63,171 nt of DNA, filler included, from Dicyema japonicum (GCA_011109175.1; 12 parts of 12 records of this genome joined end to end with filler, not necessarily neighbours in it); one strand, 5' to 3'. Shown: positions 1-63,171, numbered from the whole stretch's first letter. The notes: generated by a model from the letters alone, not told the origin. A program made the numbers and translations.

Positions 1-240
1 ACCCGACATTTTTAAAGATCTTCGAATTGATCTCCTTGCAAATTGGTTTTACCCGATCAGTCAATGAACCTTAGAATTGAGGAACCAACCGATCTTTTTT
101 AAGACATATGGCCTGCTTACCCTAGCACGTCAAATTTCATCAGGTTTATTCAGTAGCTTGCAGTACTGCGGAAGGAAGTTCCCGGAAAGACCCAATTGCT
201 CTTCCAAAACATTGGGAGTAATTCCCATGCTTTGCTGAAT
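1..240 (-). mobile_element. Degraded APE-type LINE reverse transcriptase fragment
   Basis: Minus-strand translation gives a decayed RT domain 2-3-like stretch (EQLG...QF.GSLTDRV); stops and frameshifts present. Confidence 0.4.
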
Positions 241-409
241 GTCTAAATACCATAATAGAGTTCTCACTTTCATTTAAATTATATTACTAGTTTTTGTTGA
301 TAAATTTATCAGAACTGTGAAAAAGGCAACTTCGAGAAAAAACTCGAAAAATGTTTACTGATGATGGCCATTAACCAAGTGTAATCATCATTAAGTTTGT
401 CTAACTTTT

Positions 410-890
410 ATTTGAAGATAGGGGAGTTGGCTTAAATCTATAAATTTTTATTCCGTCTATTACGGAAGCCAATCAGTCCTCATGTTCACTCATGTTCTTG
501 GGGAACATCAAAAAAAGATATAGAACAACACTACTCATTTCACAAAGTCCAACTAAGAAAACTATTCTTAGCCAAAGAAAATCTCAAACAATAAATTACA
601 TTAAAAACGTTGCTAGACGATTATCAGAATCGTTTTATTCATCCTNACTTTTATTTGAAGATAGGGGAGTTGGCTTAAATCTCTAAATTTTTATTCCGTC
701 TATTACGGAAGCCAATCAGTCCTCATGTTCACGCATGTTCTTGGGGAACATCAAAGAAAGATATGGAACAACTCGACTCATTTCACAAAGTCCAACTAAG
801 AAAACTATTCTTAGCCAAAGAAAATCTCAAACAATAAATTACATTAAAATCGTTGCTAGACGATTATCAGAATCGTTTTATTCATCCTCC
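410..890 (+). mobile_element. RTE-like LINE 3' fragment, tandemly duplicated across a single N at 646
   Basis: Frame not in the ORF track reads SWGTSKKDMEQLDSFHKVQLRKL, similar to the RTE copy at 28.9 kb (TWATSKEELEKLDSFHRNYLRNI). Confidence 0.5.
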
Positions 891-959
891 TGGAGTGTTT
901 GGAGAGTGGTTCCTGAAATTGAACGAACAAAAATCCGAGCTTACTACAATAAAACATGA

Positions 960-2019
960 AAGCAATAGCACATAATAGACTACAAGTAAAATAATTTGCA
1001 TGGAGGTCTTGGCAAATGATGCTATGATTCCTAACAAACTAAAGAGACATTTTACTTCCAAGCATCCGGACTATTCCGAAAAATCTGTGGATTATTTTAT
1101 CCATTTTAAATAAGTTTTTGGAGAAAAAGGGTTTTAGATGGCGATTATACTATGTTTCCTAATACGAATCGTTTATTTTATATTTTAATTATAAGGATAT
1201 AATGGTGAATCGATACAGGGACTGATTAATGAACATTTAATAATTTTGGAAAACAAAATGAATGCTTATTTTCCAGACTTAAAAATTGAAAAATTCGATT
1301 GGGTTATTATTTTTTTAAATTTTTTTTATATACGAAATCCTTTTTTTTGTGTCAGAATCAAAACACTTATCTGTTAAAGAAAATGAAGAACTTATTGTAC
1401 TGTTTAATNGACTGATTAATGAACATTTAATAATTTTGGAAAACAAAATGGATGCTCATTTTTCAGACTTAGAAATTGAAAAATTCGATTGGGTTATTAT
1501 TTTTTAAATATTTTTTAGATACGAAATCCCTTTCTTGTGTCAGAATCAACACACATATCTGTTAAAGAAAATGAAGAACTTATTGTATTGTTTAATGATC
1601 GATCCTTGAAATTAATGATGACGGAGTTAGAGATTGGAGAATTCTGGATATATATTCGAAACATATATCCCAGTTTATCAAAACAAGCACTGATTATAAT
1701 TTTACAGTTTTCTACGACGTATTCATGCGAAACAGGTTTTTCTACGCTGCATAATATGAAATATAACAAACGTGAAAGTTCGAGAAACATTGATGCGGAA
1801 ATGCGGGTGGCTTTGTCAACCATTCGACCTGATATTGATGATATATGCAAAAACAATAATAATTAAGATTTCATTTTTTTATTAATAAAAATTTGGGCAT
1901 TAAATTACCAATTTTTGTACTTAGTTTTACACATCTTAAAAATTTAATTTTTTAATTTGTGTCGTGGATTATTTTTTTACGATTAGTGTGCCGCGTGAAT
2001 TATTTTTTGAAAAGCTCTG
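960..2019 (+). mobile_element. Internally deleted Buster/Charlie-type hAT transposon with 3' terminus
   Basis: BED-finger remnant CMEVLANDAMIPNKLKRHFTSKH (about 995-1070); dimerisation-domain ORF 1537-1866 (FSTTYSCETGFSTL); subterminal AGTGTGCCGCG and end TTTTGAAAAGCTCTG at 2005-2019. Confidence 0.8.
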
Positions 2020-2039
2020 GTCTGAACATTGCGTTCATC

Positions 2040-2500
2040 CATATCCACTAAGAACCCCTTAAGTAGGGAAACGATGATCATTTTAAATGCCTTTTGAAGC
2101 ATGTGGATCATATGAAGGATTCGTAGGAATTGAAGAAGGAACGGAATCCTTCGATTGGGTAGGTTGAACCAACACTAATTGCGACTGGAGGGACGGCACT
2201 GACCACTTCTCCCATTTGCTTAAAGTAATATCATTTATTATTCTGCACAAAACGCAACTTAAAGCATCACAAACTAAATGCCTCCACACTCCACTGAAGA
2301 TGCAACTACTGTAAGAGAATCTAGGTCCTCTGCTTCATTTTTGAATACCTCATGTCTTCTTTGATTCCACAGGTAGCATATATCTCGGTCGTTTTCAATA
2401 TAATCCATTACATTCGAATATGCTCCCATAACGTCGTTGGAAAGTATTGTTGAATTCATTCTTAGAATATGTCCAAACAAACCTCACTCCAGGATTTACA
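2040..2500 (-). mobile_element. Probable non-LTR retrotransposon fragment
   Basis: Two short ORFs of higher GC between TE remnants; family not securely recognised. Confidence 0.25.
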
Positions 2501-2639
2501 CAACAATATATGTTTCACTTTGAGTGACCATTCATCAAATATTTAAGACACAAACTTGGTGCTATGTTATTTTGAATTATTAAATAATAAAAAAACGTGA
2601 AAATTGAAATAGAAAAGAAAAGTCATGACTGGTAAAATG

Positions 2640-2990
2640 CATCTATCCCCAACAAATTTTGATGGGAGATTATCGTATGGGGTGTACTAGTTATAAAGGA
2701 GTATGGAAATTAGTATCAATATCAAAATAAATGTAGCGAATTATATTAACATTTTAGCAAAAATTTTTGGAAATCAGCCGAATATTGGATTGAAAGATTT
2801 TTCCAACAAGGATTGATTCCCACGGTCACTCCAAGCTAACAAAACATTTTTATAGTAAACAAACCATTAGAACTTTGGATTGGGCACCTCAATTGCCGGA
2901 TTTAAAACCAATTGAACTTCTAAAATCGAATTGAAAAAAAATTCATGCAAAAATGTCATCGAAGAGAAAAACAAAATTATAGACTATTGG
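2640..2990 (+). mobile_element. Tc1-family DDE transposase remnant
   Basis: Frameshifted motifs IIVWGCTSYKG, YINIL, FQQ...HSKLTKHF and LDWAPQLPDLN, matching Tc1 VWGC / FQQDN / W..QSPDLN. Confidence 0.75.
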
Positions 2991-3398
2991 GAAAAGAAAC
3001 CGGGAAATTTGTCCGCAAATTGTCTTCTATTCTTTTAAGTTCGTCTGGACGTCTTCAAAGTGGAGGAGAGAGTGAGAAAGCGTATATGCAGACACTCATG
3101 CTGTGAAATCTTTAGAGAGCATACAAGTTAAGCCGAGAAACAGAGTATAGATTTAGATGTGCCTCAGCGAATATCTACGGAAAAACTTGATCAAGGCATC
3201 TTTAGGACCGATCGGTGTTCCTCTATAAGCAATTTTTAATTTAAGTGAGTTTCCTGCTTCTTCGCAGAAACCACTGAAAAACACGTGGATGCCTATCTAA
3301 TTGTTTCCGTATCACAGTAACTTAAAATGCGTATATAAACAATCACAGCAATAATAGTAAGAATTGTAACAGTTTTGATTCAACTTCCGTAGTCATGC

Positions 3399-3498
3399 NN
3401 NNNNNNNNNNNNNNNNNNNNNNNNNNNNNNNNNNNNNNNNNNTTAATTAATTAANNNNNNNNNNNNNNNNNNNNNNNNNNNNNNNNNNNNNNNNNNNN
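3399..3498. other. Artificial assembly spacer (44 N + TTAATTAATTAA + 44 N); repeated with linkers at 9688, 13204, 15888, 20054, 24426, 32829, 35029, 54328, 58371, 61133
   Basis: Identical 12-mer with stops in all six frames, centred in 100-bp N runs. Confidence 0.97.
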
Positions 3499-4100
3499 AC
3501 ATCCAAACTTTCCCCAAGATTGTGCAAACCCTCACTCCCAAAGAAAAAGTTCATAAAGCTAGTTTTCTTTTTCAAGGCATTTGAAATAGAAACCGCCTTC
3601 TTACAGGCACACAAAGCTTTAGTTTTGTCATCCTAAAATTCTATTACAAAATTTAATTTTAAAAATAATTATTAAAATAAAAATTCAAATTTTCTTTAGA
3701 TTTTTCATAAAAATTATTAATAAAATTTACAAATTTACAAATAATAAATAAAATTTTTAAATATTGATAATGTGCGACTGATTAAATAAATTAACCGAAT
3801 CAAACGTAAGCAAAGCCTTGATGGTTAGCAGTACAGCGTAACCCATGGAGTGGTACATTGAGTTGTCGGTACTTTAATTATTATTAAATTAACTGATTTT
3901 TGAGAATATCAATTGCTTGACTATATTTGTTGTTCAAAAATAGATCAAGTGCAATCGAGCAATCATCAATTGAACTTTGTAGAGTTTCCTTGTGGTCTAA
4001 ATCTTCGATGTTTGATACTCCACAATTTTGAAATTCTTCTGCGTCGTAAAATTCCTAATGAATTGTTTAGTTAAGTCACCTCATCATCAATCTTCTCCAT
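3499..4100 (-). CDS. TTC39: Tetratricopeptide repeat protein 39 (IML2/DUF3808 family), first four exons, running into the gap
   Basis: Exons 4100-4080, 4054-3894, 3871-3796, 3632-3509; GT-AG introns of 25, 22 and 163 nt. Spliced frame is open: MEKIDDE-EFYDAEEF...SSIDDCSIALDLFLNNKYSQAIDILKNHTDNSMYHSMGYAVLLTIKALLTFDS-DDKTKALCACKKA, matching the TTC39 motif ALNLFLNNKF..A...L......SMYH..GY......A.LTF. Confidence 0.85.
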
Positions 4101-4259
4101 AATTAAATACACACAATAAAATAACCTAAATTTATTTAAATATTTTAAAAATACTTAATTAATATATAATTACATTTTAATAAAAATTTCATTTAAAATT
4201 TTAATTTTTATTGTTGCCTCTACTATTGATCACTTGTTGCCTCTACTACTGAGTGAACG

Positions 4260-5460
4260 TAGAAGCGCTCACATAAGAGAGGGGTTTAAAAAAAGCACCG
4301 CCTATAGTAAAGGGGCTAATTAGTAAACTCCGTGTTCCCAAATGGGATTTCAAAGAGTTGAGGAGGGCAAAGGTGGAGTTAGAGGGGGCAATGATGGTGT
4401 ATAAGAGGAAACTCTATACACATGAAAGTCGGTGTAAGAGAAGGAGAGAAAATAATCTGTTTGAGTTTAATCACATATTGTTTTACCTGTCGCCTACACG
4501 AAAATGGCTATAGTGCATGTTCCCAGCAGGACGCGGAAATCCTTTCCACATGGGGTAGTACGTGGAAGGCTAAACCATACAGAGGAAATGCGTGGAATTT
4601 ACCGTACAGCGCCGCTCCTTTCTTGGCAGAATCTTGCGGAATTTTCGATTTTCGTAAGAAATTTGAGGCGGTAGTGAGACATCTCCCTGATTGGAAAACG
4701 ACCGGGGTCGATAAAGTTTATAATTTCTTCATCAAACGATGCACTTCATTGCACGAGTCTATGTGCCGTGTATTACAGAAAAGCATCACTAACCCGGAAA
4801 CTATTTCTGATTGGGCCTGCACAGGGTCAACTTATTTGATCCCAAGCTGGACAACCCTCAGTCTGCTGCAGATTATCGACCAATAACCTGCATGCCAACC
4901 CTGTATAAACTGATGACCAAATTGGTGGCTAATGAAGTCAGGAGCTTTATAGAAGCAAATGGGATTCTCTCCTAGAATCAGTTGAGTACTGTGCGAAATT
5001 GTCAGGGGGCAAAAGAGCAGGCTTTAATTAACAAGTGCCTTTCTGTGTCTCACGGAAACTCACTTTTGTCTATGTGAATGGATGTGAAGAAGGCTTACGA
5101 TTCAGTTGATCATTCTTACCTAATCGAGTGCCTACACAGTCTGTGTATGCCTGTGTGGTTCATCAGCTTTGTAGTGGCTGTGATGAATTTGTGGAGTATT
5201 CATCTGAACTATAATAGGCACCGGATAGGAGAGGTAAAACAAAGAGGGGATCTTTCAAGGGGATAACATGTTTCACTGCTCTTTGTTCTCTGTTTGGAGC
5301 CATTGAGTCGCCGCCTCAATGACCGATTTGAGCAAATACCAGTTCATTGTGAGGGGGTTTGTTTAAGTACAAATTACCTTCTTTTTATCGATGACCTGAA
5401 GATGTATGATCGAACAGCCGAGGAACTCTACTCCATGGGGGTATGGAATTCTTTAAGAGT
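4260..5460 (+). mobile_element. R4/Dong-clade non-LTR retrotransposon, degraded RT
   Basis: KRRRENNLFEFN, GSTYLIP, YRPITCMPTLYKL-like stretch, MDVKKAYDSVDH, QGD, LFIDDLK; several stops and frameshifts. Confidence 0.85.
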
Positions 5461-5519
5461 ATAGGACTAGATTTGAATTATTCAAAGTTTGCGACTAACA
5501 CGCAAGTATGTAGCGATAA

Positions 5520-6020
5520 ATTTCTTAACATGACATCCTTCGATCCTTCAATGGTGCACTCAGTAATCAGGAAAATAAATAACTCGTCGTCTCGCGGTTT
5601 AGATGACATCTCTATTTTCGAACTCTTCAATATGTTCCTCAGTGACCTCCCGTTCCCAACCACAAAAAACACAATTCTTTTATTATATGCGGATGATCTC
5701 GTGGTCGCATTAAAACATCGAAGAATCGAGTGGACGATCGTACAAGATCTATTAAACCTGATGGGTCTTTGGTTCCTGAAGAACCGTCTGAATATATCAC
5801 CATGAAAGTTACATGTAATGAAGTTTACCCCACCACGAAAAAAAGTACAGGCAACACCACGAATAAAATTGTATGACTCCCTGCTTCCCATTACGAAGAC
5901 CCTTTCAATCCTTGGATCCTTTCCTCACATTCACTCATCAAGTGGACCTAGTAACCGCGAGGATCCAAAAGAAAATTGGAATTCACTCACTCTCCAGTAT
6001 CTACCCACCCATCATTAGAA
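5520..6020 (+). mobile_element. APE-type (Jockey/I-like) LINE RT fragment with internal deletion
   Basis: SSRGLDDIS joined directly to LFNMFLSDLP...LLYADDLVV...LNISP. Confidence 0.7.
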
Positions 6021-6039
6021 TTTATATACAAACAATTTG

Positions 6040-7830
6040 TTCTACCTAGTATCGAGTACACCTGTGCTGCATGAATTGCCCGTTATCACTATCAGCACAG
6101 AGCAAGCTGGAAGTTTTTCAAAACTGATGTCCCAGAATACTACTGAGATCACCGAAAAAAATGTCCACTTTGTTGCTACTGAGAATAGTAAACGTCTCCC
6201 AATCATGGAATACGTTACGGAACGTCATAGGACTTACTCAAGATGACAAAGTCCCCTGACCATTCCCTCGGGCCGGACATAATACTATATATGTACGCCT
6301 GCCCGAGATATGAGAAGAAACCTTCGCTATTGTGTAAATTAATCCAGTGCTCCAAAGGACTGATGTGGATACGGGGATCACTTAATTGGACGATAACTTT
6401 TATCCTTTTTCTCGTGATTTCTGAGTTAATAAATATCCCCATGGAGTATCCATAAAAGATTATCGTGTCTTTTAAATCCTTTAATTGTAACAAAATGTGA
6501 TTTCTCGTTGGTTTTGGCTTGTAGAATTGATGAGCCAAACAATATTCTCTAACATTATAAGAAATTGACAGTCTTCTTGGAAGATGAACACAATCTTTGT
6601 TAAATGCAAATTCATTAGTATACAATGTTCAGTGGTCGGGATAAAGAATTACCTTTAAGGTGATTTGTGGATTATTATTCCACGTGTTCTAAAAAGTTAG
6701 TAGTTGGTAGAATAATCATTTACTGTTCAAAATCACTTATAATGAGGTCAACTATATATGTCATTAAAACACAAAAATCTCGACTCAACAATCAATGCCA
6801 ATATAATAAGCCAAATTATTATTAAATCTGCCGAAATAAAAATCTCTAAAGCTTGCATCCAGTAGAATAATTTAACGTGTTGACTCAAAAATGAAATTAT
6901 TGAACTTTTCTTAATCAATAATGGTTAATTATTTAATAGAGAATACTTATTAATATCAAATAAACCAAACCCCCCATATTAATACAATTAATTAGTGAAT
7001 AACCTATATTTGCCTCTTCTGTGACATGACATTATTAATATCAAAGCAATGAAATCAATGACACAGCAAAATACTGATATTATGGCATCCCGGTTTATAT
7101 ATGATGATTTAATATTTTGAGTTATCGCTTTTTGAGTAGACGGTTTAGTTTTAATTTGAGTTCTATCATTTTTTGAGGGACTTTTTCATAAGTTAAATTT
7201 TTACAAAATACCCCTAAAATAAATAATACAATAACCTTCATTAATAAGAAATGGCATTTCTGGCATCCCTTGATTGAACAATTTGACCATTAAACAAGAA
7301 ATATTAAAAGAAACATAAGAAAATTAAAAAAATAGTTTGACAGGCATATTCCCCATTAAAATAAATCAGTTGCCTATTAAGTGTAATCGTATAATTACTA
7401 GAATTATCTAAAAATGAATCGTCACAATTACAAATAGGTATATCTTTACAAGGTTATACATACTAATACGAAAATGAAACTTAAAATATAAATTAATATT
7501 TTGTGATGATAGAGTTTGATAAATTCTATTTTTTATTTGATTGTGGTGTATTTGGGAATTTTCTGTGTTAAACATGAATTTCATATTCTAGTATTAGTAG
7601 AAAATTACAAACTTTATAATCTTTCATGTATGCTACTTTTGGAATACCTTTTAAAAATGCTTTATTTTGTGCATTCCAAAGATTTAAAATTCTATTTAAA
7701 CGTGCTTCTTAATAGTTATTCAAATGACCACAGTCAACATTAGTATATACCATTTGATTTTGAATTACAGGACTTATTAAAATAATTAATAATTCATACC
7801 CACATAGAGATACGGTCATTTATAGATTAT
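6040..7830 (-). pseudogene. Unassigned degenerate multi-exon gene, possibly a membrane protein
   Basis: 136-aa ORF 6215-6625 extended upstream through one TGA; hydrophobic stretches (IISVFCCVIDFIALILIMS; IFISADLIIIWLIILALIV); short GT-AG intron-like segments; in-frame stops. Confidence 0.25.
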
Positions 7831-7959
7831 TATTTATTTAGATTATTTTATAATTATTAAATTATTATTAATTTAATAAAATTTATTAAAAATATCTCAA
7901 ATGATGAATTAATATGTCTGAATTTAGAGACACTTTATTAAACCAACTAAAAAAGTTAC

Positions 7960-8400
7960 TATTTGACGTTTAACAACCTTCCTCGTCAATTGTCTAATTT
8001 ACCCCTCTTTCTATCTACGGGCTATGTCTCTCATACTCCAATGTAATACTCTTTAGGGTTTGTTTTAAAATAGTGAACTGTAGGTATCCCTGGAGCCTCT
8101 ACCTTGATCTATCCTGGTGTTCTCTAATAATTTAATGCTAGGAACAAATTCCTCGCATTTAGAGACGTCTTACACAATAACGCTGCTCTTTTACGGATGA
8201 CTTCAGTAATTTGTCGCTTTGTCTCAGGCATTATAAGGGACTTTGGAGATTCGGTAACACCCAGATACTTATATCCTTCGTGTTCCTCTAGGACTCTTAC
8301 TAACTCGCTACATACTTGCGTGTTAGTCGCAGACTTTGAATNTTATTAATGTCTCTGAAACAAGAATCGATTTAGTCCTTAAACGTTCTATTACAAAAAC
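7960..8400 (-). mobile_element. R4/Dong-like RT thumb fragment
   Basis: EEHEGYKYLGVTES...LLCKTSLNARNLFLALN. Confidence 0.65.
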
Positions 8401-8699
8401 AACCGTGTCAATAAGTTAGAAATAGTCAGAATAAAACAATTTTACGAGATCCATTCAAAAGCCATAAGGCAGCCGTCCTGACTGTGTGGCTATTCTTTCT
8501 CAGGATTGCGAGCAAGATTCGCTAAAAATTGTTAGCAGCGTTCGACGAGATCTCCAGTAAATGTAGAAATCCGATTCCTTAGACGACTCCATAATCATCA
8601 AGTCGAGGTCCCAACAAATAACACATCAATTTGTGAGTTTGTACATCTAACATTTACATAAATAATCACCACTGAACTTAGACAGCTTATTATTCACTA

Positions 8700-9390
8700 T
8701 ATCAATAATTTTCATCAACCCATAGTACACGTGGTCTATGTAAAATTGGGTTGATAATAAACGAGGAGGGTCATTCAAAGAGAATAATAAAAAGAACTCT
8801 TTGATCAACCGAAAGTTGTTTAATGCAAAAGATAATCAGATGTGACTTGTCTCTGAGACAAAACAGAACAATACTAAAATAACACCACAACAAACAAATT
8901 TAATTTCCCGCCTAAACAAATCCTCAATGGATGACTGCAATTAATATATAAGAATTACATTATCAACAATCAATAAAGAATCATCACAACTACAATCATA
9001 TGCAAGAGTGTAGAGATGTCTCATCGGTTGGATATGGTATCGATTACCATTGCCACGTGAGGGGAAATGAGGGTAAAAGGCACATATAATACCCACAACA
9101 CCACGTGGAGTACATGTCAGCCGATGTCTTATAAGATCACTGTTTATTACCGGCATTTTGCAAAGAAGAGACCAATGGACATTGCCACAGCCATATGTGA
9201 ACCATAGTTGTCATATTTGTACATCTCATCACTCACAAACATGCTTCCCAGACAACGACAAGCTGCAAGTACTGTCACACAACTACTTCCAAACATAATC
9301 TAATAATAATCAAATCTACCAATGAAGCAGACAAAATGAGTCACGATATTGTATTCTCTTGCATGGGAAATATACTGTATTCCAAAAAAT
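8700..9390 (-). pseudogene. ANAPC1: Anaphase-promoting complex subunit 1, PC-repeat region fragment
   Basis: After removing introns 9319-9300 (20 nt) and 9150-9128 (23 nt): IMFGSSCVTVLAACRCL...NYGSHMAVAMSIGLFF...GIICAFYPHFPSRGNGNRYHIQPMRHLYTLA, matching APC1 YPHFP....DNRYHLQA.RHLY.LA; in-frame TGA stops on either side. Confidence 0.85.
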
Positions 9391-9999
9391 TGTAGAGAAA
9401 GCCCAACTAAACTGAGTTAACTGCAAACAATANCTAAAGTTTGTCTTAGAATTCTGAGTTTATCTCCAAAATTGAAAAAGTTTCTTCTCATACTTTGGGA
9501 AGGATTCTAGAATAATTAGACTGACCCAAATGGATGGTCTAGATTTTTGACCATTTTAAGAAAATATTGCTGGCGTTTCAATGAACCATTATTGGTGTTT
9601 CGTTTAATGTTTTCCATAATAACAAGATAAAAGAGAGTCACAANNNNNNNNNNNNNNNNNNNNNNNNNNNNNNNNNNNNNNNNNNNNTTAATTAATTAAN
9701 NNNNNNNNNNNNNNNNNNNNNNNNNNNNNNNNNNNNNNNNNNNTTATTCCACAGAGACGAGGCGAAAAGCTGGTCGAAGGTGTGCGACTATGAACGTGAC
9801 CTGAGGAGGTAGGAGTAAGTAACAAAGTCGGATTAACCAAAAAATATCGGCTTTCCTCCGGGTGTCCCTTTGTATATTCTGTGGTCATTTAGCAGGTCTA
9901 GGAAGCTATCTCTTTCGTTGACGACGAGACTTTTAAGGACATTTTTCAGAAGCATGGCAAGTTCCCTGTTCAGGTAAATCTCAGGTGTTTAGAGTAACA

Positions 10000-10800
10000 G
10001 ATCTGACTGAGATTCCAAATACAGAGGATGCTCAGTGATTACGAAAAGTGTGAATCCGGATAACATTCGTAGCAAATTTGATTTAAACCGAGCGAGGAAG
10101 ATTTGGAGAGGATAAACGGTTGTGGTCGGGAACATCGGTCTCTAGTTTCAATCTTAGTATTTTTCTAATTATCTTAGTTCCAAATCTATGTGGGATTATC
10201 CATTTCTGAGTGGTTACATGGGATTTCTTGTATTTTTACTTATTAATATTGTTCCCTGATTTGGTAATCTATTAGCTCTCAGTCCACTGATACACACGGT
10301 GTTTAGAATATGTAAAATATTTTAATTTGCCTGGGGATATCTTATTTTGGCATATACAGATTATGCCATGACATCAAAACCAAATCGAGGATTACCTATT
10401 GGCTGTCATTGAGAGATCATTATGGTCCGTCGCATAATGAAACGAAAGCGTAAGGAAAAGTATTCAGGCCTCTCCCAGGAAGTCACATTCATTCCACTCG
10501 GGTATAAAAATACAGAGCACTTGGACCTTTGATTTTTTCATTTAGCTCTAATAATACTGCACTTTACAAAATGACCTCAAAAAAACGCTGCCGGGTGAGT
10601 GATCCCAGACCGACAACTTGGGAGCTGGGTCCATTGAAGACGGGCGTCCAGAAATGCCCTTCTAAAAGGCAGGGTTTCGACTCATATCTCATGTTCGTCT
10701 GGAGATATGAGATTAGTAGCTCATGCAGAGGATGACCTGGTATCCTTGCTTCTCTGATGAGAATTCTTTGTTTTTGGATGTAAAGATCTTCTGTAGATGT
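10000..10800 (-). mobile_element. APE-type LINE C-terminal remnants
   Basis: RIPGHPLHELL tail motif and downstream decayed C-terminal region. Confidence 0.4.
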
Positions 10801-11049
10801 ACGAGATACAATTTCTTTGTTTATATGTAGCTTGATGTCTTTTAAGTATCTAAGTGATTCTCAACAATGAATTCTACAGTAACAGTGTTGGGGTGAAGAA
10901 TTTATAAATTATTCTGAATATCAACACCATTGGTTATAAAAATTTGTAAAAGCGTGTTTTTTTGTTTTTATAAATTGTCACGTTTTGTAAACTTTGATGA
11001 TCAATTTAAGCGAAGATCCTTGAATAGGGTGATAGTTAATATGCTATGT

Positions 11050-11720
11050 CGCTAATAATAATGACTCGGCCATTAGTTGATCCCCACCTCAATCAGTAGC
11101 CTCCTTACTTGGTTCTGTATATCTATTTATTTAATAACTCAAGACCGCGGTAAACCAAACTAATTATCACGTGATCCCGATGCGATTAAACAGCGATCTC
11201 ATCTTTGACCAGTGTTCCTAAGTGGCTGGCATGATCTTACATGGCGGCTGACTGCTCTTACTGGGGCGCATTCTGGAGTCTAGTCTCATAAAAGCGTCAG
11301 TCCGGTTCGGTGATCTCAACAAATCCAGTGCTTTGTAATTCTGAAAACCCTCTTTTAGATTTCTTCAATCTTCCTCATATTTGTCCAAGATACAGCCATA
11401 AGGGATGCTTCGCATTAGATCCCCGACATGATAATATCATCGAAAGAAGATGGTCTTTATAGGTTTGGTGTAGCATGCTCAAGGAAAGGATCCAGGTGCG
11501 GAACGAAGATATTAACAAGGGATAGTCTTCTTTCGTTGTCCAGCGATTATTTCGTGACCTCGACATCCCCAACATGTTCCTCACCTGCGATGAGATGTGT
11601 ATGATTTCAGCTTCTCTTTGTTAGAGTGACCAGACCTCCACCTATTTCTCTAGTCTATCCTGATAGCCTTGCATCCGGGAATGAGGGGTTAGGTCATTTA
11701 AATCGAGTTTGGTGTGTTTA
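11050..11720 (-). mobile_element. R4-like C-terminal fragment, related to the copy at 49240-49680
   Basis: RL...R.IGGGL motif; nucleotide similarity to the 49.3-49.6 kb copy (ACGTGATCCC.ATGC, CAAATCCA..GCTT). Confidence 0.45.
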
Positions 11721-12179
11721 ATCATAACCATGTTGATCTTCTACTTGTCAGGTTAGCCGAGGTCCCTGGTTTTCTTTTAAATTTCAATGATGTTCAGCTG
11801 AAGAACAGTAAAGTGATTTTCTCTTCTGTGGACTCAGGAAATGCATCGCCTGGAGACGAGAATGTCAAGGAGGATCTAAATGTCATTTTTCTGTGGATTA
11901 GTGCCCCCTGAACGTTTCCAGATCCTTTTGAATCGATAGACCACATAAAACTGAGCTAATAGTTAATACAGAATTTATTTAGAAACCCTGGATCTCCGAG
12001 AAAGAATCCCAGTTTCCGCAATCAATCAATCTAATGTAGTGGTCTTCTATTGTTCCACTTCTCTCATCCCTTCAGAGGAATCCGATTGGAAAAAAGAACC
12101 TTGCCTTGGAAAAAACAGGCGAAATGGATCTACATCCTCTCACAGAGCCGGAGAAATCTACATCTGTGATTACGGTTTG

Positions 12180-13140
12180 TTTCTCTCGTTAGTAGAGGAT
12201 TGATTTTTGATCAAATATGAGGGCCCATCATATGAATTGTTTTCCGGTATATCAAATCAAGTCTGTGTAGCGTAGTATCCGATAACGTGAATCTCCACGC
12301 AACAATGGCGTACTCCACAGTGATCGTTTGTCGGTGAGTGTTGCAACAGAAGCATAAATTCAAAAGAGTTCATTGGACAAACGCATGTATAACGTTCAGC
12401 TTCTGCAGGCCTTTAGTGAAGATTTTTGCGTGAAAGTTAAAATTCAACAGATAGTCTAACGTTAATCAAAAAATTGAGAAACGAGAGTTTGTTTATGGTA
12501 TCTGGAAAGCGCAATGAAAATATTTGAATTTTTCTTGTAACGACAGTCTGAGGTGAATGCGTACATATTGATTTTTCAAAAGAAATCCAAATTCATGCCA
12601 AAGAGGGGGAACATAAGGTTAAATCGGAAGATGTGATTATCAGTGTTTCTTAATGAAATTCTTGTATGTAATTTAGGGTCATTCAGGATAATCATGTCAA
12701 TAAGACCATTTGCGATTAACTCGGCTTGGCTGTCAGAAGACTGTGAAGCACGCCAGGTGGCGGCATTTGGGTCGCCGTATATTATAAACTTCTTCATTGT
12801 TGAGAGGCCTACTAGATTGGGGGTGTAGGATGTTGGACAGGATCTTTTTGGAAAATGAATAAATTGACCACATTAACCCAGAGACGGAAACAGCTGGAAT
12901 TTTATGGTATACCGTTCTTTACAATAGTGAGTAGGCCTTCACCTTGTTTTCTCTGACTTACGGGTCACGTGTATCCGGAGGAGGGTGTTGGAATGGATGT
13001 AGTTGTAAAATTATTAGACCTCCACGTGGAGCAGAGTTCGTTTGAATGTCGCACATAGGAGAATCAATAGTCCATAACAATGATGACGCTAGACAAAGTC
13101 GGAGGCACATAGGTTAAGGAAACCCACAAATGGTGGGGAG
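12180..13140 (-). mobile_element. APE-type LINE: endonuclease plus RT tail, internally deleted
   Basis: IIYGDPNA (APE GDFNA motif), RKQGEGLLTIVKNG; downstream VEYAIVAW...LDLIYRK. Confidence 0.65.
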
Positions 13141-13259
13141 AAGTTGGTGGCTCTTTTCGNNNNNNNNNNNNNNNNNNNNNNNNNNNNNNNNNNNNNNNNN
13201 NNNTTAATTAATTAANNNNNNNNNNNNNNNNNNNNNNNNNNNNNNNNNNNNNNNNNNNN

Positions 13260-14229
13260 TGACGACATCCAAAAAATTCAATTAGATGTATTTTTTATGG
13301 ACCGATTTGAAAAATCTAAAAAAAAGATACAGAAAATTATCAGAACAGTTAATTTTTGAAGACGAAGGGATAGTATACATAAAATACAAAAACCAGAGGT
13401 TACGTTTTTTCCCCCAAGAAGAAAAGGAACTTGAACTAATAAAAACTATCGAGGTGATTGTTACATAATCATTATAGATTGAACATATGAGGACACATTT
13501 TGGAAGAGAGAAGTTGCTTTCGATACTGAGGAAGGAAATTTATGCAGTAACCCGAGACGAAATTACTGCTGTGAACTCAAAATGCGTCCACTGTCAGGTG
13601 CATATGCATTGAATTATTTGTAGTCAAAAAAGTTGATGGCGACTAAGCCAACAATTACTCCTATTATTGCAAGAGGGCTTAAAGATCGCTATATTGCAGA
13701 TTTGGTGGATTTAAGAAGGTATGCTAGCCTTAATAGCGATAATGGATGGGTATTCCTTTCTAATTTAATTGTAGTTGGTTGTGGTTATAGATTCATTTTT
13801 CAAATTCGCAGCTGTAAAACTTGCCAAACGGAAATCTGCGGAGGAAATTACGAGAAAAACAAGGAATAATTTCTTGATGATTGGTCCCTCATTAATTCTA
13901 CAGACGGATAATGGGAAAGAATTTAAGAACAAATGTATGGAAACAATGTGTAATGATTTAAAAATCATACACATAAGTGGACGACCTAAAGCACCATGGA
14001 TTCAGGGTCAAGTAAAGAGACAGTTATTTGTAAATTTATCTTTAGATACAATCAATCGATCAAAAGGTGGATTAGCTCCACTAGTGCGTCAAATGGGTCA
14101 TTTGTCAGCTATAAGCAGATAGATTATAACATGGCAAAGCATCAAGTTGCTAAAGATACCTGCGAACTTAGAGATACGAATGACGATTTATTTAAAAATG
14201 TACACAGAAGTCGTCTGAAAAAAATATGA
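13260..14229 (+). mobile_element. Ginger/KRBA2-like DDE integrase, frameshifted
   Basis: H..THFGREK...CVHCQ zinc-binding remnant; ADLVDLR, VIDSFFKF, ILQTDNGKEFKN, SGRPKAPWIQGQV. Confidence 0.8.
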
Positions 14230-14489
14230 CCTTTATAAAAAAAAATTTAGATAATAAAAAATTTTGAATTGTTTATAGTGGTTTTTAAACGGAGAACCTA
14301 AAAAAATGTAGAATGTAATAAAATACGTTATTGATTAAGAAAAATTGGTGATGTGTGTTTTGCCGACTCTTGGTAAAATTCATTCGATCAAAAAATTGAT
14401 AAAAAATAGAATAATTCGACTTAATTCCATTATCAAGTTATTTTTAATTAATTATCAGGTTATTTTCGTTTGATTTTATTAAAATTTAT

Positions 14490-14672
14490 GAGGGAGCATT
14501 ATCCACATCCATCCGAACCTGAAACTTTGGCTTGGAAACTTCCTAAATGGAAGACGAGCACAAGTACTCTGCAACAACATCAAATCAAGATCTCGCTATT
14601 TCCCAAATGGAGTCCCTCAAGGCTCCCCACTATCACCCCAACTCTTCAATCTCTACATAAACGACATGCCAC
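14490..14672 (+). mobile_element. LINE RT fragment
   Basis: WLGNFLNGRRAQV...NGVPQGSPLSP. Confidence 0.7.
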
Positions 14673-14675
14673 AAN

Positions 14676-15276
14676 TGGTTTTTTTCTACATACACGAGCA
14701 TATATTTGCTCCCTTCTTAAATAATTTGCGATGGATCTTTTACCGACTGTTCTTCCGGTTATTTTACGGAGATCATTCCTTAAGCAATCAGCTGTTTTTT
14801 GGGGGTCCTCTTTAACCAGGTTGAGTAAAATAAGGATATCGTCCTTATTAAGAATTTTTGGTCTCCCCGAACCTTTCATTCTTTCAGTCGTACCATATTT
14901 AATGAATTTTCGGATGAAGTCAGCGATAGTTGATTGCGGGATATTAAGCTCGTCAGATATTTTTTTAGTGGTCCAATTTAACGCATTCAAGCTTAGAATC
15001 TTTCCTTTTGTTATTATATCAAGCATTCGTAATTTTATCGAGCGTTAAAATTCTAAAAAAAGTAAAAAATCTCACACTCACCAGAATAAACGGTTTTTTA
15101 TTGCGCTCGTGTAATTAAAATTTTTAATTTAGACATATAACACAATACAAAAAAAATATAACAAAATTGATTTAGGGTTAATTTAATGATCCCTTTCGAT
15201 ATCGACAAAGAAAAATCACGGTTATCTTTGCAAAATATGCCGTATTTAAAAAAACGGTTTTTTTTTGCACCTAGTG
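14676..15276 (-). mobile_element. Tc1-family transposon 5' half with terminal repeat
   Basis: ORF 14646-15026 has paired HTH motifs (IPQSTIADFIRK, GSGRPKIL, RSIANYLRREQIYARVCRKKP). The minus strand begins TA|CACTAGGTGCAAAA at 15276; truncated at the N at 14675. Confidence 0.85.
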
Positions 15277-15319
15277 TATTTATTTACAAGGAAAAACCGA
15301 AAAAAGAGAGAGATAAATT

Positions 15320-15843
15320 AATGAGACAAAGTATGCCTCTTCTGCGTTGTTCCCTCTTTTTTATGGTTAATTTCAGAATCGAGAGGCAAATGCTCTCTCA
15401 AGAACACTTCCAATCTTTTCCGTCGCGTCGTCCATCTCCTGAGGGATGGGTTGGTCCAGCTGGAGCCCATTTGCCAATTTGATGGCATATCGTCTCGTCT
15501 TTTCGAGCTTAGCGATAATGCCATTCCTTTCGGCAGTGGGGTACCATCCCTCGAACCCGTAGGTAAGCACTGGTTCGACGCACGTTTTATAAACAAATAA
15601 AAACGTTTCCGGACTAAGGTGAAAGTGGATTATGCTCCTGAGGATTTGAGCGCATTTCGTCCTCCTCGAATCGATGTATCTGAAGTAAGAACCCTTGGCT
15701 CCAACTTCAACCCCAAGGTATTTTAGGTTCTCAGTTACTGTAAACCCATGGAGGTTTCTCGGCGGTTTTCGTTTTGCTCTCTGTTTCGCAATCCAAGTGG
15801 CGGTGCACTTTTCTTTTGCGAGTGTCAGTCCTTTTGATATGCA
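15320..15843 (-). mobile_element. APE-type LINE RT C-terminal fragment
   Basis: ENLKYLGVEV...YKTCVEPVLTYGFEGW...LEKTRRYAIKL. Confidence 0.65.
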
Positions 15844-16249
15844 NNNNNNNNNNNNNNNNNNNNNNNNNNNNNNNNNNNNNNNNNNNNTTAATTAATTAAN
15901 NNNNNNNNNNNNNNNNNNNNNNNNNNNNNNNNNNNNNNNNNNNGGATCAGAGGATAACATGAACAGTTATACACCAAGACAGTGACGAGAGAGCGTTCAA
16001 TCCGTTACTTGGGAGTTACATTTGAGGACATAAGTAGTTTAGATCGCTTAATCTATAATTGAGGAACATGGGGGTCTCCAAAACAGGTTAGGGAAAATAT
16101 TGATAGTTTCTACTCCGGAAGGCACTCAATATACGATACACTATGAAGGTCACTAACGCAGAGTTATTAAAACAGAACCACTGTCGATGGAAACTGTTCG
16201 GAACGCATGCCAGAATATTTGAAAATGACAAAGTGTACTAAAAATCCCC

Positions 16250-16480
16250 TTGGTCGGGTGCATACTCTCCAAAGTCTTTTATAGCACTACCGTCTCCTCC
16301 AACTTGAGGGAATCCAGATTCCCTTTGAAGAATCTGGAGACAATTCCATCCCAGTTGATGACCACAGGGATTATTTTCCTGCTTGAGGCAGTTTTACGAA
16401 TCAAATCCGTATATCAGCTAATTGATTTGCTCCCCTCAATATTTTTTGTCTGAATCCCTAGATCTCGAATGGAGGATATT
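16250..16480 (-). mobile_element. R4-like restriction-like endonuclease C-terminal remnant
   Basis: YTDL...KIIPVVINWDGIVSRFFK. Confidence 0.55.
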
Positions 16481-17165
16481 TTTAATCAAAATGCTCGGAG
16501 ATGCGAGGAAAATGCGTTTTGATCAATATTTTCCAATCAAAAGTGTTGAGAAATATCTCGACTACGATACAATCACCATCCGGATCTCCACATCAAAACG
16601 TGCACTTGAAAATGGTTGATATTCCTCTATGATAAAACCTGTTGGTCTGGACGGATAGATCAAAAACAATCTGACGGAAATACAATATGGGGGAAGCTAC
16701 TGGTATGAGACGGGTATCGTCTCCTTTCTAATACAAGCATCGTCGGTATTGGGGTAAACGAAATATCTGACACATAAAAGGTCGAGAATTTTAGACGAAG
16801 AAAGAACGAAGGATTCTTGAAGCGATTAACGTTGTGAGACAATTAGAGACCTAAGTAGAAACCTGTCCAGTGGAGTGGGGGGAGCAAATGATCCTTTTAT
16901 GTACCAGCCTGGCTCTGGGCGCTACCTGAGACAGGTGACGCAACTGTAGTAGGAAAAACAGCAGGCAGAACAGACAAAAACAAAAAACTTAAATCAATTA
17001 AAGTGCCACGCGGCTATAGCTTTTTAAGGGACTGAGACAACTAGCTACACTCAAAGATAACATCGGTGAAACACAGTGGCTCCATTGCATTGTGAAAGGC
17101 AAAATTAAAAAAAATGAAAATATTTAAAACGTGTAAATAATCAATATTTAATTAATTTAAATTAA

Positions 17166-17632
17166 CTGGTTGATGATGAAAAGGCTCTCAAATGTGTCAC
17201 CAACGCTGAGAGAAAGGGAAAGAGGCAGGTCATCATCCCTGCTTCGAAAATGATAGTCCAGTTTTTAAGGATGATGCAGAAATATCGTAGCATTTTGACT
17301 TTCAATTTATAGTATATATCTCCAGTTTTGAGTTTGTGGTCGCCAATGGCTCGAACAAGATCGTCGTCAATCTCATTGGGAGGATCAATCGAGTAGAATT
17401 CAAATTTATGCTTTAGTGTGGAGTTATAAAGCCACGTTTTGACGTAGCTCATGTAGAAATTGAGTAGTGGACCACCAACCTACTGCCATCTCGTCAGTTC
17501 GGGTTTTGTTGGTCTCTTATCTTTAGACACGTTATATTTACCACTTCCAAGGGAGTCGTTGAACACGGGTATGCAAGGAAGAACAAAGTTGGTGGAAAGA
17601 TCCTTGGATTTTTCTATTATGTTCTTATTTGA
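17166..17632 (+). pseudogene. RPS15A: 40S ribosomal protein S15a (uS8), unprocessed pseudogene
   Basis: Introns 17287-17312 (26 nt), 17393-17416 (24 nt), 17503-17526 (24 nt). Spliced: ALKCVTNAERKGKRQVII-PASKMIVQFLRMMQKY..ISSFE...KIVVNLIGRINR/CGVIKPRFDV...[19 protein letters not shown]...[10 protein letters not shown]. Lesions: start CTG plus 5' deletion, missing Arg codon, TAG at 17465-17467, normal stop read as TAT. Confidence 0.92.
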
Positions 17633-17967
17633 ACCATTTTTCTAAAATAATCTATTTTTATGGGCGAGGTGACGGACTCGGGAGTCATTGGAAACCCAAA
17701 GTCCTGAAGTAAGCGTCTAATTCACACAGTTCCACATTCGAACACAGTCCAATCCAAAATTGAATAAAGTCGAAGGATCATCTATTAGAAGCTTCACGGA
17801 TCATTAGCTTAGACATGCGTTGATGACTTTAAATGCTTTTCACAGAAAACAAGAAGGATTCCTGCTAACAGTATTATGGAGTCTACTTCCTCTGCTAAGA
17901 GGCTTTTAGAGGGAAGCCAAGAACAACGTAGTCATCAATAAGGACATTAGACTCGGGTGATATAGAC

Positions 17968-19930
17968 CAGGGGTTGTCGACTTTTTTTACTTGTCAACCC
18001 CTTGACTTTTTTTCGACCCTTTCTTTTTTATTTAGAACAGACAATTCTAAGTAAAAATTAGTTAATGAATTCATTGTTAAAAATCAAACTGATGTTTCTG
18101 ACCAAAGATTCGATATCTGGCTCTATTTGTGTTATTTTTGAACGAATATCTCTTCTAATGGGCACATCCAATCTGTTTCGTTCTTTATTTACAATTCGAT
18201 GTAGAATGCTAAATCCGCATTCAACACAGTATGATGTCGGAAAATAGAGTAGCAATTGTGCTATTTCTGTCCACAATTTTGGATAACTCTCTTTCACTTT
18301 CATATTTTGCCAAAAATTTAAATTAAATTAATAAATTAAAAAAAATTAATTTAAATTAATATTTTGCCAAAAAATAACAGGTGATTGTGAATCATTGAAC
18401 ATTTTCTTTTTGTTCTTCTGGCTTTGAAAAAACGGATTAGTCATCCAAGATGGAATTTCTAATTCNCGGTTATTATCGTTGCTTAAATGATCAAGAAAAC
18501 CCCTTAGCTGATAGAATACAGCACATTGTTCTATTGTTTCCTCCAAATTTATGGAATGTGTATGAAGCTACACTCATTAATAAACAAAGAACAAATAACT
18601 ATTGTGAAGGGTGAATTTCTAATTCAAGAATATCTTGGAATCGAAGAATCAAATCTTTTTCTATGCTTATTAATAAATGTTGCAAAAAGTTGTTAATATC
18701 TTCATTAAATGTTTGACCAATTGAGTGGAATTCGGGAATGTTATAATAATTTCTTTTCTCCAAGTTATATTTATATAACTTAATTTTTTCGATAAATATT
18801 TGAATAATTCTTCTAAAATCTATTAACGTTACATACTTTCTCTGAAGTTCTAATGAAACTATTAAATTTTCCAAAAATCCAAGTCAAATAAACAATTTCT
18901 TTCTTTTTCGACACAATTAAATCTGCTAAATTTTTATCACCTTCAGAAGTAAGAAAATTTACGATTGTGTCAAATAATATTAAAAATCGTTCTAATGCAT
19001 TACTTTTTGATAACCATCGTACCTATAAAATAAAAGTGGAAACTATAACCTCAGTGTGAAGCACAAGACGGACATATGTTCGTTTAGCCTCATAGCAAAA
19101 TTTTCTAAAAAGACGATCATACTTGCTTTAATTTTGTTTATGGTTTTAATAACTATATTTAACGTTTCATGTAGAATTAGTGAAAGAGCTTTTGAAACCA
19201 AATGTTGTATATGTAGGACGCAATGTAAATGAATCACATTTGGACAAATTTTTTTCAAATATGCCGCAAATTCTTTATATTTTCCAACCATAGACATTCA
19301 CCATCTGTGGCACAAAGAACCAAATTTTCATATGGAATCTTCTTGTCATCCAAAAATAATTTGACTACAGAAAAAATAGAAAATCCAGTCATTTCAGTTT
19401 CCAAATATTTGACGAATAATAAAGCTTATGTAGGAAGAGCATGATCGTCAAAAAATCTTAAAGGGTAAGCTTCTAATAAGATTAACCTGACATATCCGAT
19501 TAGAATTGATTGGTTGTCACATATATGACTTTCGTCAATTTTAAGCGAAAAAATAGTATTTTTAATCCTTTCACATAAAATATGTTCAACATTATCTGCC
19601 ATTTCGTCAATCCTTCCGATTAGAATTGATTGGTTGTCACATATATGACTTTCGTCAATTTTAAGCGAAAAAATAGTATTTTTAATCCTTTCACATAAAA
19701 TATGTTCAACATTATCTGCCATTTCGTCAATCCTGCGGCGAATTGAATCATTGCTAATTGGTACGGAATTTAAATTTCATCGAGATTTAAGCCCGTAAGA
19801 TCTGATAGAATCACTGATAGATGGTTTGATGAGATTTTCACCAGAAACATGGTAACTCTCATTTTTAACAATAATCATTGCAATTTTATAGGATGCAATT
19901 AGTCCTCCTAAATATAATTTAAAATAACTC
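17968..19930 (-). mobile_element. Near full-length decayed Buster/ZBED5-type hAT transposon with 3' TIR
   Basis: IASYKIA...GENLIKP, RRIDEMADNVE...FSLKIDES, HCVLHIQHL, V.WLSKS, YFPTSYCVECGFS. Terminal CAGGGGTTG at 17968, preceded by the 8-mer ATATAGAC with central TA (Buster target signature). Confidence 0.88.
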
Positions 19931-19987
19931 TCGAATCCGCCGTAATTTCCCAGGTCCAAAATTTGGCGAATTAGAGAGGTTTTACTG
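19928..19987. mobile_element. pogo/Tc1-type MITE remnant
   Basis: End GAGAGGTTTTACTG|TA at 19987; inner inverted repeat CTCTCGAATCCGCC (19928-19941) vs GGCGAATTAGAGAG (19965-19978), 12/14 match. Confidence 0.55.
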
Positions 19988-20213
19988 TATTTGGACGATA
20001 AGGCGACTGNNNNNNNNNNNNNNNNNNNNNNNNNNNNNNNNNNNNNNNNNNNNTTAATTAATTAANNNNNNNNNNNNNNNNNNNNNNNNNNNNNNNNNNN
20101 NNNNNNNNNTATTAAGAAATTTTATCTGTAGAAATTTACAGGATTTTCTAAAATTATATTTAATTAATTCCAATTTATTTTTTAATTTAAATTATACTTG
20201 TTACTCGTTTATT

Positions 20214-20797
20214 ATGTCGTTGTGTTTGTTTTCATTGTTTAACTTTTAGTTAAAGTAGAGTTTTCCAATAATTATAATCAACAATTGAAGATAATTTTGA
20301 AAAAATTTTGTGACATTATAAATTTGATTAAAAAAAATAATGTTGATGGCGCTATTATTTTGGAGAAGGCGTCGAACTCTCAACTGTTTCATAACCAATG
20401 TCAAAAAGAAATACCGTCAATCTATTTTAGAGAATATTCTATTGTGTCTAAAAGTAAACTACAATCATTTTATCTCGAACTTTATATTATTTCTAAAAGA
20501 ATTGATTCATTAAATAGAAAAATGTATAAATTGCTAACAAACCTAAAATCTTTAAGAAAATTGGATGAATTTCAAGAATTTTGTGATTTTCACTTTTTCG
20601 ATCTTTGTTGCGATATATGCCAAAACTTGTATTCACAGAGTGTAGAAGATTATGAACTAAAATGTGGAATTATTTCCATATTTAGAAATATCAATGCTAA
20701 TAGTTCTTCTATAATGAGTCTTATTTCACTTTGGTTGAAACAAGTATCGTTGGATGAAACTCTTGAAGTAAAAATTAGAAATTTTATACAAAATTGA
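20214..20797 (+). CDS. CINP: CDK2-interacting protein (CINP)-like, two exons, 185 aa
   Basis: ATG 20214, exon 20214-20223, 26-nt GT-AG intron 20224-20249, exon 20250-20797, all in one frame. C-terminus Y....ELK..I.......SSSIMSLISLWLKQVSLD resembles CINP Y.KEL.LK......L.YLSMWLHQPY; N-terminal N.DG.I....SN also aligns. Confidence 0.6.
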
Positions 20798-21129
20798 TAA
20801 TTTTTAATAAAACAAACTGTAAATGAGTGATTGGTAGCTGCAAGTATTGAGTGCTTAAGGGTAACAGATTCACGTTACATTGGATTTTTCATTTTTTATA
20901 AAGTTTATTTATTTATTGTTCTATGTGATAGCGTTCGGGTTGATAAGACAAATTTATCACTTGAAAATATTAACAACCACTAAGTTTTGCTTCGAAGATC
21001 TGTCTTTTGTTCAAACAAATTTATCACTTGAAAACATTAACAACCACTAAGTTTTGCTTCGAAGATCTGTCCTTTGTTCCTTAAAAGAACAAAAAAATAT
21101 TTTGAGTCAATAAAGCGATTAAACGTGAA

Positions 21130-21480
21130 AAGGTTAGAAAATAGAAGAGGTCGAAGGATCGGTCCCTTGTTCTCTCAAAAACAAAAAAATTATTTTGAGT
21201 CAATAAAGGTTTGAAAAAGAGTTTTGTAACACTGAGGTTTCAGCATTATTATGTGATCGGGGGATAACGGCGATTCATGATAGATCAAGACACCCTCAAT
21301 CACAAGGGTAGGTGGAACGCTAAAATCAAACGATAAAGCGTTGGTTAGCGAAAACTCTATTTAAATCCAAATCTAATAATTGGATTGAAAACTACTGTTT
21401 ATAAATATAACATTTCTATTCATCGTGCTACTGGAAAGTCACCTTTCAGGATAGCTTAAGGAATTTTATTTTTACACAAT
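21130..21480 (+). mobile_element. Ginger/KRBA2-like integrase fragment
   Basis: IHDRSRHPQSQG*VER*NQTIKRWL. Confidence 0.7.
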
Positions 21481-21489
21481 TATTTGTAA

Positions 21490-22060
21490 CTTTGGGATTC
21501 AATACTGTTTCTATGTCTAATATTAAAGTGATCGAATTACCAGCCCACATAACTGAACATTTTTCAGATGATGAAATTCAATCAAGACAATCTTGAACTC
21601 TGCGTGGTGGTGTATCAACTCCAACTCTTTGGAAAGAAACTTTTTAGTTTATCGTTTAATGCGCATTTTGATTCATCAATATACTCTTGCAGAACGGCAA
21701 AGCATGTAATGTTATTTTTATTTATGACCATCAAAATTTGTTCGCCATAAATACACTCGATGATTTTTTTGAACATGGCTTAATAAGATTTTCGGCAATT
21801 GTATGTGCCTCTCCACAACGTGCTACAAAATAACTTACCTGTTTAATTAAAATAATTGTAGATGCATTCAATANTAATGTTATTTTTATTTATGGATGAC
21901 CGTCAAAATTTGTTCGCCATAAATACACTCGATGATTTTTTTGAACATGGCTTAATAAGATTTTCGGCAATTGTATGTGCCTCTCCACAACGTGCTACAA
22001 AATAACTTACCTGTTTAATTAAAATAATTGTAGATGCATTCAATATTTTTAATGCAATTA
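21490..22060 (-). mobile_element. Buster-type hAT fragment, partly duplicated across the N at 21874
   Basis: VSYFVARCGEAHTIAENLIKPCS. Confidence 0.65.
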
Positions 22061-22157
22061 TTGTTTCTCATTAAAAATCTTATAAAATTGACAAACTAAC
22101 ACAAAACAAAAACAAGATATAATTATTATTATAAGCAACATTCGTAAAATCATAATA

Positions 22158-22230
22158 CAGTACAACCCCGCCCTAATAAATCCCCGGCCTTGGGCCACCC
22201 TCTGTATTTTGGGCACCCTCTGTTTTGAAA
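22158..22230. mobile_element. Tc1/pogo-like terminal remnants
   Basis: TA|CAGTACAACCCCG start, followed by two CACCCTCTGT ends; no matching partner TIR found. Confidence 0.3.
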
Positions 22231-22384
22231 GCGAATTTTTAATAAATATTATTTTGAATGATTTTTACATTTTTTTGACCAATAGGAAGCCTAAATTTAA
22301 AATACAAAACCCCGCTTTTTTTCAATCGATAATATTAAAATTTATTATTTCATTTTTATCTTTATTCAATATATATACTATAAT

Positions 22385-23065
22385 TTGTTGTTTTGGAGCA
22401 TGTTTGTTTCTCAGAATGAGTTAGAAACATTACCAGAGGACCTATCTACGAATGGATATGAAAGAGAAACCAACACTAACGTAGACATGGTGGTCAATGG
22501 AGTACTTACAGAACAGGGAATTTCTCATAATAATATGACTTCTACTATCACTTCACTAAGGGCGATGGCTGAATCGGTTGTCCAAGATAACAAAGCTGAA
22601 TAGATCGCACAAGTTGCTGGAACTGCCGACTCGAGATTTGGAAGGATTCCTCGAGGTGGGTGGCCGTTAATCGCAGATATCTTCAATATGCGGTTCGGTA
22701 CCACCAAATATGTGGCAAACGTAAAATTACTTCTCAAAACTCATGTAAAGAATACTACGTGTCACCAAGAAGGAAATCGGCAGAGCGTCGAGAAGTTGGA
22801 GATTGCCTGTTTCATTAAGTGCTTGGAAGAGTTTTCATGCCGGATTCAAGAGATCAAGTCGATGCTCCGGGATAAACGAAAACCAACCAAGAAAATTCCT
22901 TATCAGTTTCTCAAAAAGGATATATTATCCGAATTAAATTATGCTGTGGGATACTATATCAATAATATGCCCCCTAATACAATGGAAGGTATTACAGATA
23001 TTCTGTATGCAACACAATGCTCATATGAAACACTAACTACTACTGTTNGACGTCCATACGAATAG
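22385..23065 (+). mobile_element. R4-like element N-terminal region (Myb-like segment)
   Basis: RGGWPLIADIFNMRFG...IPYQFLKKDIL..LN; homologous to the minus-strand copy at 51470-52130 (RGG*PFIANYFNSKFG, IPFQFVNDNL). Confidence 0.5.
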
Positions 23066-23099
23066 ACTTATTCTTCCAGTTTATTTTTCTAAGTCAAAT

Positions 23100-24320
23100 C
23101 ATAGTCTTCACTTTGAGCAGAGTGCGTCCACATACGACAACAAAATATGCTGTCTGAGCTTCTCCAGCAGCGAAAAGTACTCCTCGTCGCACAGTTTAAA
23201 ATAATGCTGGGAATAGTCCTCTATCGTCACACAAATTATCTCAGAGACATTTTTATCATGTCTATCCCCAAACCTACTGTAAAACATATCGGGGACCATT
23301 TGTCAGTGCACAGGTCACGCAGGAATTTTCCCAAGTCGAGGAGCATTTCATCGATCAGTGCTTGTACGCTAACATGCTTATAGAACCTACCAATAGTTGA
23401 CCAAGGATGAGCAGTTTGACTGAAACGACAGAAATTTCTCCTCTGCGGGTGAATTTTCAAAGACTAGTGCGGAAGACTGAAAGTATTTGACTGCAATTTT
23501 CTTTATGTTTTCAGTCATTAATGCCAGATTATTGCAATTTGCAATCTAAACGCGTAATTACCGGGGGAAACGAGGTAAAAAGTGTAGAGTGGAGGAACAC
23601 TGCGATTCTGAGAATGTGTCGAGACGAGGTTAGTTATTTCCTCTAGAGATGATAAGGAGGTATACTTTTGTAGCTCACAACAAACTTGTTTANNNNNNNN
23701 NNNNNNNNNNNNNNNNNNNNNNNNNNNNNNNNNNNNNNNNNNNNNNNNNNNNNNNNNNNNNNNNNNNNNNNNGGGGGAAACGAGGTAAAAAGTGTAGAGT
23801 GGAGGAACACTGCGATTCTGAGAATGTGTCGAGACGAGGTTAGTTATTTCCTCTAGAGATGATAAGGAGGTATACTTTTGTAGCTCACAACAAACTTGTT
23901 TAGGGAATCCATAGAGATTTCCACGGCTCTTTGAATGACGGGGTACTTCACCAGGTTCGATATGAGTTCCAGCTACAAATATGGGGGACGACAAACTCTT
24001 TGGTCAAGAATAGCAATGATAGAGAAATATAAAGGAGTCTGGAATTTATCAGATGAGTTGGTCTCCGGTTCGTTGGAAGAGAGCCAATCATCCTGGTCAT
24101 GAGCCAACCCCTTAGCCAGGCAGGCAGTGACGTCATTAGCAAAGAAGTTCAAAAATCTACGAATCAGAGTGATGACTACAAATTTATGAGCTTATCCATC
24201 ACATCTTGGCTTACCAGAGGGCCCAAGGGGACAAAGTTCATTTTGACTTTGACGTCCACAAAGAAATAAGGGGTTCTAAAATCAGCTAAGGTACACGACA
24301 ATGCTTTGTCGATCCAATTG
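23100..24320 (-). mobile_element. APE-type LINE RT 3' fragment, with duplication across the N gap at 23693-23771
   Basis: IFVAGTHIE; RFYKHVSVQ tail; the two sides of the gap repeat about 120 bp. Confidence 0.45.
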
Positions 24321-24489
24321 ATGAAGGGTAAGAGCTGTTGTCCCTGAACCTCTTTGACCAGATCATTTAGCTATGTAAGATNNNNNNNNNNNNNNNNNNN
24401 NNNNNNNNNNNNNNNNNNNNNNNNNTTAATTAATTAANNNNNNNNNNNNNNNNNNNNNNNNNNNNNNNNNNNNNNNNNNNNCATTGCTT

Positions 24490-24740
24490 AGTTTGACACA
24501 ACAGTATTCTCACACCGAAAGAGTACAACACAAAAAGATATTATAAACCTAACTATTGTAATAAATACTGCGTGTATAAACACTCAAGGAATTGAAGGCT
24601 AAGCAACATGCATGTTTTACAAAAATAGACCAGTTAATGTCGTATAAAGTAGAGTTTGATAGACAGATAACACGGCAGTCATCGTCAGGACGTAGTTTAT
24701 TCATATTCCTCATGATTTTCTACACTAAGGAATATTATAA
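24490..24740 (+). mobile_element. Possible Merlin/ISXO2-like transposase remnant
   Basis: SHRK...INTQGIEG resembles the ISXO2 NHS...HTQ.IE.W motif; very degraded. Confidence 0.3.
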
Positions 24741-25039
24741 CTCATATTTTCCATAGGTTTAAGTTTATCGTTAATCTATGTAGATAGATATGGATACTTG
24801 GGTCAATGAGGCCTCTCAAATAAACTTTCCTTTCTGCCTGAGCAATATCCTCTGATGAAGATTGCATTATGAAAACTATTCCGCTAAAGAATGAAGTGAT
24901 GTCCGTGACGGTAGGACGTGGAACAAAAATGGAAGAGGCCGGACCTACTTTCCCACCTCCCTTCGGAAGCGGAAGTCTGTAATGAAGTGTTAAACGATGG
25001 ATTTGGTCGGCACAATCAGATGTTCTCCATTTGGTTCTT

Positions 25040-25650
25040 TCTTTGGATTGTTAGTTATGACTGTTTGTGTTGGGCTTATAATGGTAAGCCTGGGGTTAAT
25101 AATAATTATTATTTAATCAAAATAGTGATTGTCGGACGGCCAGTCATTTACTATGGGGAACCTAAGGTACCAAATATTTACTCGAATTTGATGAGACCTT
25201 CCAGTTATTAGATAACCTGAATTATAATATCAATTCCAACATTTAATAAAACTGCACCCTTCATTGTAAAATTCTCTAGAAAAAAGTATTGCTAACAAAT
25301 TCTTCCATGGAAATTACCGAGAAGGAATTAACAAATAAAATAGGTAAATGNNTTACTATGGGGAACCTAAGGTACCAAATATTTACTCGAATTTGATGAG
25401 ACCTTCCAGTTATTAGATAACCTGAATTAAAATATCCATTCCAAATTTTAATAAAACTGCACCCTTCATTGTAAAATTCTCTAGAAAAAAATATTGCTAA
25501 CAAATCCTTCCATGGAAATTACCGAGAAGGAATTAACAAATAAAATAGGTAAATGGGACTCGATGATGTCACTGAAACGTATATTAATCATACTTTGAAA
25601 ATATCCTTCCACTTGACAAATGTACTCTTTTCTTAGCTTTCCTATTGAGG
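25040..25650 (-). pseudogene. RPUSD2: RluA-family pseudouridine synthase (RPUSD2-like) fragment, partly duplicated across NN at 25351
   Basis: LRKEYICQVEGYF / 22-nt intron 25593-25572 / LPILFV...YNEGCSFIK / 24-nt intron 25240-25217 / CYLITGRSHQIRVNIWYLRFPIVND, matching the RluA motif TGRTHQIRVH..LG.PI.ND; frameshifts present. Confidence 0.8.
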
Positions 25651-25899
25651 GTCAACAATAAGGAAAAATGATGCTTATTTGAATATTGTGAATTAATTAA
25701 GTATTGATGTCACTAAGGCCGCTGGCGTCTATTTGGACATATCAAGAGACTCAACCCAGCAGCCCCTGCGAACTTGGTGATAGAATCTTGTTACTCCATT
25801 GACTGCTTATTAGGCATTACGTGTCCGACTACGCACAACCTTGCCAATTCTTCATGCTTAAGATATTAAATGTGTAGACAGTTAACTTAGATGGCATTG

Positions 25900-26290
25900 A
25901 TACACACTATGACCCCGGTTTGAAAAACCAATTTTAAAAAGAAAATTCAAAGGCTTTACAGTTTTTTTAAAAATCATGCCTTCGAATAATTTGTGTGCAC
26001 AGTGTTCTTTATCGACATAATCTATTTCCAAAATTGTTTAGTGAACTTAATTATTATGACAAAAAACTATAATTAAAATAAAATCAACAGTAAGGATGAC
26101 CGACTATTTAAAAAATTTTGCATTTATGCGGATGAAACGTACATAAGTCTATATATCATACTGAGGTTTACAATTAAATTCACGTATTCGCTCGTCATCA
26201 TAGAAAAATGCAGTGAACTCATTTAGTTTGGCAGAATTAAGGATTAAATAAATGTTTCCAAAACTGTGGAACTCGATCTCTTAGATAATC
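25900..26290 (+). mobile_element. Buster-type hAT fragment
   Basis: VHSVLYRHNL and YHTEV remnants (HC..HR..L; HTEVRWLS). Confidence 0.55.
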
Positions 26291-26309
26291 TTGTACTTTA
26301 CAACATTAT

Positions 26310-27240
26310 GTCTTGTTGAAGCCAAACCATGTTCCTACCATTATCGAAGGAAATGATGTCAACCCGTATAGGCGTTTGTCATCGTCTCTGATGAGACCAA
26401 TCGTCTCCAAAATACAGTGGTAACCAGCAGAAGCAAGTGGGATTTTCAACGTCACGTTAAGATAGGCATGCCTTGGAATTCGGTCAGTGCTCAACCTACA
26501 CGACAGTGGATGGTAGCCGTATGAATCGATCAAACGTCCACAGCGACATTTTCGCTCCGCACATACTTTAAGACCAAGATGTAACGAGGCTGCTATTATC
26601 ACTGGCTCATCATGCAGCAGGTTTCCAATCTCAGCACAAAAATAGGCGTTCGACCAGACATCTGCTGAATGGCAGCTAGACGTTTTGAGGAATGTAATTC
26701 TTCTCATATCCCAGTGCTCTCAAGTTATTTCCTCTCTTTTTTTAAAGACACGTCTCGAATACGCTTTCTGATTAGCACCGCCCTCCAGAACATTAATAAT
26801 TATGTCCATAGTCATCAAAATTATATTTAAAATCGCTTCGAGTGTTGACTTAATTTCAGCATTAAGGAGAGATAGGAAATCCTCTTTATCATATCAAGGA
26901 GAACTTTGGAAGTTGAAAAGCATTTTGGGAAACAGAAGACAGTTTTTGAGCAGTAAAAGTTCAACACACCTTTCCAGGATCAATCTATCAGGGAAGACTC
27001 GAATATGATTGTTGACAAAAAAATATTTTGGCGTTCTTTTCATGCTAACGTCAAGGATGACATCTCTTCTAACTGAGTTGAAAGTGTTTCGCAGATCCAA
27101 TTTGAAAAGGGACGCTATAAACTTCAGATGACAGCCTGGCGAACTTCCTTACCAGATGAACCCTCTACTTCGCATTCGCTCTGACTCCCACGCACAGTAG
27201 TAATAGGATTCGCAAGAACCGATCGATAAGCAATATCTCC
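26310..27240 (-). mobile_element. CRE-clade non-LTR retrotransposon fragment (RT plus REL)
   Basis: MDLRNTFNSVRRD, LLKNCLLFPK, IGNLL...LGLKVCAERKCRCG..D.YGYHPLSC...RHA.LN. Confidence 0.85.
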
Positions 27241-28669
27241 AGAAATTTTTAAATAAATGGGAATTAAAAATACTAAAATATAATTCCGAAATTTCAAATA
27301 TTAGAAAAGATATATAAAATAAAGATTTAAAGATTCAAAAAAATTCGAAAACTGAAAATTCTGGTTTTTACAGTGCAGCAATCTCTCCAGAAATTTTTAA
27401 ATTAATGGGAATTAAAAATACTAAAATATAATTCCGAAATTTCAAATATTAGAAAAGATATATAAAATAAAGATTTAAAGATTCAAAAAAATTCGAAAAC
27501 TGAAAATTCTGGTTTTTACAGTGCATTAGTAATTTTTAATTTTTTTCCAAACACAAAGAAGGAACTCTGGGATCATTTGGAGTAGCTCATTAACATTGGC
27601 AATAGGTAAGATTGATCGAAATTTAGATGCTTCACACATGCTGAAAAATCATTAATCATCCCGAATCTGCTAGATTTCCAATCCGTCACTTTTTGAAAAT
27701 CCCACGTCATTGCTGTGTACACAAAGACAATAAGAGCACGTCAATTTCTACATTTAAAACTGAAGGTAAGGAAGTATTATTATTAGTGTCACTAATTTGT
27801 GTTAGTTATTTGACTGGGGAGGCTGGTGGAAATACAATGCGACCCCTAATTGCGGAAACCCAAGTAGTTTGGGGAAATATTTTCGCCATCCCTATAAAAT
27901 ACGATGATTTTAAAGAAGTAAACCCCCTACTGAGGAAAAAATTTATATTATCATAAACGATTCATTAATATATTTCTATANAAATAAAGATTTAAAGATT
28001 CAAAAAAATTCGAGAAACTGAAAATTCTGGTTTTTACAGTGCATTAGTAATTTTTAATTTTTTTCCAAACACAAAGAAGGAACTCTGGGATCATTTGGAG
28101 TAGCTTATTAACATTGGCAATAGGTAAGATTGATCGAAATTTAGATGCTTCACACATGCTGAAAAATCATTAATCATCCCGAATCTGCTAGATTTCCAAT
28201 CCGCCACTTTTTGAAAATCCCACGTCATTACTGTGTACACAAAGACAATAAGAGCACGTCAATTTCTACATTTAAAACTGAAGGTAAGGAAGTATTATTA
28301 TTAGTGTCACTAATTTGTGTTAGTTATTTGACTGGGGAGGCTGGTGGAAATACAATGCGACCCATAATTGCGGAAACCCAAGTAGCGGGGAAACCCTCTA
28401 TTTTGGGGAAATATTTTCGCCATCCCTATAAAATACGATGATTTTAAAGAAGTAAACCCTCTACTGAGGAAAAAATTTATATTATCATAAACGATTCATT
28501 AATATATTTCTATAATTTTTAATTTATTATTATTTATTTATTCTAACCTGTTTTACCAAATTTATTATCAATAATTTTGAAACTTATTTAACCTGGTGAG
28601 TTAGCTAGTTAACCAATTAACCTGGTAAGGAATTGTAATTATTAATTTCTAAAGTTATTCTATAAATTT

Positions 28670-29600
28670 TAGAAAGCGAATGCCTAGAAAACTAAATCAA
28701 GTGAAAAGATCAGAATTTTCAAGGATATACAGTCAGGTCCGTGAACAGGGAAAAAACAGAACGGACAGAGATAAGACGAATGAACAACTCACTCGAAGAT
28801 AAATGGAGAAACATAAAGAAACTTGGCTCTTTACTAGGAGATAGCGAAGACATCATACGGGGAAAAACATCGGCAAATGTGGCATTACAAAGGATAAAAA
28901 TCTTTGGCTAAAACGGACAGGATATAACATAAAACAAATGATTATGTTATACGACACTTTCATCAAACCAATTCTACTATACAACTCTGGGACCTGGGCC
29001 ACCTCTAAAGAGGAATTGGAGAAGCTAGACTCATTTCACAGGAATTATCTAAGAAACATAACTGGAATGTCTTGGCCATCCAAGATCTCGCGGAATGGAC
29101 TGTACAATAAGTGTGACTGTATACCATTTAGCCACGAGATCATTAGCTCTCGTTGGAGACTTTTTGGACACGTTTTGAGGTTACCCTATATCCCCTCCGA
29201 ACATTGCAATGGAAGATTACTACTCCTCCAATGTAAAACGCTTTCGTGGAAGACCGAGAACTACCCTCGCGGTCGTTCTACAAAACGATCTGAAAGCCGT
29301 GAAGAAAACATTGGCATCTAGTGACGATTTGGACTCACTGAGGGACCTAGCAAAGAACAGAAGAGNCTCGAGATTATTTTAATTTTGTCCTGAGGTTGGA
29401 CCCGATATCCCCTCCGAATATCGCAATGGAAGATTACTACTCCTCCAATGTAAAACGCTTTCGTGGAAGACCGAGAACTACCCTCTTGGTCGTTCTACAA
29501 AACGATCTGAAAACCGTGAAGAAAACATTGGCATCTGGTGACGATCTGGACTCACTGAGGGACCTAGCAAAGAACAGAAGAGCTTGGAGCAACCTAACTA
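28670..29600 (+). mobile_element. RTE-like LINE 3' part, tail duplicated across the N at 29366
   Basis: KKLGSLLGDSEDI, FIKPILLYNSGTW, FHRNYLRNI, RWRLFGHVLRL, RGRPRTTL. Confidence 0.85.
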
Positions 29601-29699
29601 ATTCTTTTATATTTTTTGCTGCACATGCTATAAATATTATGGCTCTCGTGAAAGTGCTAATAATAATAATATTTTAATTTGTGATATCAACACAATTTT

Positions 29700-30900
29700 T
29701 TCGCATTCACAATACTTCACTTTTACATACCCTTTTACTTCCATGAATAGATAAAAAGGGATTTTCTTCATGGAAGAATACAAGCTTTTGTTATAATCAT
29801 ACACTACCAAGTCCAATCATGAAATCCATTCTTTATTTTGTTGTATGAAAAGTTTTTTTTGTAACCAACGAGTCAACGTTTGGTTACAACGTTCTACTTG
29901 GTCCTTGAATTGAGAGTGCCTTGGACGACTAAATTATTGTAAAATGTTAAATTCTTTGCATAAAGAATTCACTAGTTCATTTTTAAACTCTTTCCCATTG
30001 TCAGATTGTAAAATCTGAGGAGGTCCAAAACAATAAAAGATAGATCTTAAAGATGAACAAATAACAGTTGCTTCTTTTGAAACGATCGCTTTTGAAAAAC
30101 AAAATTTGGAATATACGTCAATAATATTAAATATATATTTTAAGCCATTATTGGCCTGAGTCCATCGACTTAAATCCACCAATCTTTCTCGAGGAAACTT
30201 TGCTTTAATGTGAATCATAGGAATTTTATCTTTTGAAGGTTGGCTTTGTGCACAAGCTGTACATTCGGAACATACACCACGTATAATGGATCTTTGATGG
30301 TGAAATAATAATTGTCGCAAAATTCTTTCAGTTTATTGATTCCATAATCAAATGCTTTTTCATGCATTCTATCTTCATAGTTTGAATATCGTCCTGAGCA
30401 ATAACACGTTTATGAGCCTCATCATTTGTAAAGAGTTTAGAATTTTCCAACAAAAAAAATTGGCTTTCTTAATAAACCGAAATTTTTGCATTCGTGTAAA
30501 ATTATGGTTGATGATCTTGCATTGTAGATATGAAACAATATCATTGATTCCTGTGAAACGTGTCTAGCCTCGCCAATTCCTCTTCTGAGGTTTCCCTCTG
30601 CCCATGAAGGGCATTTCTTTTGTAATAGTATTTTTCGTTTAGTTTTTTGTATGGATTTCTTTTAACTCCTTTACTGGTTTTCTATGTATCGTCCGACCCA
30701 TACTGGTCATCTCTCGCGTGCCGAGGTACTGGCTTGCTGATTCGTTTATTATATTCTTTGTGCGATCCCCTTTAGTAATTTTGACTGTATCTGGATGAGA
30801 GATCAGTTTTTCCGTTTCGAATCAATTTCTTGTATTCTCATTATTATTGTTTGTAATGTTTTTATATTTCTTATGTTTGATACCATGTTTTGCCAGATTG
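29700..30900 (-). mobile_element. Ginger/KRBA2-like integrase, degraded
   Basis: CSECTACAQ, LVDLSRW, IIDVYSKF, ILQSDNGKEFKN, RPRHSQFQG. Confidence 0.8.
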
Positions 30901-31550
30901 AAGGTATAAATACCATTCTGTGATCGCTGACAGTTGTTAAACCTTCGAATGTGCGTGCGTTTATAAAAGATTTAAAAATTTAAAGAAAATTTAGATTTAA
31001 TAAGATTCGAAAATTTAAATTGTTGTTATGATTTTTTATATTTTTAAATAATCTTATTTTTGCTTGAGGTGGTGACGTTGTTCTTAAAAACTATGTCTGG
31101 AAAACACCGAATTCATNNNNNNNNNNNNNNNNNNNNNNNNNNNNNNNNNNNNNNNNNNNNNNNNNNNNNNNNNNNNNNNNNNNNNNNNNNNNNNNNNNNN
31201 NNNNNNNNNNNNNNNNNNNNNNNNNNNNNNNNNNNNNNNNNNNNNNNNNNNNNNNNNNNNNNNNNNNNNNNNNNNNNNNNNNNNNNNNNNNNNNNNNNNN
31301 NNNNNNNNNNNNNNNNNNNNNNNNNNNNNNNNNNNNNNNNNNNNNNNNNNNNNNNNNNNNNNNNNNNNNNNNNNNNNNNNNNNNNNNNNNNNNNNNNNNN
31401 NNNNNNNNNNNNNNNNNNNNNNNNNNNNNNNNNNNNNNNNNNNNNNNNNNNNNNNNNNNNNNNNNNNNNNNNNNNNNNNNNNNNNNNNNNNNNNNNNNNN
31501 NNNNNNNNNNNNNNNNNNNNNNNNNNNNNNNNNNNNNNNNNNNNNNNNNN

Positions 31551-31810
31551 TAGCGGACAGCCGGTTTTCATTGCCCACTGTAGAAATGACTTTACTCTCC
31601 ACCATAGATGTTCTTTAACATTCAATACGTATTCACATTTTTTGTTAATTATTTCCAAGGTAGCAAGTTGTGCGTCTTTTAATTTTTGAGACGACGATTC
31701 AGAAATTATCGAGCTCCAGAAAGGACATGCGTATTCAATTACTGGCAGTATGTATTGTCTGTGGATTTTCTGTAGTAAGAAGGTGTTGCGCCCGATTGGT
31801 GATCAGGACA
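31551..31810 (-). mobile_element. LINE RT tail fragment
   Basis: HRQYILPVIEYACPFWSS...KLKDAQ. Confidence 0.6.
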
Positions 31811-32430
31811 AAATTTTCAATATGTTGATCCTCTTCATGACCTAGGTAATAAAGTCAATAAAAATTCATTTGCCAGATGTATTGACTCATCTAGCTGTAA
31901 TTCAGTATTTTTTAATTTAAACAAATTTTACTTCCCACGTCGAATATCATGTCATCGATTCGCCTCTGTATTTTTGATTGAAATAGACTTCATAATATTC
32001 TGAAAAAGTTGGTGCATTGCTGTTGTGAAAAAAGTCGAATTGGTGGTATTACAAATTATTTCTTAATTTGTGTGGTTTGTCTGATATGCTGATTAATAAA
32101 GCGACAAGATGCGAAACATAATCATCTCCGCGACTGAAAATATTTTCTCTACCCTCCGTTGAGTTTTGTTTGTCGAATTGGTGGTATTACAAATTATTTC
32201 TCAATTTGTGTGGCTTGTCTGATGTGCTGATTAATAAAGCGACAAGATGCGAAACATAATCATCTCCGCGACTGAAAATAATTTTTCTACCCTCCGTTGG
32301 GTTTTGTTTTTTCAGTAATTCTTTGAAAAAACGTAGATTCGAGATTTATTTAGATGATCTATATTTTTGTATAATACATGAATCATTTGTAAATACTGGC
32401 TCAATTTAGAAAGCTTTAAAGTTAATATTT
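31810..32430 (-). mobile_element. Buster-type hAT N-terminal fragment
   Basis: SHLVALLIS.SDKPH, IQRRIDDM, LQLDES. Confidence 0.65.
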
Positions 32431-32996
32431 TTAGATAAAATTAATTTTTTTAATTTTAACAATTAATAACCTGACATGACAACCAAAATAATCGAACTGA
32501 TAAAATAAAACACTATTCGGTTTCCGGCACTCATTAACACATTCGATATTATTGACCCAAGCGATATTATAAAAGAGACCGTTTTTGGCCCAAAGACTCC
32601 ACTCGTCTCGACAACAATGGGCTGTACATAGAATCTTTAGGAGACTTTTATCTTGAAATTCTCGAAAGTCAGAATTCAGAGCTGCGTCCTCAGTTTTTAA
32701 CGCTGAACCATTTCCCAGCTCAAAAAATAATTTATTTATAATAAAAGTGAAAATGAAAAAAATAAATAAAAACATCTCAGTTTCNNNNNNNNNNNNNNNN
32801 NNNNNNNNNNNNNNNNNNNNNNNNNNNNTTAATTAATTAANNNNNNNNNNNNNNNNNNNNNNNNNNNNNNNNNNNNNNNNNNNNATCCACAAAACATTCA
32901 ATATCATTATTTAATGTTGTATGCTAACAAACCTTCACAGTCTGATCTGATTGGTCAGGTTGAATCTTAACAATCTCAGCACATTGTTTGTGTGAT

Positions 32997-33758
32997 CTAA
33001 TAAATCTCTTTCTTAGCTTCTTCTCTTACATTTTTGTCACGTGCCTCGATTAAAGGTATTACGTCCCTAATCAATCTCTTTACGGATATAATTTTGTTTC
33101 CAAATTGTCTAATATAATTATTAAAGGTAACTCTAAAGATTCTTTCGTAATTTGTAAACATGAAACACATTTTTGTCAAGTGCCTCGATTAGAGGTATTA
33201 CGTCCCTAATCAATCTCTTTACGGATATAATTTTGTTTCCAAATTGTCTAATATAATTATTAAAGGTAACTCTAAAGATTCTTTCATAATTTGTAGACAT
33301 GAAACAACCACTTTTAGATTCTTGTGGAATATATCCTTAAGTAACTCGTCCTGAACAATCTCAGACTTTTCCTTTTTTATATAATTGAGAATAATTTCCA
33401 GGAAAGTTGTTTTGTCTTAGGTTTAGAACCCAAACACTTTGACACAATCATTGAGATTACATCACTTACCATTCTGTTGATTAATTATTAGTACTTTTCA
33501 GCAGTCACAGTATTTGATACAAATGATTGTGCAGCTTCCAAGGCTTTGTCGAGATTATTCATATTCAAATCGCATAATATCTTCGGGACAAGTGATGAGT
33601 ATGTTAACATTTGAGGTTCTTTTTCATTACAGAATTTGAAGAATTTTGACAATTCTGAATATTCAGTAGCCCGTCAGTTCTTCACTATTTACTTTATAAC
33701 TTATTTTATGTACGCATTTCTCTTGAGTCGGTAATTTGGAAAAATCTTTCTCACTCAT
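32997..33758 (-). pseudogene. CKAP5: XMAP215/ch-TOG first TOG domain, 5' fragment
   Basis: MSEKDFSKLPTQEKCVHK...LDKALEAA..FV.N...SKCL..K.KTK...EII..Y...EK.E.VQDELLK....KN.KVVV.CL...L/FGNKII..K...PL.E.RDKNVREEAK. Introns 33704-33685 (20 nt, donor mutated to AT), 33494-33474 (21 nt), 33270-33248 (23 nt); frameshifts and stops. Confidence 0.88.
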
Positions 33759-33929
33759 AATTAATAGCACAGCACCGCATTATCAAATATTTAATTATTA
33801 CAAAACATTATTATAATGTGTCATTATTTAATATAAATTTTTTATATTGGGATAAGTTAATGTCTTTTTTAAGTTTGACGTCATCTGGTCATAAATTTGA
33901 GTTTGACGTCATCTGGTCCACTTTTAACG

Positions 33930-34980
33930 GTGCGTTAGGTGCTTCCATGCACAAAAAGGACCACTCTCTTCTCCCATCTGGATCCGTTTTCCAGACGACA
34001 ACTCCCAGACATCTGCCTCCTCTGGACGAAAGGCCTAGCCATCTTACTTTCGGGAGATGTTGAGCTGAATCCAGGGCCTCAACTAAGCACACTGCTTCTG
34101 AACGTCAATGGAATAAGAGGGAAAGTACAAGAGTTACTGACATATCTAAAAAAACAAAGTATCGATGTGGATGCCATCCAAGAAACAAGATTAACATATT
34201 CCATTACTCCGGTCCTATTAGAACAATTCACTGCCTTGTCTATTCTTAACAACCCGAAGACCCACACGAGGACCCATTATAAGAATAACGAATGCTTTAC
34301 TCCGATATATATAANCAACTAAGCACACTGCTTCTGAACGTCAATGGAATAAGAGGGAAAGTACAAGAGTTACTGGCATATCTAAAAAAACAAAGTATCG
34401 ATGTGGATGTCATCCAAGAAACAAGACTAACATATTCCATTACTCCGGTTATATTAGAACAATTCACGGCCTTGTCTATTCTTAACAACCCAAAGACCCA
34501 CACTAGGACCCATTATAAGAATAACGAATGCTTTACTCCGATATATATAACGGCCCACTTGTTTTCGGCCATCTCATGGTCAGTAGACTACGATCTTAAT
34601 TCGGATCACAATCCAATCATCGTCGGGATCAAAAAAGCTTTTCCACGCATAAAAAACTATCTCCTTTTTCATCTACAAGAGGGCCAAATAGGAAGGATTC
34701 TCCAACTTCACCGACACAATATTAAAAAAATTTGATGCTAAACTGTTCAAATTAATTGATGAAGCTGTCAAGTGCTTAAACGTGGCGATCTTATTGGGTG
34801 GAATTTATTTAGTCAAAAATGCACTTTCAACAGTTACAGCGAAAATCTGGAGCGGGAAATAAATATCTGGAGCGGGAGATAAATCAATGAAAGGAACCTT
34901 CTTAAAAAGAATGTCAAATCAAGAACCTCACTGATTCTATAACTGAGAATCTCAAAGCATCACAGAGAAATAGATTGGAA
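33930..34980 (+). mobile_element. 5' part of an APE-type LINE with a 2A-like peptide before the endonuclease
   Basis: ORF 33939: ...GLAILLSGDVELNPGP then LLNVNGIRGK, IQETRL and later SDHNPI (APE motifs); internal deletion; duplicated across the N at 34315. Confidence 0.85.
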
Positions 34981-35084
34981 AACCNNNNNNNNNNNNNNNN
35001 NNNNNNNNNNNNNNNNNNNNNNNNNNNNTTAATTAATTAANNNNNNNNNNNNNNNNNNNNNNNNNNNNNNNNNNNNNNNNNNNN

Positions 35085-36700
35085 TTCCGGTGTTCAAAAC
35101 ATGGTGAACATCTCAAAATGTACATCATTTTCGACACGGAAATACATTTCTTGAGCAAAAAGTAAGACACATGTGGATCCAAAGATGATACTCTCTTTGT
35201 AAAGGCTTCAACTTCATTATTCTTACTGATAAGCATTTTTCCAGCTAGTCGTTTTTGAGATGGCAGCCAAGGAAGTTTACCTTGTCCAAAAAAGATATGC
35301 TGAAACCTGGAAGTAGGGATCTGAATTCTTGTCAGGCAGTAGAAAAGTTTGGAGATGTGCAGGTAATATTGATCAGTTCTGATTTCATAACGTTGACACT
35401 TAAACTCAATTCGTTTAGAGCTGGAATGGTTGAAGAAATATCCTGATATACGTTCTCCCATGGGCCAGCTATTGTGGGGTCGTCCATGTACCACAGGTTG
35501 AGTTCACAGTTTATGCTTCGTGTCAATTGTCATTGCAAAAAGCAAAGGCCCTAGAGGGTCTCCTTGCTGATCGCTTGTGCGTGAATAAACGATATCGTTT
35601 CCGTAAACTAAGGCTCAGTACGTCCCATACGATAAATGTACAAGTCGTCTAATCTCTGGAGCTCTCTTCCAAAAGGTTTCCAAAGTACAGTCTCTCCTCA
35701 GCGTGTTGATAGCATTTGATATATCAAGCTTCAGGCTTAGCCTTAGGGTCTGGGTATTATTGTTGTTGAAGTAACTCCTCGCGGCGTGGACTGCTGCCTC
35801 GNAACCCAATGCCCCCATTTCTCGCAGGTTGTTTGCACATAGTCCAGTCCAGATCATCGAATTTGACATTCAGTATTGACTCCGCCGATCGTCTCAGAGT
35901 CCCATCAGCCGACAATAGTGCATTCCGGTGTTCAAAACATGGTGAACATCTCTTCCAACAGGTTTCCAAAATACAGTCTCTTCTCAGCGTGTTGAAGGCA
36001 TTTGATATATCAAGCTTCAGGCCTAGCCTTTAAGTCTGGGAATTATTGTTGTTGAAGTAACTCCTCGCGGCGTGGACTGCTGCCTCGCAACCGCCGGTCA
36101 CTCCTACCCCAAGTTGAGTAGGGAATAGCTCTTCAAGAACATTGTGGGAGACTCTCCGGGCAGCGATTTTTTCAGCAAGCCTTCGAAAGTACGTACCGAT
36201 TTCAATTGGGCGGACACCTCCATCTCCTTTTCGGAATGCCATTAGATGTCCACAAAAAAGAAGATCTCTAGCAAATTTTGGAATATCACCATTAACTATT
36301 CGAGTGAGCAGCAAGGTGATAGACGTTAACAAGGCACGGCCGGCTTCAGCAGTAGCTCAAAGGTTAAGTCCTTTATATGGCTTGGGCGCAGTCCGTCCAG
36401 GCCTCCACAGCTATTGAGTGCAAAAGACTTTATTCCTCGCACTGTTTCAAATTCCGTGGGAGTAAATGCCGGAAGGTCTTCTGGCATTTTCAAGTTCCGC
36501 TGGTTCGGTAGTGGAGCAGGGTGCTTCCTTCTCAATAACTCCAAGACTTCAGGTTTCAACAGCGCTTCGTCACAAAATACCACTCTCACAGCTGTGCGAA
36601 CGTCCCCTTCTATTAATTTTCGGTTCACCCTTTCTCGAAATGCTTTAGAATTTTCCTGTTTACTCCCAGCTTTTGTAGACAACTGTTTGCACCGAAATAC
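35085..36700 (-). mobile_element. CRE-clade element, N-terminal region and RT
   Basis: KLIEGDVRTAVR, KHPAP, GGLDGLRP, FRKGDGGVRPIEIG, QLGVGVTGGCEAAVHA, LKLDISNA, QGDPLGPLLF, WYMDD, YILRCSP. Confidence 0.9.
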
Positions 36701-37365
36701 TTGATCAGGCTCGATTCCAGAGTCGGAAATGAAGTCTAGCTTACCTTGCCCACATCTAGGGACTCTCCTTGACGAAAACAGCTTGAGGATCGGGGTGGCA
36801 CTGCGCCTAGGACTGGACATATGACAGAGACACAAATGCCGTTGCAGCGGGGACGTTGATACGAAAGAATTACATCCACTCTCTTGCCGACAGAGTGCTG
36901 GTCGAGCCCCGCGCCACACAGCCATCAATGACATCATTTTTCGAGCCCTCAGGCTGCGGGATTTCCGGCCCAATTGGAACCATTGGGCTTAGACAGAGGC
37001 GACGGGAAGAGGCCGTAAGAATTACGTTATTCCCATACTTCCACGGAAAATCACTCTTCTGGGACGCAACGTGTGTGGACACCTTCTCAGGAACCAGATT
37101 GCTGACGGCGACGCACTCTCCTAAAGACGCAGTCGACCAGGCGAAGGTCAAGAAAATCCATAAGTACGAATCTTTCGGAGACCATTACCATTTCGCCCCC
37201 ATTGCTGCGGAGACAACTGGAACTGTAAGCGCAAAGACGAAGGCCTTTCTCCACAGCATTGGAAGCAAACTCGCCTCAAAAAGGTGCGAGCCACGGGAGT
37301 GACTCTGGTTGAAGCAGAGGCTCGAAATGGCGATTATCAGAGGTAGCGCCTTCGCCATTCTGTCG
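36700..37365 (+). mobile_element. CRE-clade element 3' part (REL endonuclease), opposite orientation to the adjoining RT
   Basis: LGTLLDENSLRIGVALRLG, CRC...HPLSC...RH..IND, LFWDATCVDT, FAPIAAETTG, MAIIRG. Confidence 0.9.
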
Positions 37366-37969
37366 TTTTAATTATTGCCTAATTTTCATTATTTTAAATA
37401 ACAATTTATTAACGAAAGAGTCATGAGTTATTTGGAGGGGAATTAAATCTGAGTCTTACCTCGACTTGGACTTTGCACCACGACCCTCTCTCCGTAAGTA
37501 TTCTCTCAAATCGGTTCTTTCTGTGATGGCTCCGATCAATAAAAAATTACTTATTCAAGTGTCCAGCACTTGTATTGACTGTCTATCTCGCATCAACATT
37601 TTCGGGAGCGACATAAATGTAGTCTACTGTAGAAAAGGGAAGAAATACGAAGGGGTCCTGAACCGGTTCACGTTTGGGAAATTGCCGTAAAACAATTAGA
37701 GATATGAACAAAAAGTCTGTCTCTTCTCAAGAGACTGGGAGCTCTGAATATATTCATAAGTCATGTTCATCAACACAGACGGATACATATCGTTCATTCA
37801 GTCGCTAATTTTACCTTTTCTTGTGAAGTGCCCTTTAAAAAGTAAGCACTTCCGAGTTGCCGTAAGCACGCAAAATGCCTAGGGTTTCGCTCATGCAGAA
37901 CACACACTTTATTTAAGTAAAGAACAGTTATTATAACTAATCGTAGAGAGAACCAAAGAATGCTCTTCA

Positions 37970-38165
37970 CTTTTTTGTTTTCTTTTTTTTGTGGGTATGT
38001 CCCTTTAAACTATCCAGTTCCGCAGTGAATCTCCACTGATGACGGCGTCACTCTTCAAGCCCTTTTTGCATCGTAGATGCGTGGAACCTTCCACCAGGTG
38101 AACAGCAGCGAGAATCGAACCCGTGACTTAAACCACTTAGTTCGACACCTAACCACTGTGCCCTT
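37970..38165 (-). mobile_element. Probable tRNA-derived SINE
   Basis: Minus strand: A-box-like TGGTTAGG (38155-38148) and B-box GGTTCGATTCT (38121-38111), no full cloverleaf, about 120 nt of body, A-rich tail near 37970-37990. Confidence 0.55.
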
Positions 38166-39839
38166 TAGTCGCATGAAATAAATTCACCTTGAATTCACGA
38201 AATTTATTTCTATGACCTCGAATGTGAAGGAAAGTATGCTACCTGTTCCATGGATTTACCTCTTTTATTCTCCCTCCTGGAAGTAATGCTGATTCGGATA
38301 TAATCTTTTTAGAAAATAAGTAGTTCCCTGCAATATATCTCACGCATTTGTTATATTCTTCTCAAATGACCTCTTAGGTCCCTTCATATAGCTCGATGCC
38401 TCTTCGCCAATCGTGCAACCCACAATTTGAACAAAATAACTGCACACTAGTAGGATTCAAAATAATCGTTACTTAACAATGTGACAGTGCTCAACAAATC
38501 TGAAATTATAAGCCAGGCCCACTTGGGGTTACATTCTTCAGTCGTCAAAAAAAACCGACAGTTTAAATGAGACTGAGAGTACTAATAATTTGTTAAATGT
38601 TTCTTCTTAAATTCATATCACCCACAATTTTGTGCACGTGGCAGAATCCTCATATATCTAAGATTACTTCCATGTCTACCTACAAAATTCCGCCCCTTTA
38701 CGATATAAAGGAAAAAGTAAATTCAGTCTGTAAAATCTAATTTATATACTTTCTTACTGTCTCACGTGGTTCTGATTCTAAATATTCGTCATAATCTTTT
38801 TATTTACTTTAACTTTGTGGCTTTCTAACAATTTGAGTTTTTATTTTTTATAATCTCGTTCGATCCCCGAAAGGAAATCTCTAGGGTACCTTTTGTATTC
38901 TCAACAAAGACACAATACCGCTTATGCTATCTTGCCAATGTTCATTTGGCATCCTTACTTCTTATCTCGTTAAATTCCCAACCAAGACAAGGACTTGGGT
39001 CATTTCGTTTGATATCCCAATTACTCATGTAATCAATATTGCTAAGTTCATGCAAATTGACGTTGATCAATGTGCAATGTGAATTAGGTAATAGATAAAA
39101 ATTTCAATTTATAGAATAAATTCACAAGTGACCATTATGTGAAAAAATAGTTGTGGTTCATAGAGACCAATATCAGATGCCGAAAGATGACAATTTTTTG
39201 GTAGCATTATACGGTGCTCAGGCATCACGCTATGGATGCGTATTTTAATTTTTTTGGAATCTTGCTTCCACGGAAATCCGACACTACCACTGAAATTAAT
39301 TATTCAATGAATATATTTTACCGCCAAAAAGGAGGTTAGCCGCTAATATTGATTTACTTAATAAATATTATTACGAAATATAAACCCTAAAATTTTGTAG
39401 AGTTGGAATGTTAATAAAAAATTTTTTTAATATTGGTTTCATCATCAATAAGTTTTCAATAAAATGCACGATAATTCCTTTTACATTTATTAAATTGATA
39501 TTGTTTCATTCCAAGCTAATATTTACTTGATTGATTTTATGAAAAATCTTAAAATGATTTTTCAGTTTTGAGGGCTTCATTTATTTGTAAAAACTTTCTA
39601 CACATAAGAAGTAAATTTTTGTGCTCGTAAGTATCCTCCAAACTGTAAGTGTTCATCCCAATATATACGTCGTTTTATTTTTTTATCAGACATCTAAAAA
39701 ATATTAAATACAATTAGAAAATATATCAGTAAATAATTTTTCAGAAAAGTACACACAAGAAACACAAGAAAAGTAGAATTAATTAAAAAAGCGCGTGATA
39801 ATGATATATAAAACCTAATCAAATACTTATAATAATTCA

Positions 39840-40650
39840 AAAATTAAAATTCCAACGTGTCATCCACTTTGGTCCTAATGAGAAAATCCTTAATCCGTTC
39901 CACTACCATGCTCTTTACTGACTTGATCAAGGTTTCCTCCTCCTCATCTAGTGGTTCCTCATTTCTTTTATGAAGGGCCTTGATTGCCGTTATCCTCGTC
40001 TTGTCCAAAAGATTGATTATTCTTGCTCTTTTGGGCAAAAATACCATCTTTCATATCTGTAGACAGAGAGGGCAGAATAATTCTTTCAAATATAAAGATA
40101 AACGTCTCCTTTTTCAAATTTAGTATTCGTAGACACAGGAGTGCTTGGTAAGCCTTTTTCTTTTTCATTTTTGCATCTTCAACATAATCTCCTCTACATC
40201 CAAAACAGACAGCATTGCTAATGCCACTCAATGTGTACTCTTGTTAAAAAAAACTTTGTATATGTGAAATTCTCATGGCTTTTGACTTTTTAATTGAGAG
40301 ACTTAAGGCACAAGATTAACACCACTAGAAAATTTCATATTAAAATCCACGTAATCTTCGCTGCGATTCTACCAGACTTATAGAGATGTCTGATGTTAGT
40401 ATGTCGTCCGCGTAAATAATCACATTAGTACTAGGATTCCTGGGAGCCGGAAAATCTTCCATAAATATATTAAATAGCAGAGTACTTAATTCTGAGCATT
40501 GTTTCCTCTTCATAGCAATCTCTTCAGGAATAAATCCTCCACATCTCACAAATGATCTTCTCCCTGTCAGAAGAACTCTAAACCAATCAAGTAAAAGTTT
40601 TAGGATTCTAGCTGCGAATAGGTGACAAAACAGCCTATTCCAAGATATTG
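39840..40650 (-). mobile_element. APE-type LINE RT and tail fragment
   Basis: STLLFNIFMEDFP...IIYADDIL; tail LLDKTRITAIK.LHKR homologous to 59188-59376. Confidence 0.7.
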
Positions 40651-40735
40651 TGAATTTAATCTATGAGATGAAGCCTAGACCTATAACATTATTATTATAA
40701 TAAGTGCCGATTAGTATAACGATTTGAATTCGAAT
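40651..40735 (+). repeat. Dispersed partial monomer of the 167-bp satellite
   Basis: GAGATGAAGCCTAGACCTATAACATTATTATT...GCCGATTAGTATAACGATTTGAATTC matches the units at 45688-46524. Confidence 0.85.
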
Positions 40736-41029
40736 CTTTAACAACACTGCCATTGGATCTCTTCAAATTAACAGCTTCTGAGTTAGATCAAGGAGTTACA
40801 AGCCTCCGATAAGACTTCCAGAATGTTGGGTTCTTGGTTTCCAACCATCTTGCCTCAGTTCTCCATTTTTAATGACTTCTTTAAATAAGAAATCTATAGT
40901 TTTTTGAGTATATCGGATTCGTCTCTTAAGAAATTCTTGATCCAAACAATCCAGACACTACTTAATTTTGCGCGAAGGCGATTTCGGCTTAGAATTGCCC
41001 GTATCACTGGATAATGTAATGCGATCAAC

Positions 41030-41310
41030 GGAATTATTAAGCGACCACTGAGTTTGCTGGATATTCTTCCATTCTTGAACCTGTTGGATTGGACAGAGAG
41101 AACGGAAAACGGCCTGACGGAATCAAAATTTTCTCATTCAAAAAGAGGAAACCTTTGGTATGGGATGCTACTTGTGTCGACCCCCTTTGCTGATACAACA
41201 TTATTGGGAGCGTGGTAGACACACTGTATGCCGTGAAAAAAACGACGAGGGTTAAGGAGAAGAAATACGAAGCCTTACGCGATTGATTCGCGTTCTTCCC
41301 CATTTTTGTT
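41030..41310 (-). mobile_element. CRE REL fragment
   Basis: KRPDG...GKPLVWDATCVD...K.KKYE.L. Confidence 0.7.
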
Positions 41311-41639
41311 AAACCACAAAGCTACACTAAAAAGCCACGACGCACGTGAGACCAGGTGGCTTCTCCAGCTGATCTCTGTTGCGATCTTTGCATAAATTTA
41401 AAATCCCTTGTAGTTTGAATCTTAATTGAGACAAAATACTAGTGATATATGGACATATATTCTCCCTATAAAAAATCAGTCTACGTGCAATAACTCTTCC
41501 AAAAAACAAGGAAATGAGATTTCAAAGCCAACTAATTAAATGATCACAGCTTATAATAAATAACTAACTCCTTGAGAAGTCCGCAGAGATCTCTCAAAAT
41601 GTCTGCTGAAAAACTTTATCGAGTTGTCTTTTTCAGAAC

Positions 41640-41905
41640 CGATAGAGATTCTTAAATCATTTTCCAAATATGTTGGCATTTAGTTAGTTGTCTTGACATC
41701 ACTAACATGTAAGAGACCGGCCGCCATCGAGCTTTATAGCATCTGCACCAGATATGTAATGATTGCTGAATTCTTGCGCGAACTCGGATTAGTGCTTGCC
41801 AGAAAGAAAAAAGATCAACGAGAAGGGTTATGGCTAAGACAAAAGATTGGAATGGCCATGCTTCGAGGGAACTCGTTCTCGATATACGCAGCCGGTTTTT
41901 TTAAC
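41640..41905 (+). mobile_element. CRE 3' end fragment
   Basis: REGLWLRQKIGMAMLRGNS. Confidence 0.65.
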
Positions 41906-41974
41906 TAAAGTTTGTTTTTTGTTTAAAAAAACTTGAAACTTAAAATAATAATTTTTATTTTTTAACTTAATTTA

Positions 41975-42225
41975 TTCCAAAGACCAAGGGTAACCAAACT
42001 AACTAACATCTTGATTCTGACTCGTTCCAACGTTGCAGAACTTGTCTCCAGGTAACAAGGTTATCCCCGGCGAAAGAATAGGTGGATCCTCTTGATGTCG
42101 GCCAGGCATTAGGCGTCTCCTCAGAAATGTGGATCCAATGACGCCATCGGAGAAAGAAAAATAATTATTCACAAACAAGCCACTTAGCACCACATGGCGC
42201 CATATGGCCAATAAATTTAAATTCA
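41975..42225 (-). repeat. Interspersed repeat (probable LINE 3' end), second copy at 47745-48000
   Basis: Shared CCAAAGACCAAGGGTAACCAAA...CTGACTCGTTCCA...GGATCCAATGACGCCATCGGA. Confidence 0.6.
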
Positions 42226-42387
42226 CTTATGGTGGAAAAGCATAATTTTTTAGATAAAAATTTGTACTAAATTTGAAGTAAAAAATATTTATAAATTGGC
42301 TAACCAAAATGTGTTTGTAATAAAATTTGACGTAATGGAGTTAGGTTTGTGAAGATGTACAATCATGATCGATGCGCTGATATTTTC

Positions 42388-44050
42388 TATCATTCCTGGG
42401 AAAAGCAGCAAAAAAAGTAAAATTAAATTCTAAATGAAGGCGTTCACAGCTTGGTGTAATTCCCACAACCGGAAAACCAACTGCCAAATAGCTGAATTTG
42501 ACACTGATTTATCCGATTGATTTTTACTAATTCGTCTGCTTGAAGTAATTTCCAACGAGAAAATTCATTGGTTGAAACCAAAAACACGCGGCTTCACAAA
42601 ATTATCAACGTCAATCAGGTTCTTAAATTCATGGTCAGCAAGGGAGTGAAACTCGTCTCAGTTAGAGCAGAAGGTACAGATGTACTGCTTTTATCAGAAA
42701 TAGTCGACCGAAATGTCAAAATTACACTGGTGATGATCCGGACCATAATCCTACGGTTCGCAATACAAGGTATCACGATGGAAAGTAGGGCTGGCTTTTT
42801 TAAATCCACAGAGAAATTTGCCAAGGAAGGGCTGCTTTTGTGGTGTCAACGAAAGACTGCTGAGTATGAAGGAGTGAATATCAATAACTTCCATACTAGT
42901 TATAAGTACGGACTAGCCTTTGCTGCTATAATTAATAGACACAGACCAGATCTAATAGAATTTGACGATTTAAAGCATTACACGTATTTACCCAAGCCTG
43001 AAACACCGGAAGAGAATCTAAGGCGAGCATTCCAAGTAGCAGAGAAGCATCTGGATATACCCTGTATGCTTGACCTCGAAGGTAACTAGGTTTATCATCT
43101 TAGATTTCGCTGGACGTGCGGATGAACGTTCTGTTATGACATATGTCTCCTCGTTGTATCAAAGATTTATAAAGGACGAACTGGTGTAGTTTTGTGTTAC
43201 TGGTAGACAACTAAGACAGAACAGAATGTATGCTCTTTGATAGGAGTAGTGAGGGAGAGTGAGATATTTTTGTATCTGCTTGAGGGTAACTCTGTAATGA
43301 TCTCGTGTATTAATAATAAAAAAGACTGACTGTCCAAACGACCAGAATTCGGGAGTTCTGATGAGATGAGGGAACAGTTAGAGAAATACAACTTGTTTTC
43401 CATGAAAGAGATGCCTTTTAAATATTCAGAGAACGTTCAAACGGAGATCATCGCGCACATCTTGAAAGCAATGCAAGTCAATAGGAGTGATTTTAACGAC
43501 GGACTATTCCATAATATTATCATGGAGTGGACGAGTATGGAGGATTTACCCCAAAAGTACAAGGAATGGATAAATTCCGAGAATAACAGGTCACGTGGGT
43601 AATAAGTTGTAGATTTAAGTTTACTGAAAGTGTGACTATGTGCTTCCATCGCAAATGTGACTTTTATGATGCGTGGATTTCAGGTAGGAAGAAGAAATAA
43701 ACTCACGTGGATTGTCCGACTTGAAGGTACTCATAATAAGTGATCAAGGCTACGATTAACGAGTGCTTCCATCACAAATGTGACTTTTATGATGCGTGGA
43801 TTTCAGGTAGGAAGAAGAAATAAACTCACGTGGATTGTCCGACTTAAAAGTACTCATAATAAGTGATCAAGGCTACGATTAACGAAACTAGGATTGTGAT
43901 GAACGCATTGAACTATCAGATTATTACTGATTTTGATGATACAACTGACGGTCACCGTGAGAATGGATACACGTTAATAGATTTCGTGGACAATCGGCTG
44001 AATACGATTGGAGGAGAGTTTAAAGTATGCAAAACTAATATCGGAAAAGG
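42388..44050 (+). pseudogene. ACTN: Alpha-actinin: two CH domains plus first two spectrin repeats, unprocessed pseudogene or error-rich copy
   Basis: WEKQQKK/AFTAWCNSH...LLEVIS...HKIINVN...[16 protein letters not shown]...ILRFAIQ...[13 protein letters not shown]...HRPDLI...[13 protein letters not shown]...DERSVMTYVS. Introns 42417-42439 (23), 42674-42697 (24), 42785-42811 (27), 43082-43103 (22), 43184-43206 (23), 43590-43612 (23). TGA stops, frameshifts and substitutions at conserved W/G positions. Confidence 0.92.
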
Positions 44051-44059
44051 AGGATATTG

Positions 44060-44965
44060 ATGAGCAGTTGGTGGTTGTTTCCGCGATATGCGATAGCCAG
44101 ACTCCATTTCCGCGATGAGGCCGACTTAATGCTTGCTAGTCGGTGTTGATTGGCAAGCAAAGTTCGACTGAAATTCAAAGCCCAACTCCCCACAACTTGC
44201 TAACTCTATCAAGCTCCGAGTCCAAGGTATGTCTGATTGCGTTACATAGGACCCCTTGGACCAAGCGACTGCAGCTAGCAAGGGATGAAAAGTAGGAACG
44301 CAAGGAGGGATCTAAACACAATTTCCCATTTCTCGCAGGTATTTGCACATTGTCCAGCCCAGATCATCGAATTTGACATTCAGTATTGACTGTGTGATCG
44401 TCTCAGAGTCCCATCAGCCGACGATAGTGCTCTCTGGTGTTCAAAACATGGTGAACATCTCAAAATGTACATCCTCTTCGACATGGAAATACATTTCTTG
44501 AGCAATAAAAACGACACGTGGATCCAAAGATGATACTCTGTAAAGGCTTCAACTTAATTATCCTTAGTGGTGAGGCAGTTTTCCAGCTCGTCGTTTCCGA
44601 GAGGGTAGCCGAAAAAGTGTGCATTATCCAAGGAGGATGTGCTAAAACATGGAAGTAAGGATCTGAATTCTTGGCAGGCAGTAGAAATGCTTGGAGATGA
44701 GCAGGAAATCAGTTCCGATTTCATAACATTTACACTTAAACCCAATTGGTTTAGAGCTGGAATGGTTGAAGAAATATCCTGATATACATACTTCAAATTC
44801 AGTGGGAGTAAAAGCTGCGAGGTCTTCTAGCATTGTCAAGTTCCGCTGGTTCGGTGGTGGAGCAGGGTGCTTCCTTCTCAGTAACTCCAAGACTTCTCGG
44901 CATGGCTTCAACAGTGATTCGTCACAAGACACTACTATTACAGCTGCGTGAACGTCCCCTTCTAT
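44060..44965 (-). mobile_element. CRE-clade fragment, same subfamily as 35-36.7 kb, internally deleted
   Basis: KHPAPPPNQ joined to LGLSVNVMKSELI...GYPLG...; high nucleotide similarity to the 35-36.7 kb copy. Confidence 0.85.
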
Positions 44966-45687
44966 GTTGAAATTAAGCTTTATTCATGAGTAGCCCCAAT
45001 GGCTGATACTCATTGCACATACTCTTGGCCTTATGAAGCTTTACTTCTCAATTTAACAAACGGCAATTTTCACAATTACAATTGAAGTAAAATTACAATC
45101 AACAATATTAATGAAGTACTTCAAGAAAATGGATGGACCCTCTTTGTTTTCGATGAGACCTAAAAGAATCCCGCCGATCATTTTTATTTCTCATTCAAAC
45201 GTATTCGAAGGCTTGAAGATNNNNNNNNNNNNNNNNNNNNNNNNNNNNNNNNNNNNNNNNNNNNNNNNNNNNNNNNNNNNNNNNNNNNNNNNNNNNNNNN
45301 NNNNNNNNNNNNNNNNNNNNNNNNNNNNNNNNNNNNNNNNNNNNNNNNNNNNNNNNNNNNNNNNNNNNNNNNNNNNNNNNNNNNNNNNNNNNNNNNNNNN
45401 NNNNNNNNNNNNNNNNNNNNNNNNNNNNNNNNNNNNNNNNNNNNNNNNNNNNNNNNNNNNNNNNNNNNNNNNNNNNNNNNNNNNNNNNNNNNNNNNNNNN
45501 NNNNNNNNNNNNNNNNNNNNNNNNNNNNNNNNNNNNNNNNNNNNNNNNNNNNNNNNNNNNNNNNNNNNNNNNNNNNNNNNNNNNNNNNNNNNNNNNNNNN
45601 NNNNNNNNNNNNNNNNNNNNNNNNNNNNNNNNNNNNNNNNNNNNNNNNNNNNNNNNNNNNNNNNNNNNNNNNNNNNNNNNNNNNNNN

Positions 45688-46524
45688 TATATAATTATAT
45701 TATGAATTTTATCTACTAGATGAATCTTAGACCTATAAAATTATTATAGAATTAGCACCGATTAGTATAACGATTTGAATTCTAATCTGTATTATAAATT
45801 AATAGTAACTATAGGCCAATATAATATAACAACCTGGAATCAAACTACGACGCCTATACAATTATATTATGAATTTTATCTTCGAGATGAATCTTAGACC
45901 TATAAAATTATTATTGAATAAGCACCGATTAGTATAACGATTTGAATTCTAATCGGTATTATAAATTAATAGTAACTATAGGACAATATTATATAACCAC
46001 CGGGATTCAAACTACGACGCCTATACAATTATATTATGAATTTTATCTAGAAGATGAAGCTTAGACCTATAACATTATTATTGCAATAAATGTCGATTAG
46101 TATAACCATTTGAATTCAACTCTATATTATATATACAGGGTTACTATTTAGCATTATAATTCAACCACTTGAAATCAAACTAGGACGCCTATATAATTAT
46201 ATTATGAATTTTATCTACGAGATAAATCTTAGATAAATAACATTATTATGGAATCAGCACCGATTAGTATAACGATTTGAATTTTTATCGGTATTATAAA
46301 TTAATAGAAACTATAGGCCAATATAATATAACCACAAATATTCAAACTACGACGCCTATATAATTATATTATGAATTTTATCTACGAGATGAAGCTTAGA
46401 CCAATAAAATTATTATTGCAATAAACGCCGATTAGTATAACCATTTGAATTCTAATCTGTATTATATATTAAGGGTAACTATTTAGCATTATAATTCAAC
46501 CACTTGGAATCAAACTAGGACGCC
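45688..46524 (+). repeat. Tandem satellite, five 167-168 bp monomers in order A A B A B
   Basis: Monomer starts at 45688, 45855, 46022, 46190, 46357, each beginning TATA(T/C)AATTATATTATGAATTTTATC and ending CAAACTA(C/G)GACGCC; abuts a roughly 470-N gap. Confidence 0.95.
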
Positions 46525-47019
46525 TAAAGCAACAGTCACTAATGCTCTCCTCGCCGTTAAGACCAACTTTTTTCTAGGAATTCGTTTGAGAACGGGAGCC
46601 TTACTGACATCTCCAAAATTCTTAAAAATACATGCAGGAAGTGAGTGGGTTATCGGAAAAATCAAAGCGAAAATTTGGCGGTTTCTAAGAAAGCCACTAT
46701 CACGTTACGGACACGTATTCTATATAATTTTTCGATGATTCTTGGCTTGAATAAATATGGACAAGAGTATACATCGATTTTGAAGTGATAATACCACCTA
46801 TACTTCAGTACTTAAAAAGTTTCGGACGTCTTCGCATTTGCCTGTTTTTTGATTGACAGATAATTTTACCAGACATATTTCTAATAATTGTGTAACTGAT
46901 GCAATTATCCCTGGCAATCGGTGGGGGAGGACTCATTAATTATTATTAAAAAACTGTTAGAGAAATTTAACTAGGTAAAGAATCCTCCTATACCACATTC
47001 GCATAATAAACTTTTTCAA

Positions 47020-47420
47020 GGCTCCCTTGTTCCTATACCCTTTTTCGCATGTAGATCTTTAGTATACCATTGATTTTTGATAAGTCAGAGTTAAGGACAA
47101 CCTGAAAGGTTATTCTTGGCATTCATTGATATTTAAAAGATTCCTTCGTGGAATACACAACCATTGCATAATTCCCTGTAGTTGTAGGTTCAAGGCGTAG
47201 AATGTGTCCGAAAAGTTTCAATCGATCATCGATAACTGCTTGAGACAGTTTCAGGATATTATTATTCGTCAGATGGGGGGTTTTTTTTCCATTGATCACC
47301 AATGACGTATTTGGAGATTCTTCGTAGATTCTGTTAGTATCAATGATAGTGGGTTCCGAAGGAAGCTTATTGTAGTATCAATGATAATTGGTCCATGTGC
47401 TCTACTATTCAATGGGATCA
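47020..47420 (-). mobile_element. RTE-like 3' fragment, related copy at 52540-52760
   Basis: DRLKLFGHIL...GNYAM; shared CCATTGCATAATTCCCTGTAGTTGTAGGTTCAAGGC. Confidence 0.6.
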
Positions 47421-48356
47421 TTTTGGCTGTTTATTTAATGTCTTATCTTGTATATTATAATATATAGCTTAAACATCACAAAACTGCAAAGGTAAAAATG
47501 CCACAATAATAAGTAAAACATAGGGCTTCCCGAACATTATCGTCACTTTCAAGACGAATAGCCTCAATAATTTATTTCCAATTGCACCCGATATCGTCTA
47601 GACGACTGGAGTCTTTGGGCATATGATGGACTCATTCTTGAGATTGATAGGGTCGAAAAGTTTCATAGTTACCAGTAATCAAAGGAATTTGAATGGCTGT
47701 TCCAAAGGAATTCTCTCGCATTTAAAAATATTAAAATAAGTCCAAAGACCAAGGGTAACCAAAGTATCTAACTCCTTGATCCTGACTCGTTCCAGCGTTT
47801 CTGACTTGACTTCAGGTATCGAAATTGTCCCCCGGGGAGAGAATAGTTAGATCATCTTGATGCCGGCCAGGCATTGGGTGTCTCCTAAGTATGGTGGATC
47901 CAATGACGCCATCGGAAGGAATGAAAATGATCTTTGAGCAACTAGTCACATATCACCATATGACGCCACGCGGCCATTAAACTTCAGCTGTCAATGAAAA
48001 CAACTATTCCATTCTTTCTGCTGAGAAGTCATTAATTTAATTAATTTATTAACCTCGGATACACCGAGAAAGAAGTTAAAGTAAACAACTGATTAAGTGT
48101 ATCCAGTTTCCACTTCCACAGAAACNTTCAGGTAACGAAATTGTCCCCCGGGGTAGTTAGATCATCTTGATGCCGGCCAGGCATTGGGTGTCTCCTAAGT
48201 ATGGTGGATCCAATGACGCCATCGGAGGGAAGGAAAATGATCTTTGAGCAACTAGTCACATATCACCACATGGCGATACGCGGCCATTAAACTTCAGCTG
48301 TCAGTGGAAACAACAATTCCATTTTTTCTGCTGAAGTCATTTAATTAATTTATTGA

Positions 48357-48635
48357 CCCCGGATACACCGAGAAAGAAGTTAAAGTAAACAACTGATTAA
48401 GTGTATCCAGTTTCCACTTCCACAGAATCAGATGTGACCTGTCTAAGTGACGCCCAGTGCCAGGCCGGCACGAAAAAGGATCATTTGCTCTTCCCCACTC
48501 CACTGGAGGGGTTTCTACAACTGCATGTAATAGACGTCTTACCCTTTATGCTGATGGACTCTGTTTCTTTAAAAGTGGAAACTGGATACACTTAATCAGT
48601 TGGTTACTTTAACTTTTTTCTCGGTGTATCCGGGG
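48357..48635. mobile_element. piggyBac-type MITE, 279 bp (truncated duplicate left arm at 48053-48125)
   Basis: 63-bp TIRs 48357-48419 and 48573-48635 (61/63 match) starting CCCC. Flanked by TTGA (48353-48356) and TTAA (48636-48639); the duplicate left arm has intact TTAA (48049-48052). Confidence 0.85.
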
Positions 48636-48855
48636 TTAATAATAAATAAATTTAATTATATAAGTGACATTTTAACATGGTTAACCATCATTAATTTATA
48701 CACGTTGTAGTCGCCTTTTCGTGGTCATCTGGCATATATTTGTCTATATTTATTTCTTCATTATTGAAAGTGCTAAAATTTTTTTAAAAATTTTATTAAA
48801 CAAGACTTTGATTCGTCAATTAATATGTTGTTTTTAATGATGAAGAAATTATGAA

Positions 48856-49197
48856 TTAATTTATTTTAATCGCTACATTATTCAATTTCAGTTTTTGGGC
48901 ATATACGAGTTTTCTGAATTCTGACATTGATATTTCCTTTCCAAACCTTATTGCTCGTAGAACTGGAAGTTTTGTGTTATTTTGTTGAGGACGAATCCTC
49001 GAAGCATAAGTGTCAGAAGCATGTTGGACAAATTCGACGTCCGTTCGACCTGGGTTTTCTGTATTTAATTCACACAAGTCCACAAAATCTGATGAATTTA
49101 TATGATTCTCAGCAACAACAACAGCAATCCAATTAAAATTGATGAATTTATCCATTATAGTGAAATGAGTTCTAATTTTATTAACCTCTGCCTCCAT
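48856..49197 (-). CDS. Unassigned 113-aa ORF
   Basis: ATG start and open frame, but no family recognised. Confidence 0.25.
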   Translation of the reverse strand: MEAEVNKIRTHFTIMDKFINFNWIAVVVAENHINSSDFVDLCELNTENPGRTDVEFVQHASDTYASRIRPQQNNTKLPVLRAIRFGKEISMSEFRKLVYAQKLKLNNVAIKIN

Positions 49198-49239
49198 AAT
49201 ATGCTTTCTACTCAGATTATTTTCAAAGATATTGATTTA

Positions 49240-49680
49240 TCATTACACTAGGATGGTCACAAGTAGAACGTGGAATATTTATTTAACAACCCAAGACACG
49301 GTAGAACCAAACTAATTATTACGTGATCCCAATGCATTAGGGTGGTCACAAGTAGAACGTGGAATATTTATTTAACAACCCAAGACACGGTAGAACCAAT
49401 CTAATTATTACGTGATCCCAATGCATTCCAACACCGACTTCATTTTTGCCAAGTGTTCTTCCTTCGTGCCCGCGCATGAACTTACAGGATGACTGATTGA
49501 TTTTTCAAGGCCACATTCCCGTGATCTGGAGTCTATTCTCATGAAGGCCTTCAGAGGCGTCGGTCAGGTACGGTGATCTACACAAATCCAACGCTTCGTT
49601 ACTCTAAAAGCCCTCTTTTGCATTTCATTGATTTTCTTTACATTTGTCCAAGATATGGACGGTCTCCACGAGGCGAATTC
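49240..49680 (-). mobile_element. R4-like C-terminal fragment with 80-bp tandem duplication
   Basis: Similar to 11100-11400. Confidence 0.45.
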
Positions 49681-51289
49681 ATATGAGAAACATGGCTCAA
49701 TGTACTCTCAATACAGCAGAGCACTGTTTTTAAGTGCTTCGGCTTGTTTGAAAATCCTAATCGAATAAAGTCGTTATATCAACAGATAAAAGAAGGATAG
49801 TGTGAAAATTACAAATATTTATAATTTTTTATGATTAAATAATTTTTCTTTTTAGTTATATAAAATAAATTTAAAAACTAACATCTACTGGCTACTATTA
49901 AAAGTTAAAGCCCATTCTTTTTACGATCTGTAAAGAAATGTGCTCTATGACCTATCTTTTTTCCTTCCTGCGATAATTGATCTGATACGGTTGAGCAGAA
50001 TAAGTGATCTACTTCATATGAGTCCTGATGTTTCCACGGTGACTGGTTCAAAGATTAACTGTATTCATATTTCTTCTTTAGCTTATCAGTCTTTTCCTTA
50101 GTTGAATATGGGTTAGGTTTGAGGGAGAGGCTATCTACACGGGTTGTGTCATCTACCACTTTCCCATGGGAAGAGTTATTCTGTCATGTATTTTATTGGC
50201 AAGGCTGTCCGAGAGGTTACAACTGGACATAGAATTGGACCGCTTCTACATCCTGCTCAATTACTTCGTAGGTTACACTATTTCTTTGACTACTTCATGA
50301 CTCCTACTAGCAGAAGAGAAAGTGAAGACCTTTTGCGTTTACTATTTCTACACATCTACAACGATAGATTAAGCAAACCCCATTGTTTATGCTCTGAACC
50401 AAAATAAAACACAAAATCATACATCAACCGGTCTGACTGCATGGAAATTTCCTCTCTGGTTGGCGAGATTCGCTGAAATAACCAGCTTTAATCACGGAGA
50501 TCTTCTGTTCATGTAGTTTATCCAAAATGATGGTTTGGACGACGAAAAACGATTTATAAACACATTCGAATGGTTGTGTCTTTGTCAAATCTAATTTGTA
50601 TTTATTTTTTCTTAGGTGTTAACAACTCCCAGATAGATCCACTTAGTTTCACGACGTTCTTACTCGCTTTCGTTATCATGGTCTCTAGCAATTTTAGAAA
50701 AGAAGTCGTTTTGGCGTCGAAGACTTAATTCGACTCGACAACTACAGGCTGTACATAGAATTTGTTGAGAGGCTGATTTATTTTCTTATTTAAAATTTTT
50801 GAAAGTACGATCTGCCTCCCCAGCTTTTATCGCGGAGCCTGGAAGTCTCGAGTGGGAAAAAATATCGGTGCAGGCCTATAACACATCATACATTTCCCCA
50901 AATGGCAAGACAGAGTGTTTTTGATAATTATTCCAGTCGAGAACTTTCCATTTCAAAGTTTAAACCACACTTGTTAAAGAGATTACTGGATTCCTGGTGA
51001 TTCAAGATATCGCTTCATAACACCGATGATGGCGGCATTCTTCGTGAACAGACCACTGTTCAGACGGCAAGAAAGCAGGTAAAGCCAATTGCAATCCAAT
51101 CAGATCTACAACGGTATGGATGAGGCTGGAATTGAGTATTACTTTAATATAATTTATTGAGAATTGAGTATTATTGTGATAAAATTTAATTTCTGTTTCC
51201 TTAGTTAAAAATATTGTTTTCCTTATAAATATAATTTATTAATTTAAATTGTTTAATTATCTTAAATAAATTCTACATCAGTTTTGTAG

Positions 51290-51500
51290 TGGTTGTAATG
51301 AATAGGTGGAATATTCATCTGAAATATAATAGGCACCGGATAAGCGAGGTAAAACTCAAGAGAGAGATTTTTCAGGGAGATAGCATGTCTCCGCTGCTAT
51401 TTGCTCTCTGTTTGGAGCCATTGAGTTGCCACCTCAATGACCGGTTGAGCAATTATCAGTTCATTGAAAGGGGGTTTGTTTCAGTACAAATCACCTTCTT
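51290..51500 (+). mobile_element. R4 RT fragment
   Basis: IFQGDSMSPLLFALCLEPLS; highly similar to about 5180-5400. Confidence 0.8.
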
Positions 51501-52130
51501 TTATGAAATGTCTTCAATACTTGAAGGTATGTTATTCGATGTATATTCGATTAAAGATTTATTTAGCATTTCAATTAAATTGTCATTTACAAACTGGAAA
51601 GGAATCTTCCTTGTTTGACGCCTTTCATCGATTTTCTTTGAACTATTTGCATCAATCTGACTCAATAATTCTTCAAAGGTTTTATTGTATAATGCCAAAT
51701 CAGGTGCCTTATCCATTTTAATTCCAATTTTAGGTATTGTACTATTATTCTGATGACAGGAGACAAGTCTCCTCAACTCATAAACGGATTTCTTTTTTCC
51801 AAATTTAGAATTAAAATAATTGGCTATGAATGGTCACCCTCCTCTAAGTACTCGTTTGAGGCGGTCTTTGACACAAGTTAAAAGAGATGAGATCCATTCT
51901 CCGGGATTAGAAGAGTCAATAGAGTCGCAGATAGCATTCAGAGAACACAAAGTGAGCTGGTCTGTTGAGGACCGTTACTGTAATTGACTTGGGCATTAAA
52001 ATGGCCATGAACAGGCAAATCCATACTTTCTCGAACTCCATTTATTAAATATTCTGTGGACGCGTCCATGGGAATGACTTTTTCAGACTGGGAAAAACCA
52101 ACCATCATTACACCACTAGACAATATTTAT
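51470..52130 (-). mobile_element. R4-like N-terminal fragment
   Basis: Homologous to 22385-23065. Confidence 0.5.
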
Positions 52131-52819
52131 CTTAACTAATAAAAAACTTGATCTGGAAGCTGCTGGTTTCTGTTGTAATAATTTATGTTAGTGATAATGT
52201 TAAATTATATTTTTTATTTAAAAAAATATTAAGAGATTACTAAATTCCACACTAGTTTAAGAGATTACTGGTGATTCAAGATATCGCGATGATGGCGGCA
52301 TTCTTCGTGAACAGACCACTGTTCAGACGGCAAGAAAGCAGGTAAAGCTCTTTGCAATCCAAACAGATCCACAACGGTATGGATGAGGCTGGAATTGAGA
52401 ATTACTTTAATATAATTTATTGAGAATTGAGTATTATTGTGATAAAATTTAATTTCTGTTTCCTTAGTTAAAAATATTGTTTTCCTTATAAATATAATTT
52501 ATTAATTTAAATTGTTTAATTATCTTAAAAAAATTCCATCGTGGAATACAGATCCATTGCATAATTCCCTGTAGTTGTAGGTTCAAGGCATAGTATGTGT
52601 CCGAAAAGTTTCAATCGATCTTCGATAACTGTTTGATCTTCGATAACTGTTCTTCGATAACTATTACATAGGTGTTGTGATGTTTGAGCCAAAAGAGTAT
52701 GATGAAATGGATGATCCGTTGAGTACTCAAAGAGAACCATGTCCATGTGCTTGCAGTTAATAAGAAGAGACTATATTCACATGTGATAAATTCGGGTGTG
52801 GACTGTGTGAAGTAGTCCA

Positions 52820-53530
52820 ACTGAGTGAGCGTATCCTAATGCGAATGCACGACACCCTGATAGCTCGGTCAAGTACGTCTGCTAGGAAGCAAGCCATAAT
52901 AACGACCGAGAAAACACGGGCAACCCACCTAGTCACTATCAGACCTTTTTTGTCTGCTAAGTATGGTGTTAATGATGGTGGGCTAGTAAATGTGAATGCG
53001 TTGATCGAATTACAATATAATAATTTGATGGAAAAGATCAACTTAAAAGCCTTCATAAGGTCCTCTTTAGAGCATTGGACAACCCACATGTAGACCTTAA
53101 GTCGTAGACAATATGGGAAATACGGTGACAAATCACTTTGATCGGATGCGCTGTACACGTATATGCAAGACCGAAATATTTTTTGGTGTCGATCAACAAA
53201 TATATGTCTCCACTGTAAGTCAAAGAGCATGTCGGTTAATCATTTAGCCACTCTGTGCAGATCCATGCTCAGCCAAAACTACGTGTAAAGGCATAACGAG
53301 GTAGTAAGGAGTCTTCATCTTCTATGCAATATGTATGGGATTCGCCACACCAGAAAATTGCAGACTCACAAGGTGCAACCTGTAGTAGAGAACAGCAGAG
53401 TCCAAATTAAGGTAGACACTGTTATCCGTACCTCGGTGCTAGTCAAGCACAATAAACCGGACATTGTGGTACACGATAAGGAGTCTGGCCAAGTCCCTTT
53501 CATAGAGGTTGGCATTGCGTCTTCAATCGA
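52820..53530 (+). mobile_element. R4/Dong C-terminus: CCHC knuckle plus REL endonuclease
   Basis: QDRN, CLHCKSKSMSVNHLATLC, RHNEVVRSLH, KHNKPDIVVHDK...FIEVGI. Confidence 0.85.
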
Positions 53531-53639
53531 TCAATGAAATAGCAATCGTCCACGTAAATGATTACTGTCTTATTATTAAGTCAATAATCACCATGATATT
53601 AACTATTTCTATGGGAAGGCCATCAGCAGATCTCATCCT

Positions 53640-53830
53640 CTCTAGAATATTGACCATATTTTTTTATGATGCTTCTCTCTCTTCCAGAATACAGTGTTAA
53701 TCAGCAGAGCAAAGTGCGTTTTCGAGTCAGGGAAACAGCACTTGCTCAAACAGCACAACAGTGGATGGTAACCATATGGATCGATCAAACGTCCTTGGCA
53801 ACATTTTCGCTCAGCACTTACTTTAAGATC
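53640..53830 (-). mobile_element. CRE fragment
   Basis: LKVSAERKCCQGRLIDPYGYHPLLC. Confidence 0.75.
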
Positions 53831-56379
53831 AAAATGGATGGAGGGTGGTATTCTCACTTCTACGATTCTTTTGTTGATCAACACTTTTATTTACAAATTC
53901 GAGTATTCGATGTCTTTTTAGTCTTCAAGAGACGAAGGAAGACACGGATTTTACCCATAATTAAGCCACGTCGACTATATTCGTATGAAAGAACAATATT
54001 AACAACAATCACACAAAGATTCGCTCAACTTTGATATCAAAAAGAATAAAGAAAATATTTCGTATAAAAGAATAATAGAAATAACGAATACACAAATATA
54101 CACTCAAATTTGGAGTTTATTAAATAGATATGAGGAATATTGTACTTTTTGTATAGACAGTCTCGAAAGTTTAGCATATATTGGGTATAAAGAAGGCTTA
54201 ATTGACTCAAATGCATTATTTCTGAATGTGCGTTATGTGAATGGAAATAATCGACAAATATTCAAAATATGTTAGGTGGAGTCNNNNNNNNNNNNNNNNN
54301 NNNNNNNNNNNNNNNNNNNNNNNNNNNTTAATTAATTAANNNNNNNNNNNNNNNNNNNNNNNNNNNNNNNNNNNNNNNNNNNNTATTTACATGATAATGT
54401 ATTATATTTCTGTAACAAATAAATAAATAATTTATTAGTTTATTAGTTATATTAGGCAAAAATATATATTTTAATGTGGTCAACCATCTATAATAAAGTT
54501 TAACATACATGCTTTGGTTTTGTCTCTTGTGGGTCCAATATGTATTATAGTTTCATATGCTTTTTCATTGTATTTCTTCATTATTGAAAGTACAAGGTTA
54601 ATCAAACTATTATGAATGAATATTTGATTCACCAATTCATTTGATTGACTTTAATTATGAAGAAATTATGTGAATGTATTATTATTGATTATTTTTTTCC
54701 CACAGAGATTATTAATTGTTATTTTATTGATTATTGATTAATTATTTTTATTGTGATATAACCGGAGTCGAAATTTTGTGTAGAATTTATACTTATCAGT
54801 TCAATTTGTCTATATGTTCTACACACATTAGTTTTATTTTTGACTTACTTAAATCCACATATGTTATTTCAGGAAGTGTGGCATACCCAGAAACGTGACT
54901 TTCTATACCAATTTGCTTCTTGATGCTTGCGAATGAATCGATTTCCATTTTTATTATGTATTTGAAGAACCTCAATTTCAATGTAGTATTCTTGAGGACT
55001 GCCAAATTAACGTCTATAAAAACTGTCTATTTTTTGAACGAAATGTCACAAGTTGAATATTATTATTAGCACCGTGACTCACAATATAACAAAATATAGC
55101 ACATCATAAAGTAGTACTTTGTCACAAACTATGATGTCAGTTGTTTTTGAGGATTATTTTTCTTACATTATCGAAGGATGTTTTTTATGGATTTTTAAAT
55201 AAAATATTTAAAACATTAATGATGTTTGAATCAAATTTTTATTGAATAGATATTTGATTCATCAATTAATTGTGTTGCTTTAATTATGAAGAAATTATGT
55301 AAATTATATTTCCATATTTCTAATTTTGAGTACATTATGTTTGACATTCTGAGGATATGTTATCTGTCCTGGAGAGCGACCAAATTTAGTCATTTTTATC
55401 ACTCTAGAGATTTCCGGTAATATGATACGTTCAAGGTTGAAGTCTTCTGATACTTTCGAGAACATTGACTGTCTTTAGCATAATGTATTGAAATTTTTCA
55501 TTAATTTTTTGGAATAATGATCTCTAACTGAAATTTCTTATTGAGTCCCAATATTTAATTTGTTTTTGAAAATGCAGATTTATATTTGTATTTTGTCTTT
55601 TCCTGATATAGAATGTGCCTTTTAATCATACCGACTTCTTTTGTTAATCTAATTTTCGAAAAATTTTGTTTCAAATATCTCCGAAACTCAATTGGATCAT
55701 TCTTCCATTAAATTGTTCATTCATACTGTGATTTTACTTCCAAATAAATAAATGAGCAGCATTCAACTTGAATCTTGATCAAAAGGACAACGATTACAGA
55801 ATTATTTGATATATTCAATGTAATGGATTACGGATTGTGCAATTTAAAAAGAAGTCAAGCGATTTGTTGATACCTTTTGTCGGTAAAGAACTGTTTTCTC
55901 AGGTTTATGTTCTTTGTGATTAGTCCGAGAGGCTCAGAATAAATTAATTTCTCTTGAATTCGTCATTTTTGGAGTTTCAAGAAAATTTCGGATCGGGAAT
56001 TTGGCGGATTCGAAAATATCATTTTATTCTATGAACTATCTGCATTTTGTCTAATTTTACTTATTAGAAGTAAATTATATATGAAATCTCCAATCCTTTC
56101 CATGTTCGACTGATTGAACAAAAATTTTTAATTTAAAAAAATCAATAATTGATTTTTTCAATACACACACTTCATTAAATTGTTTGGTATAGTTTATGTA
56201 TTTATTTATACCGTTGTCATGTCGTGTTTTTGAATTAATATAACTTGTATTAATTGAATTTTTATCTTGGTGGCTCAGGTTATTCAAATAATTAATTATG
56301 GATTTTTAAATAAAATAATTAAAACATTAATGATGTTTGAATTTGTCCCCGTTATGTTTCGGCGGTTTGTTATTCTCAA

Positions 56380-56760
56380 AGGTGAAAAATATTGTCAGCA
56401 CTAAAGTTTCTAACGAGAATATTGCCGATGGAATCTTGTTATGTGGGTCAACTCTATTTTGAAGGACTACAAATCACTAATGTTGAGGACCTAGGTAAAT
56501 GTACTAATATTCATGAACCAAGCCTAACACTACTATCTGATAATGAGGATAATCTTCCCTGAGCTTTGTTGTATATAAAAAAACTTAAAGGAGTTACAGG
56601 AAATCTATTTTAACTCTGACTGAGAAAGGTAAGAAACTAGCTAATCTTAGATAATCGAAGTTCAAGTTTCATTCGTAGGAGCAATGTTAAACATTTCATT
56701 TATCCAAGTTCTTCTGCCGTTCCATAAAGCAGCAATATTATCGACTAAATATTAGTAACT
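56380..56760 (+). pseudogene. Possible leucine-rich-repeat gene remnant
   Basis: GLQITNVEDLGKCTNIHE and KLKELQEIYFN, plus a 22-nt GTAAG...TAG intron-like segment; frameshifted. Confidence 0.3.
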
Positions 56761-57154
56761 TAAACTCACTCATTCGGGAATACTATTGTGTATTGTATTT
56801 GTCTCATCATATGGGCGATTTATTTTTTAACCTAAAAAAATTAACCTTAAAAATGCACTGGATATCTCCGCTAACGCCGCTGGCTATATGAGCGAATTTC
56901 GCTCGCAATTTTGAGAGGGAACAGCCACGCGGTGAGGGCGGATCCTAGCTGACTTCTATTGTTTAAATTTATAAAGTTTAATGAACTTAAAAAAATAACT
57001 AAACAATAAAAATGTTTTTTTTAATTTATTTTTATTATAAAATATTTTAATAAGGATTCACTACATCTACAAAAACAATAATAGTGATATCAATATTAAC
57101 TAATAAATATAAAATTAGTGATATTTCTCTAAACAAACGATAAAATTTAATTAT

Positions 57155-58310
57155 TTCTGTGAAATTAATATTTTGTCAATTAGTTTTTATGCTGAAGAAT
57201 TGTCTCCTTCTCCCAAAACTCCTTTTTATTCTACGGGGATCCCCATGCTACGCCGAAAAAGACCTTCTATCGTTAATTGATATGGATATCCGGTCAACGA
57301 TGGGGTCCATTCTTAATGTTTGTTTTGATGATTTCGGATGGTTACAGGCCTCTCCCTGTAGCCTGCGGTGGTTTGGGTCTTTCTCTTCCTTCGGACGTTG
57401 CTTTGGGCGCCTATTTATCTTCGTTCGGCTCGTCAAGGCGTTTAGTGGATACGGTCCTTCACTCTACTTCCGGACTAAACGTACCGCTGACGCCGTCGGG
57501 AGCCTGGGATGAATGGATGAATTTGTACCTAAATGCTCCGGTCAATTGTGATAAGCAAAAGTCCTATTTGTTTTGTGTCTTCGAAAAGAAGAAAAGATCC
57601 CTTGAAAAGACGGAAGATAAGAAGGCTTGCTTGCCTCAAAACAGCCAGTTGTCACTCGACGGGGGCCTGGATGAACGCTTTCCATCTGCCGAAATTGGAA
57701 ACCTGTTGGATGATGAGGCTGTGAGAATAGCTACCTCGCTTCGTCTTGGTCTTAAATTGTGTGCCGAAAGAAAATGCCGCTGTGGACGTTGGATCGATCC
57801 TTTTGGTTATCATCCCTTGTCATGCAAGATGAGTGCGGGTCGTTTCCCCAGGCACTCCTGTCTTAACATGACATTAAAGAATTCCCTTGCCTCTGCTGGA
57901 CACCATTGCCTGTTAGAACCTGCTGGTCTTTCCGAAACGATGGAAAACGCCCTGATGGGATGACGACTTTTCCATTCGCCAACGGACGAAACCTGATCTG
58001 GGACGCGACGTGTGTTGATACTTATTCCCCGTCTAATTTGGTTGCTTCTGCTTCAGACCCAGGACATGCTTCGAAGCAGGCCGAGGAACGAAAGAGGAGG
58101 AAGTACCAGAGAATTTCGGAGGAGTATCTTTTTGTTCCATTCGCGGTGGAAACGTCAGGAATCCTTGGCCCCCAAGCAGATGAGTTGGTTCGTAAGATCG
58201 GCTCCATGATTCAAGCTGTGACCAAGGATCCGCGAGAGACTGGTTGGTTCCGAGAACGTATCTCGTTGGCTATTGTTAGGGGAAATAGCATGGCCATTCA
58301 GATGCCTTAA
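57155..58310 (+). mobile_element. CRE-clade 3' part (RT thumb plus REL)
   Basis: LKNCLLLPKLLFILRGSP, GGLGL, IGNLLDDEAVRIA...CRCG..D..GYHPLSC...RH..LN, KRPDGMT...LIWDATCVDT, FVPFAVETSG, ERISLAIVRGN. Confidence 0.92.
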
Positions 58311-58949
58311 TTTAATTTTTATTCATNNNNNNNNNNNNNNNNNNNNNNNNNNNNNNNNNNNNNNNNNNNNTTAATTAATTAANNNNNNNNNNNNNNNNNN
58401 NNNNNNNNNNNNNNNNNNNNNNNNNNTTTTTTCAAAAAAAACAAGAAATTTGAATATGAATTCCCCAAGCATAAATTTTAGTTACTAATAACTTTAGACT
58501 AATATAAGCATAAATTTTAGTTACTAATAACTTTAGTCTATGATTTGTGTCAAGTTACTGATATCTAAAGAAGTGAACTACCGATGTCTGATTATTACTT
58601 TTTATTATTATGGCCAGGATATTGTTGACAGATAAANACATAATCTTCACTCCTCCGTATTTAACCACGGTGATTCCAAGTACCGAGGTCAGGTTGATCC
58701 TCCTGGAATGTATCCAATGGGAACTCCATCAGCCTCAGAAAATTTTTTCAAAAAAAACAAGAAATTTGATTATGAATTCCCCAAGCATAAATTTTAGTTA
58801 CTAATAACTTTAGACTAATATAAGCATAAATTTTAGTTACTAATAACTTTAGTCTATGATTTGTGTCAAATTACTGATATCTAAAAAAGTGAACTACCGA
58901 TGTCTGATTATTACTTTTTATTATTATGGCCAGGATATTGTTGACAGAT

Positions 58950-59430
58950 AAATGAATCCATTATTTGAAGGTCTTAGTTTGAAGATAGTTAAATACGCAC
59001 ACATTCATGACTGTTATTTTTTTCACGCACGATCATTCCATCACTCCTTTAACACTGCATACAAAGAACGTTTTATCTTGCTTTTTGAAAAATCGAGGAG
59101 AGCAGGGTTCAAGATTACCTTATTTATTTTTTTCACGCACGATCATTCCATCACTCCTTTAACACTGCATACAAAGAGCGTTTTATCTTGCTTCTTGAAA
59201 AATCGAGGAGAGCAGGGATCAAGATTACCTTACACAAAAGGCTCGACAAAAAGCTAGATGAAGATGAAAAATTGCTAGTAATGTCGATAAGAGATGCAGC
59301 AGGAAAAGGGATCGAAAACTTTTTAAAAAGAGATGTCATCATTAACTCGTATGTTGCAGCACAGAATAAACGATAAGAGAGGTCTGCGAGCGCAGAGAAG
59401 AGTCCAAGAGTTTTCAGGACTTGCGGCATA
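58950..59430 (+). mobile_element. APE-type LINE tail fragment
   Basis: LLEKSRRAGIKITLHKR...LDEDE, homologous to 39844-40047. Confidence 0.5.
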
Positions 59431-59726
59431 AGGCAAATAACTCCCTCTTTAATTAACTCTTAAGTTAAAAGATAGTTATTTAGGTCATAAACAGTAAAAA
59501 TGTATGACTAAATTAACTGACCTACATAACATAAATTAGTCTAAAAATGGCTCTTACATAACTTTTTTGATACCATGGGAGTAACTCCTTATGTGTTCAA
59601 TGCCTTTATCTTAGACTAAAAATAAGTTTTTATTAATAACGAATTAATGAAGTCAATTGAAACTCAAAGAACTTTGTTAGGCCTACAGGCATTGAGCACT
59701 AAAATATCATAATATTAAAAATAATT

Positions 59727-59796
59727 TGGAGATGTCGGGAATCGAACCCGACCTTCAACATGCAAAGCAGACGTCATACCATTAGACCACATCCCC
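59727..59796 (-). tRNA. tRNA-Ala: tRNA-Ala(UGC), possibly degenerate; 5' half repeated at about 59912-59951
   Basis: GGGGATG/CATCTCC acceptor stem with G3:U70, discriminator A, D arm GTC...GAC, anticodon loop TT-TGC-AT, T arm TCGGG-TTCGATT-CCCGA. One T-T mismatch in the anticodon stem and a 3-nt variable loop. Confidence 0.8.
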
Positions 59797-60059
59797 GCAG
59801 TTCTTGTGAGTTAAGGGATATCTCGATCTCGCTAATTCTTTTCTATCCTTCTTATAAAGATTTCATCTTTACTCTCACTTTCTCTTAGATCATCGAGGTT
59901 GTCGTTTGTTCTACATGCAAAGCAGACGTCATACCACTAGACCACATCCCCGCAGTTCTTGTGAGTTAAGGGATATCTCGATCTCGCTAATTCTTTTCTA
60001 TCCTTCTTATAAAGATTTCATTTTTACTCTGTCATTCTCTTAGATTATCGAGGTTGTCG

Positions 60060-61088
60060 TCTGTTCTAAATTTTTAATCGACATCATTTAGATCACTATT
60101 AATTATGAGAGGCAGTGCTAACCTCAGTGTTCCCAGTATGATCTTCCCATTACGTAAAGTAACTTTATTTTCTAAAGTGGCCTAACCTTTACATAAGCTG
60201 TGATCAATCAACTTCCACTATGATCTCCGTTTGCTCAGTATTACATAATTTGTANNNNNNNNNNNNNNNNNNNNNNNNNNNNNNNNNNNNNNNNNNNNNN
60301 NNNNNNNNNNNNNNNNNNNNNNNNNNNNNNNNNNNNNNNNNNNNNNNAAGTGGCCTAACCTTTACATAAGCTGTGATCAATCAACTTTCACTATGATCTC
60401 TGTTTGCTCAGTATTACATAATTTGTAGGTGTCATGTTCTTTATTTTGTCTCATATATTGAGGATAGAGCATCAGAGTGCAATTAAAAACTAAGGTTTTC
60501 AAAATATCATGTTTTGGTAAAAATGTCAATGGACTGCGAATCCAAGTCTATAATCGCTTGAAGACAGCAAACACTGATCGCTTAACATATGAAATCATTT
60601 TCTAGAGTTTTTTGATTTGAATTTGAGATCACTGGTGTTGAGGGTTTCAATGGAGAGCAGAAAACTAGTAAGCAATTGGAAGGAAGCCATTTGTATATTA
60701 TTATAGGCAATTAGGCTATGTAATAAAATGTGACAAAGCATGTGGAAGACGGATAATCAAACTAATAGGTAACTTCTTCCATGTCAAACTTATTATAATG
60801 CATAATTATGAGTAATGGTTAAAGTGAGGGATTAACGTATATTTCTACCCCGTTTCCTCAAGTAAAGCTTTTCTATATTCATCANACTGATCGCTTAACA
60901 TATGAAATCATTTTCTAGAGTTCTTTGAATTGGATTTGAGATCACTGGTGTTGAGGGTTTCAATGGAGAGCGGAAAACTAGTAAGCAATTGGAAGGAAGC
61001 CATTTGTATATTATTATAGGCAATTAGGCTATGTAATAAAATGTGACAAAGCATGTGGAAGACGGATAATCAAACTACTAGGTAACTT
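60060..61088 (-). mobile_element. Gypsy/Ginger-type integrase C-terminal remnant
   Basis: DYLPHAL...N...TNGF.P resembles W...LP...YN...TG.SPF; heavily decayed and duplicated across N. Confidence 0.4.
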
Positions 61089-61189
61089 NNNNNNNNNNNN
61101 NNNNNNNNNNNNNNNNNNNNNNNNNNNNNNNNTTAATTAATTAANNNNNNNNNNNNNNNNNNNNNNNNNNNNNNNNNNNNNNNNNNNNA

Positions 61190-61860
61190 TGAGTGAAGGG
61201 AAGGATAGTGGAGTAGCATGTCAGTGCGTCCGGAGACATGTTTTGACCACATCGGAATAGCCAGTAAATATCCGCATTTACAGTAAAGTCTCCAAGAAGG
61301 AAGAGGTATGACTTTGTCCGCCAAGGGAGACCTGGGAAACGTATTAGCATCAAAGTCCCCCAACTCGACTCTCATTCAACTTTTCTACTTAATAAATTTT
61401 CTTGCTGCTGAAAGTTCCCACTATGGTTGCCTTTTCTGAACAGACAAGAAACCTGAACAAATATTTTTCCTACAATCTCGATCGTAAGGAAATAGGAAGA
61501 ACAGCTATATCCAAGTTCCTCAAATTGTCTTGCAAAGCTATTAGCATTTGGTCTACAAATAATGTGGATCAAAGAAACAGTCTTTTTAAGTACTCTTTGT
61601 TTATTTTGGTGTTCACAAGAATAGTCACAAATGCGAAATTAATCAGTCTAACTCAACTTACCTCACTATTGAATACTGATCTCTTTATAGGAGTTCACAA
61701 TTCACAGTAATCTATTTCACTCCAAATTTCTTTCCAATTTGGAATAAGCAGATCTAACCTACCTTCCACAAACAGCCGAAACTATCATCAACCAAATCCC
61801 TTTAACGTTCCACGATATAACCCTCAACATTTAGGAATAGTCCTTGACTACAAAGTCTCA
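61190..61860. mobile_element. LINE remnants (minus-strand APE GDFDA; plus-strand RT tail)
   Basis: ELGDFDA at 61375-61350; tail-like ORF 61402-61710. Confidence 0.4.
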
Positions 61861-62329
61861 AAGATCGAATCAAAAAAACAGTACCGGATCTCTTATTTTA
61901 TACAAAAAACGACGTCTTTCATTAATGAAAATATTATCTAAAAAATCTTTAAATTATTTTTTATGGTTAACCTAATTAAAATAATATTTATAACGTGGTA
62001 CTTTTGTCGCTATTGTTTGTTGTTGTTATCACATATTTTCTGTTTTTACAATACATAACATATTTTCATTTTATATTATTGATATTCATTCGATTCTTCA
62101 ATTTTTGTGTTTTTCTAATTTTTAATACCGGGTGTTCTAGAAATCCTGCTATTTCAAATTCATTATTCTGGTTAAACCACGAAAGTTGTATTTATCGACT
62201 GAAAATGTTATTTTACTTGTATCACTACTTTTTCCCATCGATTAATATAAACAAACAATCATTCGTGCATATTTTACACGCACATGGATATTAACACCTC
62301 CTGATTTGCTTATATTTTTGGATGGTTTT

Positions 62330-63032
62330 GTTTGCACATCCTCAGCCATCAGATTCGCCTTATTCCATGCATAATCAAGGGGTGGGTCCTTTCAACATGG
62401 AATGGAATAACTTCCACGATCCTATTTTAGTACACCTCTTTGACGACACAAACTAAACTATTGAAGTTCCCCCCGTACTTGCCTTCTTGTATGCAGCGTA
62501 TTCAAGACAGTTGTGGGCGAGTCCAATGGCAGACTTTTTCGATCGATTTTTATTTTGTCGAAATCTAGAATATTGATTTCTAATATATACCGTGAATCGT
62601 ACTCCGCGACATCATCCCCTCCTAGACCGATGGTGGAGACATCCATTTTGATTGGTGTTGTTCCAAAACCAGACACAATGAATGTCTCTACCACCCCCGA
62701 GTTTTCTTTCACTGCGATGATTTTTCAAAAATATCGAATTCAATATGAATCTTTTTTCGGAGAAATTCACTTTTAGACAAATCCTTACGAGGGTGAAACT
62801 GGTTGGGAAGTGTTCTTTCCTAGCAATAATTAACATCTGATTCCTCAATAAATCGCGTAGTTGGAATAACATCTCCGGCGAACATTCATTGAAAAGTTCG
62901 ATTTTTTCGTTTTCATCACTATCTACAAAATAATATCAATACATTCTACTTATTGGAATCTATTTCTGTTCTTCAGGAGTCCGCCGCAAGAACGACTTCT
63001 CCACGGCAATGTACACAGATAATAGTAGTACC
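62330..63032 (-). pseudogene. Divergent 20S proteasome beta subunit (catalytic type, beta5-like) pseudogene
   Basis: G|TTIICVHCRGEVVLAADS*RT (N-terminal Thr at 63029), 27-nt GT-AG intron, FIVSGFG..P, SAIGLAHNCLEYAAYKKASTGGT, VVKE/GSWK; multiple frameshifts. Confidence 0.6.
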
Positions 63033-63171
63033 AAATTTCTGCTATTTATAAATTAAAAACAAACTTTCATTCTTGTTCACTTGAAAATGAATTATTTTTC
63101 TTTCTTTTTTAACAGAATATCTATTTGATAAACCAACAGTCATAATTAAACTATTTAGAATTGATTGGCTG

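What the first reader, a model, noticed from the sequence alone, without database searches (positions are those of the whole stretch)
3499..63032. Miniature spliceosomal introns (20-27 nt) with almost no splice signal beyond GT...AG
Seen: across eight genes, 20 of the 21 introns I could delimit are 20-27 nt; the exception is 163 nt in TTC39. Donor sequences vary freely after GT (GTGAC, GTTAA, GTAGC, GTTTT, GTTTG, GTACA, GTCAC, GTTGG, GTATG), and I see no consistent branch-point motif. Established: introns this small are known from only a few lineages, such as Paramecium, dicyemids and chlorarachniophyte nucleomorphs. Inference: introns here may be defined by length on a reduced spliceosome, in a reduced parasitic animal such as a myxozoan or dicyemid.
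Basis: partly seen in the sequence, partly recalled or inferred. Interest (0 to 1): 0.78.

Follow-up and report, generated by a model that had tools for sequence, protein, structure and literature searches.

The report
Known tiny introns of parasitic animals

Summary
I delimited 23 introns in 8 loci: 22 are 20-27 nt (median 23.5), one is 163 nt. Spliced alignment with no length preference (12-250 nt allowed) placed 8 of 8 RPS15A and actinin introns at 22-27 nt, and GT..AG ranked first of 256 end pairs in both genes. A second genomic RPS15A copy has 1-nt indels inside two of the introns. No RNA was available, so splicing is inferred. Corrections: the window is 12 joined scaffolds and several gene copies are broken; donors are degenerate (+5 G in 3 of 22), but acceptors are not bare: pyrimidine at -6 in 22 of 22, at -3 in 20 of 22, and a branch-like TnAY at -7 to -10 in 16 of 22 (6.7 expected). 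A 'reduced spliceosome' is untested, and published myxozoan data show U2 and U2AF retained. The trait, including weak signals, is published for dicyemids and myxobolids (PMC13644364). Lineage unresolved: dicyemid about 55%, myxobolid 38%. The scan noted similar introns on other DNA.

The parts
4055..4079 (-). TTC39/Iml2 intron 1, 25 nt
   Evidence: removal of the three TTC39 introns gives 130 codons with no stop up to the scaffold end; Pfam Iml2-TPR_39 on exon 3
3872..3893 (-). TTC39 intron 2, 22 nt
3633..3795 (-). TTC39 intron 3, 163 nt, the one long intron; skips AGs at 18, 102 and 155 nt
   Evidence: the match of the last exon to TTC39 is recalled, Pfam did not hit it
9300..9319 (-). APC1 (ANAPC1) broken copy, intron of 20 nt
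   Evidence: frame restoration; upstream match to human APC1 recalled
9128..9150 (-). APC1 intron of 23 nt
   Evidence: downstream exon aligns to human APC1 from residue 1571; frame restoration
8935..8958 (-). APC1 intron of 24 nt with in-frame stop (frame evidence only)
13454..13477 (+). integrase gene intron 1, 24 nt with in-frame stop (frame evidence only)
   Evidence: four removals give a 281-residue frame with no internal stop; not recovered by alignment to the intronless copy
13598..13623 (+). integrase intron 2, 26 nt (an acceptor at 35 nt is also in frame)
   Evidence: donor recovered by alignment, which chose the 35-nt acceptor
13750..13774 (+). integrase intron 3, 25 nt
   Evidence: recovered exactly by alignment to the intronless integrase copy
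14023..14045 (+). integrase intron 4, 23 nt
   Evidence: recovered exactly by alignment to the intronless integrase copy
17287..17312 (+). RPS15A intron 1, 26 nt, phase 1 at profile column 45
   Evidence: length-blind alignment; 1-nt deletion at 17293 in a second genomic copy
17393..17416 (+). RPS15A intron 2, 24 nt, phase 0 after column 71, the position of the human exon 3 end (c.213)
   Evidence: human boundary from PMC13495045 passage
17503..17526 (+). RPS15A intron 3, 24 nt, in frame and stop-free in the window
   Evidence: 1-nt insertion behind 17509 in a second genomic copy
20224..20249 (+). C1orf109/CINP-like gene intron 1, 26 nt (frame evidence only); gene 20214-20797 is open
   Evidence: family lead from Atlas features, PF15011
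33474..33494 (-). XMAP215/ch-TOG broken copy, intron of 21 nt
   Evidence: Pfam TOG profile 19-79 then 89-117 on flanking frames
33248..33270 (-). XMAP215 intron of 23 nt (repeated in the tandem duplicate 33028-33306)
42674..42697 (+). alpha-actinin broken copy, intron 1, 24 nt
   Evidence: length-blind alignment
42785..42811 (+). alpha-actinin intron 2, 27 nt
43082..43103 (+). alpha-actinin intron 3, 22 nt
43184..43206 (+). alpha-actinin intron 4, 23 nt
43590..43612 (+). alpha-actinin intron 5, 23 nt
   Evidence: weaker alignment in the rod region
62923..62949 (-). unnamed broken gene on contig 12, candidate intron of 27 nt (frame evidence only)
62458..62478 (-). unnamed broken gene on contig 12, candidate intron of 21 nt (frame evidence only)

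Best explanation
The 20-27-nt GT...AG segments are very likely ordinary major-class (U2-type) spliceosomal introns shrunk to near the smallest removable size, in a repeat-rich parasitic animal that is probably a dicyemid or a myxobolid myxozoan. Shown: their size, GT/AG ends, placement between conserved coding blocks, degenerate donors, pyrimidines at -3 and -6 and an excess of TnAY 7-10 nt before the end. Inferred mechanism: a standard spliceosome pairs the two ends across the intron (intron definition); the donor needs little beyond exon G and GT; U2 would use the TnAY adenosine about 8 nt before the AG as branch point, giving a lariat loop of roughly 13-19 nt; the first YAG after the branch is the acceptor; AGs closer than about 18 nt to the donor are skipped because the lariat cannot form. 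The narrow length and the residual 3' sequence would together replace the lost +4 to +6 donor bases and the polypyrimidine tract. Several copies in this window are dead duplicates that still show the architecture of the working genes.
For: Length-blind alignment gives 8 of 8 at 22-27 nt; a flat prior over 12-250 nt makes that about 5e-13. GT..AG first of 256 pairs in two genes. RPS15A intron 2 lies at the human exon 3 boundary c.213. A deeper genomic RPS15A copy in runs X1-X4 has Lys where the window has TAG and 1-nt indels within introns 1 and 3; the intron 3 indel would shift the frame if the segment were translated. Removing the segments opens TTC39 (130 codons), the integrase (281) and the C1orf109-like gene (185) without a stop. 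Signals. Published match: D. japonicum Q25/median/Q75 23/24/25 nt, myxobolid medians 22-27 nt (M. honghuensis 64), donor reduced to GTa, weak A run near the acceptor (PMC13644364). For a dicyemid: median 23.5 and 22 of 23 short fits D. japonicum (Q90 32) better than myxobolids (Q75 38-332); GC 35.4% against 36.7%; the only hit of the integrase frame is a protein annotated in Octopus sinensis, 26 of 30 residues identical, and O. sinensis is a host of D. japonicum.
Against: No RNA: the four runs behave as genomic DNA and list no joint at any intron, so splicing is not seen. At least five of the eight loci are broken copies, so some sites may have drifted. 15 of 23 boundaries were set partly by hand, which may favour good-looking acceptors; TnAY is not significant in the 8 length-blind introns (4 of 8, p 0.08), and a 5'-anchored window fits nearly as well as a 3'-anchored one (15 against 16). 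The end-pair control on the integrase did not put GT..AG among the top 10. Lineage: the actinin tree leaves the window on a long unplaced branch; a Phe in the actinin linker is shared with the 3 named cnidarian hits (5 of 120 hits in all, 2 unnamed) and points weakly to Myxozoa; the single published D. japonicum RPS13 intron that I could read has A at -6.
Confidence: 0.88

Rival explanations
1. The introns are defined by length alone on a reduced spliceosome, with no usable sequence beyond GT and AG.
For: Donor +5 G lost (3 of 22); 22 of 23 lengths within 20-27 nt; early AGs skipped in 8 of 19; dicyemid introns were reported with the weakest donor score and no branch signature (PMC2483917 passage).
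Against: Pyrimidine at -6 in 22 of 22 and -3 in 20 of 22, TnAY excess; a 163-nt intron is present; myxozoans keep an unchanged U2 branch-pairing region and both U2AF subunits; no spliceosome inventory could be made here.
Confidence: 0.15
2. The organism is neither a dicyemid nor a myxobolid but a third animal or close-relative lineage that reached sub-30-nt introns on its own.
For: No close relative of RPS15A (best 57-61% identity among the listed hits) or actinin was found; the tree does not place it.
Against: Length profile, GC and the Octopus-annotated integrase hit all fit a dicyemid; the homologue searches are word-limited and list only the best 120, so missing named relatives is weak evidence.
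Confidence: 0.07
3. The segments are not spliced: they are chance GT...AG gaps, small insertions or decay products in pseudogenes.
For: Many copies are broken; three segments are in frame and stop-free (RPS15A intron 3, actinin introns 1 and 2); no RNA support.
Against: GT..AG ranks first of 256 in two genes; a boundary matches the human one; the copy without the premature stop has frame-breaking indels inside the segments; three loci become stop-free on removal.
Confidence: 0.03

Closest known systems
Ultra-short introns of dicyemids (Dicyema japonicum, D. acuticephalum, Dicyema sp.; PMC13644364, PMC6736024, PMC6543705, PMC2222250)
   Same: Narrow peak near 24 nt (D. japonicum Q10-Q90 22-32), GT-AG ends, ancestral positions, donor reduced to GTa, repeat-rich genome (49%) at about 36% GC, highly divergent proteins.
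   Different: Published descriptions give the dicyemid acceptor as AG only and no branch signature; this small sample shows pyrimidines at -3 and -6 and a TnAY excess. Membership of the organism is not proven.
Ultra-short introns of myxobolid myxozoans (Henneguya salminicola, Thelohanellus kitauei, Myxobolus rasmusseni, M. honghuensis; PMC13644364)
   Same: 20-27-nt GT-AG introns at conserved positions, donor GTa, weak A run before the acceptor, repeat-rich genomes (68% in M. rasmusseni, PMC11557904).
   Different: Their short class centres on 20-22 nt (three species) or 24-27 nt with a minimum of 22 (H. salminicola), and a quarter or more of introns exceed 38 nt; here the centre is 23-24 nt and 1 of 23 is long, though short scaffolds bias against long introns.
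Tiny introns of ciliates and nucleomorphs (Paramecium 20-35 nt, Stentor 15-16 nt, Bigelowiella nucleomorph 18-21 nt; passages in PMC2222250, PMC9505925, PMC2483917)
   Same: Size range, weak donors, branch adenosine close to the acceptor (Stentor), standard spliceosome core retained (Stentor).
   Different: The window uses the standard code (its TAG in RPS15A is Lys AAG in another copy) and encodes animal-type alpha-actinin.
Ginger DNA transposons with intron-bearing integrase genes (PMC2836005)
   Same: The 13286-14229 gene has an H2C2 zinc finger and an rve integrase core and is split by up to four GT-AG introns; Ginger1 elements carry 1 to 4.
   Different: Introns here are 23-26 nt; terminal inverted repeats and target duplications were not examined, so it is only Ginger-like.

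Membership tests
Major (U2-type) spliceosomal introns | GT...AG ends between coding blocks whose joining restores the protein | tested here: met
Major (U2-type) spliceosomal introns | Removal from the mature RNA | not testable with these tools
   no RNA holder listed; the four runs behave as DNA
Major (U2-type) spliceosomal introns | Branch adenosine in a yTnAy context upstream of YAG | tested here: inconclusive
   TnAY at -7 to -10 in 16 of 22 (p 0.0002) but 4 of 8 in the length-blind subset (p 0.08); YAG in 20 of 22; no lariat data
Major (U2-type) spliceosomal introns | Animal-type extended donor GTRAGT | tested here: not met
   +5 G in 3 of 22, +3 A in 12 of 22; this loss is the published state in dicyemids and myxozoans
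Major (U2-type) spliceosomal introns | U1, U2, U4, U5, U6 snRNAs and core proteins encoded in the genome | not testable with these tools
   no genome held; Rfam finds only a tRNA in the window
Dicyemid ultra-short intron system | Most introns under 30 nt with a peak at 23-25 nt | tested here: met
   22 of 23 at 20-27 nt, median of the short ones 23.5 against Q25-Q75 23-25
Dicyemid ultra-short intron system | Organism belongs to Dicyemida | tested here: inconclusive
   Octopus-annotated integrase hit; tree unresolved; no named dicyemid protein among the hits
Myxobolid ultra-short intron system | Short class of 20-27 nt plus a large tail of long introns | tested here: inconclusive
   short class overlaps; only 1 of 23 is long, but scaffolds are 2-19 kb and alignments allowed at most 250 nt
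Myxobolid ultra-short intron system | Organism belongs to Myxozoa | tested here: inconclusive
   one actinin residue shared with cnidarian hits; no named myxozoan among listed hits; tree unresolved
Ginger DNA transposons | Gypsy-like integrase with zinc finger and DDE core, introns allowed | tested here: met
   Pfam zf-H2C2 and rve; introns
Ginger DNA transposons | Terminal inverted repeats and target-site duplication | not tested
   the gene starts at the scaffold edge (13260); ends were not examined

The most novel reading that the evidence does not exclude
The DNA comes from a third animal lineage, neither dicyemid nor myxobolid, that shrank its introns to 20-27 nt on its own and kept a compact fused branch-acceptor code (TnAY at -7 to -10, fixed pyrimidine at -6, YAG) that published short-intron animals are said to lack. 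The weaker half alone, a real fused 3' code in a dicyemid or myxobolid, I would put near 0.4.
Probability: 0.06. Interest if true: 0.6.

Novelty: already known. Interest (0 to 1): 0.2.

Why it matters
As a phenomenon it is already in print for both candidate lineages, so it changes little. Two smaller points are useful. First, the pyrimidine at -6 and the TnAY just upstream give a concrete, testable guess at how a spliceosome finds the 3' end of a 22-nt intron, which the 2026 paper leaves open. Second, gene finders with a 30-40-nt intron floor will misread such genomes, and tiny introns flag parasite scaffolds in fragmented assemblies. Tiny introns persisting in DNA full of repeats and dead duplicates also argue that intron shrinkage need not track overall genome compaction, as M. 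rasmusseni and D. japonicum already show.

Tried and rejected
Whole genome: none held, so no genome-wide histogram or spliceosome inventory. RNA: no RNA holder listed (searched with 3000-12000 only); the four runs laid on 37400-45220 and 17150-17700 cover all bins and list no joint at an intron (15 of 101 joints shown, none), as expected of DNA. Stop-codon reassignment: rejected because the RPS15A TAG is AAG in another copy; I did not test other stops. Placement by actinin tree: long branch, no starred group (37 rows, 4 of 40 chosen hits dropped for lack of the start motif). Placement by RPS15A: best listed hits 57-61%. Profile-free search of the contig-12 gene frame gave 2 hits to unrelated repeat proteins, judged chance. 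PDB searches for XMAP215 pieces, the 39847-40050 frame, two APC1 pieces and a KH-like piece gave nothing useful. Atlas: no usable hit for 59089-59373. Satellite pattern in metagenome contigs: 0; integrase in viral contigs: 0 of 9 candidates confirmed; actinin in metagenome contigs: 80 loci at 51-64%, none close. Rfam: only tRNA-Ala. Pfam was run on 354 stop-to-stop frames of 33 or more codons from 17 chosen regions, not on the whole window. Integrase end-pair control did not favour GT..AG. 3' versus 5' anchoring of TnAY could not be told apart. Left out of the counts: the XMAP215 first intron (20 nt, donor reads AT), the duplicate XMAP215 intron, and candidates in unidentified genes at 9744-10300, 24482-25100 and 38200-39400, which I could not anchor. 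Earlier findings by place and by sequence: none.


Full report
What the window is. It is not one locus: 12 scaffolds of 2-19 kb are joined by a fixed 100-nt linker, with 35.4% GC. It is rich in transposon and retroelement fragments (read from the frames; names from recall except the two rve hits), a 167-nt satellite and many two-copy tandem repeats of 67-243 nt, several of which sit on single-N joins and are probably assembly artefacts. No whole genome is held. Four public runs of one sample hold the sequence; laid on 37400-45220 and 17150-17700 they cover every bin, show several diverged copies of each gene and list no joint at an intron (one search shows 15 of 101 joints), so they behave as genomic DNA and say nothing on splicing.

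Genes. Pfam on 354 stop-to-stop frames from 17 chosen regions found TTC39/Iml2, two integrases, RPS15A, an XMAP215 TOG domain, a calponin-homology domain and TMEM18. RPS15A, actinin, XMAP215, APC1 and the contig-12 gene carry stops or frameshifts; TTC39 (cut by the scaffold end), the C1orf109-like gene and one integrase gene are open after intron removal.

Test of the introns. I aligned profiles built from 102 RPS15A and 107 actinin hits to the DNA with introns of any length from 12 to 250 nt at one flat cost. All 8 introns came out at 22-27 nt: 26, 24, 24 and 24, 27, 22, 23, 23. With each of 256 dinucleotide pairs as intron ends, GT..AG scored first in both genes. RPS15A intron 2 follows profile column 71, and c.213 (Lys71) is the last base of human exon 3 (passage in PMC13495045); that the other RPS15A and actinin sites are also ancestral is recalled, not checked. 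In the reads, a deeper RPS15A copy has AAG at the window's TAG and 1-nt indels in introns 1 and 3, seen in all four runs; of the other three indels listed, one is a 2-nt exon deletion in a minor copy of one run and two lie past the stop. Intron 3 is in frame and stop-free in the window, so the 25-nt form in that copy can only make protein if it is spliced. Using the window's own intronless integrase as reference recovered integrase introns 3 and 4 exactly and the donor of intron 2, missed intron 1, and did not rank GT..AG in the top 10. Adding introns set by frame and domain continuity gives 23 in 8 loci: 22 at 20-27 nt, median 23.5, and one at 163 nt.

Signals. Donors are degenerate: +3 A 12 of 22, +5 G 3 of 22; the last exon base is G in 10 of 20. 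The 3' end is not bare. In 19 short introns, position -6 was a pyrimidine in all 19 (p 0.00035 against interior shuffles, best of 11 positions) and -3 in 18 (p 0.0006). Three APC1 introns added after this all had T at -6. A TnAY with its A at -7 to -10 occurs in 16 of 22 (6.7 expected; p 0.0002 allowing for the choice of window; best of 32 motifs of that shape). Limits: the sample is small, 14 of the 22 were bounded partly by hand, the TnAY and -6 signals overlap, the length-blind 8 give 8 of 8 for -6 but only 4 of 8 for TnAY (p 0.08), and a donor-anchored window holds 15 against 16. Earlier AGs 4-17 nt from the donor are skipped in 8 of 19, which fits a floor near 20 nt.

Mechanism. Most likely a standard major spliceosome working by intron definition: weak donor pairing, U2 on a branch A about 8 nt before the AG, first YAG thereafter, and a steric minimum. 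Size, ends and sequence bias are shown; splicing, branch use and the machinery are inferred. A reduced spliceosome is not shown: Rfam finds no snRNA in the window, and in myxozoans the U2 branch-pairing region is identical to other cnidarians and U2AF1 and U2AF2 are kept.

What is known. Hadjez et al. 2026 (PMC13644364; whole main text read; supplement parts 1, 2, 3, 60, 62 of 64 and one term search; its logos are pictures I could not see and they bear on my 3' claim) report introns under 30 nt in myxobolids and D. japonicum, donors reduced to GTa, acceptors reduced, and a weak A run proposed as branch site. Earlier dicyemid reports: mean 26.2 nt in 16 introns (PMC2222250, passages), median 27 nt (PMC6543705, passages), mean 38 nt and 49% repeats (PMC6736024, passages), weakest donor score and no branch signature (PMC2483917, passages). 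M. rasmusseni is 68% repeats (PMC11557904, abstract passage). Stentor keeps its snRNAs and most core proteins (PMC9505925, passages). Ginger1 transposases carry 1-4 introns (PMC2836005, passages). Ogino 2010 was seen only as cited. I did not find a fixed -6 pyrimidine described in what I read, which is no proof that it is absent from the figures or from papers not held.

Lineage. Unresolved. For a dicyemid (about 55%): the length profile matches D. japonicum quartiles 23/24/25 with few long introns; with rough shares of short introns read off the published quantiles, 8 of 8 short has probability about 0.36 for D. japonicum and 0.02-0.06 for myxobolids, though short scaffolds favour short introns; GC is close; and the one hit of the integrase frame is a protein annotated in Octopus sinensis, 26 of 30 identical, an octopus that hosts D. 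japonicum. That this protein is parasite DNA in a host assembly is my inference. For a myxobolid (about 38%): a Phe in the actinin linker occurs in 5 of 120 hits, the 3 named ones all corals, and the group is diverse and poorly sampled. The actinin tree does not place the window.

Verdict. Real, well supported by homology, unconfirmed by RNA, and already known in both candidate lineages. Earlier notes of this scan describe like introns on other DNA; I used them as leads only.

Noticed in passing
window 13286-14229 (+) and 29760-30470 (-): Two related zinc-finger/rve integrase genes: one is open and split by four 23-26-nt introns, the other is broken and shows no introns at the aligned sites. 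Suggests intron gain or loss within one transposon group.
   Followed up: partly
window 17166-17632 and runs X1-X4: At least three genomic RPS15A copies; the window's has a premature TAG and another has a further stop-making change at 17390. Actinin also has several copies 3-13% apart. The genome seems to hold many decayed duplicates of housekeeping genes.
   Followed up: partly
   Followed up: yes
window 45688-46526 and 40633-40740: 167-nt satellite, five units plus a lone partial unit; the bin with the lone unit has by far the highest depth of the stretch laid.
   Followed up: no
window 38050-38170 (-): tRNA-like segment at very high read depth that ARAGORN and Rfam do not call; possibly a tRNA-derived SINE.
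   Followed up: no
window 39847-40050 (-) and 59172-59373 (+): Two short frames that look alike by eye and have no Pfam, PDB or Atlas match; perhaps a lineage-specific or transposon family.
   Followed up: partly
window 646, 1409, 21874, 27981, 29366, 34315, 60885 and others: Single N bases lie between near-identical two-copy repeats of about 190-540 nt; likely assembly joins of two haplotypes. A similar repeat without an N doubles an XMAP215 intron (33028-33306).
   Followed up: partly
window 60573-60775 and 60886-61088 (-): Two tandem, broken TMEM18-like pieces (weak Pfam hits).
   Followed up: no
window 59727-59796 (-): tRNA-Ala(TGC), with a partial second copy in the 155-nt tandem repeat.
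   Followed up: no
window 33686-33705 (-): The XMAP215 copy has a 20-nt segment ending in AG whose donor reads AT instead of GT, probably a decayed first intron; left out of the counts.
   Followed up: partly
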